Of a DNA stretch of 64,000 nt, positions 1 to 64,000 are shown piece by piece. Source of the stretch: Scyliorhinus canicula (taxonomy: Eukaryota); the NCBI RefSeq assembly GCF_902713615.1, contig NC_052164.1, forward strand, positions 79,893,830-79,957,829, read 5' to 3'. The translations under genes and the position numbers were made by a program. How positions within the stretch are numbered: position 1 is the stretch's first letter; each line of letters opens with the position of its first letter. The notes under the pieces were generated by a model that was not told the DNA's origin, did no database searches, and worked only from the letters and a program-made list of their open reading frames with translations.

Positions 1-721
1 AAACTTCCACACAAACTCTCAGATGCACAGTTTGTTTCAAAGACTAAAAATAAGGACACTATCATATAGCTTTTCTCTAGCAAACCTCATCAGCTCTGCT
101 CTTCCCAGGTCTGACTTTAAATTTAACAAGAACTTGTTCCTTTTTTACTTCAGTCAGCCTGGAAACTTTTCTTCATTCTCTAGTTTCTGGAACTAGATGT
201 CCTTAAGCTTTTGGGCTTGCTTTCTTGCCCAATACTCCATTTTAAGGTTTCCCTGCTCCTAGCAGGGCTCTGATAGACGTTCATTCTCCAGCTTGCAGTC
301 TCCATTTGTCTTTTGAGTTCAGTTAAACAGGCTCGATGCTTTATTTTAACAAGGTGGCCCAGCTCCCTTGTTTTTAAGCAACAGCTCGTTATTTCTCCAA
401 GCTCATGTTTACTTTTCCTGTCATAAACTTCCTAAGCATTGTTGAACTGAAACCAAAAACTTGCATACATGCAAACACCTTTGTTTAACATGAATCTAAC
501 TCATGTTTTACCTAAAAGCACTCAATTAAATCTATACTGCAATCTCTACCTTATTTCTAATTACTTACAACTACCTCTGCTTCCTGACACGAGCATTTTC
601 ACTCCAGTCTAATAATGGAGACAAATTTCTGTTGTTTGATATTAATTATCTTCTTGAGTGTTTACAATATTATATTAAACAACACACTGTGGGAGTCGTT
701 CCTCAATGTGCCTTAACTCAG

Positions 722-794
722 CTTGTGAAGAACAATGCTACTTCCCTTGGCACCTCTGGCATACATTATGCCTATGCCAATTTGTGTCCCGTAA
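722..794 (+). CDS. Possible upstream linker exon (LVKNNATSLGTSGIHYAYANLCP[V]); may start at 659
   Basis: Ends in NLCP just where the repeat pattern needs it before GFYC of the next exon; donor position is ambiguous (GT at 791 is phase 0, GT at 795 is phase 1). Confidence 0.45.
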
Positions 795-1219
795 GTCCAT
801 AAAACCAATAACTGTTGGCAATTGTGATGTGGAGATGGCGGCATTGGACTGGGGTGAGCACAGTAAGAAAATCTTCCAACACCAGGTTAAAGTCCAACAG
901 GTTTGTTTGGAATCTCTAGCTTTTGGATCAGGTGAATGAAGGTTAGCAATTGGGTGGACACTACCAAAGCTGATTTTCCATTGAACCATTACAGCTGTCC
1001 AAGAGAGAAGAAGCAGGGAGGCGAGCAATGCACATCAGAGGTTATTGTATTGTAGCTGTTTCCAAGCTAGGTTCCCAGGAAGTGGGATCACAAAACCATC
1101 CCCAGTGCGTTAACCATTGCACCATCGAGTCCTTTCCTGGTTACTTTATTCACTCAAGAGCTACTTTCTATTCTGATTGATTAATTAGTAACCAGATAAC
1201 GAGCTTCTTTCTTCCTCAG

Positions 1220-1435
1220 GGTTCTACTGTCCTGAAGGTGCTTCTCAGCCAGTCCCATGCGATCTTGGTCAATACTGTGAACAGTCTAGCCTTTCGAGCC
1301 CAACTGGACCATGTGCTGCTGGGTTCCTGTGTGATGGCAATGCATCAGTCATCAACCCAAAACCCTGCCCTGCCGGACATTACTGCCCAGCGGGAACAAG
1401 ATACGCCAAACCGTGTCCACGTGGAACCCTCTCCG
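1220..1435 (+). CDS. Exon 1 in window (GFYCPEGASQPVPC...CPRGTLS)
   Basis: cttcctcAG|...|GTgag, phase 1-1, 216 nt. Confidence 0.92.
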
Positions 1436-4400
1436 GTGAGCATGTTAGCTGCATTCATTTACAGTTTTACTTTTAGAAGAAGTTTTTGTTGCATTAAATC
1501 AAAAGCTGCATTTTCCATTGTGAAGACACAAAATCAGGGAAAGATCAACTCCGCCATCATGACCTTCAACATCCTCATTAATCAATATTCTTTCCCTGAA
1601 ATTGAAAAAGAAAATCTCTCAGCCAAATTAGGAGGGAAACAATCCCTGTAGAAATTCAATCTTTTAATTGCTTCTTAAAGGAATGTTCTATGCTTTCTCC
1701 CAGTAATATCTTCTCTGCTGCATTCAAATCATCATTTTCACATCCATATGATAGATCACTGCATTTACCAAACCCCATTTGTGGAACCATGGGCAGGATT
1801 CTCCCGCAATTTGCGGGACGGCCCAAACCGTCGGCAAGAGAGTCGCGAACCACTCCGGCATTGGGCCACCCGGAAGTTGCGGAATCCTCTTCGGGGGGCT
1901 AGGCCGGCGGCGGAGGGGTTGGCACCGTGCCAACCAGCGCCGAAGGGCCGCCGCCGGCGGGTGCGAGTTGGCGCATGCGCAGGACTGCCAGCGTGTTCTG
2001 GCACATGCGCAGAACCGCTGCCGTGTTTCCTGCGCATGTGCAGGGGGTTTCTTCTCCACGCCGGCCATGGCGGAGCCTTCCAGATGCCAGCGCGGAGGGA
2101 AAGAGTTCCGCTACGGCACATAAATCGGTGGGCCCCAATCGCGGGCCAGCCCCCCCCCCCCCCCCCCCCCCCCCCCTTCCAGGGAACCCCACTAGACGGC
2201 TGACAAGCCAGGTGCCGGCAGGATGGACCATGTCCATTTCACGCCGGCGGGACTGGCCGAAACCGGGTGGCCGCTCGGCCCATCGGGGCCCGGAGAATTG
2301 CCGGCGAGGCCGCTACCAACAGCCTCCCACCGGCGCGGCGCGATCCCCGCCCCTGCCCAAAAACCGGCGGCGGGGCGGGATTCACGCCACCCCCCGGCGA
2401 TTCTCCGACCCGGCGGGGGAGGTAGGAGAATCCCGTCCCATGTATCCCAGTCCTCTGGTACAAACTCTTGATCCCAAAGGAGATGCCAGCAGCAATCCAA
2501 TTGAGTTGCTAATGCTGCAGTTTTGCTCTATGGTATTTCATGTTTTACATATAAGGAGAAAAGTAAATGAATCCTTGAAAATTTTCAGGTCTGTTACAAG
2601 TCCTTGAAAAAAATGCCAGTAGGTGGCAGACAGGCAGCACTACTTAATTCACAATTTTCTTAACTGGTGAATTCTCCAAATGTACAATACTTCTTTCAAC
2701 ATGAGTTGGGGGGGGGGGGGGGGGAGGGCGGGAAATCCTTATGTGGAAACCTGAATCATACCTGAATCTCATGTCGAAAGAAACTCCCTCTCTCACACCT
2801 TCAGAGCAAGATTCCTACTAGAATCATAGACAGAATCATAGAATCGCTATAGTCGAGAATGGGGCCATCCGGCCCGTCTGGTCTGCACTGACTCTCAAAG
2901 AGCACTCCACCATGTCCACGTCCCCCATCCCCATAACTCTATACATTACTGGGCATATAGGGGTAATTTAGTATGGTCAATCCACCCAACCTGCGCATCT
3001 TTGGCCTGTGGGCCTAAACTGGAGCACTTGGAGGAAGCCCACGCAGACACAGTGAGAATGTGCAAACTCCACACAGTCACCCAAGGCTGGAAACAAACCT
3101 GGGTCCCTGGCGGTGTGAGGCAACAGTGCTAGCCACTGTGCCACCCTATGAGAAATGCCCAGCTTCCTTATCAATAAATCCATATTCTCGATAGTGCAAT
3201 CACTCCAAGAAGAGTTATTTTGTTCAGTTTCTCAGTAACGGATGCACCCTAACAATGGGCAAAAACCTTTAAGCCAAGACCTCCAATGTGTAATTACAAA
3301 ATAAATAAATTATCTGTCCTGTTGCCCACAGTCAGGGAATGAATCTGATCTTTCTCCATTTGGTAATGGAGTTGGGGCAGAGAGATCCACGTAAACTCAC
3401 TTTCTAAGGGGTGACAACTTGTTCTACATTGTGATATTGCCCACAAAATTGAGTGGGAAATTTGGTGTAAAGATATAAAAGTTTAAATATGGACATAGAA
3501 ATCTGATCAAAAACCATGAACCGTGAGTTATGGAGAGGAAATATGCATCCTGTTTTTTTTTAATTTAAAGTGCTCAATTCTGTTTTTCCAGTTAAAGGGC
3601 AGTTTAACGTGGCCGATCCACCTACCATTCACATCAATTGGGTTGTGGGGGTGAGACCCACGCAGATAAGGGGAGAATGTGCAAACACCACACGGACAGT
3701 GACCCGGGCCAGGATCGAACTCGGGGCCATGAGGCAGCAGTGCTAACCACTGCACCATCCAGCTACCCCATTGATTTTTAATGTAGATGTGTAAAGTACT
3801 TTTTAATAGAATATATAATTAATCATGAGGTGGTTGGGATGTTTTGTTAATTGACTCTTTGTCATTTTCCTCACACCAAGTTGGTCCAGGGGGAGTTGCT
3901 TTGACTGACTGCAATCTTTGCCCATCTGGCCATTATTGTGAGACCCACGGCCTGTCGGCTCCATCAGGTTTATGTTCCGCAGGGTATTATTGTCCAGGAG
4001 GACAGAGCATATCTGAGCCTTTGGATTACATATGTTCTCCAGGTCACTTCTGTCCCGAGGTCAGCATTATTTTATATTATGTTTTAAAAAATCTTTTGGT
4101 GAAGAAGTGCAGTAAAGTAACTTCATGGAATACCATTATGATGTATAAATTTGATGTTACTGATCTGGCTTTTCCCCCATACTTTTTCCATTGATCACAA
4201 TTAGAATAAAACGTTTGCATGTAGGACAGAATCATAGACCGGGATTCTCCATTGTGTATCCGCTCCGCTACCGCTGCTACCACGAATGGAGAATTTGCCG
4301 TTCTGTCAAATCTCCCATTCACTGCAGTGGGCCCAGAGAATCCTGATGCTGTGAATGGACGGAGATTCCACCCAGAGTCTTTATTGACATCTCTGGGTTT

Positions 4401-7400
4401 GGGTACCGAGCCTTGATAGTCAGCAACTAATTGGTTTAAACCAGTGTTCTTCAAACTTTTTTTCCGGGGACCCATTTTTACCAACCGGCCAACCTTTGAG
4501 AACCAACCCTGCCGACCTTCGCGACCCACGCCGGCCAACCTGCGCAACCCACCATTTTCTCTTGCCTTGTTTGCTGCTGACAAAAATGGAGAAAATGGTT
4601 TTGGGTCCCTTTGACCCGTGTACAAGCACCTCCAATGGAACCTGTTGGATGAAGGTGAAGCCTTCTGCTGTCGGAAAGTATAGATTCTCCATCTGTCCAA
4701 AGTTCTGAATTTTTCTCCTGTAAAATTTTATTCCAATAACCCCCCCCCCCCGAACTTGGAAAAAGAATAAAAAATCAAATGCGTAAAATGAATGAAAAAA
4801 ATGAATAAAACCCACCGGAACGTGTAAAAAAAAAATGAATTTTAAAAATGAATAAAAACCACTACAAAACAAAAAGCTGCAACCTTTTAAAAAAAAAAAA
4901 AAATAGCCTCACTGCGCATGCGTGCCCGATCATCGTGCATGTGCAATTCGGCCAAATTTTCTGTGCATGCGCGCCGATCATCGTGCATGAGCAAGGCGGC
5001 CGATTTTTTACATGTTTGCGGCTGCCTGCAGCCGGCGTTATGAAAAGCGGCCCTCCCGACACCCGCCCATGACCCACCCGCAGGTCGCGCCCCCGACTTT
5101 GAAGAACACTGGCTTAAACCACTTAATATAGGGCTTCCCCCAGATCACATTTTCAAATTGCTTCTAAAGGTAGAGATAATATGATATCAGACCAAGGTTT
5201 ATGGAAAAAAAATATACAGCAGGCGATACAAAATAAGATATTAATTATTTTAGAGCAGCATAATCACTCATTCTTAGCAATAGGCTTTTGGTAACAGTCT
5301 CTGATGATGATCATGAAAGGAGATTACTATTGGTTTTATCATTTGTTTGGCTGGAGATTTCGGCCAGTATCTGAGTAAAAGATGGTGTGAATTTCTAGTT
5401 ATGCCATTTCAGGAAATTTCAAGTGATTGCATTACATTGAAGTGAAGGGCCCTTATTTCTCCATCACTTTGAAAAGGACAATAGAGATTTGAAAAAAACC
5501 TTTATGCACTGGAGGATAATTCTGTCAAATTTCAAGTCCAAATAAAAGGAACAAATTTGGCACAAAGGGATATTTTCTGACTATAATTTTCCAATTTATG
5601 TGCACACATTTGTTGAACTCAGTCAAGGCACAGTGGTATGTTTTGCTAAATCTCAGCACACTCATTTCAGGAACCTGGTTCAGCATATAAACAGTGGAAA
5701 CAGGAAAGCTAAAAATGTTGTGAACACATGTAAATTAGTTGGCCAATTGTGCGTGCACTTTCCCAGACTTTTTCAAACTGAATAATCATTCAGAATTTTG
5801 CTCTGTAACATGTACATCCATGGTTTCTGGGATAATGGAAATAGATGGAAGCTCATTGCAAGAGTTCACTAGTGTTAGTATTTTTGCAGCTACTTTATTC
5901 AACATTATGGACTGGATCTTCAAGTAGGGAGAGATTTTTCTGATGTCACTCCCACCCTGCAGTACCGGCTGACTTGACTGTCGTGTTGAGGAGTTTGTGA
6001 TTGGCTGGAGTTGAGCCTGCTGCCTCCCACAGCAGGTCTGAATTGGAGTCTGCACTAGGCTGATGCCAAGATTGCCAGGTTAAAAAGCTTACAATCATTC
6101 CCTGTGACATCAGATCAGCTCTGAAAATGGGTGTAAATCCCTAATCCTCTTCTCCCCAACCCCCATTCACCTCTCCTCCTAACCTTCCCCTCATCCCCAT
6201 TAAACCCCTTCACAATGCAGTCAGCAATAGGGACATCTCAATCAAATCTGAATTTAACTATTGTTCATTTCAGAATAGAACATTATTTAGTGGATAATGT
6301 ACTCTCATACATTTGAAGACCAATCCACTTTCACTATGCTATTCATTGTCTTGACAGCTTGCCAGATGTTAGAAGTAACAGTCTGTCAAACATATTAATT
6401 TAATGTCACTGACCTTTTGAAAACAAAGTCTTATGATTACTCACTGCACTAAAAACATAACTTATGATTCAGCATTTCCTTATGACATGTGAAGTAGGCA
6501 ATACCTTTTGTGCTTGCCTTTCATATGTTTCCTGACTCAAAACTAAGGGGCGGGAGGGCGGGATTCCCCCACCCACCCCAAGGCCACCACCCGACCCTTA
6601 CACGCCGAGGTCCCGGCAGCCCAGAGCAGGTTAGAACGGCACCGGCAGGACTCGGCTATTTTCTTAAGGCTGCTCGGCCCTTCCGCGCCAGAGATTCGGC
6701 GGACCGGCCGCGGAGAGCGGCCCGCGACCAGCGCCGCGCCACCCATGCCACGTCAACAACGCTGGCACCAATGGCTCCGATTCTCCGTTCTGCCCAGGGT
6801 TTCCCTGTGGTTCACGACACCTCTGAGCTGGATGAAACTCATCAAATTCCAAAATTAACCACATCCCTTGAAAATGTCTGAGACTTTTACATGTCCATTT
6901 CTGCAATGGAGCCAGTATTACTGGGGCATCAGTATGCACCAGGGCATTAGTGGCACAGTAGTATTGCCACTGGACTAATAATCCAGATACTGGAGTAACG
7001 TTGTGGGCATCCGGGTTCAAATCCCTCCATGACAGATGTGAAATTTCAATTTTTTTAGAAATCTGGAATTAGAAGTCTTATGCTGACCATGAAACCTTTG
7101 TTAACTATGGTTCACTAATCTGCCATGTTTACCTGGCCTACATGTGACTCCAGACCCACAGCAGTGCCCTCTGAAATGGCCTAACATGCCACTAAATGAG
7201 CAATAAATGTTGACCCAACCATGAATGAATCAAACCATGAATGGATCAAAGAAAAACTTTTGCTCCTAAAAACCATCAGCGATGAAAATGGAGGCAGGAT
7301 TCCCAGAATTGGTCCCACCCAGAAAAATCTGTCCCTGTGTATGTTATTCCGTGTTTCAATTTTGTGAGTGCATGCGAAAAGCACAGAAGAGTCGAAATGG

Positions 7401-10400
7401 AAATACGCACCAAAATACCGCCCATCGTATTTATAGCTGTAACCAGACAAACGTTACCGAGGGTTTGTCAGGCCAGGGTCTTCAGAGAGCCAGATGCAGA
7501 GTGATATCAACTGCTACTCTCTGACTTGCAGCCACACACATCCCCCCCCCCCCCCCGACACCAGAAGTCGGGCCTAGCCTGTCAGCTGCATCTGAAACAT
7601 GCCTTGATTCTTTCAAGGATGCTTCCACACCCATGGAAAATGTTGTGGAGTGGCAGGGAGGGGCTCCGCTCAACCACATCGAGCGGGAGCAGCACATATT
7701 GGGGATACTGCAACACTGTCGGGAGCCTGTGGATTAACACCTTCCAGCACTTAAGTTTCCTTTCAGCCAGCCTGACTGTTATTCCAGGAGGGTGACCTTT
7801 CCCAGCAGGTGTTATAATGGGAGTCCTGCCTTGCCGTTTGGTCAAATCTGCTCGTGTACATGCATGACGCCAGATGTTAAGTTTTTATTTTGTAAGTATT
7901 TCCAATCCTCCTCAACAATGTGAGTAAGAAGTATTAGAAAAAGGGACATACATATATATATATTTAAAAGCAGAAGTTACATTAAAGCTACACTGCAGAT
8001 CTGTTTGTAAAGGCCATTGAGAAATTCTGAATAGGCTAAAAATCTGACAATTAGAACCTTGCTTCCCTGAATGATGCTACTCTTGATATTCACAGGGGAG
8101 TGCCAATCAATCCAGCTGTGCACCGGGTCATTACCAGCCCGAATGGGCAAAGAAAATATGTGAGGTTTGTCCTCCAGGAACCTACTGCCAAACTCCAGGT
8201 AAAAACTTAGTAAAATTATGCTAAAGGCGTATTTGCCATAGGATTGATGTGAAGCATGAAACTAATGACTGGTTACTCTCAAAAGTGTCCTCTCAAATGT
8301 TTCTTCTCTTCCCAGTTGATATTTCGGATTATGTTATTTTCTGTGTCCCTTTTTTCAAGGAGCACTCAAACCTGTCACTTGCCAATTGGGATCTTACTGT
8401 CCACCTGAATCTGCAAGCCTGCGCTTCTGTCCTGAGGGCACCTATGGGAACCGAACTGGGCTACACAAAGCATCAGACTGCCTGCCTTGTGACCCCGGAA
8501 TGTACTGTCAGGGTTCAGGTAACCTCCAATCACTTTGCCCTTTTCATCAAATATATGGCACAATTCAATAGGCGGTGTTGAATTCCTTTTGTAATGCACT
8601 AATAATCTGATACTCTTGGTGTGATTTCAACCACCCCCCCCCCCCCCCCCCCCCCCCTAAACTTGGTGTTAGACATGAACCTTGCGTAGTTCTCTTTTCT
8701 GCTCCATTTCCTCCCTAATGCTGCTAATTTTGCTGACAGCTGAGAGATTTGCCTGACTCGGCCAGGAGCCTCAATAACATCTGTTTATCAAGTCATGTAG
8801 ACCCCAATGGCATTTTAATAGCGTACTGAACAGGGCATGTGCCATAGGTACGCTATTCGGTAAATTTTGTAAGGAGAGCTTGCTAACCCATACAGTCTGG
8901 ACTCGCACAGGGAAAATAATTCTCTGCCAAATGGATGAAACGTGGGGTGAAGTTGACCAGATCTGAGTGTCAAAAGCCTCGAGGAGATGAGATGGGGGGT
9001 GGGGTTTGGAATAATTCAGAGTCATCAAATATTTGCCGAAACTTCTTGTTTTAATTTCTCTTCCATTATATGGTGGCCACCATCAATGGTTAGAATGGTT
9101 AGAGCAATGGTGGTGTGTGGCTGTACCTCGTGCATTTATTATTTTCTGACCAACTCCATGCAACATTGCATGTATTGAGAGAGTGACACATGGTGAGGAG
9201 CAGTGTCCCATTTTTGCAAACATGAGAGGTGAAAGCTGAAATGAATTACAATGCCACAGTGATTTTAAATTGACCCATTTGCCTAACCTTATGGTTAAAC
9301 TTGAACATTTCCAGATTTTGTTGCTTGATGCAATTTAAAAAAAATAAGTTTTACACCCTGGATTGAGCATCAAGCACCTTGAAACCAAGTTAGTTTTCTT
9401 TTTTGTGTATCTTCACACCCACGGTGCTTTTCTACCCTTTTGAGAAATAGCGGGGGCAAGTGGTGGAAGGAGTCCCAAGCTGTTTATCAGCCATTGAACA
9501 CTCCTGCTGTGGCCACCAAGCCCTGGCGTTGGACTCGAAACCAGAGCATCTGGTTCAGAGGTGTGCCGTAAGACCACCTACATCATCACGTTGGTTGAAT
9601 AGTGGCAACGTTTGCACAATGGACAAGCAATTTAACTTGTATTCTGGAACGTTGAGCATACTGCTGTGATTGAACTGAACTGGATAGTTGGTTTGCTTCT
9701 AATTCCTGGTTGATGTTCCCTCTGATAATAGCTAACATGAGGGGTACAGGAACAAGAAATGGCAGCAGCGAATTCAGCATCTGAAGGGAGTCTGTTGAGT
9801 TTGCATGAAGATTTGATCTGATAACTAAGGCTCCAAACGTCGTCGGCATCATTTAATACTTCACCACTGATGGGACAAATTCTCTGGGGTATTAAGAAGG
9901 TTCTCCCCTTGTCTTTGATTTATTTTGCCCCACATCCTCAAACAAATTGGCTGTTATCCAACAGCAGGTCGATTGTTAAGGGTTTAAACTCAGCAATTCT
10001 CTGCCAAATGGGTGACCTATGGCAGCCAGGTTGACCAAACCGGACTGTGTTGGGACACTCGCAATCCCTCAACTTTAGCTCTACCTGTGCAGAGTGGTCC
10101 TTACCATCTCAAATTCTCCACATCAAATAAAGAACCTGTAACTCTACTTCATCCTACTTCTGATCTTTCTTTGCTAAGGAACATTCAGAATAAATTTTAC
10201 CTTGCAGCTTCACATGGAGCTGTATCATGAATGTTATATTTAGTTTGTTTTTATCTGAAAGAAGGAAACTCGGAGAGGAAGATTTTTGTTGGCCACGTTT
10301 ATTTTGTTTTTACTTAAGGGAACACAGAGCCAACCGGACTGTGCAGTGCTGGATATACATGCATCCTGGGCGCCGCTCTGCCAACCCCAACTGATGGCAT

Positions 10401-13400
10401 TACTGGAGATAAATGTTCACCAGGTTTCTTCTGTACCAGTGGCAGTGTCACAGGGCAGCGTTGCCCAAAGGGAACCTTCAGGTATTGTTTATCAGTTGGT
10501 AACTATTTAAGTGCAGAAAATGTAGATTTATTACCAAGATTGAATCAAAATACACAATAATATTCCTCACGTATATGACTGAGGTCTGATTCCCCAGCTG
10601 CTCCAGGAGTCACAATGGGCAGAATCTGTTCATGCCTCTTAATAGGCATTTACTTTAGCCCCAACATCGGGAAGATGTTTAATGAGGGTGCAACTTTAAG
10701 AAGCTGCCAGAAACATATCTAGCTGCTGCTCAACTGGGACGTTTCTTCTGTCCGTTTTTAAACCAATATTGTCACGTATTGATGCTAATAATAAAATGGA
10801 AAAACCATTCCACCCAACTAAGATTCTTCCACTTGTTGCAGACGGTTGTGGAGCAATGTTTTTTCAATTTCACCATTTCAATGTATTGCTCATAATATTC
10901 CTTGCAAAACATGGAAACATTGGTGTTTTTGACATTGGTTTTGTAAAGTATGCAGAGACAAAAGGTCACTTTTCATTCACGCAGTTCCTAAAAAATAAGA
11001 TAATGAGATACATTGAGGTGAATTTTAATGCCTCAAAATGAGCCAATTACAGTCAGATGTTAACATTTTTAAAATTTGAAATCTACCTCCAACCTGCACT
11101 CTTAATAGAGGCAAGGTGAGTGGTCAATAGCCAACCTGCATTCTGGAAGGGGATGGAGCAAGGGGCTTGTTGCAAATTTAAATATTTTGATGTGACTGGC
11201 AGACTGCGATCTAAGCCATCTAACCTGCTTTGTATCTATGTTAAGTGCCTTTACAGCATTGCTTGTGGGCCAGGAGCAACAAAACTGCACTCCCATCCCC
11301 TCCCCGCACCAGAAAAAGAACCTTGGACGGAATTTGAGTTGGGCCGCCTCAAAGGTGCGGAATGCTCCGCACCTTCAGGGGCTAGGCTGGTGCCGGAGTG
11401 GTTTGTGCTGCGCCGGCCAGTGGGGAAAGGGCTTGGCGCCACGCCAACCGCCGCCAAAGAACCTCTGCCAGCCGCCGCGAGTTGCCGCACATGCGGGAGC
11501 ACCAGCGTGTGCTGGCGTCATCCCAGCGCATGCGCAGGGGGGATCTTCTCCGCGTCAGCCATCACGGAGGAACACAGCAGCCGACGCGGAACAATAGAGT
11601 ACCCCCACGGCACAGACCCGCCTGCAGATCGGTGGGCCCCGATCGCGGGCCAGGCCACCGTGAGGGCAGCTCCTGCGGCCAGATCCCCCGAGGACTCTGG
11701 AGGCCGCCCGCGTAGCCAGGTCTCGCCGGTAAGGACCTACTCTAATTTACGCCGGCCGGTCCGGCAAAGAAAAACGCGCGGCCACTTGGCCCATCGCAGG
11801 CTGGCGAATCGCGGGGGGGGGGGGGGGGGGGGATGTGTGCTGCCAGCGGCCGCCGACCGGCGCAGCATGATTCCTGCCCCTGCCAAATCCCCGGCGCCGG
11901 AGAATTCGGCAGCCGGCGGAGGCAGGATTCGCGCCGTCTGCTGGCGATTCTCCGTCCCGGCGAGGAGTTGGAAAATCCCGCCCCATGTCTCAGCCAGGAT
12001 TTTGGAATTGAACTTATCAGCTTCAGTGGCCTGTTGCAGTGTCCTCTCCACCCAATTTGGATTTCAGCAGGCTGATATCTGGGAGGGGAACCTATCAAGG
12101 TCAAGAAGCACAAGCTTCAAACCACATTCAGGGAAGCCAAAACTTCCTAGTTTCCCATCATAAACCTCACTCACGTAACCCACTCCTATTAACATACAAT
12201 CAATTAACTTGTACAATTCATTTTCCATTGTATTTGTTTCCGCTGTAAACATTTGGAGCTATACCAGTTGGTCTTTTGGAATATGTCATTTGGTTTTGTG
12301 ATTTTTGACAGTGAGAAGCAAGGATTGTCAGAAGCTCACCACTGCCAGCCTTGTACCCCTGGAAGTTTCTGTGCAGAAACGGGTCTTACCACCGTGTCGG
12401 GACTATGTTGGGCAGGTAATAAATTGAGTGTATAAAGTATCACTGTGAGCCTTAATGATTTCCATTAGAATTCCTGAATGCCTGTGCATAACTGGTAAGG
12501 TAGCTGCAGATAAATTGTGGATCTTTCCAACTACCAATTGGATTTCAACCAACCAAATAGCTTGGGAGTGTTGTGGGTGTTGGTTGAGTCAATGGCATAA
12601 AATACCTCGGCATTTAGTATTCCTGTGACCTGCCAGAAGTGGTTCTTTTGTGTTTCTTAGCCTCTCTCACCAATGTATTTATTAATATGAATCCATACCA
12701 CATTTCAATCGAGAAACTAAATGCTGAGTTTATAATCTGTGTTATCACTTTCCAATCATTATTTCCTCCTCCTTTAGGATTTTACTGTCTTGAGGGATGT
12801 GCAACTCCCACTCCCATTGCATCTGTCTTTTGCAACATTTGTACCTCTGGTCACTTCTGTCCCAATGGTACTGCCCTCCCTGTCCCATGTCCACCTGGAA
12901 CATTCCAATCCATGACAGGGAGAATGAGTGAGCAAGATTGCACGCCGTGTCCATCAGGTTAGTGTTGATTGAATAGTATTCAGTTATAGCTGGTGTTTTG
13001 GTGTTTCTGGTGATATTGGAACTGGTATTTTAAGACTCTATTTCTTATTACATTAGTTTGAATTTATTCTCCACTGGGTTGGGTTGAATCATATCAACGT
13101 TTCTATAAGAACAGGTAATTCCTGTTTCTCAAAGATAGCCTGTGATCCTATATCAGGAATGTCACGTGATGAGCCTATCTGACTGTTTCTGCAGGTTTCT
13201 ATTGTAAGGAACCAGGCAAGGACAGTGTGGAAGATTTTTGTGAAGCAGGATTTTATTGTTTGAAGGGAGCAAAGACTGCAACTCCCCTTGATGGCCTTAC
13301 AGGTACCACATTTCATTCTCATCTATTTTTATTGACTCGTGCTGTATAAACAATGAGTAAATGCCGGCGTCTCTTGAACTATTGGCACAAATAATGAAAT

Positions 13401-16400
13401 GTCTACCAATGCCAATAGAATAGTTCATGATCTTGGCACGGTAGTACAAGTGGATAGCATTGTGGCTTCACAGCGCCAGGGTCCCAGGTTTGATTCCGTG
13501 CTGGGTCACTGTCTGTGCGGAGTCTGCACGTTCTCCCCGTGTGTGCGTGGGTTTCTTCCGAGTGCTCCGGTTTCCACCCACAGTCCAAAGACGTGCAGGT
13601 TAGGTGGATTGGCCATGATAAATTGCCCTTAGTGACCAAAAAGGTTAGATGGGGTTATTGGGTTACGGGGATAGGGTGGAAGTGAGGGCTTAAGTAGGTC
13701 AGTGCAGACTCACTGGGCCGAATGGCCTCCTTCTGCACTGTCTGTTCTATCTATGTATTTCCTAATTCTGTAAATCAAATAAATGTCAAAGCATCAAATA
13801 AGGTGGATAAATAGAATTAAGGTACCAATCAGCTAATTTAATGATGCATCCGGCCCCTGTTTCTGTGCTGCTATCTCCAACCTGCCTAACCTGTATCTGC
13901 ACTCAACCATTGCCACCCCTTCTCCAACAATCTTCCCTTCGAGCTTCTGAAAGCCACCCGACACAATCTCCAATTCTGAAATTTCAAGCTCGCCTATTCC
14001 CGCCAGCGGGATCTTCAAACCCTGCCGAAGTCCACTGTGTTTTTGTATGGCTCACCCACTATGGGTGGGGGGGGGGGACATAATCGCCCTCGGCGGGACC
14101 AGTAGATCCCGCATACAGGAGTAGATTTTTGTGAGGCAAGGGTATGAGGTGATATGAAGCAAAATGGAGTTTTTGTACAGATCCCCCGTAATTATATTAA
14201 ATGCCAGAACAAGGAGCTAAAATATTCTATTCCTATTCCAACTAGTTACAGCCCACATAACGGCTTGATGATTTGCGCTCCGGGAGATTTGTTTAATTCT
14301 CCCCATGTGTGCGTGGGTTTCCTCCGGGTGCTCCTGTTTCCTCCCACAGTCCAAAGATGTGCAGGTTAGGTGGATTGGCCATGATAAATTGCCCTTCGTA
14401 TCCAAAATTGCCCTTAGTGTTGGATGGGGTTACTGGGTTATGGGGATAGAGTGGAGGTGTGCGGTTGGGATGGGTGCTCTTTCCAAGAGCCGGTGCAGAC
14501 TCGATGGACCGAATGGCCTCCTTCTGCACTGTAAATTCTATCTATCCTCTTCCTGTTTTCCTAATTGCCTTTGTCTTGTTTTGTCCAAAGAATGAATATG
14601 GAATGAGAACCTGAAATGCTTTAAAAATATACAATGCAGGGGCGGCAGGGTGGCACAGTGGTTAGCACTGCTGCCTCGCAGCGCCAAGGACCGGGTTCAA
14701 TCCCAGCCCTGGGTCACTGTCTGTGTGTAGGTTGCATATTCTCCCTGTGTCTGCATGGGTTTCACCCCAAACTCAAAGATGTGCAGGGTAGGTGGATTGA
14801 CCACTCTAAATTGCTCCTTAATGGAACTTTAAAAAATATATATATACTATTTTTAAAAATGTATATGACAATGCAACTGTTGAAAAAGCATAGAGAAATG
14901 TAACTCTAAGTTATTTGCAAATAAGAATGGTCACAGAAAACACATTGAGGTGAAATAAAAGCATCAATCTTTCAGACATGCTAAAAAGACAGCAGTTTCT
15001 TCACCATTGAGCAGTTGATCATCATTTTTGTGAATCCAGGTGACATTTGTCCTGTTGGTCATTATTGTCCATTGGGTTCTGCTGGCCCCATACCATGTGA
15101 GGATGGGACATTTGTGAATTATACAGGGGCTGAAGAATGTGATGTCTGCCCTGCAGGGCACCTGTGCACAAATAGGTAAGGTATGAAGTAAAGGTTGCAG
15201 GTTTTATTTTGCCTCATCGAAAGATTGTATGCAGGAACAATTGTGCCACTGCAACCTTTCATCCAGGTTGTCACAAAGTGAAATCTGAACTTAACTGAAG
15301 GAAGAAAATTAGGTACAGGTGAAGAATAAAAGATTATAGGAAGTAGAAGAGCCGTTAAGAAAATCTGAAAGAATAATGTGAGTGAGAAGTATGAAATGAG
15401 ACCACAAAATGCACCATGCAGAAATAATTGGACATCTGAACAAGCATTGTCATATTTACCAAGCGCACAGCAACTCGGAGACAAAAACAGATGTTTTTGG
15501 CAGAAATATATATCTTTTTTTTCGTCAAAATTTATATAAAGATCCGTGAACAGTTGAGTAAAAAGCATTTGTTGGTCTGGAACCCCCCGCTGTTTCAGAA
15601 GCAGTAATCTGCCGTTAGTTTTGAATGGATTGCCCAATTAGTGGCCAAAGGATGTACTCACCATCCAGTTAAGAATGGCGGGCGGACGCCAACATTGTAT
15701 GACCAATCGGAGGGCGCCCTAGTGACCGAGGTGAAAGTGGCAGAGAGAGAGAGAGAGAGGGAACCTCACAATGAAGACAGCCTCTGAAGAGAAACTTGAA
15801 TTTGGATTTTTTTTTTAAAGCCACAGCACATTCTGCATCCACCAGGAGGCCACCTTATTCAGCTACCTGTTTCATGGCTGCTATAAGGGGCTCATCCACC
15901 AGCTGAAAAATTCCAGTCGGTACATGGGAGAGGTCTCGATTGAGCCCTTAGTTACCTCAATTGGCCAAGGGCTATTCTGCTCCCGACATAAACTTTCCAA
16001 AATTACGCACCCACCTGCCCCCTTTTTCACCCCCATCACCCTCTGAAAATTCTGCCTGCAGAATGTTATGGCCTTTCTTTAAATTTACAGTGCTTCATTC
16101 TCACGAGCTACGCAGAAATATAAAAGGTTTGGCTACCTAGTAATTTGAAGCTATAAATTCTGTAGGTCAATAAAGCTCTAATGCTTACTAAAGATTGAAT
16201 TTTATGGGAGTCAATTTGGTCTTCAACAATGGTGTGAAGTTTTATTTATTTAGCGAATGCAAAGTCCTTAAGCCAGACTTTCTGCCAGTCTTGCTGTGTT
16301 GGGTACAGATAGGCCTCTGCTGAGTCTGTGGCTTGGACATTTTTTCCGATAATAATCTTTATTAGTGTCACAAGTAGGTTTACATTAACATGGCAATGAA

Positions 16401-19400
16401 GTTACTGTGAAAATCCACTAGTCGCCACACTCCAGCGCCTGTTCGGGTACACGGAGGGAGAAATCGGAATGTCTAAATTACCTAACAGATGATGCGGTGT
16501 ATAGTTTGCTCTCTCCCACAGGTATATGGGGGCTGGTGCAAATGCCCCATCTGTGAAAGTGAGCCAAGTAGGAGTTGTGGCCGGTCCTGAACCTGCAAAG
16601 GGTGGACCACTCTTTCCTTGGAAAGTTGAAATCAGGTGGCTGAGAGTTGGGTTTGTGACCAGGGGTGCACTACGGCATTGTCGCACATGACTCGGTGACG
16701 TAGCAAGCCGTTAAATCTCATGAGTCTGTGGTGAGATTAATCCTCACGAGATCTAACAAGATGTTGCGATCTGGACCTCGCCCTCACTGGGCGGAATCCA
16801 TATTTGCATATTCACGTGAACAGTAAATATGTCTGCACCAGAGTCCCCAGGATCGAATTCTCTCAACTGGGAGACCTCGCCATGGCGCCGTTCAGCACTG
16901 GTTTCCACAAATGTGGGCCTTGCAGGTAGTTTTCCAGGCCTCCAGGTGATTGGGCTCTGGGCAGGGTTGTACCCTGGACCCCTGATGCAACCTAGAAGTG
17001 TCAACCTGTAAGTGCCACCCTGGCACTGCCAAGCAGAGGCTCCCAATGGTTGCCCTCTGGGCAGGGTGGCACCCTGGCACTGCTGGAGCCACCTTGTTGG
17101 CTGGGCACTACCAGCCTGGCAACCTGACAGTGCCACATGGATGTCGGCCTGGCACTGCCAAGGTGCTCATATGGCACTGTCAGAGTACTAGGCTGACAGT
17201 GCCAAGGTTCCAGACTGGCATCTTTCCCATGTCAGGGATTGGACTCGTGGGGTCCTGCCCATGTGAGATTGGATGCAGGGGAGTCCGACGATCCCTTTAT
17301 AGGTGAATTGGGACATTGGGGGGGTCTGAGGGTTGCATCAGGAAGGTAAAGAAATTGAGACTTAATTTAAAAATGGCGTCCCGAACGCCTGCACTGAGGA
17401 GTTCTGGCGAGCGGAACTCCTTAAACGGGACTAAGTGGGGCCTCGGTGGGGCGTTCTCTGCTGAGGCCCCGGATTGCAACAAAGTAATGTTAGATAGCAT
17501 GGTCTTTCTCATCGCTGTGAGCGGTGGGAAACACCCGGCTAAACTCACTCGACAATGGACTCTTGTTGCAATTCGGTTAGATCAGGCCCCTAATTCTTTT
17601 CGCTTAACTAACAACATTTCCAATCATCTTTATTTTCATCTCATTTTCTACAGAATGCAAGCTGAGCCATGCCCTCATGGTTCATACTGTCCAGAAGGAA
17701 CCGGTACCTTCCCACAGCCTTGCCCTGTTGGGACATTTGGAGCATTTGGGGAACTAAGGAAGAGGTCTGACTGCACTCCATGCCTTGGTGAGAAAAATAC
17801 AAAGTAATCCTTGACTTTGCTGATTTTCCTTCCACTTTCTTAGTAACTTGGAGGCCAAATAATAAACTTCTCTTTCCCACTTGTATTTAATGCAACCTTT
17901 AGACTTTCACAAACTCAAAAGATGCATACTATATTGATCAAGGCAGAGTCTTGAAGGAGTTTCCAGTTCTCACTAGCTTTGACAAAGAGACATCCAGACT
18001 CAAAATGTTGACTCACTTCTCTCCCCACAGATGCTGTCAGACACGCTGAGAATGTTCAGCGTTTTCGGTTTTCGTTTCAGATTCCAGCATCCAGGGGAAT
18101 CAGCTTTTACCTGAATGGAATTTATTCACTATATTTCTGTAATTATTTGTTCCACATCCAAACTGTTGTTGGATTGTTGAATCTCCAGAGACCAGGGCCG
18201 GCATTCTCCACTACCCGGCGGGGCGGGGGGTCCCGGCGTAGCGGAGTGGCGCCAACCACTCCAACGTCGGGCCTCCCCAAAGGTGCGGAATTCTCCGCAC
18301 CTTTAGGGGCTAGGCCCCCGCCGGAGTGGTTTCCGCTACGCCAACTGGTGCAAAAACTGGCGCCAACAGCCTTTGGCGCCTGCCGGCGGGCGTCGGGGCT
18401 GGCCGAAAGAACTTCGCCCATCCGGGCATGTGCCGGTGCTGACGTCAACGGCCGCTGACGTCACCTCCAGCACATGCGCGGTGGGGGGGGTCTCTTCCAC
18501 CTCCGCCATGGTGGAGGCCGTGGCGGCGGCGGAAGAAAAAGAGTGCCCCCACGGCACTGGCCCGCCCGCCGATCGGTGGGCCCCGATCGCAGGCCAGGCC
18601 ACCGTGGGGGCACCCCTCCGGGTCCGATCGCCACACGCTCCCCACAGGACCCCGGGGGCCTGCTCGCGCCGCCAATCCCACCGGCACCAGAGGTGGTTTA
18701 AACCACATCGGCGGGATTGGCCTGTCAGCGGCGGGACTTCGGGCCGGATAATAGCCGCGTGGGGCATGGCGATTGGCGCGGGGGGGCACGCCAATCGGCG
18801 GGGCGTGATTCCTGCTCCCGCCGATTCCCGGGTGGCGGAGAATTCCAGGCCACGGCGGGGGCGGGATTTACGCCGGCCCCGGGCGATTCCCCGACCCTGC
18901 GGGGGGTTTGAGAATTCCGCCCCAGGTTAGAAAGGATTTAATGACGTTTTAAAATCTGTCAGCATGAAGATCTTGTAGATACATGGGCCAAAACTGTGGA
19001 TCATGTTTTTTAATTTCCAAATTTTAATCATTTCTTGATCTTAAAAAGAGTTAAAAATCACATGATATGAAGACCGTTGTTCTGTGTGAGCACGACAGAT
19101 CATATAGTTTCCAGGTGAGTGCCTGACTCTAGAGTACTGTGGTCCAATGACACATTGGGCGGAATTCTCCCGCCCCACGCCGGATGGGAGAATCGCTGGG
19201 ATGCCGCGCGTGTCCCGCCACGCCGCCCCTGCACGCAATTCTCCCACCCCATCAAGCCAGCGCGGCGAGAATCACGGCTGGCTGCTCGGAGAATCACCAC
19301 TCGCCGTTTGCAAAAGGCGAGCGGCGATTCTCCGGCCCGAAAGGGCCGAGCGGCCGCCCCAACACGACAAGTTCCCACCGGCGCCATCCACACCTGGTCG

Positions 19401-22400
19401 CTGCCGGCGGGAACTGCGCTGGAACGCTGAGGGGGGGGGGGCGGCCTGTGGCGGGGCGGTTTCCTGCACCGGGGGGGCCTACGATGTGGTTTGGCACGCT
19501 TTTTACGCAGCGCCAAGGCCCAGCGCGCGTAAATGACGCGGCGCCGCTCCTAGCCCCCCGGGGGCAGGGGAATAGAGGGCTGGGAGCGGGCTCCGACGCC
19601 GGAGTGAAACACTCCAGTTTTCACTCCGGCGTCGGCACTTAGGCTCCCGTTGGGAGAATTGCGCCCATTATGTCACAGGTAGAGCTTCTCAATCCAGGTC
19701 CAAACACCATGAGTTCCCAATCTCAGATGACTACTTCCTATAGAGGGGAACAGTAAATTGGTTGCTTCTGGTAGCTCTCAATGTAAGAACAAAATTAGAG
19801 GAAGCCTGGAAACAATAAATCACCAATGATTTTTTACTGTGGGATTGCGAGTCACGTATATAGCTAAACCTGCAGTAAGAGAAACACATATGGTAGGAAA
19901 TTAACATTCCTAATGTAGTTTGCAATTACGTAACCATAAAATCTCTCTTCCTTCATCCTCAGGTGGCTTCTACTGCAGTAGGCCAGGCCTCTCAAAGGTT
20001 GAAAGTTACTGTGATCCTGGTTTTTATTGTGAATCGGGAGTGAACACACCTCGGCCTTCAGTGCACTCGGGTCATACAGGGAATGGTGGCGAATGTAGTA
20101 CAGGTGCCTACTGCCCCAGAAACTCTACAGTGCCTATACCCTGCCCACCTGGAACCTACAACTCAGAAACAGGTACAGATCATTCTTGCCTAAAGTATGA
20201 AGACAGGACGCTGCCTTAAATTGGATTAATCTTGAAACATGACCACATGAATCACATCACATATATTCAACTGTAATAACTTGATTACTTGTACATTATG
20301 AATAGTTAAAATAATTTGAATTGTACATCTGCTTTTTCTTGATTTTTAATAATTCAAGTCCGTTACTTTCTCTTGTGCCTTGGAAAAATCCACGCTATAA
20401 CATTTAGCACTTTTTAATGAATCTTCAATCCCAAATTGGACATGCAACCAGAGTGGTAGACAACAGTCCTTTTTAAGTATGGAATTAATGGTTCACTCCA
20501 AGTTGTTTGGCCAGCTGAGTGCACATCGATGGCATTAATTATAAACCATAATAAGCTATTTTAATCTGGAGTCAGGGGAGAGGCTGCAGTGAAATCGTGA
20601 GGAGTCAAACTCGGATGACACAAAAGTGGTTTTGCTGAAGTCGTCAGCCATTCCCGCCAGCAGAATAGCAAATCCTGTAAAACAATGCCCATGATGAGCC
20701 AAAATTCCAAACTGATGACTGGCGGGGGTGCAGAGCAGATTCACCAGGATATTGCCTGGGATGGAATATGAAGAGAGGTTGGATCGGCTTGGGTTGTTTC
20801 CGTTGGAGCAGAGGAGACTGAGGGGCGACCTGCTCAAGGTGTACAAAATGATGAGTGGCGTGGATAGGCGGCAGCTGTTCCTTTTAGTTGAGGGGGCAGT
20901 CATGAGGGGACACAAGTTCACGGTGAAGGGCAGAAGATATAGTTTGGATGTGAGGGAATACTTTTTTATCTGGAGGGTAGTGCACTGCCTGGGAGGGTGG
21001 CAAAGGCAAGTTGCTTCACATCCTTTAAAATGTACCTAGATGAGCACTTAGTCTGTCATAACATTCAAGGCAATGGGCCAAGTGTGACAAATGGGAATTA
21101 GGTAGGTAGGTCAGGTATTTTTTCATGTGTTGGTGCCTCGATGGGCCGAAGGGTCTCTTCTTCATTGTACATTTCTGTGATTCTGGCAACTCCAGATTAG
21201 CCAAACGTGTCCAAGCTTGTCATTTGTGCGTGCCGACCAATCAGGGCAAGAATTTGAGATCGTGGAGTGCTGGGCAAGCCAATATTTGACATCGCGATTG
21301 CCCTGTGAAAGGACATGGAAAAACCTGCGAGCATGGCTTAATCTGTGAGAAAGTGAAAAATGTTGGGGATTGGGTTCAGACAGATTACAACGGCACTAGA
21401 CCTTGTGGAGCAGGCTGAGGCCAATCAATCCAAGAATGGGGCACTTTTCGTTCACCTGCGAGTGAGCCAGTATGGAGAAGCAGTCATGACAACCATGCAC
21501 AGCATGGTGGCAGGGAGAGATGAAGCGATGTTGGATGCAATATTTACTTAACCAAGGAAGCCGATGACCCTGAACATTACAATGGATGTCATCGCAATGG
21601 ATGACCGCTCGCTTGTCAGAGCTGAAAAAGATTTTGCAGAGCTAACTTGCGATATTTTTCAATGCAAAGCTACAGCATTTTACAAAGTTAGGTCATATGA
21701 AGATGCAAAATAATTGAATAAAGGCTTTTATACATTCATTGGATTAGTTGCCACTGGAACCTGTTGTTTTTGATATAGACTGTGTTATAAGGCATATTTG
21801 CTTTCACAGAGATGAATTGATGTGGTAATAGGGCCTCCTTGACTATCACAAATCTCCACTTAACAAGAATATGTGGGCAGATCCCCTGGAATTCTACCAA
21901 TTGGGATTTTACTGTATTTGAGATAATGTGCACAGGATTTATTAATATTCCTGTGAAAAAAAATTATACCATTGGGGAAAATTTGAGACGAATAATGAGA
22001 ATTAATATATATTATGAAACTTAAATCACAAAGGTAGGCTGAAATATGGGGGAGCAAAATTATTTTACTGCCTAACAAGTGAAATTAAATGATAAATAAG
22101 CATGGAAATTTCCTTTTCGGAGTGTCAAACGCTCTTTCTACATTCTTCTATCTAACTGCACATGCCTTTGAAAATCATTCAGGTCAGAGCCTCTGCCAGA
22201 TATGCTTGGCTGGATATTTCTGTTTGGGTGGCACCTCGAGCACCATCCCACTGAAATGCCCATCGGGTCACTACTGTCCAGAACGTACCCGCTTTGGAGA
22301 AGAGTATCCATGTCCCCCTGGGACCTACAACAGTTCACCTGGTCAAGAAAGCTCTGCTGGCTGTTTAATGTGCCCTCCAGGTAGGTGCGAATGGTACAGT

Positions 22401-25400
22401 TGGGAAACATTGGCAGGATTTCTCGATTCTCTATTCCTGCTGGCAGCACGTTCCTTCCCCGGGATGACGAGCGGCTTCAATGAGAATTGACGAGCGTCAG
22501 GAAAAGAGAATCCCGCCGCTAGCGAACGGCGCACCGTCAAGAAAGACGCGGCTGGGGTACCGGAGGATCATTCACTTTGACACTCCTGTCATTAATGCCG
22601 CCTGGGCTGTCTAAATATAATGAGCAGGAATTTCCGGTCCCGAGGTGGTGGAGGCGGCTCGCCATTGGCCAGTGGTGGGATCTTCCGGGCCCACCGATGT
22701 CTATGGGGTTTTGTGAGGCTCGCACACTCTGCCACCAGGGAACCCATCGTGGGGGCTCACCATTGGTGGGAACGGAAGATCCTGCCAGCAGGAAGGGCTT
22801 GAAAATTCAACCCACTGTGTGAATTTCTTTTGAGATAGTTCAAAACCATCCAATTTGCCTTTTGTTTTAGAATTTAAAATAATTGTTAAACTTACAAGTT
22901 GCAAACAACTATCTAGCAATCATAATACTAAACCAGTCCAGAGGCTATATCCAGTCGGGCTAAACAGTCAGCTTGAAGGGTTTCTAACATTAAAATTGTA
23001 AGTCATTGTAAACACGGTTCTTGTATAATGTGCACGGCGTTCACTGGTGGCGGGATTCTCTGTTCCCGCTACTGTCAATGGGGATTCACATTGAAGCTAT
23101 CCCACCCCACCGGGAAACCAGTGGGGTGCACTGCCAGCAGGACCAGAGAATCCCGTTGCAGGCGAATGGCCGGAGAATTCCGGCCAAATTATACCTAAAG
23201 TTTAAGATCACAAAAGAGCTGAAAATCTGAAATAAAACAGAAAATGAGACAAATAGGGAAAGAGTAAAGGTTACCTTTGAATCTCGGGTCACTACATTGA
23301 TCAGGTAAAAGGGAAATATCTGCAAGGAAAAATGAATGGAAGCACAATCAAGAGAAGTAAACATCTGCAGCGGGATTCTCCCTTCTGGGGACTAAGTCCC
23401 CATGCCGGCGGGAGAATCGGCGCCAACCACTTCGGCGTCAACAGCCCCCGAAAGTGCGGAATTCTCCGCATGTCCGGGGGCTAGGTGGATGCCGGAGGGG
23501 TTGGCGCTGTTCCAGCTGGCGGCGAAAGGACTGCGCGAGCTTGCGCATGCGCCAAAGGGCCGGCGTGATCTCGCGCATGCACAGAACCGGTGGCATGGTT
23601 CCGCACATGCGCAGACCGGCCGGCATATTTTGGTTCTCTTCTCCACGCTGGCCATGGCGGACCCCAACAGTGGCTGGCACGGAAGATCGGAGTTCCCCCA
23701 TGGCACAGGCCTGCCCACAGATCGGTGGGCCCTGATCACGGGCTATGTCACCGTGGGGGCCTTCCCCGGGGTCGGATCTACCCGCGCCCCCCCGAGGACC
23801 GCCCCCGCCGACTTACCTGCCAGGTCCTGCCGTATGGGACCATGCGTAACCCACACCGGCAGGGCTGACCAAAAACAGACGGCCACTCAGCCCATCAGGG
23901 CCCGGAGAATTGCTGGGGGGGGAGGGGGGGGGTGAACCCTGCCCCTGCCCCTGCCCCTGCCCCTGCCCCTGCCCCTGCCCCTGCCCCTGCCCCTGCTCCG
24001 ACCTGTAGGGTGGTCGGAGAATCTGGCTGCTGATATTGTTAGCTTTGTGGGAGCCCATAGCCGTGGCATTAGCAAAATATCCCCTATAAGTTTTTATCTA
24101 CTAAAAATAGAACCAAATATTTGTGAAATATGTTTTGATGTTTTGTTTTCCAAAATGTTGTCATTTTGTTAGGTCAGTTTTGTGAAAGGAGTGGTTTGAG
24201 TGTGCCCAGTGGGAAATGCTCTCCAGGTTGGTATTGTACAGGAGGATCAGTCACAAGCAAACCCTTGCCTCCAGGTATGTGAGAGACAGAGATCTCAAAT
24301 TATCATGCAGTACTTACTTTTTGTTCAAAGTGAAATTGGTCTGCAGATCCACAATTCATTGCAAAATGAAATTTCTACAAAATGAAATTGCCACAAAATG
24401 CTGGAAATGTATTGTGTTCTTGATTTTCTTGATTTTGTGCCCAGGTTCCTTTTGTGATTTTAACTTGGATGTCTTTATTATTTTGGTGTGTGCTTTCTAC
24501 AAACAGAAAGTTAACCTAACCCTTTTAAATTGATAACTTCCCGATCAACCTTCAACCTCCCCTCCAAATTATCAGTAAAGTGGTGGGAAGCGTTATCAAT
24601 CATGCAACGCGTGACATGTACTCACTGCCAGCTGGTTTTCAGTGTTACCAGATCATCCCAGTTTCCATCTCAACACAACCTTAACCCAGATATGGCCATA
24701 AGAGCTGAATGCCAGATGGACAGTGCTCAGCTGAGTATGATGCCAAGTAGACATTACCAAACAAAAGTCAATGTGGGGAAAACAACGGAAAACGCTCAGT
24801 GGCTGGAATCATATAGGCACAGAGAAAATATGGTGATGGCTGTTGTCGAAAACCATCACAACAGCCCAAAGCACACGACAGCAGGAGTTCCTCAGAGAAG
24901 GATCTTGGGTTTGAGCTGCCTGATTGAGAACATCTCATTTTGTAATATCAGGAGTAAGAAATGTCACTTTTCTTCCACAATGTCGAGCTCCATTCAACAT
25001 TCCTCCAATTATGAAGTAGCCCATAGCATGACATTACTCGCGTCCAGGTGTATTGCCACATGGCAGATTACATTTATACCAGAAAACAAATGACCATTTC
25101 AAATAAACACAACACAAACATCTCCCATTGAATTTCAATGGTACCAATGTCATTGAATTCCCCCCACCATCAACATCTTGGAGTACAACCATTGACCGGA
25201 AACTGAACCTGAGCAGCCATATCAACATCATTGTTGCAAAGAGCAGGGCAAGGGCTGGGTTTTCTCCAGCCTGTGGCTAACCTCGTGATCCGTCAAAAGC
25301 TCAGGACAGGAGTATGAGGGGAATACTTTTGACTTGCTTAGAAGGATGCAGCCGCAGCAATATATAAGAAACTTGGCACCATCCACGGTAAAGCAGTTTG

Positions 25401-28400
25401 CTTAATTGGTGCTCCTGTCATTAGATTCAATATCCATCACGCACTCCACCATTGCTACACGAGGTTACAGATTATATACAGGATGCACTGCAGAAACCTA
25501 TGAAAGTATTTCAGTAACATCTCCCTGCCTTCCTACTTCTACTGCCTGGGAAGAAAAGAAAAATAGCTTGCATTTATAAAGTGCTTTTTGTGACCTTAGG
25601 ATATCCCAAAGCACTGTGCTTTTTGAAATTAAATAATTGTTTAAATTAAGAAAACATTTCCAATTGCTAGTGCACAATGACATAAAAGATCATGGAACCA
25701 AAGAATTCCTATAGTTCAGAAGGAGACCATTTGGCCTATCAAATTTGCACCAATTCTCTGAAAGAAGGGTAACCCCACCTAACCTGCGCCCCTTTTGGAC
25801 ACTAAGGGACAATTTGGCATGGCCAATCCACCTAACCTGCACACCTTTTGGACTGTGGGAGGAAACCAGAGCACCCGGAGGAAACCCATGCAGACATGGG
25901 GAGAACATGCAAACTCCATTAAGACAGTCACCCAAGGCTAGAAATGAACCCGGGTTCCCGGTGCTGTAAGGCAGCAGTGCTAAGCACTGTGCCGCCCATA
26001 GCTCATATGTTTTGGGTGTTTGTTGAAAGATGAGTGTTAATGAGGAAGAAATCCCCTGCTCTACTTCGAATAGTGCCATTACTTCTGTTTTTGCATTTTC
26101 CTGAAAGGGCAGATGGGGCTTCAGTTTAACAGCCCATTCTAAAGACAGCAGCTCTAACAGCCAATCTAGATTCTGAAAAGTCTCTGGAATGAGGTTTCAA
26201 CCCTCTGCCAACTGGCCCTGGTGCTTCAGTGGTGCCATTGAACCAAGGTTGGCACTGAGCGGGAACAACAGCAGCATCTCCAAGTCACGCACTGCCCTCA
26301 TTTGAATACATATCACCATTGTATAAATATCCTACAAGAACGTATTGTGGGGACACCCTAACTCCAAGTACACAGTCAATTCCAAGAGAAAGCTAACCGC
26401 AACTCGAAGGGGCAACAATTCAGATGAATATTTTTTTTTGAGAAGAAGTGATAATTTCATTGAAAATCTTCGTAAAATGCTTTCACATTTCTCAACAGAG
26501 GCAGTTAAAAATCTTCTTTTTTTTTCTAAAATCATCTCTCTTTTCAGGTGAATTCACAAAAAGCTCAGAATGTACTGGTCCAGCAGATGTTTCCCCAGGA
26601 AATCGTTGTTCTCCTGGGTTTTTCTGCCCAGAGGGATCGTCTCTCCCTCAGATCTGTGCAGCAGGATATTACTGTGATCAATATGAACTTGCTGAACCAA
26701 CAGGTTTGATTTTCCTGTGATCTGTTCCAAGGTGAAACTTCAGGACAGAGCATTTTGTTACAGGTCATCTCCACACCCAGCAGTGGATGAGTTTTTTTCT
26801 TCAGTTGAATACCAATATGGTATTTGGTTTTCCTTTATGTTTAATAACATTACTTTTTTGCAAACCATTCATTCACTGCTACAGGGCAGGAGATGAACTT
26901 TTGCACTTCTCCAGATTGAAAATTTCAACCCTTGGGTTTCTGATTCATAAATAAGAAATAAAAATTAACAACCAATAAGGAAGGTTGACAGGGAGAGCTT
27001 CCATAGATTTCCATATATAGCATTTCATCAAATGCATATCTGCCTAGACCATCAGGGAAATAGATGCCTATGACTGGACAGCAGGATTATTGTTTTGTTT
27101 TTATAAAATATTTTTTAATTCTCCTCCTTTTCACATTTTCTCCCAAATTTACACCCAGCAATAAACCATAATCAGTAACGAATGTAATGTCAATCCCCAT
27201 ATCAATAACAACGATCCCATCCTCCCACCAAACCCCAGACATTGGCCCGCATGTTAGCATAAACAAATGACAAAAAGGAATCAGGAATCACCCATAGTCT
27301 CCATTAACACATACAGTCCCAGCCCCCAATCCCCCTAATTTTCGATGTGATCCAATTCTCAAAAGTGCATAATGAATAACACCCATGAATTGTAGAACCC
27401 CTCCATCCTGCCCCTCAGTTCAAATTTGACCTTTTCAAGCATTAAGAATTCCAGCAGGTCCCCCCGCCACGCCAGATAAGAACGTATGAACATCTTGCCC
27501 CTCAAAGAGCGGGCTCATCCTCGACCTTGTAAGGTGTGCTCTGTACACCACCTTCAGCTGTATCAGCCCCAACCTCGCACACAAAGTGGAGGTGTTCAGC
27601 CTCTGGAGCACCTCACACCAGAACCCCTCCTCCATACCTCCTCCTCCCACTTTGCCTTGACCCCTTCTAGTGGCACCTTCCCCTCTTCCAAAATAGCTCC
27701 GTAGACTGCCAATACTACCCCCTTCTCCAGTCCCCCTGTCGTCGCCACCTCCTCCAGCAATGTGGAAGCCGGCTCTACTGGGAAACTCAGTATCTCCTTT
27801 CTAGCAAAGTCTCGAACCAGCATGTATCTAAATATTTCCCCCTGCTCCAGCCCATACTTAGCTCCCAGTTCCTTCAATCCCGCGAAACGACCCCCAAGAA
27901 ATAAATCTTTTAGTCTTCTAAATCCTTTCTCCTCCCATCTCCGAAAATTTCCACCCCAATTCCCTGGCTCAAATCTATGGTTCCCCCGAATCGGCATTTC
28001 CCTTGACCCTGCCCCCAACTCAAAGTGCTGTTGAAACTGCCTCCAAATTCTCAATGAAGCTATTATTACCGGACTCCCTGAGTATCTCCCCAGGGCCAAT
28101 CGCGGGCGGCGCTGTCACTAGTGCCTTCAATCCCGACCCCCTACACACACTCTCCTTCGTTCTGACCCATTGGGAGTCGACCCCTCTGACCCAGCTCCAT
28201 GGGCGGAATTCTCCGCTCCCGCGAAAAATCGGGAGGGCCATCGTGAACTCGGCCGGGTTTCACGACGGCCTCGGAGGCCTCTCTTCTCACCTTATTCACC
28301 CCCACCCGGGGGGCTAGGAGCGGCGCTCCGTAACTTTTGGCTGCCAGACCTTGACGCTTGCGTCAAGGCTGCGCGCCGAGAATGATGCGACGGCGGCGCC

Positions 28401-31400
28401 TATGTGACGTCAGCCGCGCATGCGCAGGTTGGCCGGCTCCAACGCGCGCATGCGCGGCTGATGTCACGACGGCTTATGGCTCAAACCCGCGCATGCGCGG
28501 TTGCCGTCTTCCCCTCCGCTGCCCTGCAAGACGTGGCAGCTTGATCTTGCGGGGCGGCGGAGGGGAAAGAGTGCGGCGCTTTGAGACGCCTGCCCGACGA
28601 TAGGTGGGCACCGATCGCTGGCCAGTCCCCTCCCGAGCACGGCCGTGGTGTCACTCCCCTCTCTGCCCCCCACAAGCTTCAAATGAGCATTTGGCGCCCA
28701 TGTTCACGACGGCAGCGACCAGGTATGGTTGCCGCCGCCATGATCCGGTCGGGAACGGCAGGCCGCTCGGCCCATTCGGGCCGGAAAATCGGCGGTCGCC
28801 GTGAAAAACGGCGAGCGGCGATTCTTCCGAGCAGGGGGTGGGAGATCGCGGGGAGCGTGTCGTGAGTCGCCCGGCCCTCCCGCGATTCTCCCACCCGGCG
28901 TGGGGAGCAGAGAATCGCACCCCATACCTTTTCCACATTCGCCGCCCAGTAATAATACATCAGGTTTGGAAGACCCAAACCCCCTGCCTGTCTTCCTCTC
29001 TGCCAGTACCTTCGCCAATATCTTTGCGTCCATGTTTAAAAGTGAGATGAGCCTTTCTGACCCACACTCCGTCGAGTCCTAATCTTTCTTAAGTAACAAG
29101 GAAATCGATGTCTGCTCCAAGGTTTGTGGTAACACCCCCTTCCCTATCGCCTCCTCAAACATCCCCACCATCAGCGGTACCAGCTTATTTTTGAATTTTT
29201 AATAATATTCCACCGGAAACACATCCAGCCCTGCCACATTCCCCGACTACATCCTCCCAATCGCATCTTTAATCTCCTGCTCCATTATCGCCCCCTCTAA
29301 TGTAGCCCTGTCCCCCTCCCCTAACCTCGGGTACTCAGCACAGCAGGATTATTACTCAAATATCTCGCGTATCTGTGCAATGTGTCACAAGTTGTTAGGC
29401 AGTAAGGTCATTTTGACAAATTAAAATATAGCCTATCTTCTGTTGGAATCTTTCTAAATTGGACTGTAATTGGGTACAAAAATCATCAAGAGACTCCAAC
29501 CTTGACACCTTTATATTTATCCAGATGTGCTTCCATCATACTTCATAATAGCCTCAAATTTGGATATTTCTGGCAAGTGTTCATCAGCTTGGCTGTCAAC
29601 CACCAGATATTCCTTTTCCAGCCACATTTTCTCATATCGAGATGATATTTGGCACTAAGGACAATTCCAGACTCCTCTCCTCCTCTAATGCATCTCTGAC
29701 CTGCCTGCCATACATGCGCCACCGCTATAAATATGTAGTATGAGGAACTGATAGACTTCATTAAGCCCAAAACCAAGGCTATCCACACAGGCAGGTTCTA
29801 GAGAGCAGGAATGGATGTAACAGACCAAGCATCTCCTTCTGTGCTGTATAGACTCTATGACACGACAGTGACCACTTCCTCCACCCACCTATCTGCTTCC
29901 TGCCCTCTCAACTCCGTATTCAGTCTCCCGAGAGAGAGAGAACTTGGTCAGTGAGCCCTCAGTTACCCCATGTACTGTTAATTGTCACCAAGCCCCTATT
30001 CCACATTATTCATAAAGCACTCATTCTCTTCATGGAAACTCCTTGATTCCCTTTTTGCCCGAGCTCCTTACTAGCCAATTTCTCAATGATCACTGATATC
30101 AATCTGATGGCATCTTCTGCCAGACTTTCAGACTATTTTTAAACTGTTACTGTCACATTCTCTCATGAAACACAGTCATCAACCCATGCGCTCTCTTAGT
30201 GATGTTATATCTTCAAGACATTATCTCTTTCCAAAGTTTATTGCTGAATAAGAAGAACTGCCTACATGTGAAGTACTTTATAGAAATGCAAGGGGTAGCA
30301 TGGTGGTTAGCATAAATGCTTCACAGCTCCAGGGTCCCAGGTTCGATTCCCGGCTGGGTCACTGTCTGTGCGGAGTCTGCATGTCCTCCCCGTGTGCGCG
30401 TGGGTTTCCTCCGGGTGCTCCGGTTTCCTTCCACAGTCCAAAGACGTGCGGGTTAGGTGGATTGGCCATGCTAAATTGCCCGTAGTGTCCTAAAAAGTAA
30501 GGTTAAGGGGGGGGGTTGTTGGGTTACGGGTATAGGGTGGATGCGTGGGTTTGAGTGGGTTGATCATTGCTCGGCACAACCTCGAGGGCCGAAGGGCCTG
30601 TTCTGTGCTGTACTGTTCTATGTTCTAAGTTGGTATTTTAGGAACCAGGATTTTAAAGTTGGGCTTGGACTTTGTGTTAAAAAGCTATTGACATTCTTTG
30701 AGGAAGTTTTGAGAAGATTCTTAAAATAGTCTCTTCCCAAATCCTATCCGATTGATTGCAAGGAGTATTCCCCACACAACAATTGTGAAACATATACTGC
30801 CATCCAAACTACTGTGATGTTTCTTTCTGGGACTATTTTACCTGCATTTCTATTGTTATTGGGCAACTTCAGGCTAATTCAAATATGTGACATATGTGTC
30901 GTATAATGTGAGTTGATAAGCTTGTTTATAAAGGACAGGCTTACAATTTCATCACACTGTGACTCTTTACTGTCATGTGAAATTAAATCATGGTTATATT
31001 AGAAGATGTTGAACATTTAGCCACAAAATCAAGTTTGGGAGGGTTTTTTTCGTAACCAATTGACCATTATAGTTATCAAAGAGGAGCACTAATTCGGTGA
31101 GGCTATAATATCAGAAAACTCCCTTCTGATCCAAAGGATGCATTGGTTGCTATCTTTTTCATTGTATTCTAGGTCCCTGTGACACAGGATATTATTGTCC
31201 TACTGGCAGTGTTGAGCGTGCACCAGACCCTTTCACGTGTATTGCTGGCCATTATTGTCCTGAGGGATCGCCATCACCCAAGCCATGCCCTGAAGGAACA
31301 TACTCCAGTACCCCCAGGAATAAGGCACATGAAAACTGTCTGCAGTGTACACCAGGTATACAAATAATGCTCATCTCTTGAGTTGTTTAATGCACAAATT

Positions 31401-34400
31401 TTAAATGGATATTGCCTACTTCAAAATTATTCACAAGCTTGCAAAAATCTGTTTGTGCTAAGCATACTTTTACTCATCAGTTAATGATGGTTGCTTCAAG
31501 TATCTGCTATATCTGAAGCTAAGAAATGCACATACAGGGCTACAGGGGGAATCTGGGGGAAAGGGGCTAGTTGTGTTCCTCTTGCAGAGAATTAGCAATG
31601 ACATGTTAAGCTGTATGTCCTCCTTCTGCACTTTAACCATTTATTTGCTTCTACTAAACGTATCGTCTGCTAAGCTAACGTTTTCCAGTATTTGAGTGAA
31701 ATAGATCCTGATGGCTTTCTTTTGTTAGGATTCTTCTGCGAAGGCATTGGGCTGCTTCACACTACAGGTCCCTGTTTATCTGGTTACTACTGCCCAGAAG
31801 GCCAGAGTTCTCCTACCACAGCAGACTTTTTATGTCCTGCTGGGTCGAGGTGTCCAGCAGGAAGTCCCAGTCCTGACCCCTGTCCAAAAGGTAAAATGCT
31901 CCTTTTAAAAACCTATTCGGTAATGTAGCAATTGTGAATTTTACAAATTGCTTTTTTTATTTTCTCTTCTCACCCGAGTTATCATTGCCATACTTTCTAC
32001 CACTTTCTCCATCTACTTTTTCTACTAGATAAAGTTAGCTATGCCTTTAATCATGCTTGATGGCAGGCAGTGACAGATCGTCTGTTTTCCCTCTCCTAAC
32101 TTCAGAAATCCAGTGTGTATTCTGGAGATGACCAAACTCATCAATTATGTCATTCAATCTTTCTGTTTCATCAATGCAGCCATAAGGAGGATTTTCCTGG
32201 TCCCTGCCCAATTGTATTGGATCATCTGGACACGGTGAATGCAGAACAATTCAGTAGGGAGGTGTCCACATCTGGAAAAAAGTCCACCAATGGCTGGAAA
32301 AGCAAAGGCACTTCATGAAAGACAGATATGCCTTCTGCCTGATTTTCATAAGTTCATAAGATATAGGAGCAGAATTAGGCCATTTGGCCCATTGAGACTA
32401 CTCCACCATTCGATTATGGCTGATCTCATCCTGGCCTTAACTCCACCATCCTGCCCATTCTCTAAATCCCTTCAACCCTTCAACCCATTACCAATTAAAA
32501 ATCTTTCGAACCTTCAACCTTCATGGTTAAGTCATTTTAACCAAAATCTGTACAAATACAAACTTCTCCTTACATCTATTCGCTGCCCCAGCATCCACTG
32601 CACTCTGGGGTAATGAATTCCACAGGTTCACAACCCTTTGGGAGAAATAGTTTCTCATCAACTCAGATTTATATTTGCTATCTGTTGTCCTAAGACAAAG
32701 ATCGCTCATTCCAGAATGCACCACAAGAGGCACCCGGGTGATCTCCACCTATTTGAGCATTTTGCCTTTTCTAGCTTCTACTTTCTTTCACCTTCCCAGC
32801 ACCCTTTCTTGACTACTTCTACAAAATATTTTCATTAGTTTGACTTTAAAACCACTGCTGGAAATGCATTGGAATGCCATTCCATAAAACAAATTCTTCT
32901 GGCCCTGTCCCCACTTTAGGCTTCTACTATTACATCTTAAATAGACTTCTACTATTCCACGCTAAATTTAAGCCTCTTGCTACTAATTCTCTAACAAGTA
33001 AGAATAATCTTTCAGTGTTTACCTGTTTACACAGTCCATGGTGGTGAAGATATTTCTGGACGTACTGTTAAGCAGGATGTCCCAAGATGTTGATCCAATG
33101 ACAATGGAGCAATATCGATATGTATCCAAGTAGGGATGCTGTGTGATTTGGAAGGATTTCATGAACCTGCTGCCATTGTCTTTCTAAGTAAGAGTATTGA
33201 TTCTTGGTTGTGCTGCCAGGATAATTTGGTCAACTCAACTCCAAGGGTAGCTATCTGGAACCATGAGAATTTGCTGGGTTCCCTTTATCCCACATCAGCA
33301 GTGTGTTGAGCAACACAACTTGGATTCTTTATTTAAGACTTTTTGATTCTTTCTTAAAGGTTTTTCATTCCTAGATAGTAATACCAGCACCAATTTTTGT
33401 GATCAATAGGTTTCTATCAAGCACGGAAAGGCCAGCCTGACTGCAATGCTTGTCCTGCTGGAAGCTATTGCTACACACCTGAGTTGGAGAACTGGGGAGT
33501 GGAAGCCCCTCAGCGATGTCCACCTGGGCACTTCTGTCCACCGAGAACAGAATTCGCCACTCAGTACAAATGTCCCCGTGGAACTTTCAGCAACAAGGAA
33601 GGACTAACCTCAGCAGGTAAATACTTACTCCTCTTCAGATAGCCAGTATTCTGAAGAAATAACCAGTACTGTCACAGAAAACCGAGGTCAATGTGACATC
33701 ATGAGTGTGCCAGAAGGGCAAGAAATAAATAAAGTGCTTGTCTAACGTAAAAACACTTACTTACGTTATATCTTTAAAAAAAATAAATTTAGAGTACCCA
33801 ATTAACGTTTTCTAATTAAGGGGCTATTTAGCGTGGCCAATCCACTGACCCTGCACATCTTTTGAGTTGTGGGGGCGAAACCCACGCAAACACGGGGAGA
33901 ATGTGAAAACTCCACATGGACAGTGATCCAGAGCTGGGATCGAACCTGGGACCTCGGCGCTGAGAGGCAGTAATGCTAACCACTGCGCCACCGTGCTGCC
34001 CTCTTATGTTATATCTCATCTAGATTAATGTTTGTCAAATTTCTCCTTTCCTTTCCTTGAAGATATTGGTTTGAGTTGCATTAAGCTGCCAGCTGGAGTC
34101 AGGTAAAGTTGAACTTACCAGCAGTAGCTGGGTCTGAGTCCATTGAGGTGATTCCCAAAGGGGAACAACATGTGGCCTGTGATTTGATGTATGGTTATTG
34201 AGGCTTCGTATTTCTCAGTGTGTTCCCTGCAAACACTGCTTCCTACCAAAGGTGCTGCATCTGGAAATCGGGTCTGGTATGTTCAATTGTTTGTTTCCTG
34301 TAGACATTCCAAATATTATTCTGTTCATTGGTCCTGAACATTCAAGTACTAACACTAAGAGCAATGGGACAATCACATGCCACATCTCCTCTTCTCGGAG

Positions 34401-37400
34401 CCGTCTTTAACTACACCCTGTGCCGTCTTGTGTACAAATACACAATCTGGAATGAAAGAATTATATTTAAAGAAATACGTTCCTCTGATTCTAGCCGAGT
34501 GCGATCTGTGTCCACCGGGCCAGTTCTGCAGCCAAGAAGGCCTGGTTAAATCCTCTGGTTCCTGTTTTCCTGGTTTTTATTGCCTCAGAGGAGCAATGTA
34601 CCCGAATCCAAATGATGGCATCACTGGTGATATTTGCCCAATGGGCAAGTACTGTGAAGCAGGCTCCACTGCAGGTAAGAACCCTTCATGGTTAAGTCCT
34701 TTTAACCAAAATCTGTACAAATATACCTTAGAATAAGCCATTATGTATAGGTTGTGGACGGTAGTCTGGCAGTTGTGGATCTAACTACATGGGTGAATAA
34801 ATGTTCATCTTGTTTTCTTCTCATGAAGTAGGAAAGTGCAGATGAGCACTTTTCCAAATAAATGTCTCCAGATTGTGAAGCATTTACGCAAAAGAGTGAA
34901 TTACCTTTTCCTGCCCAAAATGGTGTTAATGAACTGCTAAGTGTTAAAAGGAAGAGCAAGGGCTTATCAACAGTAATATATCAACAGATGAGCCGCTACT
35001 TGTCACAGCTTGCATTCCCATAAGGCACATCAACACGACTCTAAAATGGTTACACAAAGGAATAGCTCTTAACATAAGTACCTTGCCTCTTATTGCTTTG
35101 CTTAAATATTTATAGGTGCTCCATTAAAGACACCAATGATGTTTTCCTTTGGTAGCACATTTGATTTACATGTGTCTTTTCTTACCTTGGGACTCCATTC
35201 ATCAGTGTGGACTACATTTGATTTGATTTATTATTGCCACATGTATTAGTATACAGTCAAAAATATTGTTTCTTGCATGCTGTACAAACAATGCATACCA
35301 TACATCGGGAAGGAAGGAGAGACTGCAGAATATAATGTTACAGTTGTAGCAAGGTGTTGAGAAACGATCAACGTAATCCGAGATAGATCCATTCAAAAGT
35401 CTGATGGCAGCAGGGAAGAAGCTGTTCTTGAGTTGGTTGGTACGTGACCGCGAACTTTGGTATCTTTTTCCTGACGGGAGAAGGTGGAAGAGAGTATGTC
35501 CGGGATGCGTGGGGCCCTTAATTACGCTGGCTGCCTTTCTGAGGCAGCGAGAATTATAGATAGAGTCAATGGATGGGAGGCTGGTTTACGGGATGGACTG
35601 GGCTACATCCACAACCTTTTGTAGTTTCCTGTGGTCTTGGGTAGAGCAGGCTCCGTACCAAGCTGTGATACAACCAGAAAAAATGCTTTCCATGGTGCGT
35701 CTGTAGATGTTGGTGAGGGTCGTAGAAATGTCATAGATATATGGAATAAAATGTAAAGGCATGGACGGGATTTTCCGTGCCGAAATCGCGATCAGTACGG
35801 GGGTGGAGAATGGGCATTGACACCGAAATCCGGTGCGACGCCACTCCTGTAATTCTTCGGTCCCCAGACAATCGTCGCGAATCACACGCATGCGGTCTGT
35901 GTGGCACGGGTAGGGGGCCATTGACAGAGCCCCCCCCCTAGTGATTCATGTACGGCAACTGGCTAAGTTCCCGACGGCGTGGTTCTGATCACGTTTTACC
36001 TGTCGGGAACAGCCGCCCTAGTGAGGGGCCTCGCGGATGGCCAGGCTAGTGATCGGGGGCCAGCGACCCACGGGCACGCGCGATCTGGGGGGGGGGCTAT
36101 ATTTTTGTTGCCGGTCCGCGGTGTGAGTCCGCCATGTCACGCGGGGCGGCCGGCGAAGGCCGTTGCTGTGCGCATGCGCAGACTCCTGACTGGAAGTGCA
36201 GGGCCCCGTATCAGCAGCCAGAGCTGCGAGGAGTATCTGCGGCCCTGCTAGCCCTCTTCAGGTAGAAGAATCATTCTGGACTTTCTTCAGGAAAGTACAG
36301 AGTGAAACGCCCGCTTTTTGATGCTGGAGTGGGGACTTAGCCCCATTATTGGAGAATCAAGCCCATTGAAAAGGAATGGCTGTGCAGATCCATACAGTGA
36401 AACACTCATCATATTATTCAATCTGTTTGAATAGAAGATCATTATATTGGGGCAGATATTACGGCCTTGACATGACGCACAGCCTTAATGAAGGAAAATG
36501 CCGCTTTGAGAATTGGGCACACTGGCCAGTACACCTGATTATTAGTGTTTTTGTTTTTCCATTCATTAAAATACATTCCCAGAAAGCTGACAGGTTAAAA
36601 ATCGGCCTCCGTTGTTAATTTTCTGATCTGTGCTCCCATCAAGCAAAACCTTTGGTGGGATTGAAGGCTAGTAAAATCTACCCCAATGAGCCAACAAATA
36701 GAGACCTTTTAATCTGAATCACCAACGTAATCAGTGAATTTGTTTTTTGAAAAACAGGTGTTGATTGTCCAGTTGGTCGTTACGGCAATAAGACTGGATT
36801 GGCCTCTCTAGATGATTGTACCCTTTGTGACCCTGGGTTCTACTGTGGCCATCCTGGATTGACGGCCCCTCAAGGTCCATGTGCGGCAGGATATTACTGC
36901 AAGCTAGGTAACTGAGCAGACTTTAGCATTTTTTCTTTGACTGTGGACTAAGTTGACAAGATCACATTTTCAGCCATCCCCGAGTTGGCAGTTGCACAAT
37001 GGATTGGTTGCTGGGTAACCTCAGCGAGCATTTTAAAGTAAATCACGTGGTGGAGAATTTTATCCAACCTTCCAGCTTCTTCTAGTTTTAACAGGATGAA
37101 AGCAATCTGCCTGCTCCCAGAAAAGAGGGTTGGCAATTTAAATATTATAATAAGGCCACCTGCTTCATATGCCACAAAAAATGTTATCCTGACCAGCTGA
37201 GTTTTCTGAGCCTTGGAAAACCCAGTAACTAGAGATAAATGAGGAATGCTGGACACAGCAGGTAAGTGCCAATTCCACTTATCTGCTTGGTCTGGTTTAC
37301 CTGCTTCACCCACCCATCTGATGTTGCAATATGTCTTTAAGGGATATCAGCATCACATCACCGGAAGGGAAATGTCCCATGTGATCCAGTTTTAGTTTCA

Positions 37401-40400
37401 CTTTTGCTTTGAGCAGAGCACACACATAGGCTCACAGCTTTGATGTTTTAAAAGTTTATACCTATGTCTAACTGTTCTCAAGCGCCTCCTCTTAATAAAT
37501 GAACCCAAAGTGTGCTTTACTTACAAGCGTTTAGTGCATATGAATTCTCGCCTTGACTCCATTTATTTTCCCAGTTCTTCCTGGAAAACATCTTGGTACT
37601 TGCTGATCTTAAGCCTGCCCCCTGCTTTGATGCTAATAATCTCCAGCCAATTTACTTTGATCTCCTGGAACCCCATTAAGTTTGGACTCTGACCAGCCTC
37701 CATGACTAAAGAAAGCTGAGCGGATTTCTGTCGATAGCTCACTGGGGTCACCGTTGTGCCGATTATCTTTATGGCTCCCCCCCCCCCCCCCCCCCCCTAT
37801 ATTACGTCAGCCTGGTCCCAGTGTTCTTCAACCTCTGGGTGGATTCCTTCTTGAAGGTACCAGTCGTCTGCTCCCCCACCATGTGGCTGAGGACCCAATG
37901 TCCACTTCCATCCATAAAATCCGTCCGTTTACCTTTAACTCCACTGTGATTGGGTCCACTTTGCTCGTTTTTACATTACTGACAAACTTCCTGCTCTGAC
38001 TCAGAACCATCTTCCAAATAGTATACTGATGCTGTTCTGATTGATCTGTGAGCGCTAGGCAGGAAGGCTCTGCTTATACTTTCAAAAATGTCTTGCATGT
38101 CCTTTTTTTCCCCACACCTGCCATATTCAGTTTACCTAAATCTGCATACATCTGAGGTGGCTTCCCCCACATGTGTAACACTCTGCACACTCTGGGTCCA
38201 TCCTAGGCTGTGAGTTTAATCTTCGATACCTTCTCGCTCTTCCAATTCTATATTCATTTCCTTGCTTGGGCCAGCGCCTTCACTCTTGGTGCCACTATTG
38301 CTTGTGATTTCCTGCCCTAACTGATGGACTTCACTGCTCAAAAAGCTTTAACTCCTAGATTTACCATTTGTATCACTTTTCCCTATGCTTTCCATCACTA
38401 AAGCAATCTCCAATGCATTTTTAAAATCTACTTCTGATTCTGCCAAAAACTTCTTTTGTGTGGCTTCATTGTTTACACCACAACTAAATGATTTTTTTTA
38501 GCATCTCATTAATATAGTCCCAAGGTTGCAATGCTCCACAATCTTCTTTAACCTCGCCACAATGGTCTCACCTGGGTCTCGCCCGGTCAAATTAAATTTG
38601 AAGCATTGTAAATTACTCGGGGCTTGAAGTGGGAGTGCCCTTTGGAGTAACGCTATGATCTCTGCACATATTTTGGCACTGGGGACACTAAGCTTCGAAT
38701 CAAAGAGTATGGCTGTGCCCTACACACAGTTAACAAAATTACTCTCTGCTTCTTCTCCCCCTTTATTTCATTTTCACGAAAAATGAATTTTAAGCGTTCC
38801 GCATACTTACGCAATCTTCTGCAGCAGGATCGAATGCCTCTAATTTCCCAAAAAGAGACATTTCAGCTGTTCTCTCTCTTGCAGCCAGGACTTGTTTGGA
38901 CTTTACTGCAACTCTTGCAATCAAACTATTTCCACAATGTTTTGCAATCTGGAACATATTGTATGTTTAATTATCCACTTTCGAGTTCTTTTTTGATGAT
39001 ACCAAAAGTTGTTAATTGATTAAGATTCCAATGCATTGTTCAATTTTCTCAGGTGCTCAAACACCCAATCCAGATAATAAGACTTACGGTGTCATTTGTC
39101 CTGCTGGATATTACTGCGTGAGTGGGACTATGAGGCCAGTTCCATGTCCAATTGGGACATACAATCCTTCAACAGGTATGAATAATTTGTATATCTTAAG
39201 ACAAAACCATGTTCTACGTTTTGATAAATTAAATGAGAGTTTTCTCTATATACAACATTGATAAAGAGAGCGTTTATTTTCACGAAGTGGATGCAATTTT
39301 CCCTCCCTGTTCACTATAGTGGTATCATAGAAATAATTAGACTATAAATGTCCTTATTGTTGTTTTTGGTCTTGTTTGTAGTAGTGGTGGATGATGGAGA
39401 CAATGCCATTAGCAGACTCGATCGTTTATTGAACATTATGATTACTATTTACAAAGTAGACTCTGCATGAGGCTCTATGCTCTGTCATTGTGTGACGTTG
39501 CGTCATTGATGATCGACACCCTGAGCTAGTCAATTCCAGACCCACGTGCCCCGGAGTCACAACACCAGTAAATTAACCAATAATTCTTATAAAAATATCC
39601 GAACCGTTGGCCCGTGGCTGCCCTATAATTACAGTCATCAGGTTTGTAAATGTAAATTACTGTTTATTTATAACAAAAATTACAATGAAATATGAAACTA
39701 GTACAACTGTTTAACAATTAACTAATACCTAATTCCCAATTTAACTTGCCCCCACCTTTATATATACACACACACCCGCAAGGCAGACAAACACAGGGGG
39801 GTGGAAAGGGGTAAAAATCATAAGTTAAAGGAAAAATGGGGCAGGATTCCCTGATGGCGAGTCAGAGTGTCCGCACCGTCGTGAATGCCGTCGCGTTTCA
39901 TGACAGTGCGAATGGGCATCGATTCAGGCCCCGAAAAGGGACAAGCAATTGGGCCATGGGAAACACAGTGCGCATGGTGCCAGAGCGAAGCCGTTATCGC
40001 GCGATGCCTGGATGACGTAGCGCCGCGTCATTTTATATGTGCAATCCACGCACAGACCCCGACGCAGAGAAATGGCTGCACCCCGTCGTTTCGCCCCCAG
40101 GTTACGGAAACTGGATGCAGTGGAAGAGCGGAGGGCGATCCTGTGCCCAAGACATGGCCACCGGCACGCAGCTAGCACAGTCGGGCACAACTGGCGTGAT
40201 GTGGGCATTTCGGTTAGCGCTGTGCGGCATACCACATGTTCTGGAGAGCAGTGCTGCAAGAAGCTCCACGACTCACGAGGGCAGCTAGGGTAAGTACCCC
40301 GAGAGTTCCCCCGGACCACACCCTCCCCCTTTCTCCCCCCCCCTCCCCCACCTCCACATGTCGCAACCCCCCCCTGCCCACGCAGGAGGGGGGGGGGCAC

Positions 40401-43400
40401 CACGTTCCACCTGACCCACATGGGCACCATGCGCCCCTTGAGAGCCACCGTGGCATGGTGCCCCCCGCTGCTGACCGCCTAACTCTGATGCTCCCCCCCC
40501 CCCCCAACAGAATAAGACAGCCCACAACCATCGTGGGCATGCAAGAACTGGAAGGGGATCACCTGTTCTGCACCCCCTCACCGTCCATGAGCAGCCGACT
40601 CTGGACCACGCTGAGGGAGCCACCAGCCGGGAGGTAGCGCCGTGCCAGATCGGAGGCACAGCACCAAGTGAGACTCCCCTGCTTGGCTACACTCCCTCAA
40701 CCCCCCCTCACACTGATCCCCCCAGGCACTGCCCCCTCCACCCCCTAACCCACCCTCACACTCCACCCCCTCACACCCGACTCCGCATGTCTAACGAAAC
40801 ATGCTTTATTGTGTATTCCAGGGCCAGCCGCTGATCGTCCAGGACAGTGACGGACAGAGGACGGGGACTCAGGACAGTGACGCACAGAGGATGGCCAAAC
40901 AGATGTTGGACAGACCGGACACGGCCCCTCACATGGGCCGGAGACAATGTCCATCGGTCCAAGGCTCGACCCAGGAGACCCCAGACCTGGGATCCGATGA
41001 GGACATGGACCTTGCTCCACTGCTGACACCCACACCCTTCACCATTGCAGTCACCCTCACCTCGGTTGGGCACATTAATGATGAGGTTTCTGGGACACTG
41101 ACAGGTGCGCACCACACAGCCGAACCAGTACAGCAGGTGGAGGTAGGAGCAGCCGAGGAGCCGGACGGTCGGAGGGCAGCCCAGCCCCAGCATCCAGCTG
41201 CCACCCAGACGTTTCCCAGGTTCCTGGACTTACCAGACCCAGCCACAGACACGATGCATTTGGAAACCCAGGGAGTGGACAATGGGATGACAGCTGCCAT
41301 CCAGCACCTGCAGATGCAGTTGCAGGAGTCCATCCATGTCCAGGAGCAGGGAGTGGTGCCGGGCTGCCAGCCAGGCCGACACCGCACGGGTGGTGTCCGC
41401 GGTGGAGGCAATGGGGACAACGGGTTTCGGCCATGGGTCTGGTTCTGCAAGGCGTGGGGCTTCATGTGCACGCATCATCCGTGGTGCAGGACGGGGCTGC
41501 TCTCTCACAGGCAGCCATGTCCCAGAGCCAGCTGGACATTGCTGCCATGTACTGGGGTCTGGCCGAGTCTCAGCAGGCCATGGGCCAGTCTCAGCAGGCC
41601 AAGGGTCAGTCTCAGCAGGCCAAGGGCCAGTCTCAGCAGGCCATGGCGCAGTCTCAGCAGGCCATGGCGCAGTCTCAGCAGGCCAAGGGCCAGTCTCAGC
41701 AGGCCATGGCGCAGTCTCAGCAGGCCATGGCGCAGTCTCAGCAGGCCAAGGGCCAGTCTCAGCAGGCCATGGCGAAGTCTCAGCAGGCCATGGCGCAGTC
41801 TCAGCAGGCCATGGCGCAGTCTCAGCAGGCCATGGCGCAGTCTCAGCAGGCCATGGCGCAGTCTCAGCAGGCCATGGCGCAGTCTCAGCAGGCCATGGCG
41901 CAGTCTCAGCAGGCCATGGCGCAGTCTCAGCAGGCCATGGCCCAGTCTCAGCAGGCCATGGCCCAGTCTCAGCAGGCCATGGCCCAGTCTCAGCAGGCCA
42001 TGGCCCAGTCTCAGCAGGCCATGGCCCAGTCTCAGCAGGCCATGGCCCAGTCTCAGCAGGCCATGGCGCAGTCTCAGCAGGCCATGGCCCAGTCTCAGCA
42101 GGCCATGGCCCAGTCTCAGCAGGCCATCACTGAGAGCATCGGCGGCTAGATGGCGTGGCACAAGCCCACAGGGAGGTTGCACAGACCCTGACAGGGATGG
42201 CGCACTCCCTGAGCTCCATCGCTGCGAACGTTCAGACCCTGGTCGATGCCACAGCGGGCTTCCAGGACTGGCAGCGCCAGGTGTCGGTGGTGCCACTGCG
42301 CTTGTCTCCGCTCGCACCGCCGTCCCATAGTGAGGCCCAGGGGCCACCGTGCTCCCCGAGGGAGGAGGAAGTTCAAACTTAGCCCCTCAGATGATTCTCC
42401 GGGCGGCGTGGCGCCGACCTCGATGACTCCGTTCTCGTCGGTGGGGAGAATAGCATAACGGCGTCAGACCGGCATCGCGGAAAAATCCGGCGCGAGCGGC
42501 AATTCTCCCAAAATGCGCAGCATGGGAGAATTCCGCCCTGGGTCTTTGTTTCAGATTATGGTTTTTAGCACACCTTTCTTCCCAGCAAGCTTGAATGTTA
42601 AAGTTTCTGTTTGTACCCTGGAATGGTCGTCTCTGCAGATTCATTCATTTGTTCAAGTTCTCTGTAGTTTAGAAACACAGTAGTCACAGTTTTCCTGGGG
42701 AGGCACCTTCCCTTCATACTTTGCTTTCAGTTCGTGGTTTGTATTCAAGTCTCTGTAGCATAGTGTTCAGTAACATAGTGCTCACAGGCCTTCTGGAGAG
42801 AGATAGCATTCTTAGCAAGTTTTCTGGAGAGAGATGGCACTCACAGCAGGCTTTCTGGACAGAGAGTTTGTCGGTTCTGCCTCTATGTTGCCAGAATCAA
42901 AACTACAACCTTGGTACTCTGAAAAGTATTCCAGTGGGATAGGCTCCAATCACCACCTGTTACCGGACAGAGCACAGCCCTTTGTGCTAATTCTTTGGCC
43001 ACCAGCCAATCAATGTGAGTTCCAGCCCCATCTCCCTCAGATGTTGCCTGGTATGAATGGTGCTAGCTATGAAGAAAGTTTGAGTAGATTAGGATTGTTT
43101 TCGTTGCAAAGATGGAGGTTATGATTGAGGTCTACAAAATTATGAGGGGTATGGACGGGGTGGATAGCAACAAGCTTTTTCCAAGAGTGGGGGTGTCAAT
43201 CACAAGGGGTCACGATTTCAAGGTAAGAGGGGGAAAGTTTAAGGGAGATGTGTGTGGAAAGTTTTTTTACACAGAGGGTGGTGGGTGCCTGGAACGCTTT
43301 GCCAGCGGAGGTGGTAGAGGTGGGCACGATAGCATCATTTAAGATGTATCTAGACAGATATATGAACGGGCAGGGAACAGAGGGAAATAGATCCTTGGAA

Positions 43401-46400
43401 AATAGGCGACAGGTTTAGATAAAGGATCTGTATCGGCGCAGGCTGGGAGGGCCGAAGGGCCTGTTCTTGTGCTGTAATTTTCTTTGTTCTTTGTTCTTTG
43501 TAGATAAGTCTGCAGCTCTTGTTTAAGCCAGCCCAGACTATCATAAAGTTCTCCCCTCTAACTGGATGCATTTACTTGAATTAAAGACACAGGTTGCTTG
43601 CCTTAAAGAGGCATTAATCAACCATGGATCAAAATAAGAACGGCAAAATAAAAGAAAAGGGAAATAAGGGAATAAACAAGAAGGACCCTTACCACTATTT
43701 ATTTATATATGTAACATTTAGCCTTTCTACTACATAATTGGCCGACAGTTGCTTTTTTCAGTCTCTACGTAATCCTGGTTTTGGTTAAATTCCAAACCAA
43801 GTTGATTCTGAGATCTTATGGTCACTGTTGAATTATGAACATCGTGAATTTCCCAGATCTCCATCTGGGTGCCCTTGGTGCTTGCTGCTGATGAAGAGAG
43901 GTTTATCGGGCAGCTTGGGGCACCTGATTTTCCAGCCCATTAATCAGTAGCATGAGCTGAAATATCCTGATTTTCCCAGATAAACAACAATGATACCCAG
44001 GAAAATCCCTTCCACTAGGTTCATCATTTCACACTGTTACTCTGATTTACTTCCATCATCGGAATTTTCTTGTCCTCTTTCGTAGGAAGGGGTTCATTGG
44101 CCGCTTGCTTGCCATGTGATCCAGGGCATTACTGTGCCAACACCGGCCTTGCCCAACCCAGCGGCTTGTGTTTTGAAGGTTATTACTGCATCAGACATGC
44201 CTCCCAGCCTAACCCACAAGGTATGTGTAAAGGATTTAATGTTATAATATGAATTATTTCAATTCAAAATCCCAGGAACTTTCCAATATTCCATCTCAGT
44301 TTAAAACAGTTAATTAACACTGCAATTGAGTAACTGTGAAAAGCACATAGTCGCCACATTCTGGCACCTGTTCGGGTACACAGAGGGAGAATTCAGAATG
44401 TACAAATTACCTAATATCACGTCTTTCGGGACTTGTGGGAGGAATCGGGAGCACCCGGAGGAAACACACGCAGACACAGGAAGAACATGCAGACTCCACA
44501 CAAGCAGTGACCCAAGCCGGAAATCGAACCTGGGACTCTGGAGCTGTGAAGCAACAGAACTACCCACTGTGTTACCGTGCTGTCCACAGTCACAGATACA
44601 TTTTAGTTATACATTCCACTATAGTGAAATCAAGGACCTCTTCCAGACCAGACAAATTAAGTTTACATTAATGGATCTGTCAGCTCTATGTGTTTGTGCT
44701 TGAACCCAAAGGCTGTGGTTTTCGATTAACGTTTATATTATTCAAAGGAGCAATTTATCCTAGTCAGTCAGAATGCAGTGTTTATCTCTGAAACCCCGTG
44801 TCTGCGTGGGTTTCCTCTGGGTTATCTGGGGCGGAATTCTCCGACCCCCCCCCCCCCCCCCCGCAGGGTCGGGGAATCGCCCGGGGGGCGGTGTAAATCC
44901 TGCCCCCGCCATGGCCGGAATTTTCCGCCACCTGAGAATCGGCGGGGGCGGGAATCGCGCCTCGCCGGTTGGCGGGCCCCCCACGCCGATCGGCGAGCCC
45001 CCCGCGGCGATTCTCCGGCCTGCGATGGGCCGAAGTCCCGCCGCTGTCAGGCCTCTCCCGCTGACGTGGTTTAAACCACCTCTGTGCCGGCGGGAGCAGG
45101 CGACGCGAGCGGACCCCGGGGTCCTGGGGGGTGCCCCCAAATTGGCTTGGCCCGCAATCGGGGCCCACCGATCGGCAGGCGGGCCAGTGCCGTGGGGGCA
45201 CTCTTTTTCTTCCGCTGGCGCCACGGCTTCCACCAAGGCGGAGGCGGAAGAGACCCCCTCCACCGCGCATGCGCCGGTGGTGACGGCAGCGGCCGCTGAC
45301 GCTCCAGCGCATGCGCGGACTCTCACCGACCGGCAAAGGCCTTTCGGCCAGCCCTGACGCCGGGTGGTGTGTCGCCAAAGGCTGTTGGCACCAGTTGTCG
45401 GAGCGGGAGCCACTCCGGCGTGGGCCCAGCCCCTAAAGGTGCGGAGAATTCCGCACCTTTGGGGAGTCCCGACGCCGGAGTGGTTGGCGCCACTCCACTA
45501 CGCCGGGACCCCCCGCCCCGCCGGATAGGGGAGAATTTCACCCCTGATTTCCTCACGGTCCAAAGGAGTGCAGGTTAGGTGGCGCTACTGGGTTAGGTCA
45601 GGAGTGGGCCTTGATAGGGTGCTCTTTTGAGTGGTCATTGCAGATTCAATAGGCTCAATGGCCCCCTGCGCTGTAGGGATTCTATGAATATTGAGCCTAA
45701 GCTAGTATTTGAAGTCAAGCAATTCTCATAATGGTATCGTATGTCTTAACGAACTGCAATTTGGACCTAAATCTGTTTGCCTGTAACTTTTTCAAGGGGA
45801 GCAGTTAAACATCTATTCCTTCCATCACCAGAACACAATGAAAGAAGTGTGTACTAGACACCAAATATACTGCAGCAACTCGCCAAGCCACCTTTGGTGT
45901 TACATTCTAAACCTGCGACGTGTACCACTCAGAAAGGCAAGGACAGAATATGCATGGGAACACGACAAACTGCAAGTTCACCTCAGAGTCACGTGCCATC
46001 CTGAGCTGAAACAATATCCCCGTTCCTTCACTGTCGTCAAGTCCCGCTGTAGACTTGAACGCAATAATCCCATCTGACAAGGCAGTGCAAAATTGAGGGA
46101 GTGCTGCATTATTGGAGGTGCCATCATTTGAATGAGATGCGAAACCAAAGCTCCACCTAACCTTTCAAGTAGACACACAGGGTGGGATTCTCCTGTCTTG
46201 CTGCAGTGAATGGGGGATTTGGCTGAACCCCAAATTTGCAGGGTGGACCCACAGTGGAGAATCCCGGCCCAAAGAAAATCCAATTGCATTATTTCAAAGA
46301 AGAGCAGGCGAGTTCTCCTCAGCCTCCTGGTCAATATTTATCACAACGTCAACCCTTACTTTAAAATATATCTAGATTACTTGGTCATTATCACATTTTT

Positions 46401-49400
46401 TGCTTGGGTTCTTGCTATGCACATAGTAACTGCCACGTTTCCTACATTGTCATGTGAGAGAACCTTTAAGAAATGAAGCAGCTCATATTACTGAAGAGAT
46501 GTCAGAGGGTGGGGAGAGCTGAGCTGTGCTCACTTCTGTTTTTGTTTTCAGTTTTGAGGAAAAGAGCTTGGGTGTGTCTGGGTTTGGAGTGAACTGGATC
46601 TGTTGTGACCTCTGCCATGAAAGACTATCTCTGAATCATTTGGGTGATTTAAACTCATAATAGTAATGTCTTTAACCTGATGTGTTTCTGTTTAAAGGTG
46701 TTAAGTCTCTTGGATTTTTAAAGGAACAACTGAAGGATTATTTAGTGTTGTATTATTTTCGGGATTATCTTTGAAGTAAGGGATGTTGAGTGATCCAATG
46801 TTTATTTAAAAGGTTAAGTTGAATTCATGGAATAAACATTGTTTTGTGTTTAAAAACGCACATGTCCATAATTGTAATACCACATCTGGGGAACAAGCTG
46901 TGTGCTTCAAAAGCAACAATCCATTAACTGGAGAGGTTGGTTGAGCTCCATGATACATTTTGGGGTTCTGAAAACGCCTCTCCCATAACAATTACAACAG
47001 TGACTATGCCTTGAAAGTTCTTAAATGGCTATAACTCACTTTGGGACATGCTCCTGAAAGGTGCTGTATAAATGCAAGTGTTTTCTTCAATTTGGCCACC
47101 TTTGCTGCATTCTCCCTCACATCTCCCCTGATGGTAACAGTTATAAACCCATCAAAGCAAGTGAGAAAACTAGAAAATCACAACTATGACGTTCTTATTT
47201 GTATTCTTAACAACTTTCTCATTTGTTTTTCAGATGGTGAAAGTGGTGGTGTTTGCCCGGGGGGATTTTATTGTCAAGCTGGAACCCACAGCCCTGTCCC
47301 TTGCCCAATTACGACTTTCCTTAATCATAGTGGTGGGGCTGTGTGTGATGTATGCCCTGCTGGATTTTACTGTATCCATGGCAACGGAATTAACCCATGC
47401 CCATTAGGGTTCTATTGTCCAGAAGGTACAGGAGCAACAATCTCCCCTTGCCCTGCAGGTGAGTAGAATACAAGAAAATTGCTTCCTGATTTAAAGTCTT
47501 TGTGGTCAATAGGACTTGAATATTTCTTGTTCAACCTATTATTTTTATTTATTTGTTTACGGGATGTGGACATCACTGGCTAGGTCAGCATTTGTTGCCC
47601 ATCCCTCATTGCCCTTGAGAAGGTGGCGGTATGCTGCCTTCTTGAACAGCTTCATAGGAATACATTCTGTATTTTTAGGGAGGGGGGTTCCAGGACTTTG
47701 ACCCAGCGACAGAGAAGGAAGGACAAGCTGGATGGAATGTGACACAAAGGGGAACTTGCAGGTGGTAGTGTTTCCAAGTATCTTCTGCCCTTGTCCTTTG
47801 AGTTGGTAGAGGTTGTTGGTTTGGAAGGTGCTGTTAAAAGAGCCATCGTGAGTTGCTGAAATGCATCTTTTAGATGGTGTACACTGCTGCCACTTTGCAT
47901 TGGTGATGAAGGGTCTGACTACTTGAGTTGGTGGATGGGCTGCTTTCTCCTGTATGATGTCGAGCTTCTTGAGTGTTGTTGGAGCTGCACTCGTCCAGGC
48001 AAAAGGAGACTATTCCATCACGTTCCTGGCTTTTGCCTTGTAGATAGTGGACAGGCTTTGGAAAGTTAGGAGGTGAGTAACTTACAGCATATTTCCCAGA
48101 CTCTGATCTGCTGTTGTAGCCACAGTATTTATATGGATTATCCAATTCAGTTTCCGGTTAATGGATGTTGATTGTGGGGGTACAGTGATGGTAATACCAT
48201 TGAATGTCAAGGTGTGATGGTTAGATTCTCTCTTGTTGAAGATTATCATTGCATGGCACTTGTGTCATGAATATTAGTTTGTCGCTTGTCAGCCCCAGCC
48301 TGAATTTTGTCCAGGTGTTGCTGCATGTGGACACAGATTGCCTCAGTAACTGAGGAGTCGCAATTGGCTATGAACATTTTGTAATCATCAGCAAATGTTC
48401 CGTACAGGGTGAATGCCTCAACTTCATGCGTGAGGCTAGAGTCGATACAGCTAAAGGTAGTGCACAGAGCGCACCTGACAGTCGAGAATGAGCCGGTTGT
48501 TTGAGGGGGTGGAGGATATTTGTGAGCGGTGGGGGAGGGGGCCCAGCCAATCATGTACACACTTTCTGGTCAAGCCCAAAGTTGGAGTAGTTTTGGGGGT
48601 TGTTCTTCAGCACCATGTCGGCATGTAGACTTAGAGCCCAGACCCCTGGGGGCCATGTTCAGGGTGTCGGATTTGCCGGAGTTGCAGGCGGGTGAAGGAG
48701 CAGATGTTTTAGCCTTTACCTCATTGATCACTCGCAGGGATATTGTCAATTTGGCACTGACTCTTTGAAGGAGCTGTCCAATTGGTCTCATTCCTCTGCT
48801 GTGTCTCCCATTGCGTTGATTTTTCTTTCACCTTCACCTTCAAGTATTTATAGAAACATGAAGTACAGAGAATAGGAGCAGGAGTAGACCATTCAGCCCT
48901 TCTACCCTACTCTGCCATTCATTACATAATATAATTGATCATCCAACTCCATAACCTCTTCCCGCTTTCCCCATATCCTTTGATCCCATTAGCCCCAAGA
49001 GTTATATCTATCTCCTTCTTGAAAACATATAATGTTTTGGCCTCAACTACTTCCTGTGGTAGAGAAATCGACAGGCTCACCATTCTGTGGGTGAAGACCT
49101 TTTTCCTCATCTCAGTCCTAAATGGTTTAGCCCATATCCTCATACTGAGAGCCCTGGTTCTGGACTCCCCTACCATTAGTAGCATTCTTCCTGCATCTAC
49201 CCTGTCTAGTCCTGTTAGAATCTTCTAGATTTCTATGACTCTCCCCTCCCGCCCATTCTTCTAAACTCCAGTAAATATAACCTTAACCAACTTAGTCTCT
49301 CCTCGTGTGTCAGTCCCACCACCCCAGGAATCAGTCTGGTAAACCTCTCTCTACCCTCCCCCTCCCCCCACCCATAGCAAATACATCTTTCCTCTGACAA

Positions 49401-52400
49401 AGAGACCAACACTGAACACAATGGGCGGAATTCTCTCTCCCCCCCCCCCCCCCCCCCCCACACACACGCCGGGTGGGAGAATCGCCCGGGAGCGAGTGAG
49501 TCCCGGCACCCGCACGCGGTTCTCCCACCCCCCCAAACCAGCGCTGCGAGATTCACGGCTGGCCGCTGGGAGAATCGCTGCTCGCCGTTTGTAACAGGCG
49601 AGTGGCGATACTTCGGCATGGATGGGCCGAGCGGCATGCCCAACACGACAAGTTCCCGTCGGCGCCGTCCACACCTGGTCGATGCCGGCGGGAACAGCGC
49701 GGAAACGCTGGGGGTGTGGCCTGTGGGAGGGGGAGGGGGGTTCTTGCACCGAGGGAGGCCTCAAAAGGGGTCTGGCCCACGATCGGTGCCCACCGATCAG
49801 CGGGCCGGCATCTCCGAAGGTGGACCTCCTTTCCTCCGCCGCCCCGCTAGATCCATCCGACATCTTCTTGCGGGGCGGCCGCGTGGAGGACAGCAACCTG
49901 GCATGCGCGGGTTGGCACCAGCCAACCTATGCATGCGCGGGTGACGTCATTTACGTGGCACCGCTTTTACACGGCGAAAAGGCCCGGCGCGCGTAACTGA
50001 TGTGGGAGAATAGGGGGCCTGGGAGCGGCCTCCGATGCCGGAGTGAAACACTCTGGTTTTCACTCCGGCGTCAGGACTTAGTCTCCCGATGGGAGAATTG
50101 CGCCCAATATTCCAGGTGTGTTCTCACCAAGGCTCTGTATCATTGCATCATGACATCCCTGCTCCTGTACTCCAATCTTCTCGCCACGAAGGCCAACATA
50201 CCATTTGCCCTCTTTATCGCCTGCTGCACATGCATGCTTACATTCAGCAACTGGTGTACAAGGACACCCAGGCCCTGTTGCACATTCCCCTCTCTCAATT
50301 TATATCTACATCCATTTTTGAAAGCTTTGAATGACCCCTTCAGCACGTACACAAGCAATGAAGAGGTATGTATTCTTTACTTCAGGGACATATGGAGGAC
50401 GCATAGGTTTGAAAGAAGAGAATGAATGTCTGCCATGTACAGGAGGATTCTATTGTGCTCAAGATGGCCTCTCTTCGCCACAGGGAAAGTGTGACCTTGG
50501 ACACTATTGTATCTCGGGTAAGCCAGTCTGGTATTTAAATCAGTCTAGATTCTGATTAAGAAAATTGAAAGGAGAAAATCTCAACAATAAATGTGCTATC
50601 AGAAATTTCAGATGCAAACTTTTTGAACTTGAATAATTTTTGGACGTCATTTGAAATTTGACAACTTTTCGATGCAGAATATAATAATACTTACATTTAT
50701 TTATTTACATTTTTTTACACCTTCATTTAGCCAGGTAAATCAATTGAAAACCAATTCTCATTTACTATAACTTGTAAATTTGGCACTCGGCCAAATCTTC
50801 TGTTCACTGCAGGGAACCAGAATGTCTGACCTTTAGTCTCATTTCAGGCAGAAAGATCAGTGAGTCTCCTGCCCGCTGTTCCGGTGCAATTCCCCTCGTA
50901 ATTCTCTCACTTTTGGATATTGTTTTGGAGCCTGGGGTGTAACCCACCGTCAAAGTCATTTGTGTCCCATAGATGCCAGCAAACCCTGCCTCTCAGAGAT
51001 CAGGGTGACCTTTTTATAAGGGCTCCCGATCGCAAAATAGGAGTGCAGCCCCTCGCCCACCCACCATAGCACAGTGGTTAGCACTGTTGCTTCATAGCTC
51101 CAAGATCCCAGGTTCGATTCCCGGCTTGGGTCACGGTCTGTGCGGTGTCTGCATGTTCTCCGCGTGTCTGCGTGGGTTTCCTCGCGTGCTCCAGTTTCTC
51201 CCACAGTCCAAAGATGTGCAGGTCGGGTGGATTGGCCATGCTAAATTGCCCTTGGTGTCCACAAAGGTGAGATGGGGTTACTGAGTTACGGGGATAGGGT
51301 GGAGGTGGTGGGCTTAAGTAAGGTGCTCTTTCCAAGGGCCGGTGCAGACGCGATGGGCCGAATGGCCTCCGTCTGCACTGCCAATTCTATAATTCAGGCC
51401 CTGCCTCTTTCTTGCCAGCATCAGGCTGCTCCGTTCAACGCCCACATGAACCCTTTTTAGAGGCTCTCCCGCTATTCTCTGGGAATAGTGGATGTGCGCT
51501 GGAACCAACATGGGCAGAGAATCAGCCCCAACAGATTTTACTCTGCTCTCCAAATATTCCTGTTCTGCCAATGGCACGCATCATGGGCGGAATGGATAAA
51601 TCACACCCTGCATTTCAGGTCTGTCAATGGACCATTATCCTGAAAGATTAATTCTGCTCCTCTCTCCAGAGACACTACCAGATTGGCTGAGTATTTCTGG
51701 AATTTTCTGTTTTTATTTCCACTGGATTGTAAAATTTTTTTTTGGAATAATTTCACAACCTTCAGGCCCCTGTTCGCAAGAGGTCACAAACGTTTGTCAT
51801 CACGATAAAGTCCTAATAAATTTTAAGTGCTATATCTGTTAAAAGCATCATACTCCCCATTCCAGAAAGATAAAAGTGGTGCATCACCATCAATTATTGA
51901 AATTTAGCAATTACATATGGCTATCATATGGGACAGATGTTCTTCCTAATCTTTCAGAAATCGTATTGGTTTTTCTCTGGTCAGGAAGGAAAGCCAACCT
52001 GTTGTATCTCCATGTAATGCTATTTTCATCTTGATACCTTAGAGAATTCAGGATATCTAACATGATATATGCCTGAAATGCAGCGTATTACAATAAATAC
52101 TTAACAGCGATTGAACGTAACCATGCCATAACATGTAAATATATTGCTGTGAGTTGTGACATGTATTTGAAAAGGAAAAATAGCCAATGTTCATTCATTT
52201 TTTGGTGAAAATTATAAAAGAAGCTGTAGTGGGTTAATCCAGTGCATAGCTGCGCTATATAGAGCAAGAATTCTTTATTTGAGGTCCCAGGGTTAAGGAA
52301 GGTGGAGTCACTCAAAGTTCCCACTTCTAATGACAATGCAGCACCTTTAACTGGAAGAGAACTTGTGTGCACATTGTCTGAGGAGAGGTGTGGACTTGGG

Positions 52401-55400
52401 TATGGTGTGCCCAATCTTGCTGCTTGGCTTTGTCCACTCAATTTATCAATGCAAACACATGAATGTCCTTCATTTAACTAATATATCAGAGGACTAAGAT
52501 ACCTTGGGGTCATGTTTCAGTAGGGAGTAAAGTAGCATAAAATAAAGAAAGCTGTGAACCTTTGTTGAAGAAAATCCAAAATTGTGAGATTGAAAATAAG
52601 CAATTCTGGATGCAAGATCTTTCTGAAACCAGTGAGAAGGATTTCAGCATTTATCATATTTTCAGGAGTGAACATTCCCAATCCTGGTCCTACCCAGCTC
52701 TTCTTAGGATCAGGTGGAAAGTGCGGTGTTGGACAACAGTGTCCCTCGGGGTCAGTTCTACCACAACCATGTCCATCAGGAACCTATGCTGAAGAAGAGG
52801 GACTGGGGCAGTGTAGGACTTGCCCTGCAGGTAAATATGCCTAATTGATTAACATCTATGAACTTTTACCAATGTAAAATTTCTGAAATAAATGGTAGTG
52901 TTCATGAAAATACTTTTCCTTTTGGAGACACTAACTTTCTTTGTTGCCTTATTTAATTGATCTTGTAGGATCTGCCTATTGGTATGATGCCTAAAGGAAA
53001 ATCGGTGGAGTTGCATTGTTGGTTAAAGAGGAAATTAACACAATAGTGATGATGGATATTAGCTCCGATGATGTGGCATATGTATGGATGAAGTTGAGAA
53101 ATGCCAAGGGACAAAAAGCCTTATTGGGGATTGTATATAGACCCTCGAACTGTAGTGGTGATGTTGGGGATGGCATTAAACAGGAAATTAGAGACATATG
53201 CGATAAAGGAACAGCTGTAATTTTGGGTTACTTCATCTGCATTTAGATTGGGGAAATCAAATTCAGAGCAATTCCATAGAGGAGGAATTCCTAGAGCATG
53301 TATGGGATGGTATTCTGGACCAATATGTTGAGTAAGCAACTAGAGAACAGGTATTGTGTAACAAGAAAGGAATAATTGGCAGTCAACGCGAGGCCCCTTG
53401 GGGGTGGAAAACCACAATGTAATGGAATTCTTTAACAAGATAGAGAATAGCGTGGTTGATTCGGAGACTGGTGTCTTCAATTTAAATAAAGGAAATTACG
53501 ATGGTATGAGGCACAAGTTGACTCTGATGAGACATTGCTCAAAGTGGTGACGGTGGTTAGACAATGGCAAACATTCAAGAATCCTACCATTGCTTGCAAG
53601 GGAAATCAGAGATAGTATTAGATCCGAGGAGGAGGCATACAAATTTGGTCAGAAAAAAATAGGCCTGAGGATTGGGGGCAGTTTAGAATTCAGCAAAGGA
53701 GGACAAAGAGATTGATTTATGAAGGGGAAAATGGAGTACAAGAGTAAGATTGTGGGGAACCGTAATAGCTTCTATCGGTATGTGAAGATAAAAAGATTGG
53801 TGAAGACAAATGTAGGTCCCTTGCAGACAGAAACAGGGGAACATATAATGGAACAAAGAAATGGTTGACCAACTAATTGCATACTTTGGTTTTGCCTTCT
53901 CAAAGAAGGACACAAATAACGTGGCTGAAATGTTGGGTAACACTGGGTTTAATGAGAGGGAGGAACTGAAGGAAATCGGTATGAGTCGGGAAAAATGGTG
54001 TTGGAGAAATTGATGTGATTGAAGGTCAATAATTCCCCAGGGGCTGATAATTTGCATCCCAGAGGACTTAAAGAAATAATGGATGCATTGGTGGTCATCT
54101 TCCAAGATACCTTAGACTCTGGAACAGTTCCTATGGATTGGAGGGTAGCTAATGTAGCCCCACTATTTAAACAGGGAAGAAAAGAGAACATGAGAAATTA
54201 CAGACCAATCAACCTGACGTCGGTAGTGGGAAAAATTCTAGAGTCCATTATAAAAGATTTAATAGGGCAGCACGGTGGCCTAGTGGTTAGCACAGCTGCC
54301 TCACGGCGCTGAGGTCCCAGGTTCGATCCCGGCTCTGGGTCACTGTCCATGTGGAGTTTGCACATTCTCCCTGTGTCTGCGTGGGTTTCGCCCCCACAAC
54401 CCAAAAATGTGCAGGCTAGGTGGATTGGCCACACTAAATTTCCCCTTAATTGGAAAAAATAATTGGGTAATCTAAATTTATAAAAATAAAGAAAAATTAA
54501 AAAAAATAAAAGATTTAACGTCAGGGCACTTGGAAAACAATGGCAGGAACAAAAACCGATTCAGTGTGGATTTATGAAAGGAAAATCATTCTTGATAAAT
54601 CTACTTTATCAAGAGATTTGAGGATGTAACTTGTAGGGTTGATGTGGTTCATTTGGACTTTAGGAAGGCTTTCAAGGAGGTCCCACAAAGAGATTATCGC
54701 GTAAGATTAAAGCCCATGGGATTGGGGGCAGTCTATAGAGATGGATAGAAAGCTGGCTGGCAGACAGAAAACGATAGTAGGAATAAACGGGTATTTTTCC
54801 AAGTGGCAGGCAATGGCTAGTGGGGCACATTGAACATAGAACATACAGTGCAGAAAGAGGCCATTCGGCCCATCGAGTCTGCACCGACCCACATTAAGCC
54901 CTCACTTCCACCCTATCCCCGTAACCCAATAACCCCTCCTAACTTTTTTTGATCACTAAGGGCCATTTATCATGGCCAATCCACCTACCCTGCACGTCTT
55001 TGGACTGTGCGAGAAAACCGGAGCACCCGGATTAAACCCACACAGACACACGGAGAACGTGCAGACTCCGCACAGACAGTGATCCAAGCCGGGAATCGAA
55101 CTTGGGAACCCTGGCGCTGTGAAGCCACAGTGCTAATCATGTGCTACCATCCTGCCCCCAGGTACCGCAGGGATCAGTGCTGGGACCCCAATGTATATTA
55201 ATGATTTAGATGAGAGTACTAAATATAATATCTCCAAACTTGCATCTGACACAAAGTTGGGTGGGAGGGTGAGTTGTGAGGAGGATGCAGAGATGCTTCA
55301 GTGTAATTTGGACAAGTTGAGTGAGTGGACATATGCATGGCAGATGCAGTATAATGTGGATTAGTTTGAGATTATCCACTTTGGTAGCAAAAACAGGAAG

Positions 55401-57623
55401 GCAAATTATTATCTAAATGGATATAGATTGAAAGAGGGGAATGTGCAATGAGACCTGGGTGTCTTTCTACATCAGTCACTGAAAGTAAGTATGCAGGTGC
55501 AGCAGGTGGTAAAGAAGGCAAATAGTATGTTGACCTTTTATAGCAAGAGGATTTGAGCACATTGGCAGGAATGTCTTGCTGCAGTTATACAGGGTATCGG
55601 CGAGACCACACTTTGAACAGTGTGCACAGTTTTGGTCTCCTTATCTGAGGAAGGATTTTCTTACTGTAGATGGCGTGCAGAAAACGTTACCAGACTGATT
55701 CCTGGGATGGCGGTACTGACATATGAAGAGAGATTGAGTTGGTTAGGATTATATATGCAGGGGTTTTGAAGAATGATGGGGGATCGCATAGAAACCTATA
55801 AACGTCTAACAGAACTAGACAGGGAAGATGCAAGAAGGATGTTCCTTTTTTAAAATCAATTTAAAGTACCCAATTCGATTTTTCCGAATTAAGGGCAATT
55901 TAGCATGACCATTGCAAATACCCTGCACATCTTTGGGTTGTGGGGGTGAGATCCATGCAGACACAGAGAGAATGTACAAATTCCACACAGACAGTGACTC
56001 AGGCCAGGATCGAACCTGGATCCTCCACGGCATCAGGCAGCAGTGCTAACCACTGCACCACCTTGCAAGAAGGATGTTCCTAATGGCGATGGAGTCCAGA
56101 ACCAAGGATCGCAGCCGATGGCATAGTGGTTAGCACCGCTTCCTCGTAGTGCTGGGGACCCGGTTTCATTCCAGCTTTGAGTGACTGTGTGGAGTTTGCA
56201 TGTTCTCCCCATGTCTACGTGGGTTTACTCTGGGGGCTCTGGTTTCATCCCACAGTCCAAAGATATGCAGGTCAGGTGGATTGGCCATGACCAATGAGCA
56301 TGGTTACGGGGATAGGGTGAGGGAACGGGTCCTAGGTAGGTTATTCTTTCGGATGGTCATTGCAGACTCAATGAGCCAATTAGTCTCCTGAACTGTAGGG
56401 ATTCTATGGAATGCAACTATTGAGCCCATCAACTGTGTGCCGCACTCACAATTATGATGATAGACGGATGATTAGCAGCTAATAATGCACACCACAATTC
56501 AAAATAATCACTACCTTTTCAATAATGTTCATACTTCCGAATGGTTACCTTGCAATTTCATTGCTATTGCAGGATATTACTGTCTGCCGACTTTGATGAT
56601 TCCTGAGCTCTGTCTGCCAGGGTATTATTGTCTCCCTGGGACAGAGGAAGCCACTCAATATCCCTGTCCTCCAGGAACATACAATGGCCAGACAGGTATT
56701 GCAATTATTGACATTGTGATCGCAGATATGAAAATGTTTCTCACATATCTGAGCCTTCTGTGTGAAAGGCATGATTTCATAGTAGGGATTGAGACTCTGC
56801 CAATATAGAAAAGCTGCATTTACTTTTTAAAGAAAATGTTTCTGAACATGTTTTGAATTCCTGAAGAAATTTTAATGAGTTAACTGGTCGAATGAGAGAA
56901 AATGTTTCAAGATAAGTGTTGTGCTCTTGATGCTTAATTTTGTAGCAAGGGCACTAAGTTAATCCACAGTTCCATGACACACCTCACACTATCCCTTAAA
57001 CTCAAGTTCATAATATATCTCTCTTCAGGTATCAGAAGTGCGAGGGAGTGTCTGGTGTGCCCTGCAGGACAGCACTGTAATGCATCTGGCCTCACAGAAC
57101 CTTCTGGACTTTGTACTCCGGGCTATTACTGCACAGGGGGATCGACAACTGACAAACCAACAGCGAACCATTTAACTTGGAATGTTTCCTTGAACTCCAC
57201 CTCAGAGTAAGTGTTTAAAACCACCTTTTAGACCCTGTTTTTAAAATGCCATCTGATGTATTTTATTTTATGTCCATTGTGAATATACAGTGGGCGGAGT
57301 TTTTCCATTTTTTTGACCGAGAGCAGGGCCGGCTCAAGGTACCGGCAACTCGGGCAGTCGCCCGGGGCGCCATGTGCTAGGGGGCACCAACAAGGAGTGC
57401 ATGACCGGCGTCAGAGACCCGGCGCCGCGTAAACGACTCGGGTCCCACGCATGCGCAGTTGGGCCGGTGCCAACCAGCGCATGTGCGGTGGCTGCCCTCC
57501 CCCAGGCCGCCCCGCACAAACATGGCGGATGGATCCAGGCTCGCCGGTGGAAGAAAGGAGGCCTGCCGACAGAGAGACCGGCCCGCTGATCGGTGGGTCC
57601 CGATCATGTACCAGGTCATTCCG

Positions 57624-57657
<34 letters not shown>

Positions 57658-60600
57658 GTGAACGGAGCCCCCCCCCCGAAGGGCACCGAAGTTCAGCTTT
57701 CCCGGGGCGCCAGCCACCCTAGGGCCGTTTCTGCCGAGAGTCAACTCGGCCGGGAAAAGCGGGATGTCGCCCTCCGGCTGCACTGCCAGCCTTTCCAGCC
57801 AGAGTCAAAAGCAATCAAGGAGGCGGGCCCAATGACATCATGCTGGTGGGGTGGGCTTTGAATAAGCGTGCCCTGCGAGAAATTTGACTCCTGAAAGAGG
57901 AGCGCCCCAATGGAAAAAATATATTATTTCCTTCCCCCGGAAAGGAAACTCCATTCCCACCATCATGAAATCTCCCCCACCGTGGAACCCTGGCGCCTTG
58001 GAGTGTCAGGGTAAGTTCCCAGACAATGCCATGGGGTGGGTTCTGTTCGCCAGGAGAATATTGTGAGGACCTGTCGTAATTCAGACCGACGTGAATAGAC
58101 AGTCCAACTTGCAGGGAATATAAACATCTTATCTGCATGTTAATAGGGATCCCGATGTTTAAAGTTCCCCTCCCTGCTTGCTGGATCCCCTGTGCGGGGA
58201 GAGATCTCTCGAGGCTCCTGACGCAACCCCTAAGCACACTTCCCCCAAGCCCCAATTTGCCTATAAGTGGGTCCTCGGCCCCCTCCCCCGCACCCGTAAA
58301 GGGCACCCCAGGCTCGATCCCTGTTGCTTGAGTATTCCACCTTGGCAATCTGGCAGTGCCAGGCTGGCTGTGCCAGGGTGGCACCAGCAGTGTTAGGGTG
58401 CTTGCCCGGAGGGCAAGCACCTGGAGGCCTCCCATCTGCTGGGAGATGCCAACGAGTGCCGTTCCTTCTGGTCCCTGTTTTTGGAGACCAGCACTGAACG
58501 GCGCTCACCGGAAGTCTCCAAGGCGAATTCTTATCATAGAATTTACAGTGCAGAAGGAGGCCATTCGGCCCATCAGGTCTGCACCGGCTCTTGGAAAGAG
58601 CACCATACCCAAGGTCAACACCTCCACCCTATCCCCATAACCCAGTAACCCCACCCAACACTAAGGGCAATTTTGGACACTAAGGGCAATTTATCATGGC
58701 CAATCCACCTAACCTGCACACCTTTGGACTGTGGGAGGAAACCGGAGCACCCGGAGGAAACCTACGCACACACGGGGAGGATGTGCAGACTCCGCACGGA
58801 CAGTGACCCAAGCCGGAATCGAACCTGGGACCCTGGAGCTGTGAAGCAATTGTGCTAACCACAATGCTACCGTGCTGCCCACTCTCGATCTAATATCCAG
58901 ATTTGACAGTGATCCCGCCCAGAGTGAGTAATGTCATTCAGCCTTTCAAGCTTGCTCTGCTATTCAGTAAGATCATGGCCAATCTGATCTTGGCCTGTGC
59001 TCCACTTTCCTACCAGTCCTCCATAATGTTGACTCTTCAAGATTCTGGCTGGAAGAACATTCTTATTATTGTCTGGAAAAACAGGGGGATCAGCTAGTCA
59101 TCAGTCTGCAAGTCAGCTTTAAAATTCTAATTTTTTTTTGTCTTCATAGTTCCAGATAAGTCTGAAATTCCATTAACATTAAATCATATTCATTATTTTA
59201 ATGACCTTACTAGGTACAAGTGGTGTCCGGAACAATATTATTCAATAGGTGGGCTTTGCCCAGCAGGTCATTACTGTCCACCTGGATCTCCTAGTCCAGT
59301 ACCATGTGATGGAGGGAAATACTGTTCAAATCCAGGGCTTACCATGCCATCGGGTATGTTCATTCTTAAAATGCTACATGTAAATTACAGTTGAATCAGA
59401 AGGAACCCGTTTAGTTTCATGGGCTGGATTCTCTGCCGCGGGATGCTCCATTTTGCCGGCAGCCCGGGGGTTTCCCGACGGCGTGGGGCTACCCCACAAT
59501 GGGAAACCTCATTGACCAGCCGGCGTAACGGAGCATCCCGCCGACGGGAGGAACCTGAAATGTGGTGCAGAAGACTAGAGAATCCTGCCCCATAGCTTTT
59601 GCAAAGTCTGTGGTTTTAAGAAAAGTGATTTATTGAAACAGAAAAGCTGTCAGTTCTTATATTCTTTCAGTCTCCCTTTTAGTCAAATGTAAAGTGACTA
59701 ATTCTCTGTTTTTTTTTTACTCTGCTCCTGCCCTAATACTTTCCTGGCAGTACTGCTGTAAAGACATTTTCTACTGAACCCAGTGTTACCCCATAGATTT
59801 TTAAATGAATGTCTCTCTTGCAGGGGAGCACGATAGCATGGTGGTTAGCATAAATGCTTCACAGCTCCAGGGTCCCAGGTTCGATTCCCGGCTGGGTCAC
59901 TGTCTATGCGGAGTCTGCACGTCCTCCCCGTGTGTGCGTGGGTTTCCTCCGGGTGCTCCGGTTTCCTCCCACAGTCCAAAGATGTGCGGGTTAGGTGGAT
60001 TGGCCATGCTAAATTGCCCGTAGTGTCCTAAAAAGTAAGGTTAAGGGGGGGTTGTTTGGGTTACGGGTATAGGGTGGATACGTGGATTTGAGTAGGGTGA
60101 TCATTGCTCGGCACAACATTGAGGGCCGAAGGGCCTGTTCTGTGCTGTACTGTTCTAATTCTAATTCTAATTCTAATTCAATTCCGGCTTGGATTGCCTG
60201 ATTTGTGGTAGAAGTGAGATTTCTGGAGTTAAGCGCAAAGAAGAATTGTGTGATTTATGATTATTTTCCCCCACTTGCCGCAGGTGAATGTCTCGCAGGA
60301 TATTACTGCGATGCTGCCTCCACTCAGCCTGACCAACACATCTGCCCTGCTGGTCTCTACTGCCCGAGAGGCACAGCCATCCCTGTGCCTTGTCCTCCTG
60401 GTACTTACGGCAATAGCAGTAGGAACTGCGAAGAATCAGATTGCCAGCTTTGTCTCGGTGGACAGTACTGTGATGGTAAAAATGTCTAACCATGTTACAG
60501 CTAAATCTGGATCTAAGTAAAAGTTTGTGTGTCGGCAGGGTCATCAACAGAACAATGTGAACGTGCAGCTAAACATAAAATTACTCTGGCCGAATGAGAA

Positions 60601-61847
60601 ACTGTACAAGTTTAAAAGTAAATTAACATTGTAACCACTGTTCCTTCTAATCATGTTATGATTTAAAAGGACCGTTGCTTGTGTGCAGCCTGTTTGTCCC
60701 ACAAGTGGTACATTTCTGATTGCTGCATATCTTTGAGGAAATGTTCATTTTAACAGACGAGGAGATGATTTGCTCTGATAAAATTGCAGTGTGAAAAACT
60801 TGCAGTATGAATGCAATCCAAATAATTCTGTGTCGGGGAGAAAATGTATTGATGTTAGAATTCATATTTGTTTTGGTAATACTTAACACGTTCATAATGC
60901 AGCAGGAGATGGCCCAGTAATAATGTCTTTGGACTGATTTGGACCAGGTTCAATCTAAACACAAGAAAAAATCTGAAATCAAAAGCTAATCCCAGTAATG
61001 GGATGACATCTTTGGTTGATTATCATAACACCCCATCTGGCTCACTGATGCCCTTGCAGGAAGGAAATCTGCCATCCTTACCTGGCCTGGCCTACATGTG
61101 ACTACAGACTCACAGAAATGTGATTGACTCTTAACTACCCTATGAAATGGTCCAACAAACCATTCAATTGTATCAAATGCTTAAAAGAAATGAAACCGAC
61201 CAACCTAGGCACCAGACCCTGGCGACGCTGTAAATTCCTCCTTATTAGCATCTGGGGACTTGTGTCAAAATTGGAAGAGCTGTCCGACAGAATGATATGT
61301 GGGTGGGGGAAAGGAGACGGAAGACCTGAATGTCCATCTCCTCATGGGAATATGTCTGTACTCCACTCTGCATTTCCTCTCTCGTCAGCACACCCTGATT
61401 GCAGCATGGCCAAGATCAGGAACTCAACAATGAGTCAGTGAATGGCTCTTGTAGCTTCACATGCCAGTGTGTATTAATGATGCTGCACGTCCCTCATTAT
61501 GGCATCAGTGTTGCGTTTCTCATTATTTGCACAAGCGATGTGAAGGTTACTGGTCAGGTGCTTATTTATAATAAATGGTTTGTTGAAAAAACATTTCTCT
61601 AAAATGGTATTACTTCCTTTTCAAGGGCCCGGTAATGATGTCCCTGATGGTCCTTGCTCCCGGGGATTTTATTGCCCTCCGGGTCAAAGTTCACCTCGCC
61701 CCATACTGTTTGTCTGTCCAGTAAGCTTCTATTGCCCTGAAGGAACTTCCATTCCACTGCCATGCAAGGGAGGATCTTACCAAGCCAACGAAGGCCAGGA
61801 ATCATGTGACCCATGTCCAGCAGGTTTCTTTTGTCGGCTCACTAATG
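1220..61847 (+). CDS. Internal part (29 exons, ~1555 aa) of a giant cysteine-rich repeat protein, GCC2/GCC3 (Ephrin_rec_like) CPxGxYC type; 5' and 3' ends outside the window
   Basis: 29 exons with AG/GT boundaries and polypyrimidine tracts join in compatible phases (24 introns phase 1, one phase 0, three phase 2) to 4665 nt with no stop; continuous C-x2-G-x-[YF]-C repeats; many N-x-S/T sequons. Confidence 0.93.
1791..2438. mobile_element. PIF/Harbinger-type MITE (CpG-rich)
   Basis: TIRs gggcaggattctcc / ggagaatcccgtcc; TSD CAT on both sides; internal poly-C tract. Confidence 0.85.
2818..3146 (-). mobile_element. HE1-like tRNA-derived SINE
   Basis: Reverse-complement Pol III A/B-box head, conserved core, ttctatga-type tail. 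Confidence 0.85.
3551..3769 (-). mobile_element. Short poly(A)-tailed HE1-related SINE
   Basis: Same head and core as HE1, truncated core, A-rich tail. Confidence 0.8.
3881..4059 (+). CDS. Exon 2 (VGPGGVALTDCNLCPSGHYC...GHFCPE)
   Basis: caccaAG|...|GTcagc, phase 1-0; an in-frame alternative acceptor would start the exon at 3890. Confidence 0.88.
4238..4373. mobile_element. Short Harbinger-type MITE (diverged)
   Basis: gggattctcc ... ggagattccaccc ends. Confidence 0.55.
4442..5111. mobile_element. hAT (Charlie-like) non-autonomous DNA transposon
   Basis: TIR cagtgttcttcaaa / tttgaagaacactg; 8-bp TSD gtttaaac / gcttaaac. Confidence 0.85.
6547..6794. mobile_element. Deleted fragment of the GC-rich Harbinger-type MITE
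   Basis: Shares internal motifs (gccgctcggccc, attctcc) with full copies. Confidence 0.6.
6945..7215 (+). mobile_element. Old SINE-like repeat; related copy at about 60905-61150
   Basis: tRNA-like gggttcaaatcc box; shared tail segment cctggcctacatgtgactccagacccacag between the two copies. Confidence 0.55.
8096..8198 (+). CDS. Exon 3 (GSANQSSCAPGHYQ...GTYCQTP)
   Basis: ttcacAG|...|GTaaaa, phase 0-1. Confidence 0.92.
8360..8518 (+). CDS. Exon 4 (GALKPVTCQLGSYC...GMYCQGS)
   Basis: ttttcaAG|...|GTaacc, phase 1-1. Confidence 0.92.
10319..10481 (+). CDS. Exon 5 (GNTEPTGLCSAGYTC...CPKGTF)
   Basis: tacttaAG|...|GTattg, phase 1-2. Confidence 0.92.
11341..11983. mobile_element. Harbinger-type MITE lacking its left TIR
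   Basis: Right TIR ggaaaatcccgccc followed by CAT; internal similarity to 18196-18922. Confidence 0.8.
12312..12415 (+). CDS. Exon 6 (SEKQGLSEAHHCQPC...GLCWA)
   Basis: ttgacAG|...|GTaata, phase 2-1. Confidence 0.92.
12778..12957 (+). CDS. Exon 7 (GFYCLEGCATP...CTPCPS)
   Basis: cctttAG|...|GTtagt, phase 1-1. Confidence 0.92.
13195..13302 (+). CDS. Exon 8 (GFYCKEPG...PLDGLT)
   Basis: tctgcAG|...|GTacca, phase 1-1. Confidence 0.92.
13434..13757 (+). mobile_element. HE1-like SINE
   Basis: A/B-box head, core, ttctat tail. Confidence 0.88.
14297..14543 (+). mobile_element. HE1-like SINE, 5' truncated
   Basis: Core and tail only. Confidence 0.82.
14640..14850 (+). mobile_element. Short poly(A)-tailed HE1-related SINE
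   Basis: Head, truncated core and A-rich tail; flanking acaatgca repeat. Confidence 0.8.
15040..15175 (+). CDS. Exon 9 (GDICPVGHYC...GHLCTN)
   Basis: aatccAG|...|GTaagg, phase 1-2. Confidence 0.92.
16350..16488 (-). mobile_element. 3' tail fragment of the third SINE variant (as 44311-44584)
   Basis: Shared segment tagtcgccacact..gcctgttcgggtacac..aaattacctaa. Confidence 0.7.
16690..17589. mobile_element. Second non-autonomous DNA-transposon family (TGGCAC-rich interior); left end uncertain
   Basis: Right end ggttagatcaggccc; reverse-complement match to 61902-62200; interior related to about 58100-58520. Confidence 0.65.
17654..17787 (+). CDS. Exon 10 (RMQAEPCPHGSYC...CTPCL)
   Basis: ttctacAG|...|GTgaga, phase 2-1. 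Confidence 0.92.
17975..18110 (+). mobile_element. Penelope-like 3' terminal fragment
   Basis: ctctcc(c)cacagatgctg...ttcagattccagcatc motif; also at about 51630-51725 and 63230-63265. Confidence 0.6.
18196..18922. mobile_element. Harbinger-type MITE
   Basis: TIRs ggccggcattctc / gagaattccgccc; TSD CAG; close relative of 44829-45543 in opposite orientation. Confidence 0.88.
19157..19666. mobile_element. Harbinger-type MITE
   Basis: TIRs gggcggaattctcc / ggagaattgcgccc; TSD ATT. Confidence 0.88.
19963..20172 (+). CDS. Exon 11 (GGFYCSRPG...GTYNSET)
   Basis: atcctcAG|...|GTacag, phase 1-1. Confidence 0.92.
20724..21183 (+). mobile_element. CR1-clade LINE 3' fragment
   Basis: [42 protein letters not shown] is a typical CR1 ORF2 C-terminus. 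Confidence 0.85.
22183..22380 (+). CDS. Exon 12 (GQSLCQICLAGYFC...CLMCPP)
   Basis: cattcAG|...|GTaggt, phase 1-1. Confidence 0.92.
22410..22813. mobile_element. Older Harbinger-type MITE or composite
   Basis: ggcaggattt ... aaaattcaaccc ends; internal tcccgcc motifs. Confidence 0.5.
23368..24029. mobile_element. Harbinger-type MITE, same subfamily as 1791-2438
   Basis: TIRs cagcgggattctcc / ggagaatctggctg; TSD CTG. Confidence 0.85.
23937..23996 (+). repeat. (CCCCTG)n microsatellite, about 10 units
   Basis: Direct reading. Confidence 0.95.
24173..24274 (+). CDS. Exon 13 (GQFCERSG...SKPLPP)
   Basis: tttgttAG|...|GTatgt, phase 1-1. Confidence 0.92.
24750..25530 (+). mobile_element. Old, degraded CR1/L2-type LINE fragment
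   Basis: AGVPQ...LG RT motif remnant; related family at about 47530-48400 on the minus strand. Confidence 0.6.
25690..25997 (-). mobile_element. HE1-like SINE
   Basis: Head, core and tail on the minus strand. Confidence 0.85.
26548..26703 (+). CDS. Exon 14 (linker GEFTKSSECTGPADVSPGNR then CSPGFFC...LAEPT)
   Basis: cttttcAG|...|GTttga, phase 1-1. Confidence 0.9.
27092..29339 (-). mobile_element. L1-clade LINE, 5' truncated and internally deleted
   Basis: 14-bp TSD acagcaggattatt (27078-27091, 29340-29353); A-rich tail; ORF2 motifs ISLLNMDAKILAKVLA and IQLKVVYRAHLT; stops and frameshifts. Confidence 0.9.
28201..28922. mobile_element. Harbinger-type MITE nested in the L1 element
   Basis: TIRs gggcggaattctcc / agagaatcgcaccc; TSD CAT; removal restores L1 peptide ANVEKVWSWVRG. 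Confidence 0.9.
30291..30628 (+). mobile_element. HE1-like SINE, young subfamily
   Basis: Near-identical to 59824-60183. Confidence 0.9.
31173..31355 (+). CDS. Exon 15 (GPCDTGYYC...CLQCTP)
   Basis: tattctAG|...|GTatac, phase 1-1. Confidence 0.92.
31729..31890 (+). CDS. Exon 16 (GFFCEGIG...DPCPK)
   Basis: tttgttAG|...|GTaaaa, phase 1-1. Confidence 0.92.
32345..32670 (-). mobile_element. CR1-clade LINE 3' fragment
   Basis: RNYFSQRVVNLWNSLPQ motif and tail. Confidence 0.8.
33410..33616 (+). CDS. Exon 17 (GFYQARKGQPDCNAC...GLTSA)
   Basis: tcaatAG|...|GTaaat, phase 1-1; absent from the ORF track. Confidence 0.92.
33774..34002 (-). mobile_element. Short poly(A)-tailed HE1-related SINE
   Basis: 14-bp TSD cttacgttatatct / cttatgttatatct. 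Confidence 0.88.
34495..34674 (+). CDS. Exon 18 (AECDLCPPGQFC...AGSTA)
   Basis: gattctAG|...|GTaaga, phase 1-1. Confidence 0.92.
35218..35730 (-). mobile_element. Rex1/Babar-type LINE 3' fragment
   Basis: LTNIYRRTMESIFSGCITAWYGACSTQDHRKLQKVV is typical of the Rex-Babar ORF C-terminus; (aaatc)n tail. Confidence 0.8.
35763..36364. mobile_element. Harbinger-type MITE (diverged)
   Basis: TIRs ggacgggattttcc / ggagaatcaagccc; TSD not clean. Confidence 0.75.
36758..36907 (+). CDS. Exon 19 (GVDCPVGRYG...GYYCKL)
   Basis: aaaacAG|...|GTaact, phase 1-1. Confidence 0.92.
37510..38900 (-). mobile_element. Degraded Gypsy/Ty3 gag-protease fragment
   Basis: Gag remnant LVCGVNNEATQKKFLAE, zinc-knuckle remnant CYTCG, protease KVNGRILWMEVDIGS, KYQDVFQEELGKI; many stops. 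Confidence 0.8.
39053..39175 (+). CDS. Exon 20 (GAQTPNPDNKTYGVIC...YNPST)
   Basis: ttctcAG|...|GTatga, phase 1-1. Confidence 0.92.
40072..42380 (+). pseudogene. Decayed Harbinger Myb/SANT-like (Myb_DNA-bind_5, NAIF1/MSANTD-like) gene; exons about 40072-40289, 40511-40667, 40822-42380
   Basis: MAAPRRFAPR..LDAVEERRAILCP..NWRDVGISVSA..EQCCKKLHD then NKTAHNHRGHARTGRG; GT/AG introns; frameshifts and a TAG at 42147. Confidence 0.78.
41568..42125 (+). repeat. 21-bp minisatellite TCTCAGCAGGCCATGGC[GC]CAG, 26 full units plus a partial, encoding heptad SQQAMAQ
   Basis: Direct count: (42114-41568)/21 = 26. Confidence 0.97.
43035..43500 (+). mobile_element. CR1-clade LINE 3' fragment
   Basis: MLPGM..SYEESLSRLGLFSL, IEVYKIMRG, TRGH motifs; (ttcttg)n-like tail. 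Confidence 0.85.
44086..44220 (+). CDS. Exon 21 (GRGSLAACLPC...QPNPQ)
   Basis: ttcgtAG|...|GTatgt, phase 1-1. Confidence 0.92.
44311..44584 (-). mobile_element. HE1-related SINE with a third, unrelated 3' tail
   Basis: Same head and core; after the core it diverges to a tail shared with 16350-16488. Confidence 0.8.
44797..45686 (+). mobile_element. HE1-like SINE remnant interrupted by a MITE
   Basis: Core continues across the insert (gggtttcctctgggttatctg|atttcctcacggtccaaag). Confidence 0.75.
44829..45543. mobile_element. Harbinger-type MITE
   Basis: TIRs gggcggaattctcc / ggagaatttcaccc; TSD CTG. Confidence 0.9.
46060..47087 (+). mobile_element. Ancient Deu-domain-type SINE (SacSINE1/AmnSINE1-like), split by a mini-MITE (46180-46270) and a solo LTR
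   Basis: gagggagtgctgc..ggaggtgcc..tttgaatgagatg core and tgtataaatgcaag tail recalled as DeuSINE-like; reverse copy around 25555-26160. Confidence 0.55.
46448..46990 (+). mobile_element. Solo LTR
   Basis: TG...CA ends with inverted termini tgtcatg / cataaca; AATAAA at 46831. Confidence 0.75.
47234..47458 (+). CDS. Exon 22 (DGESGGVCPGGFYC...SPCPA)
   Basis: ttttcAG|...|GTgagt, phase 1-1. Confidence 0.92.
47530..48400 (-). mobile_element. Old CR1/L2-type LINE 3' fragment
   Basis: MQQHLDKIQAGADK and LSTIYKAK-type ORF2 remnants; related + strand piece at about 45800-46050. Confidence 0.65.
48402..48740 (+). mobile_element. L1-clade ORF2 C-terminal fragment
   Basis: RVNASTSCVRLESIQLKVVHRAHLT, same family as 27092-29339. 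Confidence 0.75.
48852..50300 (-). mobile_element. CR1-clade LINE 3' part interrupted by a MITE
   Basis: HVQQAIKRANGMLAFVARRLEYRS and RFTRLIPG..EERL motifs. Confidence 0.85.
49423..50105. mobile_element. Harbinger-type MITE, same subfamily as 19157-19666
   Basis: TIRs gggcggaattctct / ggagaattgcgccc; TSD AAT. Confidence 0.9.
50386..50517 (+). CDS. Exon 23 (GTYGGRIG...GHYCIS)
   Basis: acttcAG|...|GTaagc, phase 1-1. Confidence 0.92.
51066..51391 (+). mobile_element. HE1-like SINE
   Basis: Head, core and tail. Confidence 0.88.
52666..52830 (+). CDS. Exon 24 (GVNIPNPG...CRTCPA)
   Basis: ttttcAG|...|GTaaat, phase 1-1. Confidence 0.92.
54264..54505 (+). mobile_element. Short poly(A)-tailed HE1-related SINE
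   Basis: 13-bp TSD ataaaagatttaa. Confidence 0.88.
54832..55158 (-). mobile_element. HE1-like SINE inside the CR1
   Basis: Head, core and (ttctatg)n tail. Confidence 0.88.
55847..56063 (-). mobile_element. Short poly(A)-tailed HE1-related SINE
   Basis: 18-bp TSD tgcaagaaggatgttcct (55829-55846, 56064-56081). Confidence 0.88.
56110..56408 (+). mobile_element. HE1-like SINE (older)
   Basis: Head, core and tail. Confidence 0.8.
56573..56695 (+). CDS. Exon 25 (GYYCLPT...YNGQT)
   Basis: attgcAG|...|GTattg, phase 1-1. Confidence 0.92.
57029..57206 (+). CDS. Exon 26 (GIRSARECLVC...linker HLTWNVSLNSTS)
   Basis: tcttcAG|...|GTaagt, phase 1-2. Confidence 0.9.
57324..57733. mobile_element. hAT-like MITE
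   Basis: cagggccggc... / ...gggccgtttctg ends; flanking direct repeat ccgagag. Confidence 0.65.
58533..58880 (-). mobile_element. HE1-like SINE
   Basis: Full head, core and tail. Confidence 0.9.
59214..59353 (+). CDS. Exon 27 (EYKWCPEQYYSIGGLCPAGHYC...LTMPS)
   Basis: ttactAG|...|GTatgt, phase 2-1. Confidence 0.9.
59421..59590. mobile_element. Short (170 bp) Harbinger-type MITE
   Basis: TIRs gggctggattctct / agagaatcctgccc; TSD CAT. Confidence 0.85.
59824..60183 (+). mobile_element. HE1-like SINE, young subfamily
   Basis: (ttctaa)n tail; near-identical to 30291-30628. Confidence 0.9.
60284..60475 (+). CDS. Exon 28 (GECLAGYYC...GQYCD)
   Basis: gccgcAG|...|GTaaaa, phase 1-1. Confidence 0.92.
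61626..61847 (+). CDS. Exon 29 (GPGNDVPDGPCSRGFYC...CRLTN); gene continues beyond the window
   Basis: tttcaAG|...|GTgaga, phase 1-1. Confidence 0.92.
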
Positions 61848-61901
61848 GTGAGAAAGTTGATATACTATTATAGCCAGTTTCTAATTTGCGTGACAGAGCA
61901 C

Positions 61902-62200
61902 AGGCGGGATCTAACCAAATTGTAGCAGAGACCCGTGACAAGCGCTTTTAGCCGATTGTTTTCCAGTGTTTGCAGCACCAAGAAACACCACGCTATCTAT
62001 CAGGACTTTGTTACAATCCGGGGCCTCAGCGGGGAATGCAGTTAGTCCTGTGTCCTGCACTGAGGAGCTCCTCCCGCCAGAACTCAGTGCAGGAAGAGAT
62101 CGGGACACCATTTTTATAGGCGTTCCAATCTCTCAAACACCCCCCCCCCCCCCCCCCTCCTGACATGACCCCCAAACTCCCCCAAAGCCTCACCTCATGC
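61902..62200. mobile_element. One end of the 16690-17589 transposon family
   Basis: aggcgggatctaacc terminus; reverse complement of about 17320-17589. Confidence 0.7.
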
Positions 62201-62383
62201 ATCTCTGTCATGGGAAAAATGCTAATTGGCACCCTGTGGGCAGAAAGACAAAAGGAATGTAATTGGTGGTGATTAAGATTTAAGAAAGGTGCTGATTGCA
62301 GCACACAACTAGATTAGAATGTGTGAATGGCAAACAAAAGGTTCAATCCGTCCGCAAGCGGGACCCAGACCTACTTGTCAGTT

Positions 62384-62703
62384 GGGCAGCAAGGTAGCGC
62401 AAGTGGGTCGCACTGTGGCATCACAGCGCCAGGGTCCCAGGTTCGATTCCCCGCTGGGTCACTGCCTGTGCGGAGTCGGCACGTTCTCCACATGTCTGCG
62501 TGGGTTTCCTCCGGGTGCTCCGGTTTCCTCCCGAAGTCCAAGGACGTGCCGGTTGGGTGGATTGGCCATGATAAATTGGAGAGTGACCAAAATGGTTAGG
62601 AGGGATTATTGGGTTACAGGGAAAGAGTAGAAGTGGGGGCCTAAGTGGGTCGGTGCAGACTCAATGGGCCGAATGGCCTCCTTCTGCACTGTATGTTCTG
62701 TGT
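62384..62703 (+). mobile_element. HE1-like SINE
   Basis: Head, core and tail. Confidence 0.88.
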
Positions 62704-62704
62704 C

Positions 62705-63265
62705 ATTTCAAGTCACCGTCTTGCTCTCACATCCACATATCCGTCCTTGGCCTGCGGTAATGTTCCAGTGAAGCCCAGCGCAAACTGGAGGAACAGCATC
62801 TCATCTTCCGATTAAGCACTTTACAGCCTTCCGGACTTAACATTGAGTTCAACAGCTTCAGACTGTGAACTCTCTCCTCCACCTTCACCCTATTTTTATT
62901 TCTATCAATTTATCTGAATTGCCTCGATTGATCTCTCTTTCCCTCACCATTGTTCCCCTCCCCATCCCACTTGGGTCATCTGTTTCTAGTTGCCCTTTGA
63001 CACACTGCTCACCTTTGTTCTGCCATTCACACATTCTAATCTCTTTTATGTGCCATTATCAGCACCCTTCTGATCCTTCATCACTGCCATTTACATTCCT
63101 TTTGTGTTTCTGTCCACGACACCTTTGTCAATATCCACCTATTGCTGACCCCCTATCCAGCCCCACTGCCCCCCCCCCCCCACATCAGTATAAATCGGAC
63201 CTATTTCCAGTTTTCTCCACGAGTCATCCAAACTCGTAACATTAGCTCCCTTCTCTCTCCACAGT
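62705..63265 (+). mobile_element. Penelope-like element 3' fragment (GIY-YIG endonuclease end plus UTR)
   Basis: RKLEEQHLIFRLSTLQPSGLNIEF motif. Confidence 0.8.
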
Positions 63266-63292
63266 GAGTCTTACATCCAGTCTGATTTCATA

Positions 63293-63590
63293 TCTGCTGC
63301 CTCACAGCGCTGGGACCTGAGTTTGATTCCAGCCTTGGCGACTGTCTGTGTGGAGTTTACACTTTTTCTCTCTGTCTGCGTGGATTTCCTCTGGGTGCTC
63401 TGGTTTCCACCAGAGTCTAAAGATGTGAAGGTTAGGTGGATTGGCCATGCTAAATTGCCCCTTAGTGTCCAAACATGTGCAGGTTAGGCTATGGGGATAG
63501 TGAGAGGGAGTGGGCCGAGGTAGAATGCAGTTTTAGAGGGTCAGTGCAGACTCGATGGGCTAAATGGCCTCTTTCTGCACTGCAGGGATT
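63293..63590 (+). mobile_element. HE1-like SINE
   Basis: Partial head, core and tail. Confidence 0.82.
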
Positions 63591-64000
63591 CAACGGAAGA
63601 TCAATGTAATAAGGGGCAAGAGCCATCTGGTTGCAACACCCTCCTGTCGTGACTGGTGCTGCAGAGGGAAAATTCACAAAGTAATTGATTGTATAGTGAG
63701 ATTTTTTCAAGGAGGGTGCTCTAGAAAATTCTGGTATTGAACTAAATCATTGGCGCATATTAATAATTGCATCTCCCAGGGCCTGATCTTCGTTCCATCA
63801 GAGAAATGAAGAATAAAAACTAGATTATCTTTGATGGTAATATGAAGCCATTTGGCAAGATGAACCCTTCAATGGCCTCCAAAGGCTAATCCATTGCACA
63901 AGAAAGGAAAATCCTATTTAATTCAATTGCATAGTAATGTAAAAGTATTTACGAACACCAAGTCCGCCCTGTTTCCAGCCTGCTCTTCCATAACTATTAT

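What the first reader, a model, noticed from the sequence alone, without database searches (positions are those of the whole stretch)
1220..61847. Intact giant CPxGxYC-repeat protein in a shark, of a type best known from protists
Seen: at least 1555 uninterrupted codons over 29 exons, nearly all Cys/Gly/Pro repeats with many N-glycosylation sequons and no other domain; exons are intact although the introns are saturated with transposons. Knowledge: GCC2/GCC3 (Pfam PF07699 Ephrin_rec_like) repeats occur in a few copies in SCUBE/SVEP1, whereas very long arrays typify apicomplexan and ciliate cysteine-repeat surface proteins. From memory and unverified, uncharacterised vertebrate loci such as zebrafish si:ch211-286b4.4 and mouse Gm9195/Gm32742 have this architecture. 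Inference: an ancient, functionally unstudied extracellular rod, tether or receptor family retained in vertebrates. This is the best candidate for an undescribed system in the window.
Basis: partly seen in the sequence, partly recalled or inferred. Interest (0 to 1): 0.75.

Follow-up and report, generated by a model that had tools for sequence, protein, structure and literature searches.

The report
Giant cysteine-repeat membrane protein gene
The window holds 29 intact internal exons, about a fifth, of a roughly 460-kb shark gene for a ~7,800-residue single-pass membrane protein made mostly of cysteine-knotted repeats; the gene is conserved from placozoans to mammals, and I found no functional study of it.

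Summary
On the + strand, 29 AG/GT-bounded exons run from 1220 to 61847. They give 4,656 nt, or 1,552 codons, with no stop.

My spliced model aligns without internal gaps to the annotated bamboo-shark protein (79% identity) and to the stingray protein (71%). 164 of 168 cysteines are conserved.

The window is only an internal fifth of the gene. The gene spans at least 460 kb on contig C19. By the stingray orthologue it encodes, in order:
- a signal peptide;
- about 88 eight-cysteine units of about 78 residues (weak PF07699 Ephrin_rec_like);
- a conserved ~400-residue juxtamembrane module (EGF-like part plus cupredoxin-like sandwich);
- one transmembrane helix;
- a ~670-residue cytoplasmic tail with a coiled coil, a zincin-like domain that keeps HxxxH but lacks the catalytic Glu, and PF15874.

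Searches anchored on the non-repeat C-terminus find true orthologues in all vertebrate classes. Orthologues also occur in amphioxus, echinoderms, Hydra, Trichoplax and an ichthyosporean. Automatic names such as 'zonadhesin-like' and 'SCO-spondin-like' are misnomers.

I found no functional study. The function proposed here, a very long stiff surface rod that acts as tether or contact sensor and is coupled to a pseudo-protease tail, is inference. Expression in this shark could not be shown. The scan has no earlier report of this gene.

The parts
1220..1435 (+). exon 1 of 29 in window (216 nt, phase 1-1)
   Evidence: AG/GT, open frame; 83% identity to P0177 and 69% to P0168, no indel in the shark
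3890..4059 (+). exon 2 (170 nt; the following intron is phase 0)
   Evidence: 86% / 73% identity
8096..8198 (+). exon 3 (103 nt)
   Evidence: 77% / 66%
8360..8518 (+). exon 4 (159 nt)
   Evidence: 79% / 77%
10319..10481 (+). exon 5 (163 nt; the following intron is phase 2)
   Evidence: 87% / 65%
12312..12415 (+). exon 6 (104 nt)
   Evidence: 71% / 63%
12778..12957 (+). exon 7 (180 nt)
   Evidence: PF07699 18 bits; 70% / 54%
13195..13302 (+). exon 8 (108 nt)
   Evidence: 81% / 64%
15040..15175 (+). exon 9 (136 nt; the following intron is phase 2)
   Evidence: 60% / 76%
17654..17787 (+). exon 10 (134 nt)
   Evidence: 71% / 80%
19963..20172 (+). exon 11 (210 nt)
   Evidence: 84% / 79%
22183..22380 (+). 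exon 12 (198 nt)
   Evidence: 77% / 74%
24173..24274 (+). exon 13 (102 nt)
   Evidence: 82% / 71%
26548..26703 (+). exon 14 (156 nt)
   Evidence: 75% / 67%
31173..31355 (+). exon 15 (183 nt)
   Evidence: 80% / 70%
31729..31890 (+). exon 16 (162 nt)
   Evidence: 78% / 83%
33410..33616 (+). exon 17 (207 nt)
   Evidence: 83% / 74%
34495..34674 (+). exon 18 (180 nt)
   Evidence: 83% / 70%
36758..36907 (+). exon 19 (150 nt)
   Evidence: 76% / 80%
39053..39175 (+). exon 20 (123 nt)
   Evidence: 80% / 68%
44086..44220 (+). exon 21 (135 nt)
   Evidence: 80% / 71%
47234..47458 (+). exon 22 (225 nt, the longest)
   Evidence: PF07699 21.8 bits; query of the library search; 84% / 72%
50386..50517 (+). exon 23 (132 nt)
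   Evidence: 84% / 80%
52666..52830 (+). exon 24 (165 nt)
   Evidence: 82% / 80%
56573..56695 (+). exon 25 (123 nt; weak donor)
   Evidence: 78% / 76%
57029..57206 (+). exon 26 (178 nt; the following intron is phase 2)
   Evidence: 76% / 63%
59214..59353 (+). exon 27 (140 nt)
   Evidence: 68% / 60%
60284..60475 (+). exon 28 (192 nt)
   Evidence: 78% / 67%
61626..61847 (+). exon 29 (222 nt); the gene continues with an exon at about 64030-64179, which starts just past the window's end
   Evidence: PF07699 25.6 bits, above the 23.1 cut-off; 82% / 66%

Best explanation
WHAT IT IS (shown). The 29 exons are an internal block of one very large gene. The block corresponds to residues ~4340-5900 of the 7,861-residue stingray orthologue. 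The gene runs on the + strand of contig C19 from about 291 kb upstream of the window to beyond 167 kb downstream. It is the shark orthologue of the vertebrate gene known only by placeholder names (mouse-type 'predicted gene 9195', zebrafish-type 'si:ch211-286b4.4').

By the full-length stingray protein, the product is a type I membrane protein with these parts, in order:
- a signal peptide;
- about 6,900 residues of tandem ~78-residue units, each with 8 cysteines at spacings 6-10-14/17-3-6-12-6-14/18, built of C-x2-G-x-Y-C hairpin modules of the TNFR / Ephrin_rec_like (GCC2/GCC3) kind;
- a ~400-residue conserved juxtamembrane module (an EGF-like cysteine part plus a cupredoxin-like beta-sandwich);
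- one transmembrane helix;
- a ~670-residue cytoplasmic tail with a coiled coil, a zincin-like alpha/beta domain that keeps an HxxxH helix motif but has no Glu after the first His, and a PF15874 segment.

HOW IT MOST LIKELY WORKS (inferred). The disulfide-stapled units stack end to end into a stiff, glycosylated filament. Scaled from the known size of TNFR-type cysteine-rich domains (about 40 residues per 2.5-3 nm), the filament would be several hundred nanometres long and anchored in the plasma membrane. Such a molecule would act as a long-range tether, spacer or contact/strain sensor at the cell surface. The invariant juxtamembrane module and the tail would couple events outside the cell to partners inside it. 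The zincin-like domain more likely serves as a binding (pseudo-protease) module than as an enzyme.

My confidence in the identity and architecture is about 0.95. My confidence in the rod/tether-sensor mechanism is about 0.3.
For: - Gene model: 29 exons, 1,552 codons, no stop.
- Exon-by-exon collinearity with P0168 (window = residues 4340-5900) and with P0177 (residues 606-2168).
- Gapless alignment at 79% and 71% identity, with 164 of 168 Cys conserved.
- Repeat exons on the same strand from C19:79602541, and a tail exon at C19:80061085-80061396 that is not the last one.
- 96% of P0177 residues 20-3732 are found in order in the 264 kb I hold. The only stops lie in intron read-through at the ends of matches.
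- The non-repeat C-terminus matches only this locus in the genome.
- Orthologues anchored on the non-repeat part occur in frogs, crocodilians, lizards, birds, teleosts, sturgeon, sharks, a ray, rodents, carnivores, bats, amphioxus, a hemichordate, echinoderms, a tunicate, Hydra, Trichoplax, molluscs and Chromosphaera.
- Signal peptide, single TM helix and Cys density profile.
- Unit periodicity of 78 residues and the Cys spacing pattern.
- Juxtamembrane model: pLDDT 85, pTM 0.83. It has a cupredoxin-like sandwich: pseudoazurin Z 6.2, 97 residues aligned, rmsd 2.7.
- Tail model: core pLDDT above 90. The best structural matches are all zincins: Wss1 Z 9.0, abylysin 8.0, selecase 7.3, Spartan 6.4 and aminopeptidase N. 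Foldseek agrees: selecase and jannalysin at probability 0.99, Wss1 at 0.96, and OMA1, SprT-like and YbeY in Swiss-Prot models.
- The HxxxH motif sits on the predicted helix.
- PF15874 scores 70-73 bits in the ray and alligator tails.
- Sequons are enriched 2.3-fold.
- Exons do not cross-match as DNA, so the array is old and each unit is individually conserved.
- The zebrafish orthologue is higher in testis than in ovary (bioRxiv 10.1101/650218).
Against: - No direct evidence of transcription or splicing in this shark. The run index gives only partial shares (0.29, 0.26 and 0.19 of a stretch that is 48% exon) in runs whose type is a guess.
Intactness of the whole gene is therefore inferred from orthologues.
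- The rod geometry was not modelled here, and the length estimate comes from general knowledge.
- The fold matches are middling (Z 6-9, Foldseek E above 0.01), and a profile search of PDB sequences found nothing.
- The first His of HxxxH is lost in sauropsids, and the candidate third ligand (Glu) is missing in several teleosts. Metal binding may therefore not be general.
- No ligand, partner, cell type or phenotype is known.
Confidence: 0.6

Rival explanations
1. A shed or secreted matrix protein, as the automatic names 'SCO-spondin-like' and 'zonadhesin-like' suggest. On this reading the ectodomain is released and builds an extracellular fibre or coat, and the membrane anchor is only a delivery device.
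For: Many orthologues carry these names. The ectodomain is huge, glycosylated and cysteine-rich. The zebrafish orthologue is testis-biased, as zonadhesin is.
Against: Pfam finds none of the domains that define SCO-spondin or zonadhesin (VWD, TIL, LDLa, TSR, MAM). It finds only PF07699 and PF15874. The TM helix and a structured tail of about 270 to more than 1,600 residues are conserved from Chromosphaera to vertebrates. That is hard to explain for a mere delivery anchor.
Confidence: 0.15
2. A signalling receptor whose cytoplasmic zincin-like domain is an active metallohydrolase, switched on by ligand binding or by tension on the repeats.
For: The tail core has a zincin fold with an HxxxH motif on the active-site-like helix. 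The motif is conserved from Chromosphaera and Trichoplax to fish and sharks.
Against: The residue after the first His is A, S, T or V, never Glu, so the general base of every HExxH zincin is missing. The first His is N or S in birds, crocodilians and lizards. The downstream Glu is absent in several teleosts.
Confidence: 0.1
3. A decaying or non-functional repeat array (a pseudogene or annotation artefact) that merely happens to be open in this window.
For: Expression in this shark is not shown. Pfam support for the repeats is marginal. The frog model is flagged 'LOW QUALITY'.
Against: There are 1,552 codons in 29 exons without a stop, and all splice sites are canonical. Identity to a ray is 71%, with 68% identity at non-Cys positions and 98% of cysteines kept. 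No exon is invaded by the repeats that fill the introns.
Confidence: 0.02

Closest known systems
Vertebrate placeholder genes 'predicted gene 9195' (Gm9195, rodents) and 'si:ch211-286b4.4' (teleosts), and the RefSeq models 'zonadhesin isoform X4' (Chiloscyllium plagiosum) and 'uncharacterized protein' (Hemitrygon akajei)
   Same: They are orthologues. They share the repeat units, the juxtamembrane module, the single TM helix and the tail. The elasmobranch models are exon-by-exon collinear with the shark locus, at 71-79% identity over the window.
   Different: Lengths differ greatly: about 7,800 residues in the ray and, by inference, in this shark; 4,000-5,400 in frogs, birds and teleosts; 2,500-3,600 in the mammalian models. 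No function is attached to any of them.
Pfam PF07699 Ephrin_rec_like (GCC2/GCC3) modules, as in SVEP1, SCUBE1-3 and ELAPOR1/2
   Same: The same kind of small disulfide-rich hairpin module with C-x2-G-x-Y-C. The HMM matches exon 29 at 25.6 bits and the ray N-terminus at 173 bits.
   Different: Those proteins have a few copies among CUB, EGF, sushi, VWA or MRH domains (from my knowledge of those families). Here about 88 composite 8-Cys units make up about 88% of the protein, and the central units are barely recognised by the HMM (25.0 bits over 1,563 residues).
Apicomplexan cysteine repeat modular proteins (CRMPs; PMC9815656)
   Same: Giant surface proteins with cysteine-rich repeats of a related kind. 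They are needed for contact-triggered rhoptry discharge, so they give a precedent for a contact-sensor role.
   Different: According to that paper, CRMPs are multi-pass proteins that pair through their TM bundles, and the paper calls them apicomplexan-specific. This family has one TM helix and its own juxtamembrane and tail domains.
Minimal zincins: Wss1/SprT/Spartan and the minigluzincins (selecase, abylysin, jannalysin)
   Same: The predicted fold of the tail core: a three-stranded sheet plus a helix carrying two His residues four positions apart. Z 7.3-9.0; Foldseek probability 0.96-0.99.
   Different: There is no Glu after the first His. No sequence-level match was found. The domain sits in the tail of a membrane protein.
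Giant single-pass or adhesion-type surface proteins of sensory and ciliated cells (usherin, ADGRV1, PKHD1L1, fibrocystin)
   Same: This is a resemblance in design only: thousands of residues of tandem extracellular modules on a membrane anchor, with links or coats as the function. The comparison is from my own knowledge and was not tested.
   Different: The module types are unrelated (laminin/FN3, Calx-beta, IPT/PbH1). No homology was found or claimed.

Membership tests
Orthologous group of Gm9195 / si:ch211-286b4.4 | Collinear, exon-by-exon correspondence with annotated members | tested here: met
   The window corresponds to P0168 residues 4340-5900 and P0177 residues 606-2168, in order, at 51-87% identity per exon. 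The spliced model aligns without internal gaps.
Orthologous group of Gm9195 / si:ch211-286b4.4 | The non-repeat juxtamembrane module, TM helix and tail are encoded downstream at the same locus | tested here: met
   Unique matches (no second hit) lie from window +105 kb to +167 kb, for P0003 residues 3685-4603 and P0168 residues 6646-7410.
Orthologous group of Gm9195 / si:ch211-286b4.4 | The named members really belong: their match lies outside the repeats | tested here: met
   Betta 'si:ch211-286b4.4' covers 100% of the 916-residue C-terminal query at E = 0. Peromyscus 'Predicted gene 9195' covers 68% at E = 3.5e-249.
Pfam PF07699 Ephrin_rec_like (GCC2/GCC3) | HMM score at or above the gathering cut-off of 23.1 bits | tested here: met
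   Marginal in the window: exon 29 scores 25.6, exon 22 scores 21.8, exon 7 scores 18.0. The orthologous 1,563 residues score 25.0. The signal is strong elsewhere in the protein: 173 bits in P0168 residues 1-900.
SCO-spondin / zonadhesin (automatic names of many orthologues) | VWD, TIL, LDLa and TSR domains (SCO-spondin), or MAM, VWD and mucin domains (zonadhesin) | tested here: not met
   Pfam scans of P0003 (whole), of P0168 and P0001 ends and of P0177 residues 606-2168 give only PF07699, PF15874 and overlapping small Cys-domain models.
Apicomplexan CRMPs | A multi-pass TM core with EGF-like domains (PMC9815656) | tested here: not met
   A hydropathy scan finds one TM helix besides the signal peptide in most orthologues scanned; Peromyscus P0224 shows one extra, weaker segment. 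The paper's description was read.
Zincin metallopeptidases (cytoplasmic domain only) | Zincin fold: mixed sheet plus active-site helix | tested here: met
   Wss1 Z 9.0 (109 residues aligned, rmsd 3.1), abylysin 8.0, selecase 7.3. Foldseek gives the same families. The scores are middling, so this is a fold assignment, not proof of homology.
Zincin metallopeptidases (cytoplasmic domain only) | HExxH motif with a catalytic Glu | tested here: not met
   The motif is H-[ASTV]-x-[AST]-H. No sequence of the 37 has Glu after the first His, and the first His is lost in sauropsids.
Cupredoxins / ephrins (juxtamembrane sandwich only) | Greek-key sandwich with Cys/His/Met copper ligands | tested here: inconclusive
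   The fold match is modest: pseudoazurin Z 6.2, ephrin-A1 Z 4.0-4.4. The invariant columns do not form a Cys-His-Met ligand set, but I did not map them residue by residue.
Expressed, spliced gene in this shark | Junction-spanning RNA reads | tested here: inconclusive
Three small runs from two studies hold 0.19-0.29 of the words of a stretch that is 48% exon, but their type is a guess.

The most novel reading that the evidence does not exclude
The family is an unrecognised, ancient eukaryotic class of surface machine. In this reading it is a half-micron, disulfide-stapled rod whose invariant juxtamembrane module and pseudo-zincin tail convert contact or tension at a distance from the cell into an intracellular signal. 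Such a machine could be used, for example, by sperm or ciliated and sensory epithelia. It would be functionally parallel to the contact-triggered secretion sensors of alveolates, and it would have been shortened or lost in some mammals.
Probability: 0.15. Interest if true: 0.8.

Novelty: new member of a known kind. Interest (0 to 1): 0.5.

Why it matters
At about 7,800 residues (by its stingray orthologue) this is a very large protein, and its gene is present from Trichoplax and Hydra to mammals. Yet it has only placeholder or wrong automatic names, and I found no functional paper.

This report gives three things. First, a checked exon model for the shark. Second, evidence that 'zonadhesin-like' and 'SCO-spondin-like' are misnomers. 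Third, a domain map outside the repeats: an EGF-like plus cupredoxin-like juxtamembrane module, one TM helix, a coiled coil, a zincin-like domain without the catalytic Glu, and PF15874.

That map turns 'a long cysteine repeat' into testable hypotheses. Knockouts of the zebrafish and mouse orthologues are feasible, and the tail domain is small enough for biochemistry. The shark and ray versions are the longest vertebrate forms seen here, which makes them useful for asking why the number of units varies threefold among vertebrates.

Tried and rejected
- My first Cys-density filter found only 18 exons. A motif scan over 264 kb then found all 29.
- Two automatic exon-chaining scripts gave poor boundaries. 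I replaced them with manual curation from splice scores and phases, which I then validated against orthologues.
The outer parts of the gene are therefore known only as match coordinates.
- The first call to the run index failed because the machine was busy.
- A search of PDB sequences with a repeat stretch found nothing. The same search with the tail profile also found nothing.
- Foldseek against PDB gave no significant match for either model.
- I first took PF15874 to be the zincin-like core. It is not: it lies about 100 residues further towards the C-terminus (P0168 residues 7724-7808, against the core at about 7495-7630). The shark exon that encodes the core has no Pfam match.
- CRMP membership was rejected: CRMPs are multi-pass.
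- Literature searches on GCC2/GCC3, Ephrin_rec_like, Gm9195, ch211-286b4.4 and CXorf65 gave no functional study.
- A search from the oyster paralogue, meant to look for arthropod or nematode members, returned only 10 proteins: an annelid, a brachiopod and oomycetes among them, and no ecdysozoan. It is too shallow to claim absence.
- I did not use complex prediction, because I claim no binding pair.
Full report
LOCATION AND OBSERVATION. The window is G000:C19:79893830-79957829, + strand, in a 4.22-Gb genome. Another note of this scan calls the genome a catshark; I did not verify that.

A six-frame scan shows, on the + strand only, a series of short open segments. They are rich in Cys, Gly and Pro and carry motifs of the form C-x2-G-x-Y-C and CP-x-G-T-Y. 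I ranked acceptors and donors with simple splice-site scores and required compatible phases. This gave a model of 29 exons. All have AG/GT boundaries. Together they are 4,656 nt = 1,552 codons with no stop.

Of the 29 intron junctions that follow these exons, 25 are phase 1. Introns measure 161-4,910 nt, with a median near 2 kb. The product has G 14.1%, P 12.8% and C 10.8%. It has 14 N-x-S/T sequons, where composition shuffles give 6.2 +/- 2.3.

One fifth of the non-exon DNA has further copies within the window itself, including a ~300-bp family with up to 15 copies. No exon base does. The transposon-rich introns and clean exons are therefore real. The exons also do not cross-match as DNA, so the protein repeats are old.

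VALIDATION OF THE MODEL. I searched a 1.84-billion-protein library with exon 22. It returned 259 proteins at E <= 1e-30, most of them thousands of residues long with dozens of matched stretches. The named ones include vertebrate models: Discoglossus (4,605 aa), Megalops, and Scleropages 'SCO-spondin-like'. They also include giant proteins of Chromosphaera, Fabomonas, Intoshia and Blastocystis.

The frog protein is collinear with the locus at both ends. Its last ~900 residues match unique, non-repeat exons downstream of the window. I searched again with only that non-repeat C-terminus. This found two elasmobranch models: Hemitrygon akajei P0168 (7,861 aa) and Chiloscyllium plagiosum P0177 (4,098 aa, an N-terminally shorter isoform).

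Both are exon-by-exon collinear with the shark locus. The window corresponds to P0168 residues 4340-5900 and P0177 residues 606-2168. My spliced protein aligns to them over 1,547-1,551 columns with at most nine indel residues, at 71% and 79% identity. 164 of 168 cysteines are kept, and identity at non-Cys positions is 68% and 77%. This corroborates every exon boundary and shows strong constraint on each unit.

THE WHOLE GENE. The window's upstream edge is far from the 5' end. Position -100 kb already corresponds to P0168 residue 2588. Repeat exons on the same strand reach back to C19:79602541, about 291 kb upstream. Downstream, the repeats end near +101 kb and unique exons follow to at least +167.6 kb. 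The tail exon found there ends at a donor rather than at the orthologue's C-terminus, so the gene continues further.

Within the 264 kb that I could fetch, 96% of P0177 residues 20-3732 are found in order. The only stops lie in intron read-through at the ends of matches. The non-repeat C-terminus matches nowhere else in the genome. Further flank could not be fetched. The outer ~2,600 N-terminal residues and the last ~350 residues are therefore inferred from orthologues.

ARCHITECTURE, READ FROM THE FULL-LENGTH RAY PROTEIN AND CHECKED IN OTHERS. P0168 starts with a hydrophobic signal-like segment. It keeps 9-15 Cys per 100 residues for about 6,900 residues. It then has a ~280-residue stretch almost free of Cys, one TM helix (7175-7193) and a 668-residue tail. 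A hydropathy scan finds one TM helix besides the signal peptide in frog, alligator, chicken, Betta, amphioxus, Hydra, Trichoplax, a hemichordate, a tunicate and Chromosphaera; Peromyscus shows one extra, weaker segment.

In the window the Cys spacings repeat as 6-10-14/17-3-6-12-6-14/18. That is eight Cys per unit, and the strongest self-similarity lag is 78 residues. The window holds about 20 units and the whole protein about 88.

Pfam recognises only PF07699 Ephrin_rec_like. The signal is strong near the N-terminus of the ray protein (173 bits) but marginal in the central units (25.0 bits over the orthologous 1,563 residues). Overlapping small-Cys-domain models also hit: TNFR_c6, NCD3G and the ELAPOR1 TNFR-like model.

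THE NON-REPEAT PARTS. The ~396 residues before the TM helix align across 36 orthologues from shark to Chromosphaera, with 22 invariant columns. They fold with confidence (pLDDT 85, pTM 0.83). The fold is a cysteine-rich, EGF-like N-terminal part followed by a beta-sandwich. The sandwich is cupredoxin-like: pseudoazurin Z 6.2, 97 residues aligned, rmsd 2.7, with plastocyanin, amicyanin and, more weakly, ephrin-A1 below it.

In AlphaFold DB the same module turns up in fragments of vertebrate orthologues. It also turns up in an 'Ephrin type A/B receptor-like domain-containing' entry, U6GX88 (E 2.4e-23, 21% identity). A search from the divergent oyster paralogue finds the module in an annelid, a brachiopod and, at 30% identity, in oomycete proteins. 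The module, and not only the repeat, is therefore old in eukaryotes.

The tail has three recognisable parts. The first is a coiled-coil-like stretch just inside the membrane, 83-87% identical between this shark and the bamboo shark and ray. The second is a core of ~135 residues that folds with pLDDT above 90. The third is a PF15874 segment further towards the C-terminus (70-73 bits in ray and alligator).

Two aligners place the core among zincins. VIA-align gives Wss1 Z 9.0, abylysin 8.0, an Aquifex YbeY-like protein 8.0, selecase 7.3, Spartan 6.4 and several aminopeptidase N catalytic domains. Foldseek gives selecase and jannalysin at probability 0.99, Wss1 at 0.96, and OMA1, SprT-like, HtpX and MecR1 among Swiss-Prot models.

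The helix that corresponds to the zincin active-site helix carries L-x-H-x3-H-I-K-x-G. This motif is conserved from Chromosphaera and Trichoplax to fish and sharks. However, the residue after the first His is never Glu, the first His is replaced in sauropsids, and the possible third ligand varies. I read this as a zincin-derived domain that has lost catalysis. The scores are middling and no sequence-level link exists, so this is a fold assignment with moderate confidence.

WHAT IS KNOWN. The C-terminus-anchored search lists orthologues in frogs, alligator, lizards, birds, sturgeon and paddlefish, many teleosts, sharks and a ray. It also lists rodents, carnivores, bats, alpaca, amphioxus, a hemichordate, echinoderms, a tunicate, Hydra, Trichoplax and molluscs. 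Their names are 'uncharacterized', 'hypothetical', 'TNFR-Cys domain-containing', or the misleading 'zonadhesin(-like)', 'SCO-spondin(-like)', 'SVEP1', 'SCUBE3' and 'notch 3-like'. None of the domains that define those proteins is present.

No primate sequence appeared among the listed hits. That is an observation on truncated lists, not evidence of loss.

Full-text searches found Gm9195 only in two gene lists. They found si:ch211-286b4.4 only as one of 14 genes higher in zebrafish testis than ovary (10.1101/650218). Searches on the domain names found nothing on a metazoan family.

The best-studied giant cysteine-repeat surface proteins are the apicomplexan CRMPs. They are multi-pass proteins of a different architecture (PMC9815656).

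EXPRESSION IN THIS SHARK. This was not settled. No indexed run on record as RNA holds the stretch. One small run of guessed type holds 0.07 of the words of a 5.8-kb stretch that is 15% exon. It and two runs of another study hold 0.19-0.29 of a 718-nt stretch that is 48% exon. That is what exon-only contigs would give, but it is not proof. I worked beside those places from then on.

MECHANISM. Three things are shown: a single-pass membrane topology, an ectodomain made almost wholly of small disulfide-stapled modules, and strong conservation of every unit, of the juxtamembrane module and of the tail. The rest is inferred.

Modules of this kind (TNFR-type cysteine-rich domains) are elongated and stack end to end, at about 40 residues per 2.5-3 nm. 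By that scaling, ~6,900 residues would give a stiff filament of several hundred nanometres standing on the membrane. The most economical reading is a long-range tether, spacer or contact/strain sensor. The juxtamembrane module and the pseudo-zincin tail would couple it to intracellular partners.

A shed matrix protein and an active tail protease are the main rivals, and a pseudogene is excluded. I put identity and architecture at about 0.95 and the mechanism at about 0.3.

VERDICT. The gene is already present in public annotation under placeholder names, so it is a new member of a known, though unstudied, kind. The added value here is the validated shark model, the exposure of the misnomers and the domain map outside the repeats.

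Noticed in passing
window 40801-42330 (+), inside intron 20 (39176-44085): A 509-aa open frame, the longest in the window. My Pfam scan of the ORF found no family at E <= 0.01. Part of it (41560-42127) has up to 7 further copies in the window.
   Followed up: partly
window 13440-13750, 14640-14823, 25778-25992, 30296-30612, 51067-51380, 54265-54448, 58536-58880, 59829-60078, 62384-62699 and others: A ~300-bp interspersed repeat in both orientations, with 10-15 copies inside the window. It carries a recurring pseudo-frame rich in Cys (…GHCLCGVCT.SPC.RGF…) that a naive Cys filter mistakes for exons. An intron stretch near 47540-47600 matched at least 39 other genomic places at 81-96% identity.
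   Followed up: partly
window 23850-24005 (+): A simple repeat that reads as (Pro-Cys)n in one frame. It lies in the intron just before exon 13 and is not part of the gene model.
   Followed up: no
orthologue lists: The number of units varies about threefold among vertebrates: the ray has 7,861 aa, frogs, birds and teleosts 4,000-5,400, and mammalian models 2,500-3,600. No primate sequence was among the listed hits. In sheep and dolphin annotation the orthologue is fused to the ATP12A model, which suggests the two genes are neighbours in mammals.
   Followed up: no
P0290, P0291, P0293 (Phytophthora) and P0292 (Pythium): Oomycete proteins of 4,000-7,900 aa match the juxtamembrane module at 30-34% identity. 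Three of them also carry PWWP and PHD Pfam domains, an odd combination that may be a gene-model fusion.
   Followed up: no
invertebrate and Chromosphaera orthologues (P0238, P0247, P0227, P0004, P0005): Their cytoplasmic tails are 1,600-2,300 residues long, against ~670 in the ray. The zincin-like core sits near the C-terminal end of the tail. The extra tail sequence was not analysed.
   Followed up: no
They lie in an intron and play no part in the finding.
   Followed up: no

What the first reader, a model, noticed from the sequence alone, without database searches (positions are those of the whole stretch)
1220..61847. Hidden macro-repeat of about 690-700 aa on top of ~80-aa modules
Seen: the spliced protein aligns to itself colinearly. 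GFYCPEG (codon 1, exon 1), GFFCPEG (codon 688, exon 14) and GHYCPPG (codon 1389, exon 27) start three units, giving periods of 687 and 701 aa. Irregular landmarks recur in register: CPGGQS / CPEGQS / CPPGQS; GHYQ / GFYQ / GSYQ; DGITGD in exons 5 and 18; CDVCPAG..YCPEGTG in exons 9-10 and 22; SGVNTP..GNGGEC versus SGVNIP..GSGGKC. Inference: a super-repeat reminiscent of titin or nebulin, suggesting a molecular ruler or a filament with periodic binding sites.
Basis: partly seen in the sequence, partly recalled or inferred. Interest (0 to 1): 0.7.

Follow-up and report, generated by a model that had tools for sequence, protein, structure and literature searches.

The report
Ancient 690-residue super-repeat in shark gene
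The window holds part of a shark gene for a giant, unstudied cell-surface protein in which nine cysteine-rich modules in a fixed order form a roughly 690-residue unit that repeats in tandem. The same units can be matched one to one in rays, lancelets, acorn worms and echinoderms, so the repeat is real and very old, but nothing shows it acts as a ruler.

Summary
A 29-exon, stop-free reading frame of 1551 codons (+ strand, 1220-61847) aligns to itself. The strongest diagonal is at offset 696 aa, where 42% of 30-aa windows score high, against 19% at the 78-aa module period. Nine modules cut at CxxCxxGxxC have lengths 71-53/60-78-78-75-52-79-56/54-147/152, and this series recurs.

The gene is the catshark ortholog of an uncharacterised giant single-pass membrane protein. 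It is 79% identical to a bamboo-shark protein and 71% to a 7861-aa stingray protein. Relatives occur from protists to birds under misleading automatic names.

The macro-unit is ancient. The same length series occurs in echinoderms, a hemichordate, amphioxus and an ichthyosporean. Modules cluster by position within the unit, not by neighbour. Shark unit 1 and unit 2 each group with a specific unit of invertebrate deuterostomes (support 99-100). Only one intron position is shared between units, and no exon DNA similarity remains.

The fold is a TNFR/ephrin-receptor-like disulfide ladder. Its nearest solved relative is the cysteine-rich rod of the Chlamydomonas mastigoneme protein MST1.

The ruler or periodic-binding-site idea is untested. 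In-register conservation is mostly scaffold residues, units carry their own conserved residues, and unit number varies between lineages. RNA reads gave no expression support.

The parts
1220..61847 (+). 29 coding exons of one gene. The gene runs off both ends of the window. Exons: 1220-1435, 3890(or 3881)-4059, 8096-8198, 8360-8518, 10319-10481, 12312-12415, 12778-12957, 13195-13302, 15040-15175, 17654-17787, 19963-20172, 22183-22380, 24173-24274, 26548-26703, 31173-31355, 31729-31890, 33410-33616, 34495-34674, 36758-36907, 39053-39175, 44086-44220, 47234-47458, 50386-50517, 52666-52830, 56573-56695, 57029-57206, 59214-59353, 60284-60475, 61626-61847.
   Evidence: All junctions are AG/GT and the frame is 1551 codons with no stop. 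It is 79% identical to Chiloscyllium P0210 with two small gaps, 71% to Hemitrygon P0182, and 51-52% to hemichordate and amphioxus proteins with almost no gaps.
1220..3909 (+). Last module (9b, 78 aa) of the preceding macro-unit (U0).
   Evidence: Its best matches are modules 9b of U1 and U2. In the stingray ortholog a further complete unit lies upstream at 3731-4428.
3910..31336 (+). Macro-unit U1, residues 79-767. Modules are 71-53-78-78-75-52-79-56-(64+83) aa.
   Evidence: It is orthologous to the penultimate unit of amphioxus, Glandiceps, Antedon and Asterias (support 100/100).
31337..60441 (+). Macro-unit U2, residues 768-1466. Modules are 71-60-78-78-75-52-79-54-(71+81) aa.
   Evidence: It is orthologous to the last full unit of the same species (support 99/99).
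60442..61847 (+). Start of the terminal, degenerate unit U3: module 1 (71 aa) and 14 aa of module 2.
   Evidence: In full-length homologues this unit continues as 71-58-87-77-53-81-7x-55-90-5x-54-12x/131 and is followed by the membrane helix.
24241..26615 (+). Cys-poor variable linker at the end of module 9a of U1 (residues about 650-683, exons 13-14).
   Evidence: Module 9a is the only module whose length varies widely, from 47 to 84 aa. The equivalent stretch is the only low-confidence part of the AF2 model, at residues 587-618.
57139..59265 (+). Cys-poor variable linker of U2 (residues about 1345-1384, exons 26-27) with two N-x-S/T sequons (NVS, NST).
   Evidence: Sequence, with the same evidence as for the U1 linker. 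The exon 26/27 junction (57206/59214) is the least certain one. The bamboo-shark protein has 3 more residues there.

Best explanation
The window carries about a fifth of the catshark ortholog of an uncharacterised giant type-I membrane protein. It corresponds to residues about 4350-5900 of a protein of about 7900 residues, judged from the stingray ortholog.

The ectodomain is a chain of ephrin-receptor-like / TNFR-like cysteine-rich modules. There is a long class of 71-81 aa with 8 Cys and a short class of 52-60 aa with 6 Cys. Nine modules in the fixed order L-S-L-L-L-S-L-S-(L, variable linker, L) make one macro-unit of 685-700 aa with about 37 disulfides. The window holds the tail of one unit, two complete units and the head of the terminal degenerate unit.

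The units arose by duplication of a whole nine-module block before the deuterostome ancestor. For at least one unit this was before the placozoan-bilaterian split, and the nine-module order is already present in an ichthyosporean. Each unit has since been kept as an individual ortholog, with module lengths constant to within 1-2 residues.

Shown here: the repeat itself, its module order, its age, the one-to-one orthology of units, and the fold class.

Inferred: each unit is a stiff disulfide-laddered rod of roughly 35-40 nm. Units are joined by a short Cys-poor, glycosylated, length-variable linker. Together they build a very long segmented cell-surface stalk, and the position-specific module lengths are kept for structural reasons. 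No ruler function is demonstrated.
For: Repeat and its significance.

The same module-length series appears without any profile, from raw CxxCxxGxxC spacing, in Chromosphaera, crinoids, sea urchin, starfish, hemichordate, amphioxus, stingray, bamboo shark, Hydra and Trichoplax.

Tiled full-length matches to the unit profile: six in P0001 and three in P0009.

Module trees: the position label needs 11 changes against 58.6 when shuffled (long class), and 7 against 21.6 (short class). The unit label is no better than random.

Unit tree: shark U1 and U2 fall in separate clades with invertebrate units at support 100/100 and 99/99. Identity of U1 to U2 is 45%, while U1 to its amphioxus ortholog is 53%.

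Only 1 of 14 intron positions mapped from one unit frame to the next coincides with an intron there. 22 of 28 introns are phase 1 inside a Gly codon. There is no exon-exon DNA similarity between the two units.

Architecture of homologues is signal peptide, Cys-rich ectodomain, one membrane helix and a conserved tail.

Fold: the AF2 model has pLDDT 88, with only the linker at low confidence. Foldseek hits are the MST1 rod (E 4e-20), ELAPOR1 and TNFRs, and a profile hit to MST1 has E 1.4e-13.

Length estimate: the MST1 cysteine-rich domain measures 26 nm for 26 disulfides (PMC11015965) with about 11 A spacing (PMC10602792), read. The shark units have 74-75 Cys each.
Against: No RNA reads cover exons 25-29 in four RNA runs of the species, so neither expression nor the splice junctions have transcript support.

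The rod length and the hinge are inferred from a model with pTM 0.43, and I could not read its coordinates.

The unit profile was built from the shark units, so profile-based unit calls lean towards that phase. The raw spacing series is independent of it.

Within the shark protein alone, modules 3-5 are as similar to each other as to their in-register partners.

P0001 and P0009 come from unnamed organisms.

The function of the family is unknown, so a structural-stalk role is a guess.
Confidence: 0.75

Rival explanations
1. The super-repeat is functional periodicity. Each unit of about 690 aa presents equivalent sites at a fixed spacing. These would bind a periodic partner or let molecules pack side by side in register into an extracellular fibre, as titin and nebulin super-repeats do inside the cell or as MST1 rods do in mastigonemes.
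For: Module lengths within the unit are constant to 1-2 residues from an ichthyosporean to a shark. Some non-scaffold residues are invariant at one position of every unit, for example the Gln of CP.G.YQ in module 1 and the G.GG.C and GTG motifs. The only solved homologue, MST1, polymerises through exactly this kind of cysteine-rich rod (PMC11015965).
Against: 180 of the 210 columns conserved in register are C, G, P or Y. A further 160 columns are conserved in only one of the two units, and 9 are fixed differences, so the units are not equivalent. Unit number varies: about 2-3 in chicken, about 3 plus the terminal unit in Chromosphaera, about 6 in stingray, and 9 or more in P0001. No partner is known. 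The homodimer prediction scored 0.00, which is not evidence either way. The alignment to MST1 is patchy and reaches only the domain-family level.
Confidence: 0.12
2. The repeat is a recent tandem duplication of a block of exons in the shark lineage, or has been homogenised by gene conversion. In that case it would carry no deep significance.
For: Tandem exon-block duplication is the usual origin of such repeats. The three Chromosphaera units group together in the first tree.
Against: U1 and U2 are only 45% identical and share no detectable exon DNA similarity. Only one intron position is shared. Each unit is closer to a specific unit of amphioxus, hemichordate and echinoderms than to its shark neighbour, with support 99-100.
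Confidence: 0.01
3. The 690-700 offset is only a harmonic of the 78-aa module period in a low-complexity Cys/Gly/Pro-rich sequence.
For: Offsets 78, 156, 618 and 774 also score high. In-register identity exceeds same-class out-of-register identity by only about 0-14 points per module, and module 2 is slightly lower in register.
Against: Offset 696 has more than twice the hit fraction of offset 78. The irregular length series 71-5x-78-78-75-52-79-5x-15x recurs exactly. The observed order beats all 300 module-order shuffles and all 300 class-preserving shuffles. Modules cluster by position across species.
Confidence: 0.01

Closest known systems
Uncharacterised giant membrane proteins of other animals. 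Examples: Chiloscyllium plagiosum 'zonadhesin isoform X4' (P0210), Hemitrygon akajei 'uncharacterized protein isoform X3' (P0182, 7861 aa), Narcine bancroftii XP_069750647.1 'notch 4-like', Glandiceps LOC144439946, Asterias LOC117306372, Anneissia LOC117121631, and Trichoplax TRIADDRAFT_55968.
   Same: They are colinear orthologs at 79%, 71%, 63% and 51-52% identity over the whole 1551 aa. They have the same nine-module units, the same terminal unit and the same juxtamembrane motif.
   Different: There is no difference in kind. Elasmobranchs lack about 25 aa in module 2 of U1 that invertebrate deuterostomes have. The automatic names (zonadhesin, SCO-spondin, notch, trichohyalin, fibrillin) are not backed by any domain match found here.
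Chlamydomonas mastigoneme protein MST1 (PDB 8wa2, 9b4h, 8tx1), cysteine-rich domain.
   Same: It has the same fold class, a growth-factor-receptor / ephrin-receptor-like disulfide ladder. It is the best structural match (E 4e-20) and the only strong sequence-profile match among solved structures (E 1.4e-13). It is an extracellular rod 678 aa and 26 nm long (PMC11015965).
   Different: MST1 is secreted, has nine Ig-like domains and a poly-hydroxyproline helix, and has 26 disulfides in its rod. The family here has a membrane helix, a long cytoplasmic tail, no Ig or polyproline part seen, and about 37 disulfides per unit. The alignment is patchy, with no colinear nine-module order.
Titin A-band and nebulin super-repeats.
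   Same: All have a hierarchical repeat in which domains at the same position of successive super-repeats are more alike than neighbours. The units are old and individually conserved.
   Different: Those are intracellular Ig/Fn3 or actin-binding modules whose period matches a partner filament. Here the modules are extracellular and disulfide-rich, no periodic partner is known, and in-register conservation is mainly scaffold residues.
Pfam Ephrin_rec_like (PF07699, formerly GCC2_GCC3) repeats, as in ELAPOR1, SVEP1, SCUBE and Eph receptors.
   Same: The modules match this family, and ELAPOR1 is the second structural hit.
   Different: Known members carry a few such repeats among other domains. 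Here thousands of residues consist only of them, in two length classes that the 48-aa Pfam model covers only partly.

Membership tests
Ephrin_rec_like / GCC2_GCC3 (PF07699) repeat proteins | A match to the Pfam model above its gathering score. | tested here: met
   Exon 29 scores 25.3 bits against a cut-off of 23.1. Other single exons fall just below it because exons cut the domain. Narcine ortholog P0075 scores 72.6 bits and stingray P0182:1-1600 scores 162 bits.
TNFR / growth-factor-receptor cysteine-rich fold | A beta-hairpin ladder stapled by regularly spaced disulfides. | tested here: met
   The AF2 model of the orthologous crinoid unit has pLDDT 88 and paired short strands every 18-20 aa. 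Foldseek hits are the MST1 rod, ELAPOR1, TNFR family members and the EphA2 CRD.
Giant single-pass membrane protein family (unnamed; 'zonadhesin-like' or 'SCO-spondin-like' in automatic annotation) | Colinear identity to full-length members that have a signal peptide, a Cys-rich ectodomain, one membrane helix with a PDW motif, and a conserved tail. | tested here: met
   The window protein is 71% identical over 1547 aa to P0182, which has a signal peptide and a membrane helix at 7173. It is 79% identical to P0210. Tails are homologous between crinoid and Chromosphaera (E 9e-168), Fabomonas (E 3e-49) and Kipferlia (E 4e-10). The membrane helix and tail of the shark gene itself lie outside the window.
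Super-repeat proteins (titin/nebulin type) | Same-position modules of different units are more alike than neighbouring modules. | tested here: met
   The position label needs 11 changes against 58.6 when shuffled, and 7 against 21.6. The unit label is at random level. Shark U2 against the crinoid unit has 10 of 10 modules best at the same position.
Super-repeat proteins (titin/nebulin type) | The period matches the axial repeat of a partner filament (ruler function). | not testable with these tools
   No partner is known. The unit length of about 37-41 nm is only an estimate from MST1 geometry.
MST1 mastigoneme proteins | A secreted protein with a cysteine-rich rod followed by a poly(hydroxy)proline helix (plus Ig-like domains in MST1) that polymerises into a filament. 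| tested here: not met
   Full-length homologues have a membrane helix and a long Cys-free tail instead. No Ig domain was found by Pfam. The sequence match is patchy, and self-association was not shown.
Zonadhesin / SCO-spondin / Notch (names given by annotation pipelines) | VWD/TIL/MAM domains, TSP1/LDLa domains, or EGF/LNR/ANK domains respectively. | tested here: not met
   The only Pfam matches are Ephrin_rec_like, NCD3G, TNFR_ELAPOR1_6th and Il2rg, in the window exons and in the parts of the homologues that were scanned.

The most novel reading that the evidence does not exclude
The nine-module unit, estimated at about 37-40 nm, is the registration unit of an ancient extracellular fibre or cell-surface link. 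Molecules of this giant membrane protein, which is about as old as the last eukaryotic common ancestor, would pack side by side in register through their cysteine-rich rods, as MST1 does in mastigonemes. The conserved module lengths would then set a periodic lattice read by a partner, and the conserved cytoplasmic tail would couple it to the cytoskeleton. This would be an extracellular counterpart of a titin-like ruler.
Probability: 0.1. Interest if true: 0.8.

Novelty: new member of a known kind. Interest (0 to 1): 0.5.

Why it matters
Higher-order repeats whose individual units stay orthologous over more than half a billion years are well known from titin and nebulin. They are rarely documented for extracellular cysteine-rich proteins.

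Here the repeat marks out a protein family of 4000-8000 residues. It occurs in placozoans, cnidarians, lophotrochozoans, echinoderms, hemichordates, amphioxus, tunicates, sharks, bony fishes, frogs, reptiles and birds, and in several protist lineages. No mammal appeared among the best 120 hits, and my searches found no described function or paper for the family.

The fixed nine-module order and near-invariant module lengths show that the ectodomain has a defined architecture rather than being an arbitrary string of repeats. That gives a rational way to cut it into units for expression, structure determination and binding studies. It also corrects misleading database names such as zonadhesin, SCO-spondin and notch-like.

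If the periodicity proves functional, this would be a new kind of extracellular spacing device.

Tried and rejected
RNA support. Four RNA runs of the same species were laid on 56400-62000. Depth on exons 25-29 was zero, and reads covered only intronic interspersed repeats. This gives no support for splicing and is not evidence against the gene.

Homodimer test. Two copies of residues 105-600 of the crinoid unit scored 0.00 with no verdict. This is neither for nor against binding. Two earlier attempts found the machine busy.

Rotation test. Rotating unit 2 by whole modules was uninformative, because free end gaps let the alignment slide back into register. I used shuffles instead.

Tail annotation. 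Pfam on the cytoplasmic tails of six homologues found nothing. A PDB sequence search with the crinoid tail found nothing. The ESM Atlas gave no usable hit (one search was a format error).

Other look-ups. Literature searches for the Pfam names and for a zebrafish gene name found no description of the family. Two searches failed on syntax. A word search of the scan's notes found nothing on this gene.

Rejected idea. I tested whether the MST1 rod is a colinear homolog of one macro-unit. The alignment is patchy and out of phase, so I rejected it.

Not possible. I could not read the AF2 coordinates, so no end-to-end length was measured.

Full report
OBSERVATION

Cys-rich open segments with splice-site scoring gave 29 exons between 1220 and 61847. 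All have AG/GT borders, and 24 of the 28 introns are phase 1. They join into 1551 codons without a stop.

The model is validated by orthologs.
- The bamboo-shark protein P0210 is 79% identical over all 1551 residues with two small gaps.
- The stingray protein P0182 is 71% identical.
- Hemichordate and amphioxus proteins are 51-52% identical and almost gap-free.

One of the two gaps shows that exon 2 probably begins at 3881 rather than 3890. The second period is 701 in both models. The exon 26/27 junction lies in a variable linker and is the least certain.

Four RNA runs of the species gave zero depth on exons 25-29. There is therefore no transcript support.

IS THE MACRO-REPEAT MORE THAN HARMONICS?

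In an ungapped self-comparison the best diagonal is offset 696. There, 345 of 826 30-aa windows score 60 or more (42%). Offset 78 reaches 19%, and offsets 774, 618 and 156 are lower. Twice the period (1385 and 1388) reaches about 33%.

Unit 1 against unit 2 is 45% identical over 681 columns with 25 gap columns.

Cutting the protein at every CxxCxxGxxC gives module lengths 71-53-78-78-75-52-79-56-147, then 71-60-78-78-75-52-79-54-152, then 71. This irregular series recurs exactly.

The in-register score is 1668. It exceeds all 300 shuffles of module order (1126 +/- 80) and all 300 shuffles that keep long and short modules in place (1282 +/- 91).

Within the shark protein alone, positions 1, 6, 7, 8, 9a and 9b pair by position. 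The three canonical 78-aa modules (positions 3-5) do not.

WHAT THE GENE IS

An exhaustive profile search with one exon returned 150 giant proteins.

Complete members have four parts:
- a signal peptide;
- an ectodomain of thousands of residues with about 10% Cys;
- one membrane helix preceded by a conserved PDW motif;
- a Cys-free cytoplasmic tail of 600-2700 residues.

The tails are homologous between a crinoid and an ichthyosporean (E 9e-168), an ancyromonad (E 3e-49) and a metamonad (E 4e-10).

Members occur in elasmobranchs, teleosts, frogs, reptiles, birds, tunicates, amphioxus, hemichordates, echinoderms, molluscs, a brachiopod, a nemertean, Hydra, Nematostella and Trichoplax. Protist members include Chromosphaera, Fabomonas, Kipferlia, Chilomastix, Bodo and Aphanomyces. 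No mammal is among the best 120 hits.

The automatic names are zonadhesin, SCO-spondin, notch 4-like, trichohyalin-like and fibrillin-2-like. The only Pfam matches are Ephrin_rec_like, NCD3G, TNFR_ELAPOR1_6th and, in the stingray tail, Il2rg. Those names are therefore misnomers.

I found no paper describing the family. One preprint lists zebrafish si:ch211-286b4.4 as testis-biased (10.1101/650218). That name is given to a Betta member of the family. This is a weak lead only.

Earlier notes of this scan call the genome a catshark. The 79% identity to the bamboo shark fits that.

AGE OF THE MACRO-UNIT

The period of about 690-705 aa is the top or a leading diagonal in the Narcine ortholog and in two Chromosphaera proteins. 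It is weaker in a crinoid protein. It also shows in several unnamed proteins.

A profile of the shark unit finds six tiled full-length units in P0001 and three in P0009.

Raw CxxCxxGxxC spacing is independent of the profile. It gives 71-59-78-78-75-52-77-56-135 in Chromosphaera and 71-61-78-78-75-52-78-54-161 in crinoids, urchin, starfish and hemichordate. It gives 71-60-78-78-75-52-79-54-152 in stingray. The terminal series before the membrane helix is nearly the same in all of them.

Even the 56 versus 54 difference in module 8 between the penultimate and last units is shared from echinoderms to shark.

In trees of 90 long and 45 short modules from 15 units, the position label needs 11 and 7 changes. 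Shuffled labels need 58.6 and 21.6. The unit label is at random level.

In a careful tree of 31 whole units:
- shark U1 groups with the penultimate unit of bamboo shark, stingray, amphioxus, hemichordate, crinoid and starfish (100/100);
- shark U2 groups with their last unit (99/99);
- the stingray unit upstream of U1 groups with a third unit of hemichordate and amphioxus (100/99);
- a Trichoplax unit pairs with a fourth hemichordate unit (100/98).

U1 is 45% identical to U2 but 53% identical to its amphioxus ortholog.

Only one of 14 intron positions mapped from one unit frame to the next coincides. 22 of 28 introns sit in phase 1 inside a Gly codon at CAG|G.

All 76 blastn matches between the two genomic halves lie in introns.

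The block duplication therefore predates the deuterostome ancestor and probably the placozoan-bilaterian split. The repeat is invisible at the DNA level.

Fabomonas has a shorter unit of about 270 aa (L-S-137), so the nine-module form may be specific to holozoans.

Unit number varies:
- about two to three in chicken;
- three plus the terminal unit in Chromosphaera;
- about six in stingray;
- nine or more in P0001.

STRUCTURE

I modelled the crinoid unit orthologous to shark U2 with AF2, using an alignment of 21 units. The model has pLDDT 88 and pTM 0.43. The only low-confidence stretch is 587-618, inside module 9a. Module 9a is also the only module of widely variable length, from 47 to 84 aa. 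In the shark it carries a Cys-poor stretch with two N-glycosylation sequons.

Foldseek against the PDB puts the Chlamydomonas mastigoneme protein MST1 first (E 4e-20), then ELAPOR1, then TNFR-family and EphA2 cysteine-rich domains. A sequence profile of the unit hits MST1 at E 1.4e-13. The alignment is patchy, so the relation is at domain-family level only.

The MST1 cysteine-rich domain is 678 aa with 26 disulfides and is 26 nm long. It mediates filament assembly (PMC11015965). Its ladder spacing is about 11 A (PMC10602792). With 74-75 Cys per shark unit, a unit would be roughly 37-41 nm. This is an inference, not a measurement.

HOW IT MOST LIKELY WORKS

The best-supported reading is a segmented extracellular stalk. 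Each macro-unit is a stiff disulfide-laddered rod joined to the next by a short flexible glycosylated linker.

The super-repeat is the trace of an ancient block duplication. Its modules have since been held at fixed lengths.

Three results count against identical periodic binding sites.
- 180 of the 210 columns conserved in register in both the U1 and U2 clades are C, G, P or Y.
- 160 further columns are conserved in only one clade, and 9 are fixed differences.
- Unit number differs between lineages.

Two results keep a periodic or self-assembling role open. Module lengths are near-invariant, and a few non-scaffold residues are invariant at a single position of every unit. MST1 also sets a precedent for filament assembly through such rods. 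A homodimer prediction gave no verdict.

I put the ruler or filament reading at about 0.1.

NOVELTY AND LIMITS

Super-repeats are a known kind of architecture, and the module is a known Pfam domain. This finding is therefore a new member of a known kind.

What is new:
- the nine-module unit;
- its one-to-one orthology across animals;
- the recognition that a widespread, mis-named giant membrane protein family has a defined architecture.

Limits:
- there is no transcript evidence;
- the membrane helix and tail of the shark gene lie outside the window;
- two key comparison proteins come from unnamed organisms;
- rod length and the hinge are model-based;
- the literature search covers only open-access text.

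Noticed in passing
window 41560-42127: A 21-bp minisatellite with 27 copies at 95% match lies in intron 20. It translates as long repeats in all three + frames.
   Followed up: partly
window 58457-59017 and 59766-60326: Intronic interspersed repeats are covered by hundreds to thousands of RNA reads on both strands, with many chimeric and inverted joints. The flanking exons have no reads. The reads most likely come from other copies of these repeat families.
   Followed up: no
window 13436-13750, 14296-14541, 30303-30621, 51073-51390, 54836-55148, 58536-58875, 59841-60179, 62389-62699: A SINE-like family of about 310 bp (77-92% identity between copies, both orientations) is scattered through the introns. 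A second, GC-rich family of about 700 bp is at 18203-18906, 44857-45536 and 11338-11965.
   Followed up: partly
all 28 introns, 1436-61625: 22 of 28 introns are phase 1 inside a Gly codon at a CAG|G-type site. Yet only one intron position is shared between macro-units. This looks like repeated independent intron gain at protosplice-like sites in the many Gly codons.
   Followed up: partly
window 8159-8478 (module 2 of U1): This module is 53 aa in catshark, bamboo shark and stingray (53-55 aa) but 80 aa in amphioxus, hemichordate and echinoderm orthologs. The deletion of about 25 aa maps next to the very short intron 3 (161 bp).
   Followed up: partly
homologues P0182, P0004, P0005, P0017, P0190, P0193 (N-terminal 1000-1500 aa): The N-terminal part of the ectodomain is a run of 20-35 much shorter repeats of 32-33 aa. 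After a transition zone the nine-module units begin. Fabomonas has a macro-unit of about 270 aa instead.
   Followed up: partly
P0002 (Blastocystis sp., 4710 aa): This protein is an almost perfect tandem array of a 104-aa unit. 98% of windows match at offset 104. It is a recent expansion, unlike the old diverged units of the animal proteins.
   Followed up: no
P0182 residues 7724-7808 (stingray tail): The tail matches Pfam Il2rg (PF15874, 'putative interleukin 2 receptor gamma chain') at E 2.4e-19. This poorly named family may derive from the tail of this protein family. The invertebrate tails scanned gave no Pfam match.
   Followed up: no
L001 1001-11534 (metagenome contig, P0009 and the next gene): P0009 is encoded without introns. 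It is followed 260 bp later by a 5454-aa gene of the same family. The pair is probably one gene split by the gene caller, from an unnamed intron-poor eukaryote.
   Followed up: no
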